Shown here: piece after piece, positions 1-64,000 of the stretch
How the letters are laid out: every line of letters starts with the position of its first letter
Position numbering within the stretch: the first letter of the stretch is position 1
Assembly: GCF_004010195.1 (NCBI RefSeq)
Contig: NC_057751.1
Coordinates: 6,018,997 to 6,082,996, forward strand
DNA: 64,000 nucleotides
Source of the DNA: Chiloscyllium plagiosum
Taxonomy: Eukaryota
Direction of reading: 5' to 3'
Made by a program: the position numbers and the translations under genes
Notes under the pieces: generated by a model
What the model was told of the DNA's origin: nothing
Databases searched by the model: none
Seen by the model: the letters and a program-made list of their open reading frames with translations, nothing else

Positions 1-501
1 AGGGAGTGCAGCGTAGGTTCACGAGGTCAATTCCTGGAATGACGGGACTACCTTACGCTGAAAGACTGGAGCGACTGGGCTTGTATACCCTTGAGTTTTG
101 AAGACTGAGAGGGGATCTGATTGAGACATATAAGATTATTAAAGGATTGGACACTCTGGAGGCAGGAAACATGTTTCCGCAGATGGGTGAGAGCCGAACC
201 AGAGGACACAGCTTAAAAATACGGGGTAGACCATTTAGGACAGAAATGAGGAGAAACTTCTTCACCCAGAGAGTGGTGGCTGTGTGAAATGCTTTGCTCC
301 AGAGGGCAGTGGAGGCTCTGGATTCATTTAAGAAAGAGTTGAATAGAGCTCTCAAGGATAGTGGAATCAAGGGTTATGGAGATAAGGCAGGAACAGGATA
401 CTGATTAAGGATGATCAGCCATGATCAAATTGAATGGTGGTGCAGGCTCGAAGGGCAGAATGGCCTACTCCTGCACCTATTGTCTATTGTCTATTGTCTA
501 T
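1..501 (+). mobile_element. CR1-clade LINE 3' end (ORF2 C-terminus, 3'UTR, microsatellite tail)
   Basis: Frame from nt 3 reads GVQRRFTRSIPGMTGLPYAERLERLGLYTLEF*RLRGDLIETYKIIKG...RTRGHSLK...FFTQRVV, a typical CR1 ORF2 end with stops. It ends in a (CTATTGT)n tail at ~477-501. Confidence 0.92.
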
Positions 502-3500
502 CTCCACCTGCCCTGCCATCTGTAATGACATATGGAATATATATATCCTGGTTCCGGTAGTAGTTTGAGAAATGTACAGAAAGTATATTGTCAATTATAC
601 AGCTCAACTGATCAGTGCAGAAGTGTTGAAACAATGTAACAGTTTTAACCTTGAAGTTTTGCATTGCAATGCATTGTGAATCTCCTATCCCTGTTATCTT
701 CATGTTGGGGTTTATCATTCCATCAATTTTTCATTTCTTGAAACAAGGTCATGTTACATAACTCTACATAATGCCATGTACCATCATTTACATTCCTTAA
801 TTGCTTCTTTCACAAAATAGCTCATCAGTTGAATCTTGATTTTGCAGATATTCTCCACCTCCAGCATCTTCCTGGGTAATATACCTGCGCTAATAGTTGC
901 CAACCTTTCGAAGCAGTCATGGTAAATCAAAACTATATGTTCACAGTTCCTCTTCTCAGCATCTTACATTTCTTGGGTTCCTCATTCTGGGTGGAGAAAT
1001 GAGCAGCAGTGAAAGAAAGGTGAAGTTACAGGGGTAGGGATGGGGGTGGGATGCAATAACGGGAAAATATAAATGAAAGAACTGTTCTGCTTTGGATAAA
1101 CAATTTACGGCGTGTCAAGAAGCCAATGTGCACCAGAATGCAACATGCTTGAGCAATGGTTTCACCTGAGTTGCAGCAAAATTGAGAAATTGCTAACATG
1201 ACTGCAGTTCTGAAATAAGTCCTATTTCTTGTGTTTTCTCCTCGTGATAGACAGCCTTATCAAAGCTATTGTTTCCAGCATTCTGTTTAAATGCAAATTA
1301 CTTTGTAGAAGTGTCCAGTTTGATTTCTGGAGGGGAGCTTCATATTGTTCATAAAGGAAAAAGCTACAGCCTCACATACCAGCTGTAAGGATCAAACCTG
1401 ACTGCTTAATCTGCATTAGAGTGAGCAGTGTTACAGTCTGCAATGAATTCACAAATCAACCAACAGAGCGTCATATCGCCTATGACTGTAGGCTATACTC
1501 AAACCTTAAATGAATTTTCTACTTCACGGTCCACAGTGTGATTTAAAATACCATCATTCAAACAAAAAGATGTTATTCGCAAAAGAGATTAACCACAGCA
1601 CCATTTGAAACAGCTTAGACTCATGAATATAATCAAAGTCTCACCTGAAGATTTATTTTCCATCCAGTGTAAATGACATGTCTAATTTCTGTCCAGTTTG
1701 AAGTGCTGGAAGTGCCTTTCTCATGCCTTTCTCATTTGCTCAATATTATGAATTTTATACATCAAGCTGTAACTATCTTTCCGCATTAGCTTTTGTCCTC
1801 TCCAACCTATTAAAATTTTCTCACTCCTCCTGATAATTTTCATCTGACCTGTTCTTTTTGAATATTATCTGATATTAAATGTGACCCAAGTTGAAAGCTG
1901 CTGAACAGATTTGTACTAATTGGGTGGCGCTCATGGGGGTGAGATCGGCTGTTGGAAATGGGAAGTGTTTCTTCATCCTGGATGCAATAATAGTCACCAA
2001 ATGCTAATCTTACCATTGTATCAAATTTAAATGCACATACTTTTGAATGCAGTTCTTGTATCTGCTATTCTGACTGTGTCACTGCTCCTCCATTTAATTG
2101 AGGTTTAACATATGCCTCCCAGCAAATTGTTTTTTTTATTAACATTCAATTTCACTTGCCCATGTTGGAGCATTAGTACCACTTTGAAAAGTGCAGCTAA
2201 GAAAAGGAATTGTGGTCCTGTACTTTTGATTACGGCTCTTTCTTTTAAAATATTTTTCTTTCAGCACTGTCAGTGATCCTCATTTGGAAATATAACAGAA
2301 CTAGACCGTGTGTGAAGGAGCTGAAATTAACAGATGCTACTGGTTCATCCCTGGATTAATAACAGTATCTTTTTTTGATGTAAATTCAGTACACTCACAC
2401 CCCAAAACCTTAATTTCTGCAAGAAAGCCTCTTCCATCATAAAATTGTTGAAAGGAAAGAGTGCAAGATGACACTGAATATAATTTTCCTGTTCCTCCTC
2501 CTTCAAAAAAAAATCCTGCCTTTCATCATCTTTCTCTTATTTTCATTTCATTCTAGGTCATTACCTCCCCCTCACTAAGCCATGCTGGTGACAGAAGTTA
2601 TGTAGGCGGCCTCCATGGGTCTTGGAATTGGTTCATTGGCTTTGGATATAATTGATGGTTCCTGCTGGAAAGTCATAAACCCACTTACTACAGTTATTTT
2701 TTCTGACTTGGACACCTTGGAATTGGCCTTCTGGGTGATGGAAAGTACTGGCTTGCATTTCATTTCACCAAAATCATCACACCACGCATAATCTCCACAA
2801 ATGTAGAATGGGTTCACAGGGCATTCAATTTCTGGGTGTTCCCAAGAACAAAAACAGACTGCTGAGTAAATTCGCTGGATGTGATTGAAGTCAAATCGGA
2901 TTTTACACATAAATTGAATGAGATTAAATGTACAGTTTTAAACACTTACAGTTAAGTTACAGTGACATCAAGGTACAACAAAAACGTGGATTGAGCTTAA
3001 AAGATATCACTGATACTTGGGTTTTCCTGAATCCAAGACGTCGGGTAATTTTCAAGTCTGACAGTCCACTGTAGCACAGAGGTTCATAATCCTTCAGATG
3101 AGATGTCAAGCTGTAAGGTGGCATCACATATGCTGTGGCCTATGGTAACTTATCAGGAACAATGATCCGCTCTACACCTTATTTCATATACAAGTGAGTT
3201 CTGTGGCAAGTTCAGGAGCAAATCACACATGGATGATGGGTGGAAGTGCAGTAGGTGGGTCCTGGTGCCATATTTAAAGGCCATCCAGGCACCCCTTCAC
3301 ACCCTGCAAGCCAAGAATCCCAGAATAGGCAATGATCATTGCTCCAAACCCCACAGAGATATCTGTAAAGCATTATAAGATGGTGCCATACTTCAGCAAT
3401 TTCACACAATATCATGCTCCAGCAATTTCTGATGTTATTGTTTCAGATTTCCAGCAGCTGCAGTTCTTTGTTTAATTTTTGTTTTATTTCAATGATACAA

Positions 3501-3833
3501 AACTGAACACTCTACAGCCAGGTCAGAAAAGATGTTATCTTCACTATAAAGGTCTAAAGGAGCCCTCACATCAGAACTGGACATCTGACAGAGAACTTCT
3601 GTGCTTCGGGTAATCATCAAAATGGTGCATCACAGTGCATGAAGCAAATTAATGCTCTCATGCAAAGGAGGTACCACCATCTTTTGACTGCAAACTCATC
3701 TGAACAAAGCACTCAATGAGCATTCTACATTTTTTTGTGATTATGAATTTAGTCAACACACTCCTTTCTGATATAGATGTTCAAACAAAGCAGGGTAAAA
3801 TCTTAACTGTTCTTTGGTGTAGGTCTTCCTTTC

Positions 3834-4161
3834 TTAGTATCCCTACAGTGGAGAAGTGGACCATTTGGCCCATCAAGTCCACTCCAACTGTCTGAAGAGC
3901 ATCCCACTCAGACCCCATCCCCCCCCATCCCTGTGACCCTGCATTCCCCATGGCTAATCCACCTCACCTCGACACTATGGGCAATTCCCCACCTCTGCCT
4001 AACCTCCACATTTTTGGACTGTGGGAGGAAACCAGAACAGCTGGAAGAAACCCACACAGACAAGGGGAAAATGTACAAACTCCACACAGACAGTGTGGAA
4101 TCGAGCCCGGGACCCTGGCCCAGTGAGACAGCAGTGCTAACCACTGAGCCACTGTGCCACC
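3834..4161 (-). mobile_element. tRNA-derived SINE, HE1/V-SINE-like, with CR1-type 3' tail
   Basis: Minus strand has A box TGGCTCAGTGG, B box GGCTCGATTCC, central TGTGTGGAGTTTG..TGGGTTTC..GGTTTCCTCCCACAGTCCAAA domain and a CR1-like tail (GGGCCAAATGG..CTGTAGGGAT). Confidence 0.88.
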
Positions 4162-5679
4162 ATATCTCTCTTTTCCTTTCCATTGAAACTGAGCAGTGCC
4201 CGTACTTACATGAAACACTGTTTCTGTGGTGATTCTGATATGTGACCAACGTGTTTCTATGAATTTTCTCAGTTCAGGGGAGAGAGAGAGGCAAAGTAAC
4301 AGGGATGAAGATTTTGGGAGAGAGGGAGTTTGGTTAAAACAACTGGGAAGGTGGCAGAGAGAGAGAGAGAGAGAGAGCTGGTGGGTGAAAGAACTGAGAA
4401 ATAAGGATAACAGTGACACCAGAGGAAAGAGAATACAAGACTTATCTTACAGTTAGATTCAGGTCAATCAACTTTGACACTTGCAGTCTGAGATTGGTAC
4501 CTTCATTCAGACAATGAGTCAAAATCAAACTCAAAGAAAAATGGATATAGTTGGATCCTATTGAAAGTGAAATCATTTGGGAAGCTTGAAGTTGCTGTGC
4601 TGGTGTGAACAGAACGTACAGCAAAAGATGAAATGGTTTATAAATAAGGGGTAACAAGATGTAGAATCTTATGATGAAGGGGGGGGGGGGTTCTCTTCAG
4701 CACGGAACACTGGAAGTTCTTAAATCTTTAAGAGATCCAGAAGCATTGCAATAGAACCTTGAGATAGATTTGAAATTTGTTTCGTGATTCAGAGCAGATT
4801 GAAGTTTCCAAACCTGTAGTCGAAAATTCAATGGTGTGCCCCCAGGTCATTGTCGCACTGCTGTCTGGAAAAGAATCCTGTCTTCATTGAGAAGGATGAG
4901 ACAGCAGCACCAGCATGTGAATGAATTACAAGTCTGGTGGGGTATTCACTGAAGAACAAGCTGTGACACATATTTTTAAAGCAACTCCACAGACACCTGC
5001 AATCAACGTTATGGTGAAGGTAATTGTGCTTTGAACAACAGCGAAAAAAAAACCAACAGCAATTTCTTTCTCTAGACAGTTTATTCACTGTCATCAATGT
5101 AAGGGTCAACTACACTGAGGAACAGATTTGGTTTTCTGTGATTGCTGACTTATTTAAAGTCAGACAGAGGATCAATCACAAGGAGGACAGAGCTATTTTT
5201 CCAGTGCTGCAACTTGCAATATCAATCTATTCTAACGGGATCATAAATGGCTGATGAACATTGGCATAAAAGGCAGTAATAAATTCTCAATCAAGAAGTT
5301 ATGTTGAGTTTAATTGCAGTTAAGTCTAAGTTTCTTTCTTCCCCTCAGGTGTTGCACAACACATGTAGTGTGGTGCATGTGGTAGTGGCAATACATGGTG
5401 ATATTATTGGATCTTGAAGAGTTGACATTGACTGGCCCATAGTGCAGGCTTTCTTTTGGCTATTTTTGTTGTCAAGGCGGCTAAATTGGATGAATAAAGG
5501 CTTAAAAATGGGGTATGAGATGTGTCAGCACACTTGCCATGAGAAGTAAAGGTCTAGGTATACAGGCATTCCCAGTGGCTGATGATTTCCCTCTAAACTC
5601 ACAATACAAATTCTGTTCATCAAGGGGCACAGTGGCCATGATCTCCACAGTGAGACAAATTCAAGAGATTAAAAAAGAG

Positions 5680-6036
5680 CTGTTCTGATTTCCTGCAAAA
5701 TCCCATAATACGCCCCTTGGCAAAAAGGTAAATTCAATCACAGATTCTTACAGGAGAGAGATTCCCCCAGAGAGAGAGCAGCTGATTCATTGGTATCCCA
5801 GCTAAAAATTTGACCAGCAGCTTCAAACAGACAACTTGCTAAAACCAAACCAAACCAGAAAAAAACCCTGAACTGGGAGAACAAGCCACGCCCCTTTCAT
5901 TGTACAAGTGTTTAAAAAAAACTTTAAAACCTTTTCAAGTAGGTATGTCCAGACATTTTGGAACCTTTGCCTTTACAACCACCTTCAAAAAAAACCAAGG
6001 GCAAAATAATCTTATTAAGGGAGCAGCATTGTCACA
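5680..6036 (-). mobile_element. Partial solo LTR, same family as 22161-22728, 44834-45397 and 49384-50721
   Basis: Shares CCTTGGCAAAA(A)GGTAAATTCAA, AACTGGGAGAAC, TCATTGTACAAGTGTTTAAAAAAA and the terminal GGAGCAGCAT..CA with the 22.2-kb copy. Confidence 0.75.
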
Positions 6037-7183
6037 GTAAGTACAGTGAAAAGCTTTGTTTGTGAGCATTGCACCAGACTATAGTAATCAAGGATGGACA
6101 GATCACAGATGAAAAAACTTGGACAGAGTAAGACATGCAGATTATACCGCACAGATATATGTGAGGCAAGATCAACATGAACAAGATCAGCATCATTTGA
6201 AGTTAGAGAGTCCATTCATCAGTCTAATAACAGCACCAAAGAAGCTGTTCTTGAATCTGCTGGTCTGTATGCTCAGGTTTCTGTATCTTCTGCCTGATGG
6301 AAGAGGTTGTAGGAGAGCAGTACCGGCGTGGGATGGGTCCTTGATAATGTTGGCAGCCTTTCTGTGGCAGTGGGATGTGTAAATGGAGTCCATGGATGCA
6401 AGGATGGCTTCCATGATGGTCTGGGCTGTGCACACCACCTTCTGTCATTTCTTATGGTCCTGATCAGAGCAGTTGCCGTACCAGACCATTATGCACCTGG
6501 ACCGTACACTTTGTATGGTGCACCTGTAAAAGTGGTGAGGGTCCTTATGGACATTCCACATTTCCTGAGCTGCCTGAGGAAGAAGCAGTGTTGTTGTGCC
6601 TTGTTGACCATCGCATCCACATAGGAAGTCTGGGACAAATTGTCAGTTATTGTCACTTCTTAGAAATTGATGCTCTCAACCTTCTCAACCTCTGCTGTGT
6701 TGATGAAGATGGGGGTGTGTTCTTCTTCTTTCTTTCTGAAGTCAGTTGTCAGTTCTTCAGTTTTGCCAACATTGAGCGGAAGGTTGTTCTCATTGTACAA
6801 CATCACCAAGGTGTCTATCTCTTTTCTGTATTCAGGTTCATCATTGTTTGTTGTCCATTCTATCACGGTGGTGTCATCAGCAAACTTGCAGATAACGTTC
6901 GTTCAAAATTGGGCAACACAATTGTGGGTGTATGGGGTAGATAGGGGGTTGGGTGTGTATCCTTGAGGGGCTCCAGTGTTGAGTGTTATCATGGAGGAAG
7001 TGCAGTTACCTGTCTTCACTGATTGTAGACTATGGGTCAGGAGACTGCGGATCTAGTTGCAGAGAGTGGAGCCGAGACCTAGGTCTTGGAGTTTTGAGTT
7101 TAGTCTGGAAGGAATAATGGTGTTAAAGGCAGCGCTGTAGTCAATGAGCAGGACTCTGATGTAAGTGTCCTTGGTGTCAAGAT
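6037..7183 (-). mobile_element. Rex1/Babar-clade LINE, 5'-truncated and degenerate
   Basis: Minus-strand translation gives [48 protein letters not shown] and IIKDPSHAG..LQPLPSGRRYR..TSRFKNSFF (RT plus DUF1891-type C-terminus). Confidence 0.88.
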
Positions 7184-7830
7184 CTGAAGAAAAGCGTGCT
7201 TGATGACCAAGTCCATAAACCTGACACCAAGCTCATAATTTGCAAAGCAGGAGTGTTACCAACCCTGCTCTACGTGTCGGAGACAAGACAAAACTCAGCA
7301 GATGCCTCGAATCCCTTGAGAAATATCATCAGTGATGCCTCTGCAAATTCGTGCAAATCCACTGGCAGAATCAGTGTTCCAGTAGTAGTGTCTTCTCCCT
7401 AGCCACTATCCCAAGTATTAAGGCACTGTCATGATCAGTAATCTACATGAGGCTGGCCACATTGTTGGCATGCTTGACAGAAGATTCTTTTGACGGAACA
7501 GTCTCTCCATTCTGAGCTTTAGCATGGCAAGTTGTGACCAAGACAGCAGAGGAAACATTTCAGGGACATTCTCAAACTCTCATCCTCCATTTGAGGCAGG
7601 ATGTACAAATCCAGCATTAGACTGTTACCTTAGTCACCTTAGGAACCACAACACTGAAAATCATCCTTGATCCTGAGGGTCTGCCTAAGAAGCAGGAGAA
7701 AAAGCCATTAATGATTGCTGGCAGCAGAGGCAGCAGAGAGATGATGATATGACTTAGTGGACGATGACAATTGAACAGCAGCACTGCAATTTCTAGCACC
7801 ACACTCCAGCCAATGCTCTCTGTCACTCTG
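7184..7830 (+). mobile_element. RTE-clade LINE 3' fragment, degenerate
   Basis: [20 protein letters not shown] matches the RTE motif TKLxVYRAVVLPTLLYGSETW; decayed RTE-like sequence follows. Confidence 0.7.
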
Positions 7831-8214
7831 GTATGCTGAAAATGATGTAATAAAATGATCGATTCCCCAATAGCTCAAGTTTAAAAATGACGTTAAATGC
7901 TGGATTGTTTCTTTTGCATGCTGGTGCAATTGTGAGTGTATTTTAAAAGTTCCATAATATTTGTCACTCTTGCATGTTGAGTATTCAAGATAGTATTGCA
8001 CAGAGACTCCCATCATTTCTTGCTGGCAAAATGCATGCACCTTCACTTTAAGAGTTGCATGTGCCTTTAAGTTCCACAAGTCAGATTTTATATCAACACC
8101 ATGCATGTAGCCACTGAAAAGTGCTGATAATTGCGCATGCAGTCCTAACTATGTAAAAGTAGAGACTGGACAAATTTAGCAACTCCGATTAATCACAGTT
8201 GCAAGTCAGAAGGT

Positions 8215-9185
8215 TTTTAAGTTCACACAAAATTCATTTGCTTGCGTCCTAACTCATATGATGTCCCGCTCACCCATTATTCTTGTGATCTTTCAGCAAA
8301 ATTAGTTTCTTGGCAAAGTCTCATTTTAATATTCACATCCTCATGTGCAAATCTCTCCCTGGCCTTGCCACTTCTGATCTCTGAAACCCCTTCCTACCCG
8401 ACAATCCAGTGAGGTCTCTGTGCTCCTCCCCTTGTAGCCTTTTCTGCACTGCTTCTCCATACCTTCTGAATCGAAAAGTGTGGCATCGGAAAAGCACAGC
8501 ATGTCAGGTAGCATCCGAGGAGTGGGAGAGTCGATGTTTTGGGCATAAATCCTTCATCAGGAATGTCGGGTCACAAGGGGGTTGAGCAATAAATAGGTGG
8601 GTGTGGGTGGGAGTGGGGCTGGAGGTGGGGGGAAGGGAGCTGCGAAGGTGATAGGTAGATGCAGGTGGGAGGTGATGCTGATAGATGGGTGGGGAGATGG
8701 ATAGGACAGGTCAAGAGGGCGGTGCCAAGTTGGAGGGTTGGATTTGGGATAAGGTGGGGATGGGGGTGAGATTTGGAAACTGTGAAGTCGACATTGATGC
8801 TATGTGGTCGGAGGGTCCCAAGGCAGAAGATGAGGCGTTCTTCCTCCAGGCATCGGGTGGCTTGTATTTGACTGTGGAGGAGGCCCAGGACTTGCATGTC
8901 ATTAGGGGAGTGAGAGGGAGAGTTGAAGTGGTTGGCCACAGGATGGTGAGGTTGTTTGCTGCATGTGTCTCAAAGATGTTCCCTGAACCAAGCTCTTGAA
9001 GGCCTTCCATAAACCTCTCTGGCTGTGTCCTTCTTAAAACCACGCTCTTCGAACAAGCTTTGGAGTCACTTGTCTGAATATGCCGGAGGTGTCTCAGCAT
9101 TAAATTTTGCTGCTGATTACTACAGTGAAGTATGTGGATACCTTGTACAGGATTAAAGACATGTTGAATTTATTTGTTGTTGTTA
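8215..9185 (+). mobile_element. L2-like LINE 3' relic interrupted by a Penelope-like insertion
   Basis: Decayed 'SPITPV..FKIL..KSLHGLAP..RSLRSS'-type sequence at 8230-8430 resumes after ~9000 and ends in a (GTT)n tail. Confidence 0.55.
8470..8990 (-). mobile_element. Penelope-like element 3' fragment (GIY-YIG C-terminal region plus terminal repeat)
   Basis: ANHFNSPSHSPNDMQVLGLLH..RCLEEERLIFCLGTLRPHSINVDF is followed by the terminal repeat, which carries a decayed hammerhead motif at 8529-8564. Confidence 0.88.
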
Positions 9186-10020
9186 GTTATGTGTTCAAAC
9201 TGAACTGTTGGACTTAAGCACGTAATCTCAGGGGACATTTCAGTCGAGCACGGAGGAATGTTGCATTGCCGCAAGATATTGTTGTTCACTGAATGAGAAA
9301 TTGGGCATAATTTTTAACATCCCTCCAGGTGATACCCTAATGGAGCCAATTGTCTGCATACTTCAGAAACTATTTGATATTATGTTACTTGACCATGAAG
9401 TTGAAGATTACTTGGATTAAACCAAACTGTCGTGCACATAAAAATAGGTATTTTTACCCCTGAAGAGACACCATAAAGATTATTGCAGCACCACAGAAAA
9501 CTCATTATCCAGATGTAAATCAACGTTTTTGTATTTTGCTGGTACAAGCAAGTTTATGCATTTCCTCCATAATCGTCACTGCCATTCATATTTTTACAAA
9601 GAAAGGTGGAATCTTTTCAGTTTAGAAGGGGCTTTTTGGCCTAATATACTTGTGCTGGCTCTTTGAAGGAGATGTCTAATTTATTCCCACATGCTGGGCT
9701 TTCCCTATAACCCTGCAGATCCCTTGAAATATCTGCCAGTTTGCTTTAGAAAGTTTCTATGGAGTCTAATTTCATTATTCTGCCACTTTATCACCCCTGG
9801 CTCTGTTGCCATTCACTTAAATATGTGTCCTCTGGTTTCCAATACTTTTGTTATGTCAGTTAAAAATCACACAACACCAAGTTATAGTACAAGCTTTGCC
9901 ACTTTAGACACTTGTTTCTGATTTAAGATCATAAGAACAGGGCAGATCTGTTTGTGACCTTATTTCTGCTTTGCCTGTCCTCTAATAACTCTTGAGTCCC
10001 TTGTTGACCAAAAAAATCCA

Positions 10021-10092
10021 AGATTTGGAGATGCCGGTGTTGGACTGGGGTATACAAAGTTAAAAATCACACAACATCAGGTTATAGTCCAA
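10021..10092 (-). mobile_element. Terminal fragment of another repeat, probably Penelope-like (second piece at 9859-9887)
   Basis: GTTAAAAATCACACAACA.CA.GTTATAGT occurs twice in the window. The family assignment is from recollection of similar shark repeats. Confidence 0.4.
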
Positions 10093-11992
10093 TTTAAACT
10101 CAAATCCCAATACTAATTTATTAATTTAAAGCAACAGGAGGCAGTCTGGTGCAATAACTCAGGAAACTTCGCTAAACTTTAAAATCATACCATTTAAAGC
10201 AGGGCAGCAACTTTATGAGCATACAATAGCTCTTGCTTTCCAGTTCAGCTTCGGGCATTGGTCTATAGTCTTTCTCCAACACTGCCAGAGTCTTCTGCTT
10301 CCACTTGGACAGCAGAATAATTTCATGCTCAAGCTTGATGTATGTTATGATCACAATCAGTTGTTGCCAATTAACTCTTTCCAATCCATAGCATGATCAA
10401 TTACATCATTACTTTCTAATTTACCTTGGTGAAGTCGTGGTATGCCCATAAAGTCACTGCTCTACCTTTGGAGGAATGATTTACAATTTAAATAAAGTTA
10501 GCTGAGTTGTAGCACCAGACTATCTCTCATTCCCTTATTAATTAAAGTCTGAAATGAACAAGCTAGTGCCCTTGAATGGGTGATGAAACTTGGTCAGCCT
10601 GGACAAATTGGCCTGAAGAGCCTGTTTCCATGCTATATGACTCTACAGCCTTTAGACTCAATACTAAATGTAACCTTTGTGTCAGAATTAAATTTGTAAA
10701 GTTTGTACTTATGTAGTCCTTTCAACTCCAATCACTCAAGACTATGCAGTAAACAATATTTTTCCTATTTCAGTATGTTTACTTACTCTACAGTTTAGAA
10801 CTTCGTGATCTTCTGTCTTAGTCTTATATAGCTTTGAAGTTATAAAAAGCACTGTCACAAGATAACTTCTGTCTTTGCTGAAAATAAGTAATAAAACTCT
10901 TTCCTGGTATTCAAACACAGAAACAAAGAAAAAGCATCACTTAACAAGTAGCCTTTCAGAAAGAATAAATGATCCATCATAATTGTCTTAATGGGAATTT
11001 CTCCAATTAAGCAAAAATTGAAATATGAACTTATTATGTCCTGAATGCATATACCTCACTTTCCTTAAACAAAGGGGAAAAGAATATTTTAAATTATCTT
11101 CATCTGAGTAAAATGTCATTAAGAGACAATAACAAACCTTAATGAAGAGGATGGATCCATGGCTAATTGACTACTTAAGGAGCCAGTCAGGAGATAGTGG
11201 GAGGTGACATCAGTCAACGTCCATCACCCTTCAGAATCAATTAGATTATGCATTCCTTAAGGCAATTCGTAATGAGCTCAGTTCACCGAGGCCCCTCAGC
11301 CTTGTAGCTATAACTCTAAAACATTCGTGGATTGTCTTCACTCTGTTCACAATCCCATGGTGCATTTCTTCATTAAGTTAGGATGGGCAGGATCACATAA
11401 TATTAAAGTACTCACATCTACATTGGTTACAGTTAAGCTGAATAATATAATTAATGAATAAACTTCATCTGTGTGATTATAACTAAACTCTGTCTATGAT
11501 AAAATGTTAATGTCCTGACTAATCATACACGACCCAGCTATCACTGTTCTCTGTGGAAGAACATTCCAAAGAATAATAACCTTCTGAGAAACTGGACCAA
11601 GACTATTTGTGATTTTGAAAATCTGTGCAAAACCTTTAGCCTTTTCAACTCTGAAGGAAATCATGCCAGTTTTTCCAGTCTCTGCACAAAACAGGAGTCC
11701 CTCATTCCTGTTGCCAACTTAATGAATCTCTTCTGCCACTTCTCCAGAGTCATGACGTTGCTTCTCAAGTGAAGTGTCAATAACTGAATATGTTACACCG
11801 ACTGAGGCCTCAGAAGTGTTTATAAAGCTCTGGCATAACTTCCTTGCTGTTTTTGTCTTTGCCTCTCTTAAAAAGCTTTTTTTTCAAAATAGCCTTTTCA
11901 GCATTTCTTGTAAGCATCAAAGATTTGTGCATGTCATTCCAAGGTCTGAGTCTTCTTTCATCATCTTTTGTCATGTTTAGTTTAATATTGAG

Positions 11993-12311
11993 TCTCATAG
12001 AATCCCTACAGTTTGGAAACAGGCCACTTCACCCAACAAGTCCACACCGACCCTCCGAACAGTATTGCACCCAGACCCATTCCCCTATCCTATTACTCTA
12101 CATTTACCCCTGAGTAATGTACCTAACCCTGAACATTATGGGCAATTTAGCATGGCCAATTCACCTGACTTGCACATCTCTGGATTTTGGGAGGAAACCC
12201 ACGCAGACATGGGGCGAATGTGCAAACAGACAGTTGCCTGAGGGTGGAATTGAACCCGGGTCCCTGGTGTTGTGAGGAAGCAATGCTAACCACTGAGCCA
12301 CCATGCCACCC
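11993..12311 (-). mobile_element. HE1/V-SINE-like tRNA SINE
   Basis: A box TGGCTCAGTGG, B box GGTTCAATTCC, the same central domain as 3834-4161 (with an internal deletion) and a CR1-type tail. Confidence 0.88.
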
Positions 12312-13379
12312 TTGCCCTCTTAACCTTTCTCACAAACTTCCGCCTTTTCCACAATCTCGAAGTGCTTTAGTAGTGAATAAATTGCATAGGTACATTCTTC
12401 AAATTGAGCCTGATAAAATTGTGATGACTCTTTCTCCTCATGAATAATTGTTTGCTACTTTTTTGGAATCTGCTCTGCTGTATTGCTCTCAGAAAGGCAA
12501 CACCGATGGATGATTTTCAATATGTAAGTTAAAAGATAAGCACTGTTATGTATCTCTTATAGTTGCTGGTTCAGATTAATTCAGGAATCAGCAAATCTGA
12601 CAAATGTGAATGTGTTATTAATTGTATTGTGTTGAAGGTATTCCATATATGGCACACCTTTGTGCATCTCGGCAAATTACTATTTTCTTACTTTTGTTTC
12701 CAAGAAGTGTCAACTTGATGTATAACTGCCGTAAATACATTCAGGGTTTGGTTACTTGTCAAGGTCACTTGACATTTTTTTATCAATGGATCAAAAATTC
12801 AAATTGGTCTTATAATGTTATGCATGAATTAGCAAGAGAAACCATTATGCTTTAAGATCGGATAGGAAGTCTAAACTTTGACATTCTGAAGGGAAACACC
12901 CATAGCTTAGAGGAAGAAACTTAATTCAGTTTTACTTTGTTTTGGGCAGTTCCACAAAGCTCTTGGATGGAGATAGCATATAGAGCAATGCGCCTGAGAA
13001 GGAAAGAATATAATAAAATTAAATTATCACAGAGTAAGGAGTTTGTGATTGTCCCAAACTAGAAGTACTGAGATAAAAACCCTGAAGAGGTTACTTGTAG
13101 ATAAATACGTTTAAGCTCAAGTGTATGACAGTTCCAGGAAGAAACTATGGGCATTTCCAGACTAGGAATTAAAGTTAGAGGTGCCTTCAATCTGTCAGGT
13201 CATAGGAAAATGTTTTTTTCTCTGGTGAGTCCTTACAAGAGTGCTTTTGAATAATGTTAAAGGGATATTGTGTTTTGTTTGGAATATGTGAATCAGGGTT
13301 TGTGATGAAAGGAAATATACTTTTATTGTGTGTTGAAAACTCTTTGAATAGATCTTCAGAAGGCCATAAACATGTGCAG

Positions 13380-13988
13380 ACAAATAATCAAAACAACAAA
13401 TGGAATGCTGCCCCTCATATCTAGAAAACAGCAGTACAAGGTCACAGAAGTCATACTGCAGTTAAACAAAATTCTGGCGAGATCCCACTTGGAAAACTGT
13501 GGGCAGATCACACCTTCGGAAAGATATTAGCCTCAGAAGGATTACAATGAAAGTTTACAGTGATGTTACCTGAACTTCAGGGGTTAATTTGTGAAGACAG
13601 ATTAAATAAAATAGGCCTGTCGTATCTCGGATTTCGAAGGTTCAAGGATGATCTGATCAAAGTCTTCAAGATGTTGATGAAAAGACAGGGTAGATAAAGA
13701 TAAACTATTTCTACTGGTTGGAGATTCTAGAACTAGGAGGCATTGGCCAAAAATTCAAGCTAGACTGTTCAGGAGAGATGCTCAGAAGCACTTCTACACA
13801 AAAAGGATGTTAGGAGTTTGGAACTCTCTTCTACAAAAGGCAACTAATGCAAGATCAGTTGTTAATCATAAATCTGAGACAGTTTTCTTTTTGTTAAGCA
13901 AAGGCATTAAGAAATATGGGCCAAAGGCCACGAATCAGCCATGATCTCATTGAATGGTGGAGTAGGCTTGAGGGGCTGAATCAGTTTG
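13380..13988 (+). mobile_element. CR1 LINE 3' fragment, degenerate
   Basis: Decayed PHLE..., DLIKVFK and SRTRRH..FYTKRMLGVWNSL, plus the 3'UTR motif CAGCCATGATCTCATTGAATGG. Confidence 0.8.
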
Positions 13989-14177
13989 ATTAGATTAGAT
14001 TAGATTACTTACAGTGTGGAAACAGGCCCTTCGGCCCAACAAGTCCACACCGACTCATAAATCTGAGACAGTTTTCTTTTTGTTAAGCAAAGGCATTAAG
14101 AAATATGGGCCAAAGGCCACAAATCAGCCATGATCTCATTGAATGGTGGAGTAGGCTTGAGGGGCTGAATCAGTTTG
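13866..14177. repeat. 123-bp direct duplication (13866-13988 and 14055-14177) flanking a 66-nt retroposon tail
   Basis: The two copies differ by one G/A at a CpG. The insert at 13989-14054 is a minus-strand SINE/CR1 3' end with a (TCTAA)n tail. Confidence 0.93.
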
Positions 14178-15398
14178 TGACCTCTGTGCAACCAAATCAA
14201 AGGTGAAGGGCTGCCAGTGCTTGATTTTTACACGCCTGGGTTTCCAAAATGGTACTGACACCAGAGTACCAGGATATCCCAACACTGGTGAATACTTCCT
14301 GCTACAGCCAGTGGGAGAATTGGGCTCGACGGGTGCCATAGAGGCCTGCCAGTTTAATGAGGCAAGATTTGGATGATCACATGAGAAAACACATGAGGCC
14401 TCACAGAGAGAAACCCTCCGTGAAACTGGATGAGAATGACACTTGGTCAAAATGTGGGATGATTCAGTCTATAGTGTGGTTGTTCATAATGCCGACATGG
14501 AATAAATGACTTTGTTAGCGAGGAACATTGCCTGTTTTGGAAAGACTCTTCAGTAGTGTATCCTCCAAAGCATTAGACAGGTCAGAGACAAAGTACAGTC
14601 AAAGAATGATTGGTGGCAGCAAAATTACCTCAAAAACCTCTACTCTCAACAACATACTGGCCAAGGTAACAGATACCTAGAGTCCCCAATTGAAGCAATC
14701 AGGATAATACAGAATATGATTATTTTTCCTCTGTTATTAAAAAAAACTCTTAGTTTTATGCAAGAATGATTACCTCATGTATTTTTGTTACTATGCCTGC
14801 AAATGGATTTACCACAAAGAAATATTTTCAAGAAGACTGTGTGGTCCAACATGTAACTGAAAATGACTTTAAACAAATATACAGAATAATCTGTTCCCTA
14901 AACGAGTTCATTCATAAATTAAATACTTCCCTCATAAATTAAATAGGATTAAATATTTAAAAATTTGCATAAAGAGCCTACTAGTGCACTTGTACTAAAA
15001 AGAATTGTTCAATGTTAAGAGACTCCATAAAAGCCACAAACAAGTGTAAATTTCTGGAGTAATTCCTGACTTGCTGTCACATCATCCACATCATCTTTGA
15101 TGTCTGTGGTTTCTGCTGCCTCAGTCATGATTTGGTTTTAGTGGGACTGTGAACAGAAGAAAGACATACCACTTAATAAGATTTTAGACTGAAACTGAGT
15201 TAACAACATGGCCTGTCTGAACGCACAAAAGCATAACCCTGACACAACTTGAAACTGCCATAGGCAAATGGCATTTGTTATAAGCTGAAGGGCTATTAGA
15301 GCATTGAGGAGTGATCATCATTTCATAACAGAAAGTATGACAATGAGAGGATGCTGTGGAGCAGAGATGGAGAGCCTCATAGTGAAGGATTGGGCACA

Positions 15399-15620
15399 GG
15401 CCCTTCATCATTCCTGATGAACGGCTTATATCTGAAACATTGATTCTCCTGCTCCTCGGATGCTGCCTGATCTGCTATGCTTTCCTAAGATTGTCTTAAG
15501 GTTATTTAATGCTTGAAATGTCGATTCTCCTGCTCCTCGGATGCTGCCTGACCTGCTGTGCTTTTTCAGCATCGCACTCTCAACTCTGGTCTCCAGCATC
15601 TGCAGTCCTTACTTTCTCCT
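15399..15620 (+). mobile_element. Tandem Penelope-like terminal repeat fragments
   Basis: ATTCCTGATGAA..GAAACATTGATTCTCCTGCTCCTCGGATGCTGCCTGA is followed by a second partial copy ending in the CTCCAGCATCTGCAGTCCTTACTTTCTCC tail. Confidence 0.85.
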
Positions 15621-15639
15621 TCAGACAATCTTGAATTAG

Positions 15640-17030
15640 AATTCCCAAGATAAAGCATTTGAAGCAATCTTTAGTCAGAAATGCCGAGTGGTCTTGTCCA
15701 GTGGCCCGCAGTGTCATATATGCCAATCTTCAAATGATTCAATTCAGCCACTTGTTATCAAGAAACATTTGGACACACTAGATACTGCAAAGACTGGTGA
15801 CTCTGACAGCATTGCAGCCATAGTACTGAAGACTTGTGGTCCAGAACCAAGCTCTTCTAATCAAGTTAAAACACAACTCTGCCTGATGACATGGAACAAT
15901 TTCCCAGGTATTTCCTGTACACAAAAAGCAGGACATATCTAACCTGGTCAATTACCATCCTATCAACATCCCCTTGGTCATCACTAAAATGATGGAACAT
16001 ATCAACAACAGGGCTATCAAGCAGCATATGCTTTGGAATAACTTGCTCATTGACATCAAGTTTGGGTTCCACCAGGCTACTCAGCTCCTGACCTTCCTAT
16101 AGCCTTGTTTCAAACATGGATAAAAGAGCTGAATTCCAGAAGTGAGCTGAGATTGACAGCCCTTGGCATTAAGGAGCCCCAACAAAACTGGAATCAATGG
16201 ATATTGGGGCAAACTCTCTGTTGGATGGAGTCATACTTGGCACATTGGAAGACGGCTGTAGTTGTTGGGAGTCCATAAGACCATAAGAACAGAAATTAGG
16301 CCGTTCGGCCCATCGGGTCTTCTCCACCATTCAGTCATGGCTTTTGGGTTTTTCGATTCCATTTTCCCACTTTCTCCCCATAGCCTTTGATCCCCTTGGC
16401 AATCAAGAACTCATCTATCTCTGTTTTAAAGATACTTAATAACCTGGCCTCCACAGCCTTCTGTGGCAATGAATTCCACAGATTCACTATACTCTAGCTC
16501 AAGAAATTGCTCCTCTCCATTCGACAGGGTCTTCCTTTTACTGTCAGGCTGTGCCGTCAGGTCCTCGTCTTTTCTGCCAATGGAAATATCTTCCCAACAT
16601 CCACTCTGCCCAGGTATTTAGTATTCTGTAAATTTCAATCAGATCCCCTGATCATCCTTCTGAACTCCACCGAGTACAGTCGCAAAGTCCTCAAACGTTC
16701 CTCATATGTTAAGTCTTTAATTCCTGGGATCATTCTTGTGAACCTCTTCTGGACTAGATCTAATACATCCTTCCTGAGGTATGGGGCCCAAAATTGCTCA
16801 TCCATCATCTCAGCTCCAGGATATCTCTGCAGAAGTTCCTCTGAGACCCAGTCATATTCAGCTGCTTCATCAATGAATTTCCCTCCATCATGTTAAAAGT
16901 GTGGATATCTGCTGATAATTGCACAATATTCAGCATCATTTGCAACCCCTCAGGAAGCGGTCCATGTTCAAATGCGACAAGATTTGGACAATTTCCAGGC
17001 TTAGGCTGACGAGTGGCAAGTAAGATTTGT
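15640..17030 (+). mobile_element. CR1-group LINE RT fragment (second family) with a nested minus-strand CR1 3' end at ~16275-16800
   Basis: KHLDTLDTAK..DSIAAIVLKTCGPE, NYHPI, QFGF-like HQATQL and ADEWQV remnants. The nested copy starts with a CATAAGA-type tail. Confidence 0.75.
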
Positions 17031-18610
17031 GGCTCACAGGCTTGCAGGTATCTGTATTAGCTTTGATTGTTTGTTTTCCTTTGTTTCAGAAACTTGTATT
17101 CTTTTAATACAGAATGTTAATGGCCTCATGTCAATGTGTTTAGTCACTAAACACCATGGTAGCCAACTGCAAACATTTATACCATCTGAGTTGTCCAGTC
17201 TTACTATCAGCTGGGGTCATAACATTGACTACAATGGCAAGTAGATATTGGGTCCATGCAAAGTACCAGAGACTATGAGAAAGTGAGCACTGCAGATGCT
17301 GGACATCAGAGTCGAGAGTGTGTTGTGGCAGAGGAGAGGATGCTGCCTGACCTGCTGCGCTTTCCGAGCAACACACTTTCGACGAAAGTACCAGAGACAC
17401 CTGGCAAATGCTCCTTTATGAGTTGGGAGAAAAAGCATAAACTACATAAGTTTATGTTTTTAAAATGAACGCAAAATTAACCAGCAGACAGTGAACAGAA
17501 AAATTGCACTGAGTCACTTGTGGGCAATAAGCTTGGCCTTTTACTTCATAGTGTGATATTCCCTGAACTGTTTTGTTCAAACAATAATACAAGAATAGGG
17601 TTGCACCACTTTATCCCAAAGGAATATCACTTGTCATTGATTTATGCTGGTTTTGTGCCAAAATATACACTCCACAAATTGCTTTCATTTTTTTCAAAAT
17701 AAGGGCAATACCTTGCTGCCCTAGCCACTGTGAACGAATCAAAACAAAACTGATGAAACCCCACTTAAGTCAGGAACGTAGTTCCATCAGACCATTTGTA
17801 ACTGACAAGGGAATCAGTGATTACTGGAGGTCAGCAGGAAAGTAAAGTTGGGGGCACAATCAGATCAATCACGATATTATTGAGTCGCACCACAGGCTCA
17901 AGGGGGCAAATTGCCTATTCCTGCTCCTGTTTCACATACTTGTGCAAAAGCCTTGGAGTATATGTTTTCTGTATTTATGCCAGGGGTGCAAATTTGCAGT
18001 TCAATCCTCAGGCGCACAATCCAAATTCATAGTTTTTGGTATTTTACAACAATTTTAAAAAAAACCTTTTGTGATTTTATTTTTGATTTCCTCCTGTGTT
18101 GAATGCTTTTTTACAGTATTAAAATTAGTCACAACAAAGAAGTTTCAACTGTCAGATTTTCTGAAACAATGCTGTGCTTGATGTGCATAAATGATAGTTT
18201 AGTACTTAAATAATTTAACATCAATAAATAAAAAGGGACATAATGAAAGAACATAATGTACCTTCAATGATTTACTTAGGCCGGGATGTTCAAATGATTT
18301 TGTTTCACTGAGCTTGTATCTGCTGGCGTACAGGTAATCTAGACATATAGTCGGGACTTGTGTGTTTGGATAGACAATGTTTTGTACCAGATGTGACATA
18401 AACATTCTGAAACTGGAAATTTTGCCTTTTCCTGGTGGATTAATATCATTGAGTCTGAACCTGCTCTGGGTAGATGCTCACCCTCATCTCAGGAAACATA
18501 AAATATTGTTCAAAGCACTGAGTTCCCTTTTAGAATCCTTCCTTATCAATTCAAGTATCTTATGAGGAGTGGCATACTCCTGGTCCTAATCTATACGTTC
18601 ATACATATTA

Positions 18611-19480
18611 CAGAGTTATAGAGTCAGACCAGCATGGAAACAGACCCTTCAGTCTGATCAGTCCACGCCAACCATGTCCCACCTGCCTGCCCTTGGCCTA
18701 AATCCCATCAAACATATTTTATTCATGTATTAACCTCAATGTCTTTTGAATGTTGTAACTGTACCTGCATCTAACACTTCCTCGGCAGTTCATTCCACAT
18801 ATGAACCACTCTCTGTGTAAAAAGGTTGCCCCCCATGTTCTTAAATTTTTATCTTCTAATCTTAAAAAATGTTCACTAGTTTTGAATCCCCCCACCCAAG
18901 GGAAAAGACCCTTGTCATTCACCTTATCTGAGCCCTCATGATTTTATAAACCTCAATAATACCACCCCTCAACCTCTTGTGCTCCAGTGAAAAATGTCCC
19001 AGTCATCTGAAGGACTTTTGCTCGAACCGTCGATTTTCCTGCTCCTCGGACGCTGCCTGACCTGCTGTGCTTTTGCAGCACCACTCTGATCTAAACTCTG
19101 GTTTCCAGCATCTGCAGTCCTCACTTTTGCCTAGTGATCCCTGATTCTCAACTCTATATATTCCTATGTTTATTCTGTCCCATCCTGTCAGAATTTTACA
19201 GGTTTTTCTGACAGCACCCCTCATTCTTTAAATATCAATGAATACAGTCCTCATTGATTCAGTCTCTCTTCAAAGGAATCAATCTGGTAAACACTTGGTG
19301 CAATTCTTCCAAAGTGAGAACATCCTTCCTCTGATAGGGAGAACAGAACTGCACACAAAACTCCAGCTGTGGTCTCACCAAGGCCCTGTACAATTGCAAC
19401 AAGAAATCCTTTCCCTTGTACTCAAATATTCACAATGAAGGCCAACATACCACCTCCTGCTACACTTGGATGCTTATTTT
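18611..19480 (-). mobile_element. CR1 LINE 3' fragments with a Penelope terminal repeat inserted at ~19003-19132 (+)
   Basis: Tail AGAGTTATAGAGTC and CAGACCCTTCAGTC, plus ACCACTCTCTGTGTAAAAA (FTQRVV on the minus strand). The insert contains GCTGCCTGACCTGCTGTGCTTTT. Confidence 0.78.
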
Positions 19481-19484
19481 CAGC

Positions 19485-20200
19485 ATACAAGACACCTTCC
19501 CATGTTACTGCAGCGGGTGCAACACCTATCCCTTCACCTCCACCCTGCTCACCATGCAAGAGTCCAAACGTTTGTTCCAGGTGAAGCAGCATTTCACCTG
19601 TACCTCCTCCAATCTTGTGTATTGTATTTGCTGCACCAACTACTCTCCACTTGGAGAAACTAAACACAGACTGGGTCACCTCTGGTCCATGTGCAAGCAC
19701 GACCACATCCTTCCTGTAGCCATCTTGCTCACCTGTCTGTCTTCGGCATGCTGCAGTGCTTCAGAGAATCACAGCGCAAACTGGAGAAGCCACATCTTTT
19801 CTTCAAACTGGGCAGTTTACAACTTTCTGGGCTCCATATTGAGTTCAAAATCTTCATATTGTGAACCCATTCCTTCCTTTTCTTTTCGCTTTGCTTGTTA
19901 CATTCTCTGTCATCTTCTCTCTCCTCACCCCACTTGAGTGGGACTTTCTGTCCTTTCTATTCTGGCAGTTAAACACACCATTGTTCTGCCATTCTCATAT
20001 TCCAATGACTTGATATGAGCTATCAACATCCTTTCTTCCCCAGCACTCCAGAACCAACCCCCCTCCCACCAAAACATAAATGCCGGCCCTCCACACTTCA
20101 CATCTGATGAACAGTCATCTAAACTCGATAGGTTAGCTTGCTTTCTCCCCATGGATGCTGCCTGGACCATTGTAATCTCCAGCATTTTTTTGTTTTCAGA
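19485..20200 (+). mobile_element. Penelope-like element GIY-YIG fragment plus terminal repeat
   Basis: FPC...CNTYPFTS..FQVKQHFTCTSSNLVYCICC...GETKHRLG is a Penelope-type GIY-YIG region. A degenerate CTGATGA hammerhead-like motif starts at 20104. Confidence 0.82.
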
Positions 20201-20916
20201 CAAGGTCTTGTTTGACCTCCCCCTTTGCCAGTCTATCGCCTTTCAGATACTAATCAGCTTTCCTGGTTTTTCAACCAAAGTGATTAATCTTACACATCAA
20301 TATTCTATTCGTTTGCAATGCACTTTCCCACTCACTTGTCCAAATCATACGGAAGCTTCTCTGTGCCCCTCTCATAGCTCACCCCTCTTTCCAATTTCTT
20401 CGGTCCTGTACATTTACATTCTTTACATTGATATTTACTGAATACAGCTTTTTAGTGTTATGCTTAAAACATCCCTGTTTACCTGCTTCTTCACACCTTT
20501 CTACTCTGATTGCTTCTGCTCCTCTGCTCAAAGTAATGTCATAATTATTTGCATATTCCATTATACACCAGCAAATCACGCAACTTAATCACCCTTTGAG
20601 TCCAGAGGCTTTTCTGAATTTTTGATTAGATTTCTCGGTGAAAGCTAAAACAAGCAAGGAATGAAGGACCCATTCGTGTGCTGGACTGCTCTACTTTCTA
20701 CGTTCTTATTCTCGAATGCTCAAACAGTAGAAATGGTTGATCTTTATCTCTCGTCTTTTCCTGTTAATATCTTGAAGACTTCGATCAGATTTCTCATTAA
20801 CTTTCTGAATTTGAGAGAAAATAGTCCTAATTTGGTAAATTCTTATCATAACTTAACCTGGAAAACCAGGTAAACCCATGTTGTACACCCTCCAAGGCCA
20901 GTATATCCTTCCTGAG

Positions 20917-21278
20917 TCTAGATTAGAGTGGTGCTGGAAAAGCACAGCAGGTCAGGCAGCATCCGAGGAGCAGGAAAATTGATGTTTCGGGCAAAAGCCC
21001 TTCATCAGGAATAGAGGCAGAGTGCCTGCAGAGTGGAGAGATAAATGAGAGGGAGGTGGGGGTGAGGAGAAAGTAGCATAGNNNNNNNNNNNNNNNNNNN
21101 NAAAAAGGGGAAGTGAGGAAACTGGTGAAATAAGAGCTTCAGGGCAGAGGAGATGACCTGGGGGTTGCAGTGAGAGAGAGACTCACTGAGATTCTTGTAG
21201 AGAGAGGAGGAAAACTTCTTCAAGGCAGGCATCCTTGCACGAGGATTTGCAGTAGGATTAAAGTCAACTCTTTACCTG
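20917..21278 (-). mobile_element. Penelope-like terminal fragment inserted in a minus-strand CR1 relic
   Basis: Flanked by an 11-bp direct repeat TCCTTCCTGAG (20906-20916 and 21279-21289). Hammerhead motif at 20977-21012. Confidence 0.82.
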
Positions 21279-21639
21279 TCCTTCCTGAGGTCCAGTGCCC
21301 AGTATTCCAAGTGAGATGTCACCAGGATTTATACAACTGCAGCATAACCTCTGCATCCCTGTACTCCAGATAACCACAACCTTGAATGTCCTGGCATGGC
21401 TTGAACAAGGGAGCAGCAAAATCTCGTCTTAATTAGTGGTCTTCAACCACTCTGCCATGTTTGCAGGTGCCCACTGATCTCCCACAGGAGAGTCCCAATT
21501 GACTGTAACTTCAGACTTGGAAAGCAAGGTAAGGTTTTGAGGAATAAAAACAGAAATTGCTGGAAAAGCTCAGCAGGTCTGGCAGCATCTGTGAAGAGAA
21601 ATCACAATTAACATTTTGGGTCCAGTGACCCTGAGCAGG

Positions 21640-22045
21640 TATTTGCTAAAACTCGTTTCCACAGCCATTTCACATTTCTCAGGGAATGCCTCCAGCTCAG
21701 ACTCAGATAAGGAAGGACACCACTTCGACTGGGACGACACATCCATCCTAGGACAGGCCAAACAGAGACGCACATGAGAATTTCTAGAAGCATGGCATTC
21801 CAACCGGAACTCGATCAGCAAACACATTGACTTGGACCCCATTTACTACCCCTTGAGAAAAGGAACAGGAAATGACATCACCACAGGAAATGACATCACC
21901 AACCCAAAGAAACCCAAACATATCAATAGAAAGCAGGAATTATCAGCAGTGCTTGGTCTGGAGGCTCACTGAAGATGTTACCTAGTATGGTGACAAAATA
22001 TCTGAAAATGAACTTTATAGCTCACCGAACAAACCTACATCCAGA
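21640..22045 (+). mobile_element. Second Penelope-like family: endonuclease C-terminus plus terminal repeat
   Basis: DKEGHHFDWDDTSILGQAKQRRT*EFLEAWHSNRNSISKHIDLDPIY, followed by a hammerhead-like motif at 21966-22005. Confidence 0.78.
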
Positions 22046-22160
22046 GTGTTGCTTCATGCTGGCTCAGGCCTGCACCACTCTGCAGTTCCACTTCATCCAC
22101 TTCATCCTCTGGCTCATTTGCCATTAAGGAAGGCTCACTGGACCCGAAACATTAACTCTG

Positions 22161-22728
22161 TGTTATGGACCAGGCCAGGGCCCCTCAAAACATTTCAAGA
22201 AGGTTGCCCAGACCCTAACTTTGCCAGCTGTTTTAAGCAGGTGTAAGGTAGATATTCTACGCGTGATACAGCTGGCTCAACCACTGAGTTTTAAAGAAAA
22301 CAGAGTACCAAATGAAACAGAAGCAAAAGAGAACAGAATATAGAATAACGTAAACTATCTGAGAACACAACCGACTCTATCACAGCTGAATAATGCTGTT
22401 CCAATTTCTTGCAATATCCCATAAACACACTCCTTGGCAAAAGGTAAATTCAAGCTTTCTTTGACCATCAACCTTGAACAGACTGCTTGCTAACACCAAA
22501 CCAAACCGGAAGCAAGCCCTAACTGGGAGAACTGGTCACTCCCCTCTCATTGTACAAGTGTTTAAAAAAAACCTAAAGTCTTTTCCCTGCTTGTTGCCTC
22601 AGGCAGGACTGGTTAGCCATTAATAAAGTCTCTAAACCCAGACAAATTGGAACCTCTGCCTTTTTACAACCACTCTTGAAAAATAATCAAGGAAAACATA
22701 ACCGTGTTAAAGGAGCAGCATCATCCCA
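22161..22728 (-). mobile_element. Solo LTR (probably Gypsy-type) inserted into a Penelope terminal repeat
   Basis: TG...CA ends and a 4-bp TSD TCTG (22157-22160 and 22729-22732). The host repeat GACCCGAAACATTAACTCTG|ATTTCGCTTCACAGATGCTG rejoins across it. Confidence 0.88.
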
Positions 22729-23141
22729 TCTGATTTCGCTTCACAGATGCTGCCACACCTGCTGTGTTTTTCCAGCAACTTCTGTTTTTATTTCTGATTT
22801 ACAGCACCTGCATTTCTTTCAGTTTTTTTTCAGGTTTCTGGGAAATGGCAGCAATCGGTTCCATGGTGATTTTTGTTTATTATTACTTTCCGTTCTGAGT
22901 GTGGTGTAAAGAAAAAAAAAGTCCCAAAGTGATACTTGTTATTTATTATAGTCTTGCCCTTCATCTATTTAAAATGAGCTGGAGTTGGACCGTTATAACT
23001 GGTCTTCTTCTCAGGGAGATATCATTGAACTTGAACTCATTGAAGCTAGATATTTAACATCACCCCAGGAAACACAAAATCTTGCAAGTGGTATAATTTT
23101 AAAGCAATGAGTTTACATTTAGAATCCTTTTCGGGGGGATC

Positions 23142-23153
23142 CAAGATGGCGGC
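23142..23153 (+). promoter_or_regulatory. YY1-consensus motif at the L1 5' terminus
   Basis: CAAGATGGCGGC starts at +10 of the element and matches the YY1 consensus AAGATGGCGGC. Confidence 0.6.
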
Positions 23154-23304
23154 GACCCAGCAAGTCTGAGTCTATAGTGCTCCTCCCAAGACTTGGGCAA
23201 AGTGGGTTACCCACCCCCACCACACTCATCAAATCATTTAAATTAGCTGTTTAATTTAATTAGTTGCTTAGTATTAAATTTAAACAATTTAATCTATAGT
23301 AAAA

Positions 23305-23740
23305 ATGACCAAAGGGAAGGGAGCCCGCAGCTCTCAGTAAGCAGGAACCCCTCCCCCACCCTCTCCAGCTGCAGCAGAGGCGTCCGCAGCCGCCCCGGGG
23401 GACTTACCTACGGTGGCGAGCCTTGTGGAAATCATCTCTAAACTGGATGCGAAGATCAACGCTTTCATTGAAGAATCCCCAAGTCGATGGGACTCATTCT
23501 CGGCCGCGCTGCAAAAGCACGACCGAGACATTAAAGAAATCGAGCGCCGAATCGGAGGGGTGGAGCTAAAGGCCGCGACCTCCGAAACTAAAGCGCAATC
23601 GGCTGTGGATCGGGTCCGGACTCTTGAACAGCGAGTCTGGACCTTAGAGAATCATATTGATGACCTCGATAATCGAGGTCGTCGAAAAAATATTTGTTTG
23701 CTGGGCCTTCCCGAACGGGAAGAGGAAGGCCAGCTTACAG
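23305..23740 (+). pseudogene. L1 ORF1 N-terminal part (coiled coil and start of RRM) with a premature stop at codon 12
   Basis: MTKGKGARSSQ*AGTPPP..., heptad-like IKEIERRIGGVE..VRTLEQRVWTLENHIDDLDNRGRRKNICLLGLPE, matching the L1 ORF1 NRxRRxNIRxxGLPE motif. It runs into the N gap. Confidence 0.85.
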
Positions 23741-24858
23741 NNNNNNNNNNNNNNNNNNNNNNNNNNNNNNNNNNNNNNNNNNNNNNNNNNNNNNNNNNNN
23801 NNNNNNNNNNNNNNNNNNNNNNNNNNNNNNNNNNNNNNNNNNNNNNNNNNNNNNNNNNNNNNNNNNNNNNNNNNNNNNNNNNNNNNNNNNNNNNNNNNNN
23901 NNNNNNNNNNNNNNNNNNNNNNNNNNNNNNNNNNNNNNNNNNNNNNNNNNNNNNNNNNNNNNNNNNNNNNNNNNNNNNNNNNNNNNNNNNNNNNNNNNNN
24001 NNNNNNNNNNNNNNNNNNNNNNNNNNNNNNNNNNNNNNNNNNNNNNNNNNNNNNNNNNNNNNNNNNNNNNNNNNNNNNNNNNNNNNNNNNNNNNNNNNNN
24101 NNNNNNNNNNNNNNNNNNNNNNNNNNNNNNNNNNNNNNNNNNNNNNNNNNNNNNNNNNNNNNNNNNNNNNNNNNNNNNNNNNNNNNNNNNNNNNNNNNNN
24201 NNNNNNNNNNNNNNNNNNNNNNNNNNNNNNNNNNNNNNNNNNNNNNNNNNNNNNNNNNNNNNNNNNNNNNNNNNNNNNNNNNNNNNNNNNNNNNNNNNNN
24301 NNNNNNNNNNNNNNNNNNNNNNNNNNNNNNNNNNNNNNNNNNNNNNNNNNNNNNNNNNNNNNNNNNNNNNNNNNNNNNNNNNNNNNNNNNNNNNNNNNNN
24401 NNNNNNNNNNNNNNNNNNNNNNNNNNNNNNNNNNNNNNNNNNNNNNNNNNNNNNNNNNNNNNNNNNNNNNNNNNNNNNNNNNNNNNNNNNNNNNNNNNNN
24501 NNNNNNNNNNNNNNNNNNNNNNNNNNNNNNNNNNNNNNNNNNNNNNNNNNNNNNNNNNNNNNNNNNNNNNNNNNNNNNNNNNNNNNNNNNNNNNNNNNNN
24601 NNNNNNNNNNNNNNNNNNNNNNNNNNNNNNNNNNNNNNNNNNNNNNNNNNNNNNNNNNNNNNNNNNNNNNNNNNNNNNNNNNNNNNNNNNNNNNNNNNNN
24701 NNNNGTTTTATATTTTTTTTTATTTAGAAATAGTTTTTTATTGTATTGTTGTGGGTGTATTAAAGAGGGTTTATTTTTGTAAATTTTACATGTTCCATGC
24801 TCGGGATGTTCTGGATAGGGTTCCCCTCCCGAGGGGTCTCGGATTGGCCCAGAGGATT

Positions 24859-27800
24859 ATGGTTGGTCAGTCGGTTAAGTGGTGCACCTGGAATGTCAAG
24901 GGGAGTAATTCGCCACTCAAAAGGAAGAAAATATTATCAAATCTTAAGAAGGAAAGGGTTGATAGAGCTCTCCTACAAGAGACACACCTCTTGGATAACG
25001 AACACTTGAAATTACGACAGGGCGGATTTGATCAGGCCTTTTTTTCTTCTTTTAGCTCAAAAAGCAGGGGAGTTGTTATTCTTGTTCGGAAGAATTTTCC
25101 TTTCAAAATCCTCAATCAGATAAAAGATGAATCTGGACGATATATTTTGATTAAAGCCCTTATAAATGGAGAGGAATGTGGGATTTTAAATTTGTACTGT
25201 CCCCCGGCACACCCCTTTAAATTTATAACGGAAGCCTTCTCAAAATTGATGGCTCTTGGTGCACGTCATACAATTATAGAGGGAGACTTTAATTGTATTA
25301 TGGATCTGGAAATAGATAGGATTCCCAAGAGTATTGCAGGCGTATCTCCCAGATCTAGACAATTGTTGTTTTTCTACAAAGAATTTGGACTAGTAGATGT
25401 GTGGAGATGTCTTCATCCACAGGGCAGAGATTTTTCTTTTTACTCCAATCCACATAAATGTCATACCAGAATTGATATATTTTTTGCCCCCTCGATTTTT
25501 TAAAATTCCATATCATCCTGTAAAATAGGTAGTATAGCAATTTCCGACCACGCTGCTGTATATATAGAAACCAAGGCGAGGAACAACGGGACATTCCCTC
25601 AGCACTGGCGTATGGACCACTTCCTAATGAAAGATAGTAAGTTTGTAAAGTACTTCTCTCAAGAATTTAAAACTTTTTTCGACATTAATTTAGGTATGGC
25701 TAGCAACCCATCAATGATGTGGGAGACCATCAAAGCTTACGCGCGAGGTTTATCATCTCCTACTCAGCGACCCAGAAAAAATTAAAGGGAGAACAACAGC
25801 GTCTGCTCGAAGCTCGCTTAAAAGCAGCTGAAACAGCATACGCTGATAGACCTTAATTGCAAAGGATTACGGACGTTAGGACAGCTCTAAGCACTACGCT
25901 TACCCAAACGGCTCAGAGGGAAATATTATTTGCAAAACAAAGGTTATATGAATTTGGTGACAAGCGGGTAGATACTTAACATTTCTTGCAAAGAAAAAAA
26001 AGGCCCCTCAAACTATCATGTCTATCAAGGAAAGTACGGGTATTTTGACTCATGATCATAAAAAGATTAATGCGATCTTTAGAGAATTTTATTCTGAGTT
26101 ATATAAATCGCAGGATTGTGAAGATAGGACGAGGACGATGCAATCATTTTTTAAAAATTTGACCTTTCTGGGCCTAACTCCGGAACAGGTATCAGTCTTA
26201 AATGCTCCCCTAACAGACCAAGAAATACTTGACGTAATCAGACAACTTCAGAGCGGTAAGGCGCCAGGCCCAGATGGTTTTCAAGCTGAATTCTATAAAG
26301 AATTTACAGAAATATTGGCTGGTCCACTTATGGACATGTATAACTATGCATATAGTCAGGGCTGTCTCCCGCCTTTGCTGAAAGAGGCAAATATCTCTCT
26401 TATCCTTAAAAAAGGAAAGGATCCAGAAGATTGTACGACATACAGACCAATATCCTTGCTAAATGTAGATTTTAAAATCCTTTCTAAAACGTTAGCATTG
26501 AGACTAGAAAGGGTACTGCCACATATCATAAAGGAGGATCAGACTGGGTTTATTAAGGGCCGTAGATCATCCAATAATATTATAGAACATAGAACATAGA
26601 AGAATACAGCGCAGTACAGGCCCTTCGGCCCTCGATGTTGCGCCGATCCAAGCCCACCTAACCTACACTAGCCCACTATCCTCCATATGCCAATCCAATG
26701 CCCGCTTAAATGCCCATAATGAGGAAGAGTCCACCACTGCTACTGGCAGGACATTCCATGAACTCACGACTCGCTGAGTAAAGAACATACCCNNNNNNNN
26801 NNNNNNNNNNNNNNNNNNNNNNNNNNNNNNNNNNNNNNNNNNNNNNNNNNNNNNNNNNNNNNNNNNNNNNNNNNNNNNNNNNNNNNNNNNNNNNNNNNNN
26901 NNNNNNNNNNNNNNNNNNNNNNNNNNNNNNNNNNNNNNNNNNNNNNNNNNNNNNNNNNNNNNNNNNNNNNNNNNNNNNNNNNNNNNNNNNNNNNNNNNNN
27001 NNNNNNNNNNNNNNNNNNNNNNNNNNNNNNNNNNNNNNNNNNNNNNNNNNNNNNNNNNNNNNNNNNNNNNNNNNNNNNNNNNNNNNNNNNNNNNNNNNNN
27101 NNNNNNNNNNNNNNNNNNNNNNNNNNNNNNNNNNNNNNNNNNNNNNNNNNNNNNNNNNNNNNNNNNNNNNNNNNNNNNNNNNNNNNNNNNNNNNNNNNNN
27201 NNNNNNNNNNNNNNNNNNNNNNNNNNNNNNNNNNNNNNNNNNNNNNNNNNNNNNNNNNNNNNNNNNNNNNNNNNNNNNNNNNNNNNNNNNNNNNNNNNNN
27301 NNNNNNNNNNNNNNNNNNNNNNNNNNNNNNNNNNNNNNNNNNNNNNNNNNNNNNNNNNNNNNNNNNNNNNNNNNNNNNNNNNNNNNNNNNNNNNNNNNNN
27401 NNNNNNNNNNNNNNNNNNNNNNNNNNNNNNNNNNNNNNNNNNNNNNNNNNNNNNNNNNNNNNNNNNNNNNNNNNNNNNNNNNNNNNNNNNNNNNNNNNNN
27501 NNNNNNNNNNNNNNNNNNNNNNNNNNNNNNNNNNNNNNNNNNNNNNNNNNNNNNNNNNNNNNNNNNNNNNNNNNNNNNNNNNNNNNNNNNNNNNNNNNNN
27601 NNNNNNNNNNNNNNNNNNNNNNNNNNNNNNNNNNNNNNNNNNNNNNNNNNNNNNNNNNNNNNNNNNNNNNNNNNNNNNNNNNNNNNNNNNNNNNNNNNNN
27701 NNNNNNNNNNNNNNNNNNNNNNNNNNNNNNNNNNNNNNNNNNNNNNNNNNNNNNNNNNNNNNNNNNNNNNNTTATTAGATAGTCTTTATAAATCAGATAG

Positions 27801-28492
27801 AGAATGTAGAGTGCTACGGCCAATGGGGATATCCTCCATCAGTACCATTTATCATTTACTACATGAAGTATCGGGAGATATGAACAATCTGCTTAAAACA
27901 TGGGATCAGGAATTGGAACTAGAAATCTCTATAGAAACGTGGAATGACATTTGGGAAAACGCCAGAAGAATCACCAACTGTAACAGAACCCAGGCTATCC
28001 AGCTGAAGATACTTCATAGGGCCCATCTAGCACCGGATCGAGTGGCAAAATTTAAGGCAAGAGCATCTCCAATGTGTCCCAAGTGTAAAATAGAGGTGGG
28101 CACTCTTGTACATTGCCTATGGACCTGTCATAAGATCCGTAGATACTGGACTAAAGTAGCAAGTACCCTGACAGAAATTTTAAGAACGGAAATTAAAGTG
28201 GACCCTGTATCTCTCCTTTTGGGCTTTTCGAACTTTTCCTCCCTGGACATGCACGGGAAGAGACTATTTTCTATTCTCTCTTTCTGTGCAAGGAAAAATA
28301 TTTTGTTAACTGGGTGGCTGAGGGCCCCCCTGGACTTTCAAATTGGCAGAGATTAATTATGGAATGTATTCCCCTTGACGTCCTTACAAATATAGTGCAC
28401 CGAAAGACCGAATTATTTTTAAAATATGGCAGCCCTTCTTGAATTATATGAATACAGATATTTTGGCTATCCTAACAAGGGCTTTTATTTAA
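24859..28492 (+). pseudogene. L1 ORF2 (APE endonuclease, reverse transcriptase, C-terminal zinc knuckle), disrupted
   Basis: TWNVKG, LQETH, GDFN, TRID, SDH; GKAPGPDGF, YRPISLLNVDFKILSK, DQTGFIKGR; CPKC..GTLVHCLWTC. It has stops, frameshifts and a CR1 insertion at 26582. Confidence 0.92.
26582..26792 (-). mobile_element. CR1 3' end inserted into L1 ORF2 (continues into gap)
   Basis: (ATAGAAC)n tail and CAGGCCCTTCGGCCC; the minus strand reads FFTQRVVSSWNVLPVAVV..FKRALD. Confidence 0.88.
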
Positions 28493-29769
28493 TTGAGATT
28501 GCGAACCTGGCTGGTCCGGGGCCCCTTAGGAGAGGAATCCCGCACGAATACGGGTTTTGTTACATTTGATGTTAACACATTCCGAGCATGTATCTCACTA
28601 CCCAATTTCTATGTTATCCATTGTTTTTTTGTTTTTTTTCTCTTTCTCTTATTTGAATAATGTAAGAGACTTAAATATTCACTCTGGGTAGTTGTAGGTT
28701 AGATTAGTGGTTAGTTGAGTTTTGTTTTTTTTTCTCGGTATTTTTCTTTTGTTAAATTTTGGCTATTATATATTTAAGATTTAATTGTATATCAATGTTT
28801 GTACTTGAGAGTTTTGTTTATTTTTGTAAACTTGTAAAAATGTTAAATTTCTAATAAAAATATCTATAAAAAAAAATACTTTTCATTGATTGAAGAAACT
28901 GATGAGAAGAGCAAGATGAGACAATGCTGTCCACACTTGTTGGTGTCTGTAACATGCTGATAACAGCTGATGTGATCTCATGCACTGAAATATTTTTCGA
29001 ACAAGGGCGAGCTTTGTTTAGAGGTTGCTCTTTGGATCAGTGAGTCTGGAATGGAATTTGGATGAGAATTCTTGAGTTTTTGGAATGTGAGAATTTGATT
29101 TTATGCTTCACACAACCAAAGAAGATTACTCGGCTTGGAATTCAAATTAGTTGGCGTCTGAGTCTCATTGTTATGTGTAATAGTATCGTGAATAAATGTG
29201 GGAAGGATTGAGAGGTCATGACATAATTGAAGACTATTTCCATTCAAGAAAAGAGGTAACAGAAAACAGGAAACTCGAAGCCAGTTAGATTTACATCTGT
29301 CAGTGGAAAAATGCTGGACTCCATTATTATGGACATTTAGAAAGCCATTGTATAAATTAATCAGTTTTAAATTAATTTTGTGCAAGGGAAATTGGGTGGT
29401 ATCTTTCATAGGGCGTATATAATGTTGGCCACGGTCAGATTTGTGGCAGAGTCATGTGACAATTTCAGCAAGGCCTTTCTTGATGTTGGGAACAACTCAC
29501 CGCATCTTTTATTCATCTGCCCTGGTGTCAAGCTGAGTTTCTCAAGAGACAGCAGCAAGTTGCTTATGAAGGGGGATTATTGCTTCTGAAAAGCACAGCA
29601 CACCTCATTAATCTGTAGCTTCCTATCTCACCAAATATGCTGAATAAACTCGATGCCCAGAGTGGTTTCTGCCAACAACAACTTGGTGTTTGATCCAAAG
29701 GACCTTGCTGTTTCTTTCTCATTTAAGATTCCCTTCATTGGAACCCTTCCTCCTCATTAATTAATTTAA

Positions 29770-30132
29770 AGTTCAATCTACGACCCTTGTTGTATGATTC
29801 GCCACAATCTTGGTCTCAACATGGTTCAAGTGAGCCTTTCCCATATACTGGTGTTGGTGCCCATGAATCAGAATTCATACTCCCACACAAATCCTTGAGG
29901 CACACAATCACCTCTCTCATCTTGTTTATCCAAGTCAATTTGCACAAGGCACAGGTAGTATTATGCGGCCTATTACCTTCTTAGTTCTGATTTTTAATTT
30001 AGGCCTGAGGTGCTCGTAATCCCTCAGCAGAAACTCTTTCCTCATCCTCCCTTTGTCACTGGTACTTGTGTGGACTATGATCACTGGATTCCTCCCCTCC
30101 CACTCCAAGTTTTCCTCAAGCTCAGAAGATAT
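29770..30132 (-). mobile_element. CR1 ORF1 esterase-like (SGNH) fragment
   Basis: EGRNPVIIVHTSTSDKGR..LKIRTKKVI..ILPVPCA resembles CR1 ORF1 VVHVGTNDIGR..VVISGLLPVPRA. Confidence 0.65.
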
Positions 30133-30810
30133 TGTGACAAAGTCAAAAGAGTGTATGTGCACTTTAAGATAGCAAGTGTTTCCTGAATTCAGTGCAGAGA
30201 CTGAACCCCTTCAGTAATTGAAACCAAACACCCACAACAGCTCGCATCACCTCGACATCTGTTAAGAGTGTGAAGGAGTGAAAGAGAACTCCTAATTTAC
30301 ATTATGTAAAGAAAAATAATTTATTTTCCTAACAGAACACTAAATAAAAGCAATTACAAATCCTTTTCTTCCACTAATTACTATTTCACCCAACTCCATA
30401 AAAATGCTGCTCCAATAACACAATCATTAAACATTACATTAACTTAATCTCAAGTCCATACAGTCTCTGACTTCTCCACTGTCTTCAATCTTCTGTCTGC
30501 TGATTTCCCGGGTCTTATTCTTTCTTTTTACTGCTTTTACAGGAAAAGGTACCTTTTGATAGAGAATGCTTTCTTATTACTTTTAGAGCAAGTTGTTAGA
30601 TGGGCAATTAGCTCTCTGGCTCTATGGCAGTTGCTCAGCTGTTTGGTAGCAGTTGCTCTGACCATTTTCAAAATGCCCTGGGTTTATACTCCCCAACATC
30701 GTACCCTCCCATTGGTATCAAGAAGCACCATGTTTAAAGGGACCACGCAATGCTTTCCCCATTTTATGATTCTACAATTTTACAAAACACCAAATTCGTA
30801 ATCCATAATT
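30133..30810. mobile_element. Possible solo LTR of another family
   Basis: Begins TGTGACA abruptly at the end of the CR1 fragment and ends near ..ATCCATAA. No clear TSD. Confidence 0.35.
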
Positions 30811-30864
30811 ACTCCACCCAACTTTGCAACAATATGATTAGCAAACTTAAATGTAATATTTTGG

Positions 30865-31381
30865 AGAACATAAGAAATAGGAGCAGGAATAGGCCATCTG
30901 GCCGTTTGAGCCCACATCACCATTCAGTAAGATCATAACTGATCTTTTTGTGGCCTCAGCTGCACTTACCCACCCTCTCATCAAAACCCTTCATTCTTTT
31001 ACAGTTCAAAAAATTAGCTTTAAAGACATTCAGTGAGGAGGCCTCAACTACTTGACTGGACATGGAATTCTACAGATTCACAACCGTCTGGCTGAAGAAG
31101 TTCCTTCTCAATTCAGCCTTAAATCTGCTCCTCCTAATTTTGAGGCTTTGCCCTCTTGATCTAGTTTCACCCACCATGGAAACATCCTCTCTACTTCTAT
31201 CTGATCTATTCCTTTCATAATTTTATATTGTCTATAAGATCCCCCTCATTCTTCTAAATTCCAATGAACATAATCCCATTCTACTCAGTCTCTCCTCATA
31301 AGCCAACCCCCTCAACTCTGGAATCAACCGAACCTTCTCTGCACCCCCTCTAATGCTGGTATATCCTTTCTCAAGTAAGGA
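30865..31381 (-). mobile_element. CR1 LINE 3' fragment
   Basis: Minus strand reads RLIPELRGLAYEERLSRMGLCSLEFRRMRG; tail AGAACATAAGAAATAGGAGCAGGA. Confidence 0.85.
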
Positions 31382-31399
31382 AGTTTGACAACTGTCCTG

Positions 31400-33640
31400 A
31401 TCTGGTGATTGCATACATATCTGGAGAGCTATGTGTTGTTCTTCTTACTGCTGGTTGCAGTCTCTCAGCATCATTGCATCATCACCATTGGTGTTTTCTT
31501 TCATACTGTCTGCATGCATGGTTGGCATGTTGTGCATTGGTCTGAGCTAGCTTCTGTTCCTTTACATCGCAGTATGATCAGGAATGATTTCATAAAGTAT
31601 GGACTGGTTGCATATTTTAGAAACTTTGGCTGACATCCAGATACAGGTATTTCTGACTGGATTTTTCACTCTCATTTTTGGTCCAGTGCTCAGTGGCAGT
31701 CATTCTCTTGCTTCATTCTCTTTCATTGTCTTCTGTACTTCAAGAAGAATGTCCCATGTTTTGGAATGGTTAGACAATTGGCCATTTACAGTTGCCTTCA
31801 ATGTATTAATTGTACAGGGTATAGTACTCCCTTCTCCATTGGTTTTTTATGAAAATGCAGCAATACAGTGTGAAAACATTGTTTGTTGCTTACTAGGATT
31901 TGATTTGAGCAAGGATAATTGGGCAATGATGAAATGTGGGCCACTTCCCACATAGCATTCATGTCTTAGAATGGCTTGCAAGTCAACTATGGTTCATTGT
32001 CAGGCACCACCTGATCCAACTTACTTTTAGTCGAAAAGGAAGGTCACTGTTTAAAAGACAGTAGCTAACTTATTGAACAATGGGAAATTTGGATTCTTAC
32101 CTGAGAGCAATACAGGGCCTACAGCTTGATAGGTCTTGAACTTTAACTGGAATGAAGGTAAGCCTGCATCCTAATTATTGAATTTGCAGATTACCCAAAT
32201 GAATTTCTTGCTGTGACTCTTCCAAATATTTTGTGATCCAGGGCTGCATAATCTTCATTGAGGTTTCCACATGTCTGCAAATAAGTTTTTTCCAAGCAGA
32301 TGCTGCTGCTTCGCACTGCACTGCCATATGATGCAATATCATGTCAGTATCTGGGAATTGATTCTTTCTAATCAGCTAGCATTATTAACCTAAATCTGTT
32401 CTGTCCTCATAATTTGTCATTAACATAGTGATAGGCATTTTACCTTCAGGAGAATATTCATATCTGATCAGATGATACTTATGTTTGCTCCTTTAATAAA
32501 AGCACTAGATGTGTGTAATGTCGGACTGAAATATTCCATCGATTTTTCTCACTCCTACTGGCATCTACTTTTATTACAGTTGGAGGCGTTTGTGTCTCTG
32601 GGCTGAAGCAAAGCATTTAGATGTAAACTGCAGCATGCTTCCCTCAACATATCATGCTGGGAAAGGACTCAGTCAGATGGAGACTGAGCCCTCTATACTA
32701 TCAGATCACATGTTATGACACACTGGAATTTTTTTCTATTCATTCAAGAGGGTATTGCTGGCGAGGCCAGCATTTATTGGCTATTCCAGGGGGTAGTTGA
32801 GAGTCAACTACTTTGCTGTGTGTCTGGAGTCACATGTAGTTCAGACCAGGTAAGGATAGCAGTTTCCCTCCCGAAAGGACATTAGTGAAGCAGGTGGGTT
32901 TTTTGGACAGTCAGCAATGGTTTTGTGGTCATTACTAGACTCTTGATTCCAAATTTTTATTGAATACAAATTTCACCATTTGCCATGATGGGATTCGAAG
33001 ATTACCTGGGTCTCTGGATTAACAGTTCAGCAATAATACCATTCGGTCATTGCCTTCCTGTTTGGAGGAAACTGGTCATATGAATGCATATCCCTTAAAG
33101 ATAGATTGTGGGCTAGCTGTTGGACATAACACAACACAATATAGATGGCTGGCTGCTGATAGCTACATACATATTGATTGAAGTGTTTGAATAAACCAGT
33201 GGAGAACAATCACTTCTTCACCTTCAAAAATCTTTTTGAGGTGAGTTGATCTGAATATCTGTTTCGATGATCCAGCACCGACTCTCCTATTCTGTTTGTA
33301 AAAAGGCCTCTTGTTTCAAATACTATATAAATGCATCCTGTTGCATTGAATCTGTCCTCACAATGCACGTTAGTTACATCTTCAGAACCTCTTCTCATCT
33401 GGAAATTATAAAGTCATATCTGTTGCCAGTGACTGAAAGTCCATCCAAATCTTGGCTGTCTAAAATAGGAAGGAAGTAAAGTGCACCATGTAGCAGATTA
33501 GAACTGAAATATATTTGATGTTGGGTTCACTTGGTCTAACCCTCGTATTGATATATCATAATGCACTCAATACACCTCATTGTGCATGATGTAGTTCAAT
33601 TGTGGTCATGGTATTCGATGTAGCTTGAGGCATTGGCAAA
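31400..33640 (-). mobile_element. Highly decayed Gypsy-like pol relic, interrupted by a SINE
   Basis: Minus strand near 31540-31700 reads LSTGPKMRVKNPVRNT..WMSAKV...SILYEI...RNRS*LRP, resembling a Gypsy integrase C-terminus (VRV..W.PA.V..PRSY.V...RRNR.HLR). Weak RT-like remnants lie near 33500. Confidence 0.35.
32722..33060 (-). mobile_element. tRNA-derived SINE (same family as 60355-60710)
   Basis: Reverse complement shares GGCAATG...TTAATCCA...AATCC..CATGGCA.ATGGTG and CTTACCTGGTCTG..CT.CATGTGACTCCA with the 60.4-kb copy. Confidence 0.75.
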
Positions 33641-34219
33641 TATTAGAGGAGGACATTAAAAGCACTAATCTTTAGCCCTTTGGGAAGTGTGCAGCAAGAG
33701 GAGTTAAATGAAATACTGCTGAATGATAGTTTAAAGGAGCAATATGGGAAAATAATGCAAGGAACTGACCTGGTTTGAATAAAATAGATACTGAGAGACA
33801 TGTGCTTGTTTTAGTAATGACACTGAATATTTTATATCGCAGAACTTCAAAAGTGGTCAAAGTAAATTAGTGAGAAGTTATTACATCAGGGTCAATGGAT
33901 AATGTGATAGCATTTTTAAATGTAAACCAAATCATGGAGAAAGGTCATTGAAAGGGTAGTTGATCAGTACATGACAGAAAAAAAAGAATAGATGGGTATA
34001 CTGATGCTGTTAGATGATGTAAGAAGAGAGGAAGTTCATATTGAGCCTAAATAATACCCTGTGCAACTTATTCATTATTTTGAGGAGACCAATGACGTCT
34101 TCCTCAACTCTTCTCTTGATGAAAGAGAAAAATCCCAACCCATTCAATCGTTACCAATCCTGTTAGTTCTGGAACCAATGGAGTTCACCTTTTTTTTTCA
34201 TTTTGACCAGGGCTGTATG

Positions 34220-34480
34220 CCTTGATAATGCTGCAATATTGGTCAGAATTAATTGTTTCTCTTGAAATAAGGCCATGGAATCTTCATCATCCACATGGAG
34301 CAGGGGAACAAGCAAAGAGGACCGAAAACTTATTGTCTCAACCGAATGATTGTATCTCAGACAAGACAGCACTCCCTTAATGTCCTAGAGTGTCATACTA
34401 GCCCAAATATTCAAATCCTAGAGTGGAGCTGAACTCATATTCTCTTGATTTAGAGCAAGAATGCCGTAAACTGAGGCAAG
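34220..34480 (-). mobile_element. Deu-domain SINE relic (5' part)
   Basis: Reverse complement has GGGAGTGCTG..GTGGATGATGAAGATTCCATGGC.TTATTTCAAGAG, like the AmnSINE1/SacSINE1 Deu domain. Confidence 0.5.
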
Positions 34481-35721
34481 TGTTGGACAGTGATCCTTGA
34501 GTGAAAGGAGTAGCAGCATGTATTGGAAATCCAACCAGTTCTATGACATTGATATGTACCTTTAAATCACTGCATTTTCAAGGAATAACAAGGATACAAT
34601 TGTCAGCATTTGACACAAATATCATGGATCAAATTACAAATCGCTCAACTTCAAGTCCAGTCTGGATAAATAGGGTTAAGTACAAAGAAAAGATTCTACA
34701 GAGCTGTGTGGAATCTTTAATAATGGTTCAGAAAGGATTTATATGACTTACATTTTTTATAACTAATGCGCATGCAAAAATTGCATTATAACAAGGCCAT
34801 GAGTGGTGTAAATCGCCTATGCTCTGCACTTCAATGTTTTATGGCTTTGGCATGGATAAGTGTTTAAAACTGTGATACATATTTAAAAAAAAAATTAACA
34901 ATACCTGCAGTCTTGCTTTAAATAATACACAGGTATCAGTTCACAGGGGAAGTTAAAATTAGTAACTTGAAAATTGCAAAGAAACAACAGATGTAGGCAG
35001 TTGATCAGTACCCTCTGGAAATATGATTTAATCTTCCTGTATTTTCTAAGCAAAATCAGTGATCAGGGAAAGCAAAACAAAGGACATATCACGGGGTAGA
35101 CATTTTAAAGGATATGAGTGACTTACATGAGAGAAACTATTAAATCCAAAAGATTCAGTAAAGAAAATAAGGAGAATTTTCAAGGACAACAAATTGGGTG
35201 TAATGTAATAAACTAGTTTGTTTTTGTAGTCCATACCTCCTTTTTGGAACAATTTATTTTTCCAGTGATACAACTGGAACTCACTTGCACTACTTGCTTC
35301 AACATAGACCCCCTGCTTCACTGCAAACAACACCCTACAGATGAGGAAGCTTTGCCTAATTTCCCTATCAACACATTAACTCCTCTACTTTAGCTAAATT
35401 CAACAATAGTGACAAAATGGTTTGTGTATCAAATCTGATAAGTTTTAGGACCCTTATCCATGTTGACTACCAGCAGGTACTTTAATTCTGATATGTGCAG
35501 AATTACTGTATTTTGCTTCATAAGCAGAGCCAACTTGCTATATAAGGCAGTTTTTTGTGATATATCAAAAGTATTTTGTATAAGTCATCAGGTGTACATT
35601 TGGCATAATCATATCTTGCTTTGACCATTGCTTATGCTGTGTCAGGTATCTTCGCATTTCTGCCTTTCAAGGATGGCCATTACACAAAAAAATGGATTGC
35701 ATTACTCCCAGTGTTGACTTT

Positions 35722-37160
35722 GAGTTATAGAGTCATAGAGCTATACAGCACGGAAGCAGACCCTTCAGTCCAACATGTTCATGCCGATCAGGTATCCTAA
35801 ATAAGTCGAGTTCCATTTGCCAGCATCTGGCCCATATCCCTCTAAACCCTTCCTATTCATATACAGGCTCAACATGACCTCCCTGGGGTGGCACAGTGGC
35901 TCAGTGGTTAGCATTGCTGCCTCACAGCACCAGAGACCCAGGTTTGTTTCCAGCCTTAAGCGACTGTCTGTGTGGAGTTTGCACATTCTCCCCATGTCTA
36001 CAAGGGTTTCCTCCAGGTGCTCCGGTTTCCTCCCACAATCCAAAGTTGTGCAGGTCAGGTGAATTGGCCATGCTAAATTGTTCATAGTGTTCAGGAATGT
36101 GTAGGTTAGGTGCATTAGTCAGGGGTAAATGTAGAGTAATTGGGAAGGGGAATGAGTCTGGGTGGGTTACTCTTTGGAGGATTGGTTTGGACCTAATAGC
36201 CTGTTTCCACACTCTAGGGACTCTCTGATTCTCTGAACTCCTATACTTGATGCACTGACCAATAAAGGCAGACATACCAAATGCCCTCTTCACTGTCCTA
36301 TCTACCTACAACTCCACTGTCAAGGAACTTTGAACCAAGGCCTCTTTGTTCAGCAACACTCCCCAAATCTTTATACCATTAAGTGTATAAGTCCTTTCCT
36401 GATTTGCCTTTCCAAAATGCAGCTCACATATTTATTTCAATTAAACTCCATCTGCCACTTCTCAGCCCATTGGCCCATCTGGTCCAGATCCTGTTGTAAT
36501 CTGAGGTAACCTTCTTTGCTGTCCACTACACCTCCAATTTTGGTGTTGTCTGCAACCCTACTAACCATACCACCTTTGTTCACATCCAAATAATTGATAT
36601 AAATGATGAAAAGGAGTGGACCGAACACTGATCCTTGTGGGACACCGCTGGTCACAGGCCTCCAGTCTGAAAAGCAACCCTCCACTACCCTCTGTCTTCC
36701 ACCTTCAAGCCAATTCTGTATCCAAGTAGCTAGTTCTCCCTGTATTCCGTGTGCTCTGAACTGTCTAACCAGTCTGTCATGAGAAACCTTGTCAAATACC
36801 TTACTGAAGTCCATACAGATCATGTCCACTGCTCTGCCCTCATCAATGCTCTTTGTTACTTCTACAAAAAAACTCAATCAAGTTAGTGAGACCATGATTT
36901 CTCATGCACAAAGCCATGTTGACTATCCCTCATCAGTCCTTGCCAATCCAAATACATGTAAGTTCTGTCCCTCAGGACTTACTGCAACAACTTTCCCACC
37001 ACCAATGTCAGGCTCACAGGCCTATAGTTCCCTGCCTTTTCCTTACCACTTTTCTTAAATAGTGGAACCATGTTAGTTAACCTCCAGTCTTCTGGCACCT
37101 CACCCATGACTATTGATGATACAAATATCTCAGCAAGAGGCCCAGCGATCTCTTCCTCAG
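35722..37160 (-). mobile_element. CR1 LINE RT fragment with a nested SINE
   Basis: Minus strand reads DEGRAVDMICMDFSKVFDKVSH..VTSGVPQGSVFGPLLFIIYIN..ADNTKIGG..WAEKWQMEFN. Confidence 0.92.
35885..36236 (+). mobile_element. HE1/V-SINE-like tRNA SINE nested in CR1
   Basis: GGGTGGCACAGTGGCTCAGTGGTTAGC head, central domain TGTGTGGAGTTTGCACATTCTCCCC..GGTTTCCTCCCACAATCCAAAG and a CR1-type tail. Confidence 0.9.
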
Positions 37161-37161
37161 C

Positions 37162-37459
37162 TGAGGGTGATAGGCCGGAGAGGGGGTGGGGGCGGAGAGG
37201 TCGGGAAGAAGCCCTCTCCAGCCTATCACCCTCACCTTAACCTCCTTCCACCAATCGCATTCCCAACGCCCCTCTCCCAAGTCCCTCCTCCCTACCTTTT
37301 ATCTCAGCCTGCTTGGCACACCCTCCTCATTCCTGAAGAAGGGCTTATGCCCAAAACGTCGATTCTCCTTCTCCTTTGATGCTGCCTGACCTGCTGCACT
37401 TTTCCAGCAACACATTTTTAAGCTCTGATCTCCAGCATCTGCAGTCCTCACTTTCTTCC
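37162..37459 (+). mobile_element. Penelope-like terminal repeat with an inverted 5' segment
   Basis: 37162-37184 is the reverse complement of 37212-37234 (one mismatch). Hammerhead motif at 37329-37364; full tail present. Confidence 0.85.
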
Positions 37460-38569
37460 AATTTCAGTTTGTCAGATTCACCCCCAACCAACCATAATTG
37501 TTTCCTGGATCCTGGAGGATCTATCTTCACAATAGATGGAAGCCATTTCATCTGAATGGTATTCGAAAAATGTCTTGAGATAAATCCAAATTAGAGTTTA
37601 TTTTATGAAGAGGGTTCACAGATTACAAGGTTTTTGCAAGTTTCAGGCTGTAGATCCGAATGCAGGATAAATCTGACCTTCCTTCTGTCCTTTTTTAGAG
37701 TGGGGGACAGATTATGTAGCTGCTTTGTCAATTTAGATTATGAGAAAACTTTCCACATTCCAAAACATTGCCTTGTTTTCAACACAGCGACATGTCACAT
37801 GATGCTTGAAATATGATACGTGTGAAGTCTGTACAGTTTTTAATTGTCTTATGTATAACGTCCATATTATTTGACACAAATAATATTTTAAATCTCTGCA
37901 GAATCCCTTAAACTGGAATATTTCTATACAGACAATCAATCACCTTTTACAGTGCCTACTGTGTTAGGGTTATTAAATCAGTTCTGTGTGAAAAGGGTCA
38001 ATCTGTATCATAAGGCACCTTTCAAAGGAAAAGGCACACTTTCTGAATAAATCACAAAGTGATATAAATTCATCACATCAGACTGCAAAGCAATCTCACC
38101 AATTCTAATAGAAGAGATACAACCAAAGAGTAAAAAATGTAACTGGGCTGTGTAATAAGTATTAATATATCATCTAACAGCATTGGAATGCCATGTACCA
38201 GAAACAATCATTCATGTCGGAAGGAATAAAACATAAAATGAGATGAATATACTGCAATGAACTGTACTAGGCGTGAGGCAGCTAATTGGCATGTAACCCA
38301 GGATATAATGAAATGATGCACACTTTGAGATGAGGAATGCTTCCTTGCCCCTTTCAATCACTCCCTAGGGGAATAATTTTTACCCACACTGTACTTGTCT
38401 TTTTCCCAAGCACTGTATTATGTAAATGAAATATTCTTCTCCAGCAAAACTTTCCACACTGTAAGTAATCTAATCTAAAAAAAACTAATCCATTAATATA
38501 GTGATGAGTTCAGAAGAAGAGCCGAGTTGGATTCAAAACTGAGAACAACTGACCTGCCACCTTGACATC

Positions 38570-39918
38570 AATTGTGGGAAAACTGATGGGGGGCATATTA
38601 AGAGATGGATTAATATAGACTCAGAGAAGACAAAGTTAATACCAGAAAGTTAACATGACCCTGTAAAGGGCAGATCATGCCTGACATATTTTGCTGATTT
38701 CTTTGCCGAGTCGACATAGGCAGTGGATGAGAATATTGCTGTGGATATTGTTTATGTAGACTTTCAGAAAACATTTGATACGGTGTCATATGGCAGGTCG
38801 GTTCGCAAATTAGAAATGTTTGGGATTGATGGGTCCTTGTTAGCATGGATTGGAAGTTGGCTAAAAGGCAGGGAACAGAGGATAGGTATAGTTGGGCATT
38901 TCTCAGACTGGAGACAAGTTGAAAATGGTGACCCCAGGGATCAATGTTGGGACCCTTGCTTTTTCTGATTTAAATAAGCGATTTGGAGATGGTGGTGTTG
39001 ATGGCAAAATCTCTAAATTTGCAAATGATACAAAGGTAGAGAGAATAGTGAATTGTGAGGATGAAGATGAGTGACGTCAGAGGGATATTGACAAGTTGGC
39101 CAAATGGACAGACACAGACACCAGACAGATGAATTTCAATGCAGAGAAATGTGAGGTACTGCATTTTGGTAGAAGAAACTGGAAGTAACGAGACATGTTC
39201 AATGGTATAGTCTTAAGGGGAGTACAGGAGCAGACTTTCGGGTTCAAGTGCATAATTGTCTGAAGGTGACCAGGCCAGTTAAAAGAATTGTTAAGAAGGT
39301 TTATGGGATCATTGGGTTTATAAATTGAGAAGTGTAGAGTGTATAAGCAAGAAAGTGATTCTATACCTCTGTAAATCATTTTGAGTGTTGTGTTCAGTTC
39401 TGAGCACATTATTTAAGGAAGCATGTCAAAGCCCTGGAGAAAGTGCAAAGGAGGATTACTGGCATAATACCAGAAATTAGGGATTTTAGATAAAAGGAAA
39501 GATTAGAGAAAGGAGGCTTCCTCTCCTTGGAGCAGAGAAGATTTACATGTGACCCTTTTGGGATGTTCAAAATTATGAACAATTTTGACAGGGTAAAGAA
39601 GGATAATCTGTTTCAATTAGTAGGTGTATCAGTAAGTAGAGATTGCAATTTCAAGATTGTCAGCAAGCAAGCGAGGAGTGAGATGAGGAGAAACCCATTT
39701 ACCCAGAATGTTGTGAGGATTTAGATTCGCTGCCAAAGAGAGTGGTGGAGATGGGAATGGGAGGTTTCAAAATAGAGCTAGATGTATATTTGAAAGTGAT
39801 TAATTACAAGAAAACCAGAGATAGGGCTGGTGAATGGGACTAGCTGGGTAGCTCTTTCAGGAGCTAGTACAGACACAATGGGCCGAGTGGCCTCCTTCGG
39901 TTGAGTAAAATTCTACGA
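38570..39918 (+). mobile_element. CR1 LINE RT and 3' end, degenerate
   Basis: AVDIVYVDFQKTFDTV, ISKFANDTKV, FNAEKCEVLHFG, RSEMRRNPFTQNVVRI and a 3' GGGCCGAGTGGCCTCCTTC. Confidence 0.9.
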
Positions 39919-41106
39919 TTCTAAAGTTCTTAACTCTGCTTCTCTCTCCACACGTGCTACTAGCTTGCTGAGTTTCTGTGTCATTTTGTGTTTTTGTTTA
40001 AATCTTGCGGTACTTTTAATTTTGTGAGATGACACAAATGCCTTGGATGGAGCTTTGGAACAAGAATGGAGGTTGACCATCATTTCTAGAAATGAAGACA
40101 ATTTTTCTCTGCTATTGTCATAATATATTCACGATAGATTCAGTGAAATAAGTGCTAATAGGTCTTGAAAAGCGATGACTTTTTGAAAGCCAAACTCTAG
40201 GAAAGGAACTTTTCTGATTTTTGTGATCAGGATGCTGTACTTACATAGATAGTCTTCAAAGGTGAGCATTTCCTTGTTTGGCAGCATTGCTGGGAGCTGC
40301 TCTCCTCCACTAGCTGGTCTTTATCAAAATTATGGGCTGCTTGCTCCGTCATTAAAGGGCTGATGCAGCTGCTCCTGGAAGTATTCCTCAGGCAAGAAAT
40401 TTAAGAAGAGGGTCAAGGAGCAGAATAGTCAAGGGTGCATTATCTTTTTGTGAACTGTCTATCCTTGCACTTGACTTTTCTACTATTTAAATACTTGTGT
40501 CATTTTTCACAGTGAGTGGTCAGGTTAGATATGTTGATTACTTAGCTGTCAAGACCTGTGCAGTTTTTCACAAAAAAGGAACAAAATATTGCAGGCTGTT
40601 TTGGGTCTCTCTGTCCCTGTCTGTCAACTTACTTGCTGCTGTGTCACAACCAGATTACTCATCTTGAAAATAAATTTGACATTTACGTAGGTACAATTGA
40701 TAAAGTGTACGACAGGAAAATCTATCTAAAGTTAGCAGCTGACATGAAGAGCTGTTCGTAAACATGCTTATCAGGAACACATTTCACTGTAATTGCAACA
40801 TGTCGTTGCATTCTTACAATTTCTTGCACAGTAGACTAATTGTAGATAAGGAAGTGTATTAGTTTGTGTAAGCAGCAACTCATTTTGCAACCAAGTTGAA
40901 GTTGTCATGTCTTTATTAGGGACTGTAGCATTCTGGAATAATTGGTTTCTCTGTTGAAGCATATGTATGTTCCTAGGCACTGGTGGACATGTAGTACTGT
41001 TTTATGGATCCATAAAAAAACTGCATTTTGCTGTGTATTGAATAAATATATTGAGAATGTTTTTCCATGAAGTTGCTTTCAAGCAAATTGAAATGAAGTT
41101 TTGGAA

Positions 41107-41355
41107 TTGCCAGTTTCGTTCTTGCACCTGTCCGCTCCACCCTCATCTCTAACCTATCACCATTACCCCCACCCTCATCTACCTTTCGCAATCTCAGCTA
41201 CCTTCCTGCCAGCCCCACTCCCCTCCTATTTATCTCTCCAACCCCTCGGCTCACAAGCCTCATTCCTGATGAAGGGCTCTTGTCTGAAATGTCGATTCTC
41301 CTGCTCCTCGGATGCTGCCTGACCTGCTGTGCTTTTCCAGCACCACGCTGTCACC
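41107..41355 (+). mobile_element. Penelope-like terminal repeat (tail-less)
   Basis: C-rich 3'UTR, hammerhead motif at 41262-41297, then GGATGCTGCCTGACCTGCTGTGCTTTTCCAGCACCAC. Confidence 0.85.
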
Positions 41356-41379
41356 TCTAAGAATTCATTATCAACACAG

Positions 41380-41725
41380 TGAATAAAATCATGAGGGGTA
41401 CAGATAGTGTTAAAGGTATTTTTTTTCCCTAGGATGTGAGATTTCAAGATGAGGGGGCATATTTTTGAAATGAGGGGAGAGAGATTTAAAAATGACATGA
41501 AGGGCAAATATTTTACGCAGAGGGTGGTTTGCGTGTGAATGAACTTCCTGAGGAAGTGGTAGATGTGGGCATAATTACAACATTTTGCGAAGTACATGAA
41601 TAGGAAAGACTTGGAAGGATATGGGCCAGGAGCAGCCAGGTGAGCCTAGTTTATTTCGGGATTATGTTTGGCATGGACTAGTTGGACGAAAGGGTCTGTT
41701 TCCATGCTGTGTGACTCTGTGACTG
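41380..41725 (+). mobile_element. CR1 LINE 3' end
   Basis: KIMRGTD..RGHIF..RFKNDMKGKYFTQRVV followed by GGACCGAAGGGTCTGTTTCCATGCTGTGTGACTCTGTGACT. Confidence 0.85.
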
Positions 41726-41797
41726 ACAGGTAAACAATGCCAAGTTTCTTACCCTTTCACAGGCCTCTACCCTGGTGAGCCAGACTTCAGAACCTGC

Positions 41798-42051
41798 CAA
41801 CCAATCAGAGGAGAAAGTGAGGACTGCAGATGCTGGAGATCAGAGCTGAAAACGTGTTGCTAGAAAAGCACAGCAGGTCAGGCAGCATCCAAGGAGCAGG
41901 AGAATCGACGTTTCGGGCATGAGCCCTTCTTCAGGAATTTCCTCTTTCCTGAAGAAGGGCTCATGCCCGAAATGTCAATTCTCCTGCTCCTTGGATGCTG
42001 CCTGACCTGCTGCGCTTTTCCAGCAACACATTTTCAGCAACCAATCAGAGG
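41798..42051. mobile_element. Palindromic (head-to-head) Penelope terminal-repeat insertion with 14-bp TSD
   Basis: 93-bp inverted arms at 41845-41937 and 41946-42038 with an 8-nt spacer. TSD CAACCAATCAGAGG at 41798-41811 and 42038-42051. Confidence 0.92.
41903..41938 (-). ncRNA. Minimal type I hammerhead ribozyme-like motif (intact core)
   Basis: AUUC-CUGAAGA-A-GGGC-UCAU-GCCC-GAAA-CG-UC-GAUU. Confidence 0.65.
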
Positions 42052-44384
42052 TCAGCATCTACTGGATCTTAAAGTTGGGTTATCCAAACAAAAACTTATT
42101 TTTTCTTCTTTATATAGGATTGGAGTCACAGTGAGAGGAAAGAGAAGGGGTTAGAGCTTTCAGTCATCCACCACTGCCAACTTCCATCTCTTGCCAACCT
42201 CTGCAACTCAGCAGGTAGGTCACATAATTTCACAGTCGGGAAATCAGGTCCCTTTCTTGCCCAATGAGGTGGCAGGTGATCAGAAGGTTACAGTTGCGAC
42301 CTTCCTTGATTGATCAGTTAAGGGTCCTTAATGCTAATAAGTGAGAAAGTCATCTATAGGCACACTCTTCAAATACTTAATTGCTGAGCTGTTGAGAAGA
42401 TTAGTTTCTTTTCAGGGCAAACTATGCCTAATTATTTCCCCTTCTTGCGACCTCCAAGGAGGGGCGAATTATGTCCATGACATCCAACGGGTTGTTTAAA
42501 ACAACTCAATCAACCTTCACCAATTTGTACCACTCTTTTCACCTCTTATCACTTTCTCACAATATCCTTCTTGTTGTCTCTTCCTTGTCACTAGGGTTTT
42601 TGACTGATGTTATGATGAATCAAAACACTTCAGTTTTAATGTGCAGCTACTGCTGTTGAACCACATCTGTCTGTTCTCTTCTTCACTCCCTCTGAAGCCC
42701 ATATTGATTAAGGTTTACCCTGTCAATTGAGACATTCCAAGATCATGCTGTTTTGATCTTATGCTGAGTTGATATCCTGTCAACACTTAAGCCCAAATTC
42801 ACTTAACTAAGGTGATGAAAAATTAGTCTGAGGGACTGTAAATTAAAATCTGTCATCTTTTTATTGTTTAGCCTGTGCCTCTCATGCCTTGACTGTTCCA
42901 AGCTATACCCAACAGCAAAGGAGTAGCTCCCGCTCCCAATATTCTGTCAGTGTTGTTCATATGTCGTTCTTCTCTGTTACCTTCTGATGGCAAATTACAT
43001 GTGTGCACATTCTCTATTGTCAGGAAGTCTTTTGCCACCTCCTGCTGAAGGTTTCCAATGAGGCTGTGAAGAGATACACTTTGTGTTTTCAACAAGATTC
43101 TTTTTATTGCCTTAATGCTTAGCCTATGGTCAATAATTTCTCAGAAGCAGAAACTGCTATCCCAGTACATGGGGATTGAACAGTGACCCCACCCTCTAAT
43201 ATTGGTAAAGCAATGTGAAACGTTATATATTTCTCACCTAGTAAGCTCGTTGTGCACTATTTTCATATTGACATGTGTCTCATACAGCCTTGTTGACAAC
43301 TTCTATGAGCAATGTGTTGGGCTTTATTTTTCTCATAGTGAAGGGATGAGTGATATTTTATAGATCTCTGAACTAATGAACCGATAATTTCTTTTTTGAT
43401 TACAATGGTACAGTTTTGTTTCCAAGTTTGACTGGTATTTCTGTTATCTGAGTAAATCCAACCAGCAAGACATCAATCTACAAATTGAGTTGCCTGCAGT
43501 AGCACCAATATTTCAGATCTTTAATGGGCAATTGTGGTTTGCAATCTATTTCCGAGCATTTTTAGGTCTTCTAGCTGTCAGGAAAAGCTGTTAGAAGAAG
43601 CTAGAATTTCACTCATATTTTTTGTGTTTGCAAAATAACAAGTGGAAAAACTTTCTATTGACATATTATGGGTCAAAAATACATTTTCCAAGACACCAGT
43701 CTGCACACAAAACCACTCATTAGGATTTTAAAATCAATGCTACAGATACCACAGCTACAAAATAAGTACTGTTCTGACTGGAATTGATCTGAATGACTTT
43801 GGTGCTTATGTTCCCTATTTTCTCATTTTTTAATCTCTTCTCCAGTTTCCCTGCATCAGCTTGACGTAGTTGGTTCCAGCCAGCTCTGGGTCTTGGCCAA
43901 AGAAGCTATCCCAGCCTTCCTACACAGCACTGCATATTTACTGCATTATCACAGATCAGCAGATAGGATTTTAAATGGAGACCCTCCTTCACCTGATCCT
44001 GATATTACAGTGAATGTCCATCATGCTTCTTGTACAAGGGTAATTCTGAAGGAGTTAATGCTCATGTCACATTAAGCTCTTATGATGTTACGCAGTCTTT
44101 GGCTGGAGCCATTTGAGTTCTGCATGAGAATCCAAAGGGTGTGTAATAACATCTCTGAACAGGTTGATTCAAACTGAGCTATGGAAAAGAGGACTGATGG
44201 TGATGAACTGCCAAACCAAAACAGCACATACAATCATGGTGCCAACAGTGGTTTTGTGAAGAAAATCAGAGATGCATGACATGACAGTGCTGTTCTGTGG
44301 AACTTAGCAAAAACTCCCTAGACCCTACCACTGCCAAGCAAAGTCTTGAAACAGACCATTCATCTTCAGCTAGCACTGAATAGG

Positions 44385-46035
44385 ATTGAGAAGAATGAGA
44401 GGGAATCTCATAGAAACATATACAATCCTGATAGGACAGGCTGTGGGAAGAATGTTCCCGATATTGGGGAAATCCAGAACCAGGGGTCACAGTTTTAAAA
44501 AAGGGGTAAACCCATCAGAGGATGAGGAAGAATTTCTTCACGCAGAGAATTGTGAACCTGTGGAATTCTTGTTGGGACTAGCTCATTAGAAACAGTCAAA
44601 AGGGAGCTGGACATGGCCCTTGCGGCTAAAGGAAACAAGAGGTATGTAGAGAAAGTGGGAGTGGAATACTGAAATTGCATGATCAGCTATGATCATAATG
44701 AATTGGGAGCAGGCTCGAAGGACCGAATGTCCTACCCCTTCACACATTTTCTATGTTTCTCTTACTTAAATGGAGAATTTTGAAATGCAGAGAGATTTAG
44801 GTGCTCTAGTGCAGTAGTTACATAAGTTAGTACTGTAATAATGCTGCTCCTTTAACAAGGTTATGTTGTGCTTGGCTTTTTCTTCCCAGAGAGACCATAA
44901 AAGACACAGATTCTAAAATGCCTGGGGTTGATGGGTTTTAGGGTCAATTTGATTATAGCTAACAGATACTGCCTCAGGAAAAAGGCTTCTACGTTTTAAA
45001 AAAAACACTTGTCTAGCTTTTCTCTGAAAGCAGTCAGGCAGTTGTAAAACTGCTGAACCCAAAGAAGCAGGTCCATGCTGGTACTCTTTCTCCCACTTCT
45101 CTCCTGTAAACGCCTGTGATTATGGGAATTGCTGCAAGTATCAGGAACAGCATCATTAAGTTGGAATAGTCTGTAGGGTTTTCGGAGAGGTTGAGTTATT
45201 CGGTATTCTGTTCTCTTTTGCTTGTGTTTCATTCGGTAACCTTGTAAATAAATTATGTTTTGTTTAAAACTGAGTGGTTTGACCAACTGCATCCCTCCTG
45301 GAATATCCATGTTACACCTACTTAAAACAACCAGCCAAGTTAGGGGCTGGGCTACTTCCTTGAAATGTTTTGAGGGGGTCTGGCCTTGTCCATAACAGTA
45401 TGCAGGTACAATACATAATTAAGAAGATGCAAAGGATGCTATTCTTCATAATGAAATGAATATAAAAGTACCGGTGTTATGTTTCAGTTGTACAAGACAT
45501 AGTTTGAAAACTGTGTGCGGTTTTAGATCCTTTTTCAAATAAAGACTCAAATGCGTTGGAAATGTTTTGGAGAGGGTTTGTTAGATTGATACCTGGAGTG
45601 ATGAAGTTGTCTTTTGACAATATAGGTTGGATAGATTGGGCTTGTTTCTGCTGTAGTTTAGGAGATTGAGGGATGACTTGATCAAAGTATAAGATCCTTA
45701 CTGCAGTTGACAAGGTGGACATGGAAAGGCTGATTCCTCTTGTGGATCAGTCCAGAACTAGTGTGCACTGTTTAAAAGTTCAAGGGTCAATATTTCAGGA
45801 CGGAGTTGAGGAGAATGTTCATTTCTCAGAGGTATGTGTGACTCGGGATCTCTGCCTCAGAAGCCAGAAGTTCAAACACTGATATTCTTCAAGGCAGAAG
45901 TAGGTAGATTTCTATTGGGCATTTCAATCAGAGGTTATCAGTGATAGGTGGGAATGTAAACAGATCACCCATGATCTTATTGCTTGGCAGAGCAGGCTCG
46001 AGGGGCCAAATGGTCAACATCTACTCCTATTCCAG
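44385..46035 (+). mobile_element. Two adjacent CR1 3' fragments, the second interrupted by a solo LTR
   Basis: RRMRGNLIETYTIL..SRTRGHS at 44385-44760; QRDLGALV..[LTR]..QVQ and RLRDDLIKVYKIL at 44765-46035. Confidence 0.82.
44834..45397 (+). mobile_element. Solo LTR (564 bp)
   Basis: TGTAAT...CATAACA ends and a near-TSD GTAC/GTAT. Homologous to 22161-22728 (reverse) and 49384-50721. Confidence 0.88.
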
Positions 46036-46099
46036 AGGTTCATACATTTTGTTTTTTTTCCTCATGTCTTCTTCCTTGCTTTCCTATTTCATCCAACAA

Positions 46100-46575
46100 T
46101 CTACCCTCTCCCTGTTCCGCTGTGCTCCTGGTGTCCACACTTAAGTCAAATTCTGTTCCCTTCTGACCCCTGCATTGGATTCCGATCAAGCAACCTATTT
46201 TTCTTAGAGCATTTTCACTGTTTTTTTGAATTGCCTTCACATATTCGCCTCTGTAATCTGCTCCAGACCTACAAGTCTCTGAGATCTCTGAGCTCACCTC
46301 AGCCTGGTCTCTGGAAGATGGTTAATTTTAATTGAACCATTATTGGTGACTCTGGCTTCAGGTACCTGGGTCCGAAGCTCTCGACATCTCCACCTTTTAT
46401 TTCACCGTTAAGATGCTTCTTCTAACCTATCTCTTAGCCCAGCAATTTTTGCCATCTGCCCGATCATCACCTCATGGAGTTCAGTGTCAGGTTTGTTTGA
46501 TTACCAGACGATGAAGCACATTGGGATGTCATATTTATGTGGAAGGTGTTACATGAATACAAGTTATTGTTGTGA
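46100..46575 (+). mobile_element. L2-like LINE 3' relic
   Basis: CTGCATTGGATTCCG (LHWIP), LRSLSS-like sequence and a 3' GAAGCACATTGGGATG..ATACAAGTTATTGTTGT. Confidence 0.55.
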
Positions 46576-46889
46576 ATAAAACACAGCTATCTTTCGTGAA
46601 AACAAACAAGATATTTGTTAATGGACTGATGTTGGGACAATACAGTGAGAATAAGGGCTGCTTGGGTAGAGAGGTGAACACTTGGGCACAGATAATGATT
46701 TATGGCCTCTTGAATTGTTGCTGTACTTTTCACTGAGTGATTGTCTTGACAACTATTTTCAGTCAGGAGACAGGAAAATTGTATAAAGTAGTTTTGTGTG
46801 ACTTGGAGGAAAATATGCCAAGCTTTTCTGAATCACAAAGATTTGAAATCCAAACATAAAATGCTGGCAAAACTCGGCAAATCAGGTGG

Positions 46890-48010
46890 TATTGGAGGAG
46901 AGAAATAGGGAAGGTGGTGGTGAACTGTCTTCTTGAACCGCTGTAGTCCACATGCTCTGAGGGAGGAAAGACCTGGGCAATGAAGGATTGACGATACATT
47001 TCCAGGACAGGTTGGCGAGTGGCTTGTAGGGGAACTTGCAGATGGTGGTGTTCCTATGTCCTTCCATATTGAAGTGGTCGTGGGTTTAGAAGATGCTCTC
47101 CAAGGAACTTTATGAATTCCTACAGTGGGTGTGAAAAGCACACACTGCTGTCACTGAGTGTCAGTGGTGGAGGAAGTGAAAACCTGGGGATCAAGCAGGC
47201 TGCTTTGTACTGAACGCTGTCAAGCTTCTTGGGTTTTGGAACTACACCCATCCAGGGAAATGGGGAGTATTCCATCATACTGAATTGTGCATTGCAGATG
47301 GTGGACAGGCTTTGGGACCGAGGAGGTGAATACTCACCACATTATTCCTAGCCTCTGACCTACTCTCGTAGCTTGTAGTGGCGAGTCCAGTTGAGTTTCT
47401 GGTCAGTGGTAACGCCCAAAATGCTGATAGTCGGGGATTCTTAACCCCCTTGAGTGTCAAGAGGCAGTGGTTAGATTGTCTCTTATTGGAAATGGTTGTT
47501 GCCGAGCAAATGTATGGTGTGAATGTTAATTGCTACTTGTCAGCCCAAGCCTGGATATTGTCCAGATTTTGTTGCATTCGAACACTGACTGTTTCAGTAT
47601 CTGAGGATTTGCAAATGGTGCTGAACATTGTACAATCATCAGCAAACATTCCCCACTTCTGACCTTACGATGGAGGGAAGGTCATTGATGAAGCAGTCGA
47701 AGGTGGTTGGGTCTCGGAAATTAACTTGACAAACTCCTGCAGAGAAGTCCTGAAGCTGAGATGACTGACTTCTCACAACCACAACCATCTTCCTTTGTGC
47801 CAGGTATGACTCCAACCAGCAGAGAATTCTCCACTTTGATACCCATTGATTTCGGTTTCACAAGGGCTTCTTAATATTATTCTCAGCCAATGCAGCCTTG
47901 ATGTTAATGGCTGTCACTCTCACCTTACCTCTGGAATATAGGTCTTTTGTCCATATTTGAACCAGGCTGCAATGAGACCAGGAGCTGAATGACCCTGGCG
48001 GAACCCAATT
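46890..48010 (-). mobile_element. CR1-group LINE fragment (same family as 15640-17030)
   Basis: Reverse complement shares GGGTTCC.CCAGG..TCAGCTCCTG, TTCCAGA.GT.AG.TGAGA.TGACAGCC and GACAAT.TCCAGGCTT.GGCTGAC with the 15.6-17.0 kb copy. Confidence 0.75.
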
Positions 48011-48664
48011 TTCCAGTACAATTTAAGAGTGCCATCTAGTCTTACAAGCTTGTAAGCTCTCAGTTCAGAACAACATTCACTCTCTCTTTTAAAGGGGAAG
48101 TACATGCCCTCAACTTCCTAAAACTAGAAATAGACATTACCTGGCATTTAATGTCTGACCCACGAGACCTTTAATGTCCTGCAAATGCTGCTATTTCTCA
48201 TGTCTCTGACCACTGATCTTTTCATGCCCAATCCAAAGTCTGTCAATGGCTGACAAACTGAGATATGACATGATATTCCAATGCTGCTATGAAATTTGCA
48301 AGGCTTTGGGTAATCCATTCTTTCAGGTTTTCCAGACTCAGTGTGGCTGCCACCTCCCCCCACCTCTTAATGAGCACCCAGCCAAGCATTTTCAGTCTGT
48401 GACCTCATGGTGAAGGGGCATAATTTTGATCTGTAATCCAGAGTTTTCATTAGGGACAACGACAGGGTCTGCTGGAATTAGTCACAATGTTTCTCAGTTA
48501 AAGTGAGTTCCAGCTGTTGGTTCCTGTTTTGACAAGCTGGGGGAAGAGGAGGGCAGGCGCTGTCGATTCTTGGTGAAGAAAGAACTAAGTTTGATTGTTG
48601 CATCTTTCTTGGTCAACTGACACTTGCTCTCAAAATTCATGTTCTAAACCTGATCATTAGTTGA

Positions 48665-48800
48665 TATTGATTTGACTTGATTTGATTTGATTTGACTTAT
48701 ACTATCACATCTACTCAAGCACAAAGGTACAGGAGTCCAGTGAAAGGTGCATAATGTCACTGTACAAGGTGCCATCTTAGGTACAAGTACCTAGGGACAT
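48665..48800 (-). mobile_element. Probable LINE-type 3' terminus with a (TCAAA)n tail (Rex1-like)
   Basis: TTGATTTGACTTGATTTGATTTGATTTGA microsatellite followed by CAGTGAAA, similar to the Rex1 3' end at 6037. Confidence 0.4.
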
Positions 48801-49030
48801 AACCTTAAGAATAAGCTAGAAAGAAAGAACAAGTTAAAAGCTTAATATTGCAGTCAGTATAGCACAGCATAAAATGTATGAAATAAGGGGGTTGAAAGTT
48901 CTTAGTTTTAAGTAGAAAATAGAGAAAGAAAGCTGAAAGTTCAAATATTACAGTCTTTCCTAAGTGCTTAGCCACAGTGAGACCGCACTTCAAGGAATCA
49001 CCTTGAGACCAGAATTCCACGCTGAGGTCA

Positions 49031-49198
49031 CACCAGGACTAGAGACTGCCATGTACCTCCGAAAGACCACCACTCCAGGCCGAGAGTCCACCATTCTGGG
49101 CTGTAAGACCGCTATGCCGGGCTGAAAGTCTGTCTCACTGGACTGGGAAGTCGCGACACCAGACTGGGAGTCCGTCTCGCTGGGTCCGCGCTGCGTCT
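49031..49198. repeat. Degenerate GC-rich 21-bp minisatellite (~8 units)
   Basis: Units such as CACCAGGACTAGAGACTGCCA / CTCCAGGCCGAGAGTCCACCA / CACCAGACTGGGAGTCCGTCT. Confidence 0.65.
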
Positions 49199-49383
49199 GA
49201 GGCCAGGAGTCAGAGACCAGCAGTTGGAGGCCGGGAGAAGAAAAGAGAAAAAGGAAAAGAACATACAAAAGAGAAAAAAAAATAGAGAAAACAAGAAAAG
49301 GAAATGAATGAAACTAATGAACTTTGTCTGGGGTGTCCTCCGATCGCGTCTTAATACTTCCTTCAATCTGACTCTTTACCTTT

Positions 49384-50721
49384 TGTGATGCTGCTGCTCC
49401 TTTAAGAAGGTTATGTTGCCCTTGTTTTTTCTTTCAGAGGGATCATAAAGCCAGAGGTTCCGAAATGTCTGGGTTTATTTACTTGAAGAAGCTTTCAAGT
49501 TTAAAAAATATTTGTACAATAATAGGGGAGTAGCCAATTCTCCTAGTTCAGGGTTTGGTTTCATTTGGCTTTAGCAGTCAGGCTGTTTTCCAGCTGGTGG
49601 TCAGTTTTAGCTGGGAACCCAGAGGAGCTGCTGGACCCAAAGAAACAGCTCCTTGCAGATCCTCTCTCTCGCTCTGACATCTCTCCTGTAAGAACCTGTG
49701 TTTGATTTTACCTTTTATGCCAAGGGGACGTTTACATAGAACATAGAACATAGAACAATACAGCACAGAACAGGCCCTTCGGCCCACGATGTTGTGCCGA
49801 ACACTTGTCCGAGCTTAAGCACCTATCCATGTACCTACCCAATTGCCGCTTAAAGGTCACCAATGATTCTGATTCTGCCACTCCCACAGGCAGCGCATTC
49901 CATGCCCCCACCACATAGACCCCAAGATCCCTCTGCTCCTCCACCTTACTAAGAACCCTACCGTTAACCCTGTATTCCGCATTCTTATTTGTCCTTCCAA
50001 AATGGACAACCTCACACTTGACAGGATTGAACTCCATCTGATTGGTGGAGTTGGGGATAGTGAGGAGGGCTGTTGTTGGCTGCAAAGGGACTTGGATATG
50101 ATGCAGAGCTGGGCTGAGGAGTGGCAGATGGAGTTGAACCCTGTCAAGTGTGAGGTTGTCCATTTTGGAAGGACAAATAAGAATGCGGAATACAGGGCTA
50201 ACGGTAGGGTTCTTAGTAAGGTGGAGGAGCAGAGGAATCTTGGGGTCTATGTTCATAGCTCTTTGAAAGTTGCCACTCAGGTGTTCAGAGCTTGTAAGAA
50301 GGCCTATGGTGTATTAGCGTTCATTTGCAGGGGGATTGAATTCAAGAGTCATGAGGTGATGTTGCAGCTGTACAGGACCTTGGTGAGGCCACATTTGGAG
50401 TAGTGTGTGCAGTTCTGGTCACCTCACTTTCGAAAAGATGTGGAAGCTTTGGAGAGGGTGCAGAGGAGGTTTATGGGGATATCGCAAGTATTTGGAACAG
50501 CAGCATTAAGTTGTGTTAGAGTCAATTGGGTTTTAAATAATTATGTTATTCTAAATTTGGTTTTCTTTTGTTCCTGTGTAAATAAATTTGTTTTGTTTAA
50601 AACTGAGTGGTTGGGCTGCATGTATTACTCCTGGAATACCCACTTTACATCTGCTTAGAAAAGTTAGGGTCTGGGCTACCTTCTTGAAATGTTTTGAGGG
50701 GGTCTGGCCTGGTCCATAATA
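49384..50721 (+). mobile_element. Solo LTR with a nested rearranged CR1
   Basis: TGTGATG...CCATAATA ends and a TSD CTTT (49380-49383 and 50722-50725). The LTR sequence rejoins across 49735-50468. Confidence 0.88.
49735..50468. mobile_element. CR1 insertion with internal deletion, inversion and a 128-bp inverted duplication
   Basis: Minus-strand tail and 3' end at 49735-49912, minus segment 49913-50040, plus segment 50041-50468. Flanked by GTTTA direct repeats. Confidence 0.88.
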
Positions 50722-50725
50722 CTTT

Positions 50726-51275
50726 ACCAACGCATATATGGTGTTGGTTCAGCCACAACTGGAGTATTCCACATAGTTCTAGTCACCACCTTACAGGAAG
50801 GATATGATTGCAGACAGAGTACAAAGAAAATTCTCCCGGATGTTGTCAAGGTTGGAGTGATTCAACTCTGAAGAGAGACTAAATAGGCTGGGACTGTTTT
50901 TCTTCGAGCAGAGAAGGCAGAAGGGTGACCTGACTAATGTACAAAATTACGAAGGGCATAGATAGGGTAAGATGGGAGAGAAAACTTTCTCATTATGAGA
51001 GAGGTCAATAACCAGGGGCTACACTTTTAACGTAAGAAGTGAAGCATCTATTGGAGATTTGAATGAAGATTTATTTTTACCCAGAGAATGGGGTATCTAA
51101 AACTCACTGCCTGAAAGGGTAATATAGTTGGGAGTCACACTTAAAATAGCATAGTATAAAATGCTACAGGCCAAGTGCTGGAAAACGGTATTGAATTAGA
51201 TAGGTCCTTGATGACAGTTACAGATGCGATAGTCAAAAGGGCCTTATTGCGTTCTGTTAAAACTCTATGACTCTG
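50726..51275 (+). mobile_element. CR1 3' fragment, degenerate
   Basis: LVQPQLEY, EERLNRLGLFFFEQRRQKGDL and an FTQR remnant; tail CTCTATGACTCT. Confidence 0.8.
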
Positions 51276-51302
51276 AAGAATTGGATCTCAGACGCAGATA
51301 AA

Positions 51303-51535
51303 AAAGAAAGAAAAACTTGCATCTTTTATGACACCTTTCACTGTATGGGATACCTCAAAGCACTTTACATCCGATAAAGTACTTCTGCTGTGCAGGCACT
51401 GTTGTCTGTTTGGAATTGTCAAGCAGTTTACAAACAGCAAGCTTCCACAAATAGTAATGTGATAATTACCAAACAATCTCTTTTTACAATGTTGAAGCAT
51501 TGTGGGATATTTTGCATTCACCTGAGAGAGCAGTT
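51303..51535 (-). mobile_element. Deu-domain SINE (SacSINE1/AmnSINE1-like) with an L2-type tail
   Basis: Reverse complement has ATTATCACATTACTATTTGTGGAAGCTTGCTG..AAAGTGCTTTGAGG..GTGAAAGGTG..GATGCAAGT. Confidence 0.65.
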
Positions 51536-52416
51536 ACACAACTAGTTCAGGATGCACCACCCTAGCAAGTGACACAAGCTAACGTGATATCGTTGTAGCA
51601 GATGACACATGTGCAGCAGAGCTCATTGAATCTTGTTTTTCTTGAATAACGAACCCTTTATCTTTTTTGATCAGTGTTTGGTACGTTTATATTATGAGCC
51701 AATAAGAAAACAAAACACACCATACTTGATTGTGATAAAACTGTCAAATAAAATCACAATTTTACAGTACGTTTTATGCAGCAATTTCTGCATGATCCTC
51801 GTATTCTGCTCCTGGATTTTTGAGTTCTTTGTATAACGCACAATTCGCTCAAAAAGGTGTCCTGTGTTCAGAGTCATAATCATAGTCAGAGTTACACAGC
51901 ACAGAAACAGACCCCTCGGTCAAACTCATCCATGGTGACCAGATAACCAAAACTAATCTTGCCACATTTCCAGCTCTAAACCCTTTCTATTCATGTACCC
52001 TATCGGATGCCTTTTAAATGTCTTCAGTGTAACCGCCTCCACCAATTCATCTGGCAACTCATTCTGTACACACCCCACCCTCTGCGGAAAATGTTGCCCC
52101 TCAGGTCCCTTTTAAATCTTTCCCCTCTCATCTTAAACCTCTGCCATCTAGTTTTGGATTCCCCACCCCAGAGAAAAAGACGTTGGCTATTCACCTTATC
52201 CATGCCATCATGATTTTATAAACCTCTATGAGGTCATCCCTCAGCTTCCGACGCTCCAGAAATAAAAGCCCTAGCATATTCAACCTCTCCCTATAGCTCA
52301 AACCCTCCAACCTGGGTAAAATCCTTTTAAATATTTCTGAACCCTTTAACAATGTCTATCTGATAAAGGAGAGACCAGAATTGAATATATATTCTAATAG
52401 TGGCCCAACCAATATC

Positions 52417-52820
52417 GCCGACCACAACAACACGAAGGTTGGAGGAAGAGCGCCTCACCTTCCGCCTAGGAACCCTCCAACCACAAGGGATGAACTCGGA
52501 TTTCACCAGTTTCCTCATTTCCCCTCCCCCCACCTTGCCTCAGTCAAATCCAACGAATTCAGCACCACCTTCCTAACCTGCAATCTTCTTCCCGACCTCT
52601 CCGCCCCCACCCCAGTCTGACCTATCACCCTCACCTTGACCTCTTTCCACCTATCACATTTCCGACACCCCTCCCCCAAGTCCCTCCTCCCTACCTTTTA
52701 TCTTAGCCTGCTTGACAATCTTTCCTCATTCCTGAAGAAGGGCTTATGCCCGAAACGTCGATTCCCCTGTTCCCTGGATGCTGCCTGACCTGCTGCGCTT
52801 GTCCAGCAACACATTTTCAG
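52417..52820 (+). mobile_element. Penelope-like 3' fragment (tail-less) with 11-bp TSD
   Basis: RRLEEERLTFRLGTLQPQGMNSDF-like end. TSD CAACCAATATC at 52406-52416 and 52821-52831. Confidence 0.9.
52728..52763 (+). ncRNA. Minimal type I hammerhead ribozyme-like motif (intact core)
   Basis: AUUC-CUGAAGA-A-GGGC-UUAU-GCCC-GAAA-CG-UC-GAUU. Confidence 0.65.
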
Positions 52821-53202
52821 CAACCAATATCCTGTACAATCCCAGTATGACATCCCAACTCCTGTACTCACTGCACTGAGCAATGAAGGCAACTGTGCCA
52901 AATGCCTTCTTCATCACCCTATACCTGTGACCCCACTTTCAAGGAATGATGCACCAGCATCTCTAGGTCTCTTTGTTTCTCAGCACTCCCCATGGTTTTA
53001 CTGTTAACTGTTAAAGTTCTGCACTGATTTGTGATAACAAAATGCAGCACCTCACATTTATTTAAATTAAACTCTGTCTACCACTCCTCGGCCCATTGGT
53101 CCACTTGATTCAGGTCCTGTTTTACTCTGAGATAACTTTCTTCACTGTTCAGTACGTACCAGTTTTTGTATCATCTGCAAACTTACCAACCATACCTTTT
53201 AT

Positions 53203-53331
53203 ATTCCTGAAGAAGGGCTTATGTCCGAAACGTCGATTCTCCTGTTCCCTGGATGCTGCCTGACCTGCTGCGCTTTTCCAGCAACACATTTCCAGCTCTG
53301 ATCTCCAGCATCTGCAGACCTCACTTTCTCC
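53203..53331 (+). mobile_element. ~130-bp Penelope-derived insert consisting only of the hammerhead motif, downstream repeat and tail
   Basis: TSD CCTTTTATATTC (53195-53206 and 53330-53341). Motif CUGAAGA-A-GGGC-UUAU-GUCC-GAAA-CG-UC at 53207-53234. Confidence 0.9.
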
Positions 53332-56024
53332 TTTTATATTCACATCCAAATCATTTCTATAAATGATAAAAAATGACCCAGCACCAATCCTTGTGGCACA
53401 CTGCTGGTCACAGGCCTCCAATCCAAAAAATAACCCTCTACCACCACCATCTGTCTCCTACCTTCAAGCTAATTTTGTATCCATTTGACTCGGTCCCCTT
53501 GGATTCCATGTGATCCAGCCTTATTAAGCAGTCTGCTGTGCAGAACCTTGTCGAACGCCTTTCTGAAGTCCAAATAGACAATGTCTACTGCTGTGCCTTC
53601 ATAAATCTTCTTTGTCACTTCTTCAAAAAACTCAATCAAGTTCATGTGACAAAGTCATGTTGACTATTCCTAATCAGTCCTTGCATTTCCAAATGCATGT
53701 GAATCCTGTCCCTCAGAAACCCTCCAACTAGTTACTCACCACTAATATCAGGCTCACCGGTTTACAGTTCTCTGGCTTTTCCTTACCTCCTTTATTAAAT
53801 AATGGCCCCACTTTAGTCAACCTCCAGTTTTCTGTCACCTCACCCACGGCTATCAATGATAGAAATATCTCAATAAGGGGCCCAGCAATCTCTTCCCTTG
53901 CTTTCCCTGATCAGATCCTGTGGATTTATCCACCTCCCTTTCTGTTATATGGACACTTTCCAAGACATCGTGATTAGTTTCCCCAAGTTCTCTAGCTTCA
54001 ATGTCATTCTCTACAGTAAATACTAATACAACATATTCACTTAGTATCTCACCCATCTCCTGTGGTTCCATACATTGATGACCTTGTTGATCTGAAAGGG
54101 GCCCTGTTCTCATTCTATTTACACTTTCGCCCTTAATGTATTTGTAGAATCTCTTTGGATTCTCCATAACTCTATTTGTCAAAGCAATCTCATGTCCCCT
54201 TTTTGCCCTCCTGATTTCCCTCTTAAGTATACTCCTACTGCCCTTATACTCATTGAGGAATTCAAACAATCCCAGCTGTCTATGCCTGACATATGCCTCT
54301 TTCTTTACCTTGACCAGAACCTCAATTTCTCCAGTTATCCAGCATTCCCGACATCTACCAGCCTTGCCCTTTGTCCTAACAGGAATATACTGTCTCTGGA
54401 CTCTTGTTATCTCATTTTTAAAGGCCTCCCACTTCCCAATCAATTTTTGAAAGTTCCTGCCTAATACTGTCAAAATGGGCCTTACTCCAAATTAGAACTT
54501 TAACTTTGAGATCAGTTCTATTCTTTTCATCACGATTTTAAAATTAATAGAATTATGAGCACTAGTCCCAAAGTGCTCCCCCACTGACACCTCGGTCACC
54601 TGCCCTACCTTATTCCCCAAGAGAAGGTCAAGTTTTGCTCCTTCTCTAATAGCTACATCCACATACTGAACAAGAAAATGTTCTTGTTCACTCTTAACAA
54701 ATTCCTGTCTATCCAAGCCCGTAATACTATGCTAGTCCCAGTCTATGTTTGTAAAGTTAAAATCCCCTACCACAACCACCCTATTGTTCTTACAGATGTC
54801 TGAGAACTCCTTACATATTAGCTTCTCAATTTCATGCTGACTATTGGGGGAGGCCTATAGTACAATCCCAATAATGTGATTATCCCTTTCTTATTTCTCA
54901 GTTCCGCCCAGATAATTTCACTGGACATTCTCCCAGGAATATCCTCCCTAAGTAGAGCCATAATGTCATCCTGAACCAAAAACACCACTGCCTCTTCTCT
55001 CATGGTCCCCCCACCCCCACCCTTTCTATCCTTTCTATATCCTGGAACATTAAGCCATCAATTCTGCCCTTCCCTGGGCGACATTTTTGCAACAGCTATG
55101 ATATCTCAGTCCCATGTTCCCAACCATGCCTTGAGTTCATCTGCCTTACCTGTCAGGCCTCTTGTATTGAAATAAATGCAGTTTAATTTATCAGCCTTAT
55201 CTTATTCTGTGCCTTGCTGTTGTCTGGAGTGACTAACTTGTTTCTCTTCTCTCCTGTACCAGCCTCAGACTTATTTGTTTTCTCACTATCTCCACCTCAC
55301 CCCACCCACTACTAGTTTAAAGCTTCCCGAGTAGCATGAGCAAATCTCTCCACCAGGAAATTGGTTCCCTTCCAATTCAGGTATAACGCCTTCTTCTTGT
55401 TCAGGTGACCTCTATCCCAGAAGACATCCCAATGATCCAAAAATGTGAATCTGTGCCTTTGCAACAGTTCCTCAGCCATGCATTCATCTGCTCTGTCCTC
55501 CTGTTCCTACTCTCACCAGCATATGGCACCATGAATAATCCAGATATTACTCCCCTTGAAGACCTATTTTAACCTTCTGCCTAACTTGCTATCCTCTCTC
55601 TGCAGAACCTCGTTCCTTTTTCTTCATATGTCATTCACACCAATCTGTACAACGACACTCTCCCCTTTGAGAATATTCTGCACCCTCTCTGAGGCATTCT
55701 TCAGTCTGGCACCGGGTGGCACCATTCTGTTGTCTTGTTGTTGGCATCAAAAATGTATGTTTGGGCCCCTGATTAGAGAGTCCCTGATTGCAATCTATGG
55801 CTTGGAAAATAACATTTCCTCCATGACAATGGAGTCAGTCTCAGTACCAGAAATCTGTCTGTCAGTGCTAAATTTCCCTGCTCCAGTATCCAAAAGCATA
55901 TATGTTTGTGATGGGGATAGCCACAGGAGACTCCTACACTTCCTACCTATCTCTCCTATCTTTCCGAGCAGTAACCATTCTATCTGACTGTATCTGCAGT
56001 TTTTCTACCTTAGTGAAAGTGCCA

Positions 56025-57777
56025 TCCAGGAACTTTCCACCTATGTTCAGGACGCCACCCACGCCCTTCACCTCCTCCAAGACGTTCATTTCCCTGGCCT
56101 CCAACGCCTTATCTTCACCATGGACATGCAGTCACTGTACACATCTATCCACCACAACGAAGACCTCCAAGCCCTCCGTTTCTTCCTGTCACACCGTCCC
56201 AATCAGTACCCTTTCACTGACACCCTCATCCGCCTGGCTGAACTGGTCCTCACCCTTAACAACTTCTCCTTCCAATCCTCCCACTTCCTCCAAACCAAAG
56301 GAGTAGCCAAGGGCACCCGCATGGGCCCCAGCTGTGCCTGTCTCTTTGTTGGGTACATAGAACAGTCCATCTTCCACAGCTACACCGGCACAATTCCCAA
56401 CTTTTCCTCCACTACATCGCTGACTGTATTGGCACTGCCTCATGTTCCCAAGTGGAGATTGAACTTCACTAACACCTTTCACCCCACCCTCAAATTCACC
56501 TGGACCATCTTGGACACCTCCCTCCCCTTCCTGGACCTCACCATCTCCAGCGACCGACGGACATCTACTACAAACCCACTGACTCCCACAGCTACCTGGA
56601 CTACACTTCCTCCCACCCTGCCTCCTGTAAAAGCAACACCTGTTATTCCCAAATCCTCTGACCCTGCCACATCTGTTCCTAGGATGACCAATTCCACCTT
56701 AGAAAATCCCAGATAGCCTCCTTCTTCAAAGACCACAGTTTCCCCTCCCACGTGGTCAACAATGCCCTCCAGCACATCTCTTCCATTTCCCACACCTCCG
56801 CCCTTGAATTCTACCCCTCCCAATGCTACAATGACAGAACCCCCCCAGTCCTCACCTTCTACCCCACCAACCACTGCACACATCGCATCATTCTTCACCA
56901 CTTTTGCCATCTACAAACCACCACGAAGGATATATTTCCCTCCCCACCACTATCAGCTTTCCGGAGAGACCATTCCCACTGTGACTCCCTTGTCAGATCC
57001 ATGCCCCCCCACCAGCCCTCACCCCACTCCCGGCACCTTCCCCTGCCACCGGAAGAATGCAAAACCTGTGCCCACACCTCCTCCCTCACCCCTGTCCAAG
57101 GCTCCAAAGGATCCTTCCACATCTGACAGAAATTTACTTGTGCCTCATTGACTGTATCTGTTGCACTCGATGTGGTCTCCTCTACAACGGGAGACAGGAT
57201 GCCAACTTGCAGATCATTCCAGAGAACATCTCTAGGACAGCACACTAACCAACCCCACCACCCTGTGGCTGAAAACTTCAAATCCCCTGCCCACTCCACC
57301 AAGGACATGCAGGTCCTGGGCCTCCACCATCGCCAAACCCTTACCACCCGATGCCTGGAGGAAGAATGCCTTATTTTCCACCTTGAGACCCTCGAACCAC
57401 ACAGGATTAATGTGGATTTCACCAGTTTTCTTATTTCCCCTAACCCCACCTTATCCCAGTCCCAAGTCTCTAACTTGGCACTGCCCTCTTGACCTGTCCA
57501 TCGTTTTTCCCATCTATGCCCTCCACCCTCTTCTCCGACCTATCCTCTTCACCCCTAACATCATTACCAATCTCACCCTCAGCTACATTTTCCCCAACCC
57601 CAACCCCTTCCTATTTATCTGTCAGCACCCCCCAACCCACAAGCCTCGTTCCTGATGAAGGACTTATGCCTGAAACGTCGATTCTCCTGCTCCTCGGATG
57701 CTGCCTGACCTGCTGTGCTTTTCTAGCACCCCACTCTCAACTCTGATCTCCAGCATCTGCACTCCTCACTTTCTCCT
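56025..57777 (+). mobile_element. Penelope-like element, 5'-truncated: RT, GIY-YIG and terminal repeat
   Basis: LIFTMDMQSLYTSIHH, LAELVLTLNNFSF..FLQTKGVAKGTRMGPSCACLF, LPFLDL, CKTCAHTSS, CTRCGLLY and EEECLIFHL. Hammerhead motif at 57648-57683; tail ends CTCACTTTCTCC. Confidence 0.93.
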
Positions 57778-58809
57778 TGCATGATTAGATGTGACATATT
57801 TTAGTTCCACATGTGTGTCCTGTCATCAGTACTTTCAGTATGGGAATTTCTAATCACTTGCTTTTGAACAGGATAATTACTCAACAACTGAAAGAAACTT
57901 CATAACCCTTGCATGACAGCTCTTGCAAGATTCAATCTGATGGCTAATTGTCTCACTCATATTCCTTTGTAAGTTTTTACGTCTTTGTGCACTGTTACCA
58001 AACTGTCACTTTGATAATAATACATTTAGATTTTCTTCTGGTTGTGGAAATAACTCCACAGAGGTTGGTATCCCGTCACCAAGTCATCTTTTATGTCTCA
58101 TGCATAGTACATGACACTAACCCAGCTGGCACAGAGCCGGCGACTGGAGCGAGCAGAACCTCTGACACGTCTATTTCTATTTTTCAGCCAGGGATCCCTA
58201 ATTGGACCAGATTAATAGTCTCAATCAGGGAAGTGTGCAATCCATCTGGCTGACATTGCTCCGATCACTGCAGTTACCTTGCATGATTCTTGCTTATTTC
58301 GGTTGCAAGGGAGTAGTTGGATGATGTTGAAAAAAAAGCTTCTTAGTCTGAGCAGTCCTCGTATTAACACTAAATCCCGCAAGACAAATTGACTGTGCAG
58401 CTGTGATTTTCAAAATATTTGATATGGAAGTCCCTTGACAGCAACAGAAATGCACAGAATCAAAGAACAGAACAAAGCCTCAAAGAAGGGGTAATTTGAC
58501 CCATTGTACCATTCCCATTCTTTGATTTGTCCCACCTCCCTGCTGACTCCCCAAATCCCTGGAAGTTTTTGTGGTCTGTATATTTTGCTTCCATTACCAA
58601 GCTATTTGTCTACATAGAACAATAACTGCACTTGACAGTATTTCTTTGTTTGTGAAGTCCTTTGAGAGGTCTCTGAAAGCTGTGAAATGATACACTTTAA
58701 GTCTGAGCCTGTTCTTTGATTTGATTATTTTGGAAGTAATTTATTATGTGATGAGTGGGACATTGAATGCACTGTTGTAAAAACAGCTGTGTGATGCCAG
58801 CTTCTAAAA

Positions 58810-61800
58810 CTCCGGCACAAATTTTCTCCAAATTTTGCTCAGCATCCATTTCGTGCAGTTTCATGGAGGGATTTCTCTCCGTGAGCTCCAGAGAGTTTGC
58901 TCATGCAAGATTGCGGCGCTGACCTCGTGGCCAATGCACCACAGTTTCACAGCACTCATTTTGAGTTCATCAGTGGCCAGGAAGTTCCTGGTTTTCTGTT
59001 GCTGGTGCCATATATAAAGCCCCGCTGTGCACCAATTCAAACACTGCAAGCCTGGATTAGCCCTTCACAGCTGAATCTTGGCAAGAGTTGTCCCGGAGAT
59101 GAACCTGCTTTCAGCCAGCACCCAAAGCATGTCTGGGCTCTTGAGCTGCATGTATCACGGGGTCATTTGCTCAGAGGCCAATATATAAAGGCAGACACCC
59201 TTCACTCAGCTGCAGCCCTTGGAATACACCAAGATATCGTGGTAGCCAAAGGAAGAAAAGAAAAACTGTACATTGGTAAAATGGATATCAATTTGTTGCA
59301 TTTGTCAATGTATGTTCACTTCGCATCATCAGCTGTGTGATCCACTGTCATTTTACTGAGTTGGAAAATGAGGACATTCACCAAAAGAAAAATCACCTTT
59401 TCCATCTGCAGTGCAGCATCAATAGGGTCAAGAATGAAGTCCAGTGGCAATCCAGTTCCAGATAAAACCCCTTGACTTTCAATGGACTAACCATGACCAA
59501 CCACCTAACTGAATTTCATCAGCAACCCTAACAGGGCTGACCAGACCCTGACTGATATCTGTATAGCTCCCTGACTGACTTATGACTGATCCCTGGACTG
59601 ATTACACCGGACTTTCAGGATTGAATGGATTACTCCCTGTACTGTAACAATGTGGTACCTGTAACTCTGAGTGCTCCAGTACCAGTTGAACTTGTTCCAA
59701 CCCCTTTGACTAAGATCAAGCAAGCGCCTTGTCTCCTGGCTGACGACAGTTCCCTGGACCTGACTGAGGACTGCTCCTCTTAGATTTGTGGGCATAGCGT
59801 TTTGATTGAAGCTGTGTTTGCTGAGTCAGCTGCTGGCACATGGTGCAGGTATGACACTGAAGTAGCACGACAGTGCCCATGCCCTTGACTGATCATTTCT
59901 GGCAAACATGACTAGTTGCCTGTCTTGATATGTTCACTAAAAGGCAAGGTAAGACAGAGGTACTGCAAGCCTTTTTCCTTTGGTCGAGGTGCCAGTGTAC
60001 AGAAATACAAGGCAAAACATGTTCGAGATGCTGTGAGCATCCAAGAAGGCACAGGGTGAGTGAGCCCTAAGAGTACCAATTAAGAACTCTGAGATGCATT
60101 CTGTTCCAATGCAGAAGATGGGAGTCTATCAGCATTATAATGTAAGGAATTGGTGAACCGCAAAGTATTTTGAAGTGGTGAATCACATTGGAAATGTGTT
60201 GTGATTGTATAATGAGACTGGTGCTTCACTGGTGCCAGTTTCTGTGTCCATTGGGTGCAGGCAGTATGCATGGATTGGACCCTGGGATGTTGGGCAATGC
60301 TAGGCCACGTGGATGTCTGGAGAAGGTATTGGCAAGTTGCAGCCACCAACTTGGGTAGGCAATGGCCTTGAGATATTTTCGTTGGACAGTTAATCCAAAA
60401 ACCCAGATTGTGTCCTGGGGACTTGGGTTCTAATCCTGCCATGGCAGATGGTGGAATCTGAATTTACTCAAAACAAAATCTGGATTCATGATGTCCATGA
60501 AATCATTTTTGATTGTCAGAAAAAACCCATCTGGTTCATTCATGTCCTTTCTGGAGGGAAACTACAATACTTACCTGGTCTGGCCTCCATGTGACTCCAT
60601 ACCCACAAAAATGTGGTTGACTTTGAATTGCCTTCTGGGTAATTAGGGATGGGAAATTAATGCTGGCCTAGCCAGCAACGTCCGCAACCTATAAATGAAT
60701 AATAAAAGAAAAGTATACCCTCTGTTATTCCAGTTCGGAACTGTTGCTGTCCAGTTTCTCTCCACTGCTGGGGAAAATTATATGAATAAAGTGAGATAAG
60801 GTCATGATGAGATGGTTCTTATGTGCAAATAGGCCCTTCGCCACTCATCATGAGATTCTCATCCAGCCTTTGAAACCTGACATGTTAAATTTGACATTTT
60901 TTTCCCAATGTTGAGAATCCCATTTCTCCATTCTCACCATACTTTCTCAACTGGCTCACCATTGGTCACATTGTTCATATCCTGGGAAGACTCAGCCGTC
61001 AGTGTCAAGACCAACAGCCCCGTGCTGCTGATTGGCACAAAGGTGCACTGACTTGGGCTTCTGGAAGCCACCACGATGCACAGACCCCAAATACCTGAGC
61101 AACAGCTGGAATAATTGCAAATAAGCAGGTCAATATATAGATTACTTATGGTCAGCGCATTCCTATCATATTGTATTGACTGTCATTTGAGTGGAGGGTT
61201 AAGATCTCAATTACTGTTGAAGATGTGTTACACAAGTATGTCAAAGTTTGTCCATGAGTAAGGCTAACATCAATTGGAATGCTTTGATTTGTCCTCATAG
61301 ATGTATTCCCCTCTGCAGATATTGTGTAGTCTTGTGCACTGCTATTTGAAATATTGCTTCAGCCTTAGGAATATGTTTTCAATCTCATCACAATGATATA
61401 AGTGCAGTTGCCTTATATTACCCTGGTCTAACAAACTGCCCTGTGAGGTGCAACATCTCTTCGTATTGTTGTATGCAGGAGTGCAGTCCCCACATTCTGT
61501 GCATTGTCCAGCATTTGAACCAAGAGGCCAATTTTTACATCTGCCAAACCCGGTGACTGCTCATGGACTATTTACCCATGGGAGCCATCATAATAACTGC
61601 TTTAATCATGGTCATTGGCATTCGCGATGGTATTCCATTCCCTGGCCAACTGGGCGCAACAGTATTGCCCCCAACTTGCCTCTTGAATGTCTCATTGCCG
61701 GCTGTCGGAGGATGAAGTAAGAAAATCTGGGATGTGTAAAGGAACTATTTCAAAAGGTGGTTAAGAAAGGATTTTAAAAATATAATTTACTTATCAGTTA

Positions 61801-62160
61801 TTCACATGTGGCTGCTGTGCAGCACAGCAAGGCGGAGATTAGTTTTACTTTCCTGAACTGCGTGAGCTGTTTTTTTCCTGCATTTTTGCACTTTTTGCCT
61901 CAGGTCTTGTCAATCACAGAGCTGGATTTCAAGACAAAAAGCAATGGCTAGTGAGGTGAGTTATTGGCAGCTCACCGTGTCCATTTTTGCTGTGAAAACC
62001 TGTGCTGATTTGCTGCTCTCACGAGCTTAATGCAACAAAGCAGCCTCGTCTCCATTTCCAATCGTTATGTTTCTGCCCAGATTGGCAGAGCAGCTTTGCT
62101 GCTTCTGAGAGTCCATACTGCCCCAAATTAGCAAAGTGTGAAAGAAAACAGAGATGTGCA
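58810..62160 (-). mobile_element. Possible ancient Harbinger/PIF-type DNA transposon relic
   Basis: Minus strand near 61020-61070 gives GFQKP../QCTFVPISS (cf. GFPxVxGAIDCTHVxIxAP) and ESHD near 60850 (cf. GSxHD). Terminal similarity is only weak. Confidence 0.25.
60355..60710 (+). mobile_element. tRNA-derived SINE with LINE-derived tail
   Basis: Degenerate A box (GGCAATGGCC..), B box GGTTCTAATCC and tail TAGGGATGGGAAATTAATGCTGGCCTAGCCAGC..ATGAATAATAAAA. Confidence 0.75.
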
Positions 62161-62234
62161 AAGCTAGATCTCTAATGCTGAAAAATGCTGCACATTTTCT
62201 TTCCTTGCAGTGATTTCTGTGTCTTAGCAGGCCT

Positions 62235-62950
62235 GCTACTTCGTGAAATTATTGAATAATGCAGTTCAGAAGGAAGTCATTCTGTCCGTTGTGCCCGCGC
62301 TGCCTCTTGGAGCTATCCGATTCAATTCACTCCTCCGTGTTCTTTCCCCACAGTCCTGCACATCTTTTTCCTTCACGTATTTATTCAGTTAATGATTAAA
62401 TATTACAAATGAACCAGCTTTTGCCAGTTTTTAAGACAATGCATTCCAATTCACAACAAATCACATAAGTAAAAAGAATGGTCCCGAATGTCACCTCTGG
62501 TTTCTTCTGTCAATCAGCTGACTGACCTTTGCCTCTTGCCCCTGGATATGGATTATTTCTAATTGTTCCATTAGAGCCCCTAGTATTTTTGAACAGTTCT
62601 ATGAAATCTCTCCTTAAGCTTTCTGCTCTGAGGAGAACAAGACCAGTTCCCAACCTCTGCAAAGTCTTTCACTCCAGTACCGATCCCGTAAATTTTCAAC
62701 GCACTCTCTCAAAGATCTTCAAGTTTTTTTCTGAAGGCTGGTGCACCAAATTTGACACAACAGTACAGTTGGTACCAAACCAGTGCTTTATAAATATTTA
62801 GTGTTTGCTCCTTGCCTTTGTAGTCTACAGCATTGTTTATAAAGCCCAGGATCCCTTTGCCTTTTCAAAAGTCTTCTTGGTTTGTTATGCTATTTTCAAA
62901 GACTTCCATGCTTACACCTCAACATGTCTCTCTCCTTGCATCACAGTTTG
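62235..62950 (-). mobile_element. Old CR1 3' relic
   Basis: GCATTCCA, CCTCTGGTT, TCTCCTTAAGCTTTCTGCTCTGAGGAGAACA, GCACTCTCTC and AGCCCAGGATCCC are reverse-strand CR1 landmarks. Confidence 0.6.
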
Positions 62951-64000
62951 TTCAATGACCATAAAATTCAGCATGTTTATGACAATGGTTCAGCCAGGTG
63001 TTCCATTCACTTGTGTTATCAAGGGGTGCAGAAAGTTGGACATTGGGATTTCATCCCTATTGTCAGGAGCTAAACTAAGTTATTGCAGCAGTTTTAGTAT
63101 TTTGAGGACAAAACTGCCTTGTAGCCAGCAAAAAATGATACCATTTGGTTTTTTTTCAGCTGACACAAAGGCATATTATAACTGAATGCAACAGGGGAGC
63201 CAAACAATGGAGAAGATGACAAAGTCAGAGGAAAATTGTTATTGTTGTCAGAAACAAAACAGTCAGGGAAAATAGGACCAAAAAATTCATTCTGATATTA
63301 AACATCGACTCTGCAGAATAAATTATTTATGGCACAAATAAAATATTAATGCAGTAAAAATGAATAGTCTGAGTTCTCAACGTTGCTTATCTTTTATTCA
63401 AATTAGTGAAACATTCAGATCTTCCCAGAACCAAATTAAATCTGGTTTGGAAGTCACTCAGAAAAAAAAAAGATATCCTGCCTTGATCATTTTGTTTCGT
63501 GATAAACTCCTTTGTCAATATTTGGTACAAACTCTTTAAATTGGAAAATAATTTATACATCTTTAAATGTGCATTAAATGCTTCGTACCATATGATAATA
63601 CTGAAACATATTGATTATTAGAAAAAATACCATCTCATGACATGATGAAGTATTCATCCATTCTCATATTACTTTTCAATGCAAAACATTTTGGCACATT
63701 CTATTTCTATGTTTAATTCATCGTCACAATGTTTATTCTTTTATACTGGTCCCTAATATAAGCAATTGCACACAGATTGCTGCTCATAGAATAAACAGTT
63801 CACACATATAACTCACACTCTCTTCTCCCAAACATTTATTATTTATTATCATACTTTTTTTTCATTTTGTATCTTTTTCTCACTTACTGTTGTGTATTAT
63901 TCATTTTGGTGCACATTATTTGATACTTTGCATGACACTTTCATTTTATTAACTGCTGTATTGTTGCTCAGATTGGACAAAATGCAAACTGTGCCTCCCA

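Follow-up and report, generated by a model that had tools for sequence, protein, structure and literature searches.

Hammerhead motifs in Chiloscyllium plagiosum as the probable dead 3′ pseudo-LTR ends of a Penelope-like element, with a fixed 5′ end of short copies at helix I

The 64,000-nt stretch of Chiloscyllium plagiosum DNA analysed here (the window) carries ten copies of a 36-nt motif with the features of a hammerhead ribozyme, which raises the question of what kind of repeat the motif belongs to and whether its individual copies act as ribozymes. The original prediction, made from the sequence alone, attributed them to a SINE-like population of Penelope-like origin that could cleave host transcripts by dimerisation. 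All ten copies were found at the predicted coordinates and strands (Table 1), and the repeat is the most frequent one in the window, as had been claimed, with a self-BLAST depth of up to 14 compared with up to 5 for the segments of other repeats. A family motif allowing up to 4 substitutions recovered nine of the ten copies (mean 0.01 and maximum 1 in 100 dinucleotide shuffles). Additionally, a strict descriptor of the minimal hammerhead (min-HHR) identified five motifs in the window, at 41262, 41903, 52728, 53203 and 57648 (mean of 0.08 in 100 shuffles), all of which belong to the ten copies. Four partial copies, at 15509, at 19008 and as the 17277/17338 pair, had been overlooked, and two other families have left remnants in the window, one at 20105 and one at 21589 and 22746.

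The condition of the motif varies among the copies, and the claim that its stem and core are kept was overstated. The core, CUGANGA ... GAAA ... UH, is unbroken in seven of ten copies, with a G12A change at a CpG in two, and all four pairs of stem II are formed in seven. Stem III is absent; the palindromic ACGU is present in five copies and CpG-decayed in the remaining five. The G10.1-C11.1 pair is G-C in seven copies, G.U in two and broken in one, and the unpaired nucleotide that follows position 9 and precedes 10.1 is A in all ten. Only three copies (41903 on the minus strand, 52728 and 53203) are complete in every feature. The predicted predominance of CpG-type damage held narrowly, at 13 of the 23 mismatches within the 36-nt motif when two variable columns are omitted.

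Min-HHRs in the pseudo-LTRs (pLTRs) of metazoan Penelope-like elements (PLEs) were described in 2014 by Cervera and De la Pena (PMC4209133), with an extra nucleotide after A9, the G10.1-C11.1 pair and a palindrome as conserved features; here and below, published systems are compared on the portions of each source that the analysis covered. The window motif shares with them the CUGANGA core, the extra nucleotide, G10.1-C11.1, a 4-bp stem II, a short stem I, a palindromic ACGU with no stem III, a location downstream of RT-EN and dispersal as thousands of single copies, about 4,000 being reported for coelacanth and 9,000 for Xenopus. Its closest known counterpart, nearly identical to it, is the Neptune motif of Acropora digitifera (PMC4209133 Fig. 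S3). The window motif differs from the published set in the U.U of stem I in most copies, and cartilaginous fish were not found in Table S1 or Fig. S3 of that paper. Two caveats attached to the original prediction can be withdrawn: the "extra A after the core" is the nucleotide after A9 that defines the min-HHR (PMC4209133), and the "weak" stem I gains a pair in a common variant, in which U.U is replaced by U-A (164 of 1306 RNA reads; in contigs, 10% and 40% of the depth; among the best 40 of 145 variant entries). A minimal type I hammerhead with ACGU replacing stem III, as predicted, is supported by the core, the pairing and the covariation of its relatives described below. Judged by its sequence, the window motif is thus a metazoan PLE min-HHR by every feature examined. 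Rfam gave five weak matches, and up to E=1 none of its matches was to a hammerhead; a PDB sequence search gave a single unrelated match (E 0.39); the family pattern had 0 matches in viral contigs and 0 in metagenome contigs; plasmids gave no match; and 42 pattern matches in viral contigs searched by protein yielded 0 confirmed cases.

The predicted Penelope-like origin is supported by the position of the motif 3′ of an RT-EN ORF on the sense strand at 57648, 8529 and 52728. Upstream of the 57648 motif, the region 56024-57423 is collinear by tblastn with the full-length RT+GIY-YIG relatives P0015, P0017, P0022 and P0040, and this RT-linker-EN remnant stops about 225 nt 5′ of the motif; EN remnants also precede motifs 8529 and 52728. 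In Pfam, the window ORF pieces matched RVT_1 below the cut-off (E 4e-4) and by themselves gave no GIY-YIG match, while the full-length relatives carry both RVT_1 and GIY-YIG. The best protein matches of the ORF are 66-69% identical, and the best named ones are carpet-shark proteins with 59-69% identity; no full-length shark version of the element was seen. A CX2-5CxxC linker lies between RT and EN; in the window it spans a frameshift, whereas those relatives whose sequence extends this far have it undamaged. Since such a Cys-rich linker defines the Neptune/Nematis type (PMC8557442), the evidence points to a Neptune-type parent, or a Nematis one, an assignment made by the linker.

The boundaries of the copies are also those of a PLE. 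Copies terminate at two 3′ points about 37 nt apart, the difference being the Penelope "tail"; three insertions have an inverted structure, and exact target duplications of 11-14 bp flank four of the 16 units examined. Only the inverted partner bears the tail in the head-to-head insertions 41798-42051 and 17260-17398. Insertion signatures of this kind (tails, inversions and target duplications) are known from PMC8557442 and PMC3846280. We consider it very probable that the window copies are dead 3′ pLTR ends of a highly abundant EN-bearing PLE, some having and some lacking the tail of 35-40 nt.

Table 1. Copies of the hammerhead-bearing repeat and associated features in the window.
Feature	Position	Strand	Description
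Old copy	8474..9008	-	Endonuclease remnant 9008-8781; no tail
Motif	8529-8564	-	Damaged; G12A
Two neighbouring pieces	15404..15621	+	Damaged motif 15410-15445 begins at helix I, preceded directly by an 11-nt inverted motif bit (by eye)
Copy	15509-15621	+	Coreless, tailed
Head-to-head insertion	17260..17398	.	No hammerhead; 14-bp target duplication; inverted piece 17277-17325 with tail, direct piece 17338-17383 without
Tailed copy	19008..19127	+	Truncation inside core; GAAA damaged
Copy	20925..21077	-	Reaches assembly gap; no tail
Motif	20977-21012	-	Core intact; ACAU; stem I broken
Insertion	37159..37456	+	Inverted 5′ piece 37159-37211, part of 3′ UTR, tail
Motif	37329-37364	+	G12A
Copy	41116..41358	+	5′-truncated; no tail
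Motif	41262-41297	+	Core unbroken; stem II with two G.U; AUGU replacing ACGU
Head-to-head insertion, single event	41798..42051	.	14-bp target duplication
Inverted copy of 41798..42051	41809-41938	-	Begins at helix I; motif intact; tailed
Direct copy of 41798..42051	41938-42038	+	Begins 7 nt upstream; motif damaged; no tail
Copy	52406..52831	+	Insertion 52418-52821, 5′-truncated, no tail; 11-bp target duplication (52406-52416 and 52821-52831); T/A box 52695-52701
Motif	52728-52763	+	Intact; predicted cut after C52759; family 5′-junction hot spot at A52728
Short insertion	53195..53341	+	Insertion 53203-53333, begins at helix I, tail present; motif intact with one G.U in stem II; 12-bp target duplication overlapping the first four bases of the insertion
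Decayed Penelope-like ORF	56024..57423	+	5′-truncated; contains RT, a Cys-rich linker and a GIY-YIG region at the C terminus; interrupted by several frameshifts and stops
3′ UTR and pseudo-LTR	57424..57778	+	T/A box 57612-57618; ATG 57698; tail reaching about 57778
Motif	57648-57683	+	Core intact; stem II 3/4 paired

The description "SINE-like" holds for the size and number of the copies and fails for their nature, the copies being ends of a Penelope-like element. The hallmark of a SINE, a non-coding head of its own, is absent: the 5′ ends consist of element 3′ UTR or unique flank, and seven of the 14 copies run upstream into the 3′ UTR or gene of the element. That the repeat forms a separate SINE or retrozyme family, non-autonomous, with source genes of its own and dependent on the PLE for mobilisation in trans, would fit the fixed 5′ end shared by many short copies, a few head-to-tail joints of 52821 to 52729 (one X15 contig and two X1 contigs), the stop in the putative ORF-start frame of one subfamily (19008, 20977) and the presence of retrozymes in one chondrichthyan genome (bioRxiv 10.64898/2026.07.22.740005). 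The vertebrate non-LTR retrozymes of that preprint likewise carry type I hammerheads from PLE pLTRs, but they consist of at least two consecutive complete motifs in tandem, whereas the window copies are dispersed or head-to-head and include no tandem head-to-tail unit with two complete motifs. Moreover, the subfamily variants are common to long and short copies, and a copy beginning at +1 would lack the -30 box described below. We regard such an independent family as improbable.

Whether the hammerhead fold has been maintained was addressed with 86 related loci, i.e., the best 80 of 353 metagenome matches plus 6. A sense min-HHR occurs within 500 nt past the ORF end in nine of 23 testable loci, compared with none in antisense and none in shuffles. 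When motifs in the related loci were selected by their core letters only, 22 of 41 were fully paired, versus 0.01 of 3.9 in shuffles. The stem I pairs of these relatives vary among A-U, C-G, U-A and G-C, while the extra nucleotide after A9 is A in all 22 fully paired motifs and G10.1-C11.1 is G-C in all 12 distinct stem sets. In an alignment of 15 motifs, hand-picked after the pairing filter (4 from the window and 11 from related loci), six of eight stem pairs have changed on both sides, with far lower values in slid controls. The covariation check of stems I and II that the original prediction proposed thus revealed compensatory changes across related elements. Within the window family, the sole shared core variant affects the free position N7. 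Because pairing is kept while the stems vary, we infer that selection acts on the hammerhead fold in active parent elements.

The inserted copies themselves follow a different course. Private decay amounted to 1/110 in the core versus 13/470 in the flank (p=0.49; 13 copies, low power) and to 7/269 in core plus stems versus the same flank (p=1.0), and CpG decay was alike inside (15/72) and outside (6/25) the motif. An excess conservation of the core suggested by a first count (0/100 versus 21/400, p=0.012) vanished in the corrected test, which takes in three partial copies and leaves aside, at 11 columns, the non-CpG variants that copies share. Family transcripts are present: about 2% of the poly(A) single-cell RNA run X19 contained 2280 family reads in both orientations (approximately 40:60), of which 95% continue into unlike flanks; a second run, X20, contributed 0 family reads.

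These observations bear on the claim that the copies cleave host transcripts. It is favoured by the three intact copies, by the occurrence of the family in poly(A) RNA, by two intact same-strand copies (52728 and 53203) located 475 nt apart and by the weak in vitro cleavage of dimers of related motifs, whose single motifs did not cleave (PMC4209133). Nevertheless, the core decays neutrally like its flank, and no pile-up of RNA molecule ends was seen at the cut site, with about 1,300 reads spanning it, or at any other place, a weak test in that it covers about 2% of one poly(A) single-cell run, a kind of library that would miss cut products that degrade fast. The 475-nt pair is the closest, and only, intact same-strand one, and its predicted ACGU:ACGU pairing is about 0.002. 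The model of the catalytic dimer reaches -6.8 kcal/mol versus -21.1 kcal/mol for a mispaired dimer, in nearest-neighbour energies that omit core contacts. Motif 41903, which had been put forward for a cleavage assay, sits in a predicted hairpin of about 95 bp with its inverted partner, the whole insertion 41798-42051 folding as a single long hairpin (predicted -196 kcal/mol, z -25). In the published systems, one of nine Xenopus dimers cut, and the motif of the anole element PAc cuts only with the element protein and leaves no RNA-seq ends at the hammerhead site (PMC11167929). Cleavage of host transcripts at a host-relevant rate, in cis or in trans, is therefore unsupported by the neutral decay, the isolation of the intact copies and the RNA ends, and we consider it very unlikely; the individual copies are probably inert.

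Based on these results, we propose that active parents carry in their pLTR a minimal type I hammerhead whose RNA fold is preserved by selection. Without stem III, this hammerhead would need a partner, with two ACGU strands pairing, and the element's own protein is probably also required for cleavage, which would serve the RNA cycle of the element. Inserted copies would decay neutrally and be transcribed as passengers in both directions, mostly uncut. The dependence on a dimer and on the protein is taken from the literature; the motif, element identity, insertion signatures, covariation and neutral decay are from the present analysis. We assign a probability of roughly 0.9 to this explanation as a whole, in which the fold is kept in the parents and the window copies decay after insertion.

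The window repeat is an ordinary representative of a known kind of PLE hammerhead, to which the fixed 5′ end of its short copies is an addition. Among the best 18 of 786 entries, loose 5′ ends gather at 52728 (182 reads of X19, 221 contigs of X15 and 70 contigs of X1), with 145 further X15 contigs at 52729; the consensus agreement of the loose ends at 52728 is low (0.32-0.41). Family depth climbs 5-10 fold across this position, read depth not being taken as copy number. Position 52728 is the first base of helix I and lies 32 nt 5′ of the predicted cut, and three of 13 window copies begin at the first helix I base versus none of 13 at the cut. A T/A box is located at -31 to -36 of this base in all six long window copies. 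Of 30 copies of a related family from marine metagenome contigs, 19 carry TATAAA at -29 to -31 relative to the equivalent A; this listing takes copies with a motif from stem II on, so that copies starting at the cut fall outside it. The first helix I base also has an initiator-like context. These locations are read against the consensus positions of TATA boxes and initiators.

Several of these features have counterparts in PAc, the Poseidon element of Anolis carolinensis (Frangieh et al. 2024, PMC11167929), which also carries a hammerhead in its pLTR and has two RT start sites yielding a tail. Its RT starts 85-92 nt below the cut, and the window 3′ ends are 62 and 99 nt below it. PAc insertion does not need cleavage. 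It differs in belonging to the Penelope/Poseidon clade without a Cys linker and in an ORF that starts at stem II, whereas the putative start in the window family is a candidate ATG 18 nt 3′ of the predicted cut, whose frame is open through the tail in four of six tailed copies; a weak protein search with the putative N-terminus gave two candidates, none at E<=1. The Penelope pLTRs of Adineta vaga (Arkhipova et al. 2013, PMC3846280) share a tail on one of the inverted pLTRs, target duplications, a putative TATA box plus initiator and an inverted pLTR shorter than the direct ones, and have an ORF start inside the pLTR, where the window family has its candidate ATG, but have a low copy number; the portion of PMC3846280 covered does not connect the shortness of the inverted pLTR with transcription start or hammerhead, nor were 5′ junctions at helix I found described in that of PMC4209133. 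A literature search on the start site, which covered few subscription papers, returned promoter work in D. virilis and the putative TATA box and initiator of Adineta, with nothing that relates 5′ junctions to the start site and to helix I. A search for shark min-HHRs returned the chondrichthyan retrozyme preprint and a whale-shark preprint on Penelope-like expansion in introns; the bioRxiv supplements may name shark families. Further sources cited are PMC2377424, PMC6155905, PMC6765202 and 10.1101/443036.

Given the fixed 5′ junctions and the internal RT start of the anole element, which uses unprocessed RNA (PMC11167929), the 94-131 nt copies may be read as run-off cDNAs extending from an internal RT start at the tail site, close to the 5′ end of the mRNA, to the cap at helix I. 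The mRNA would start at the first helix I base, with a TATA-like box at about -30 and an initiator-like context, and the hammerhead would fill its first 36 nt; the inserted templates would be uncleaved, and cleavage would take off a 32-nt capped leader. Apart from the clustering of 5′ ends and the -30 boxes, this reading is favoured by the arrangement at 41809-42038, where the tailed inverted partner begins at the helix I base and the direct one is tail-less, and by locus L080, which mirrors it with an inverted, tailed copy from the helix I base and a direct copy without a tail. We hold it tentatively, at somewhat less than even odds: clipping at 52728 would equally be expected of a subfamily like 20977, in which an extra T precedes the motif; the association of tail with start point (5/7 versus 2/7, tails classified by eye) is not significant (p=0.29); and the D. 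virilis Penelope, whose promoter is described in the literature as TATA-less, is transcribed from a start separated from helix I by 46 nt plus an intron, on its upstream side. The main rival is that the 5′ hot spot arises from microhomology, the cDNA end annealing at the ATT(C) of the motif to AT-rich target ends that contain ATT, or from an RT stall there, with no promoter involved. It would account for the target duplication at 53203 that covers the first four bases and for the one-base overlap at the 41938 junction, and the anole endonuclease favours 5′-ATT-3′ (PMC11167929). However, the hot spots in the best 18 of 786 entries include no other A/T-rich stretch of the motif, and the conservation of a -30 box between two distant families is left unexplained, which makes microhomology or stalling a rather unlikely source of the fixed end.

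PLE hammerheads at thousands of copies per vertebrate genome have been known since 2014, and the motif itself adds little; what deserves to be retained is that short copies have a fixed 5′ end. From sharks to marine invertebrates, it is possible, if still doubtful, that Neptune-type mRNA starts from a TATA-initiator promoter at or just before helix I, that the short copies and the tailed inverted partners are run-off cDNAs, and that the ribozyme is a protein-triggered decapping switch. If this is true, the genome records the element's 5′ end in a great many copies, and the ribozyme acts on the element's own message as a switch and not as a template-freeing enzyme. If the fixed 5′ end is the cap site, one mechanism would explain why there are short copies, why the tail is one-sided and why the inverted repeat is the shorter one, and the purpose of the PLE hammerhead would become a testable question.

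Besides the main family of decayed Neptune-type 3′ ends, our analysis of the window localized two further Penelope-like families, together with four decayed LINE pieces, which we take to be CR1-like RT fragments and an L1-like element in which the assembly has two large gaps. A Pfam RVT_1 match was found in three of these four pieces.

Other Penelope-like families and LINE pieces in the window
Feature	Position	Strand	Remarks
Second Penelope-like family	19482-20195	+	Endonuclease remnant, then hammerhead-like motif near 20105
Third family	21557-21625	-	ATG block in common
Third family	22738-22812	+	ATG block in common
Decayed LINE piece	23341-28356
Decayed LINE piece	36440-36877
Decayed LINE piece	49876-50403
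Decayed LINE piece	53856-54491

The hammerhead-like motif of the second family is heavily decayed, and its stems are unlike those of the main family. The third-family copy at 21589 retains an intact stem II of 5 perfect bp, which corresponds to that of the main family plus one pair. Many copies of one related marine subfamily (loci L010, L013, L026, L040 and L081-L086 of the 86 related Penelope-like loci) have the U of core position 4 replaced by C (CCGACGA), with the stems retained. L081-L086 are animal-type Neptune elements on six contigs of a single "bacterium"-labelled genome in the prokaryote collection, likely through contamination of that bin with host DNA.

The target duplications of two independent insertions of one subfamily share their first 8 bases (41798-41805/42038-42045 and 52406-52413/52821-52828), a possible target preference based on these two cases only. 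The reverse strand of the common bases includes ATT, which PMC11167929 gives as the preferred cut of the endonuclease of PAc, the Anolis carolinensis element. Around the coreless copy 15509-15621, no direct target duplication was found; in its place, a 15-nt inverted repeat (15487-15501/15618-15632, 14/15 matching by eye) lies on both sides.

In copies 19008-19127 and 20925-21012, codon 15 of the frame opened by the putative ORF start is a stop, a variant also common in the family reads. This subfamily may be non-autonomous, or its ORF may start elsewhere.

Contigs from the sequencing run X15 jump back to 52728, the first base of helix I, from two points, 52762 and the predicted cut base 52759, with a G immediately before 52728. 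Head-to-tail joints from 52821, the 3′ end of the copy, to 52729 are also present, albeit rare. The joints onto 52728/52729 could be duplications that arose through microhomology, or traces left by cap-ended templates.
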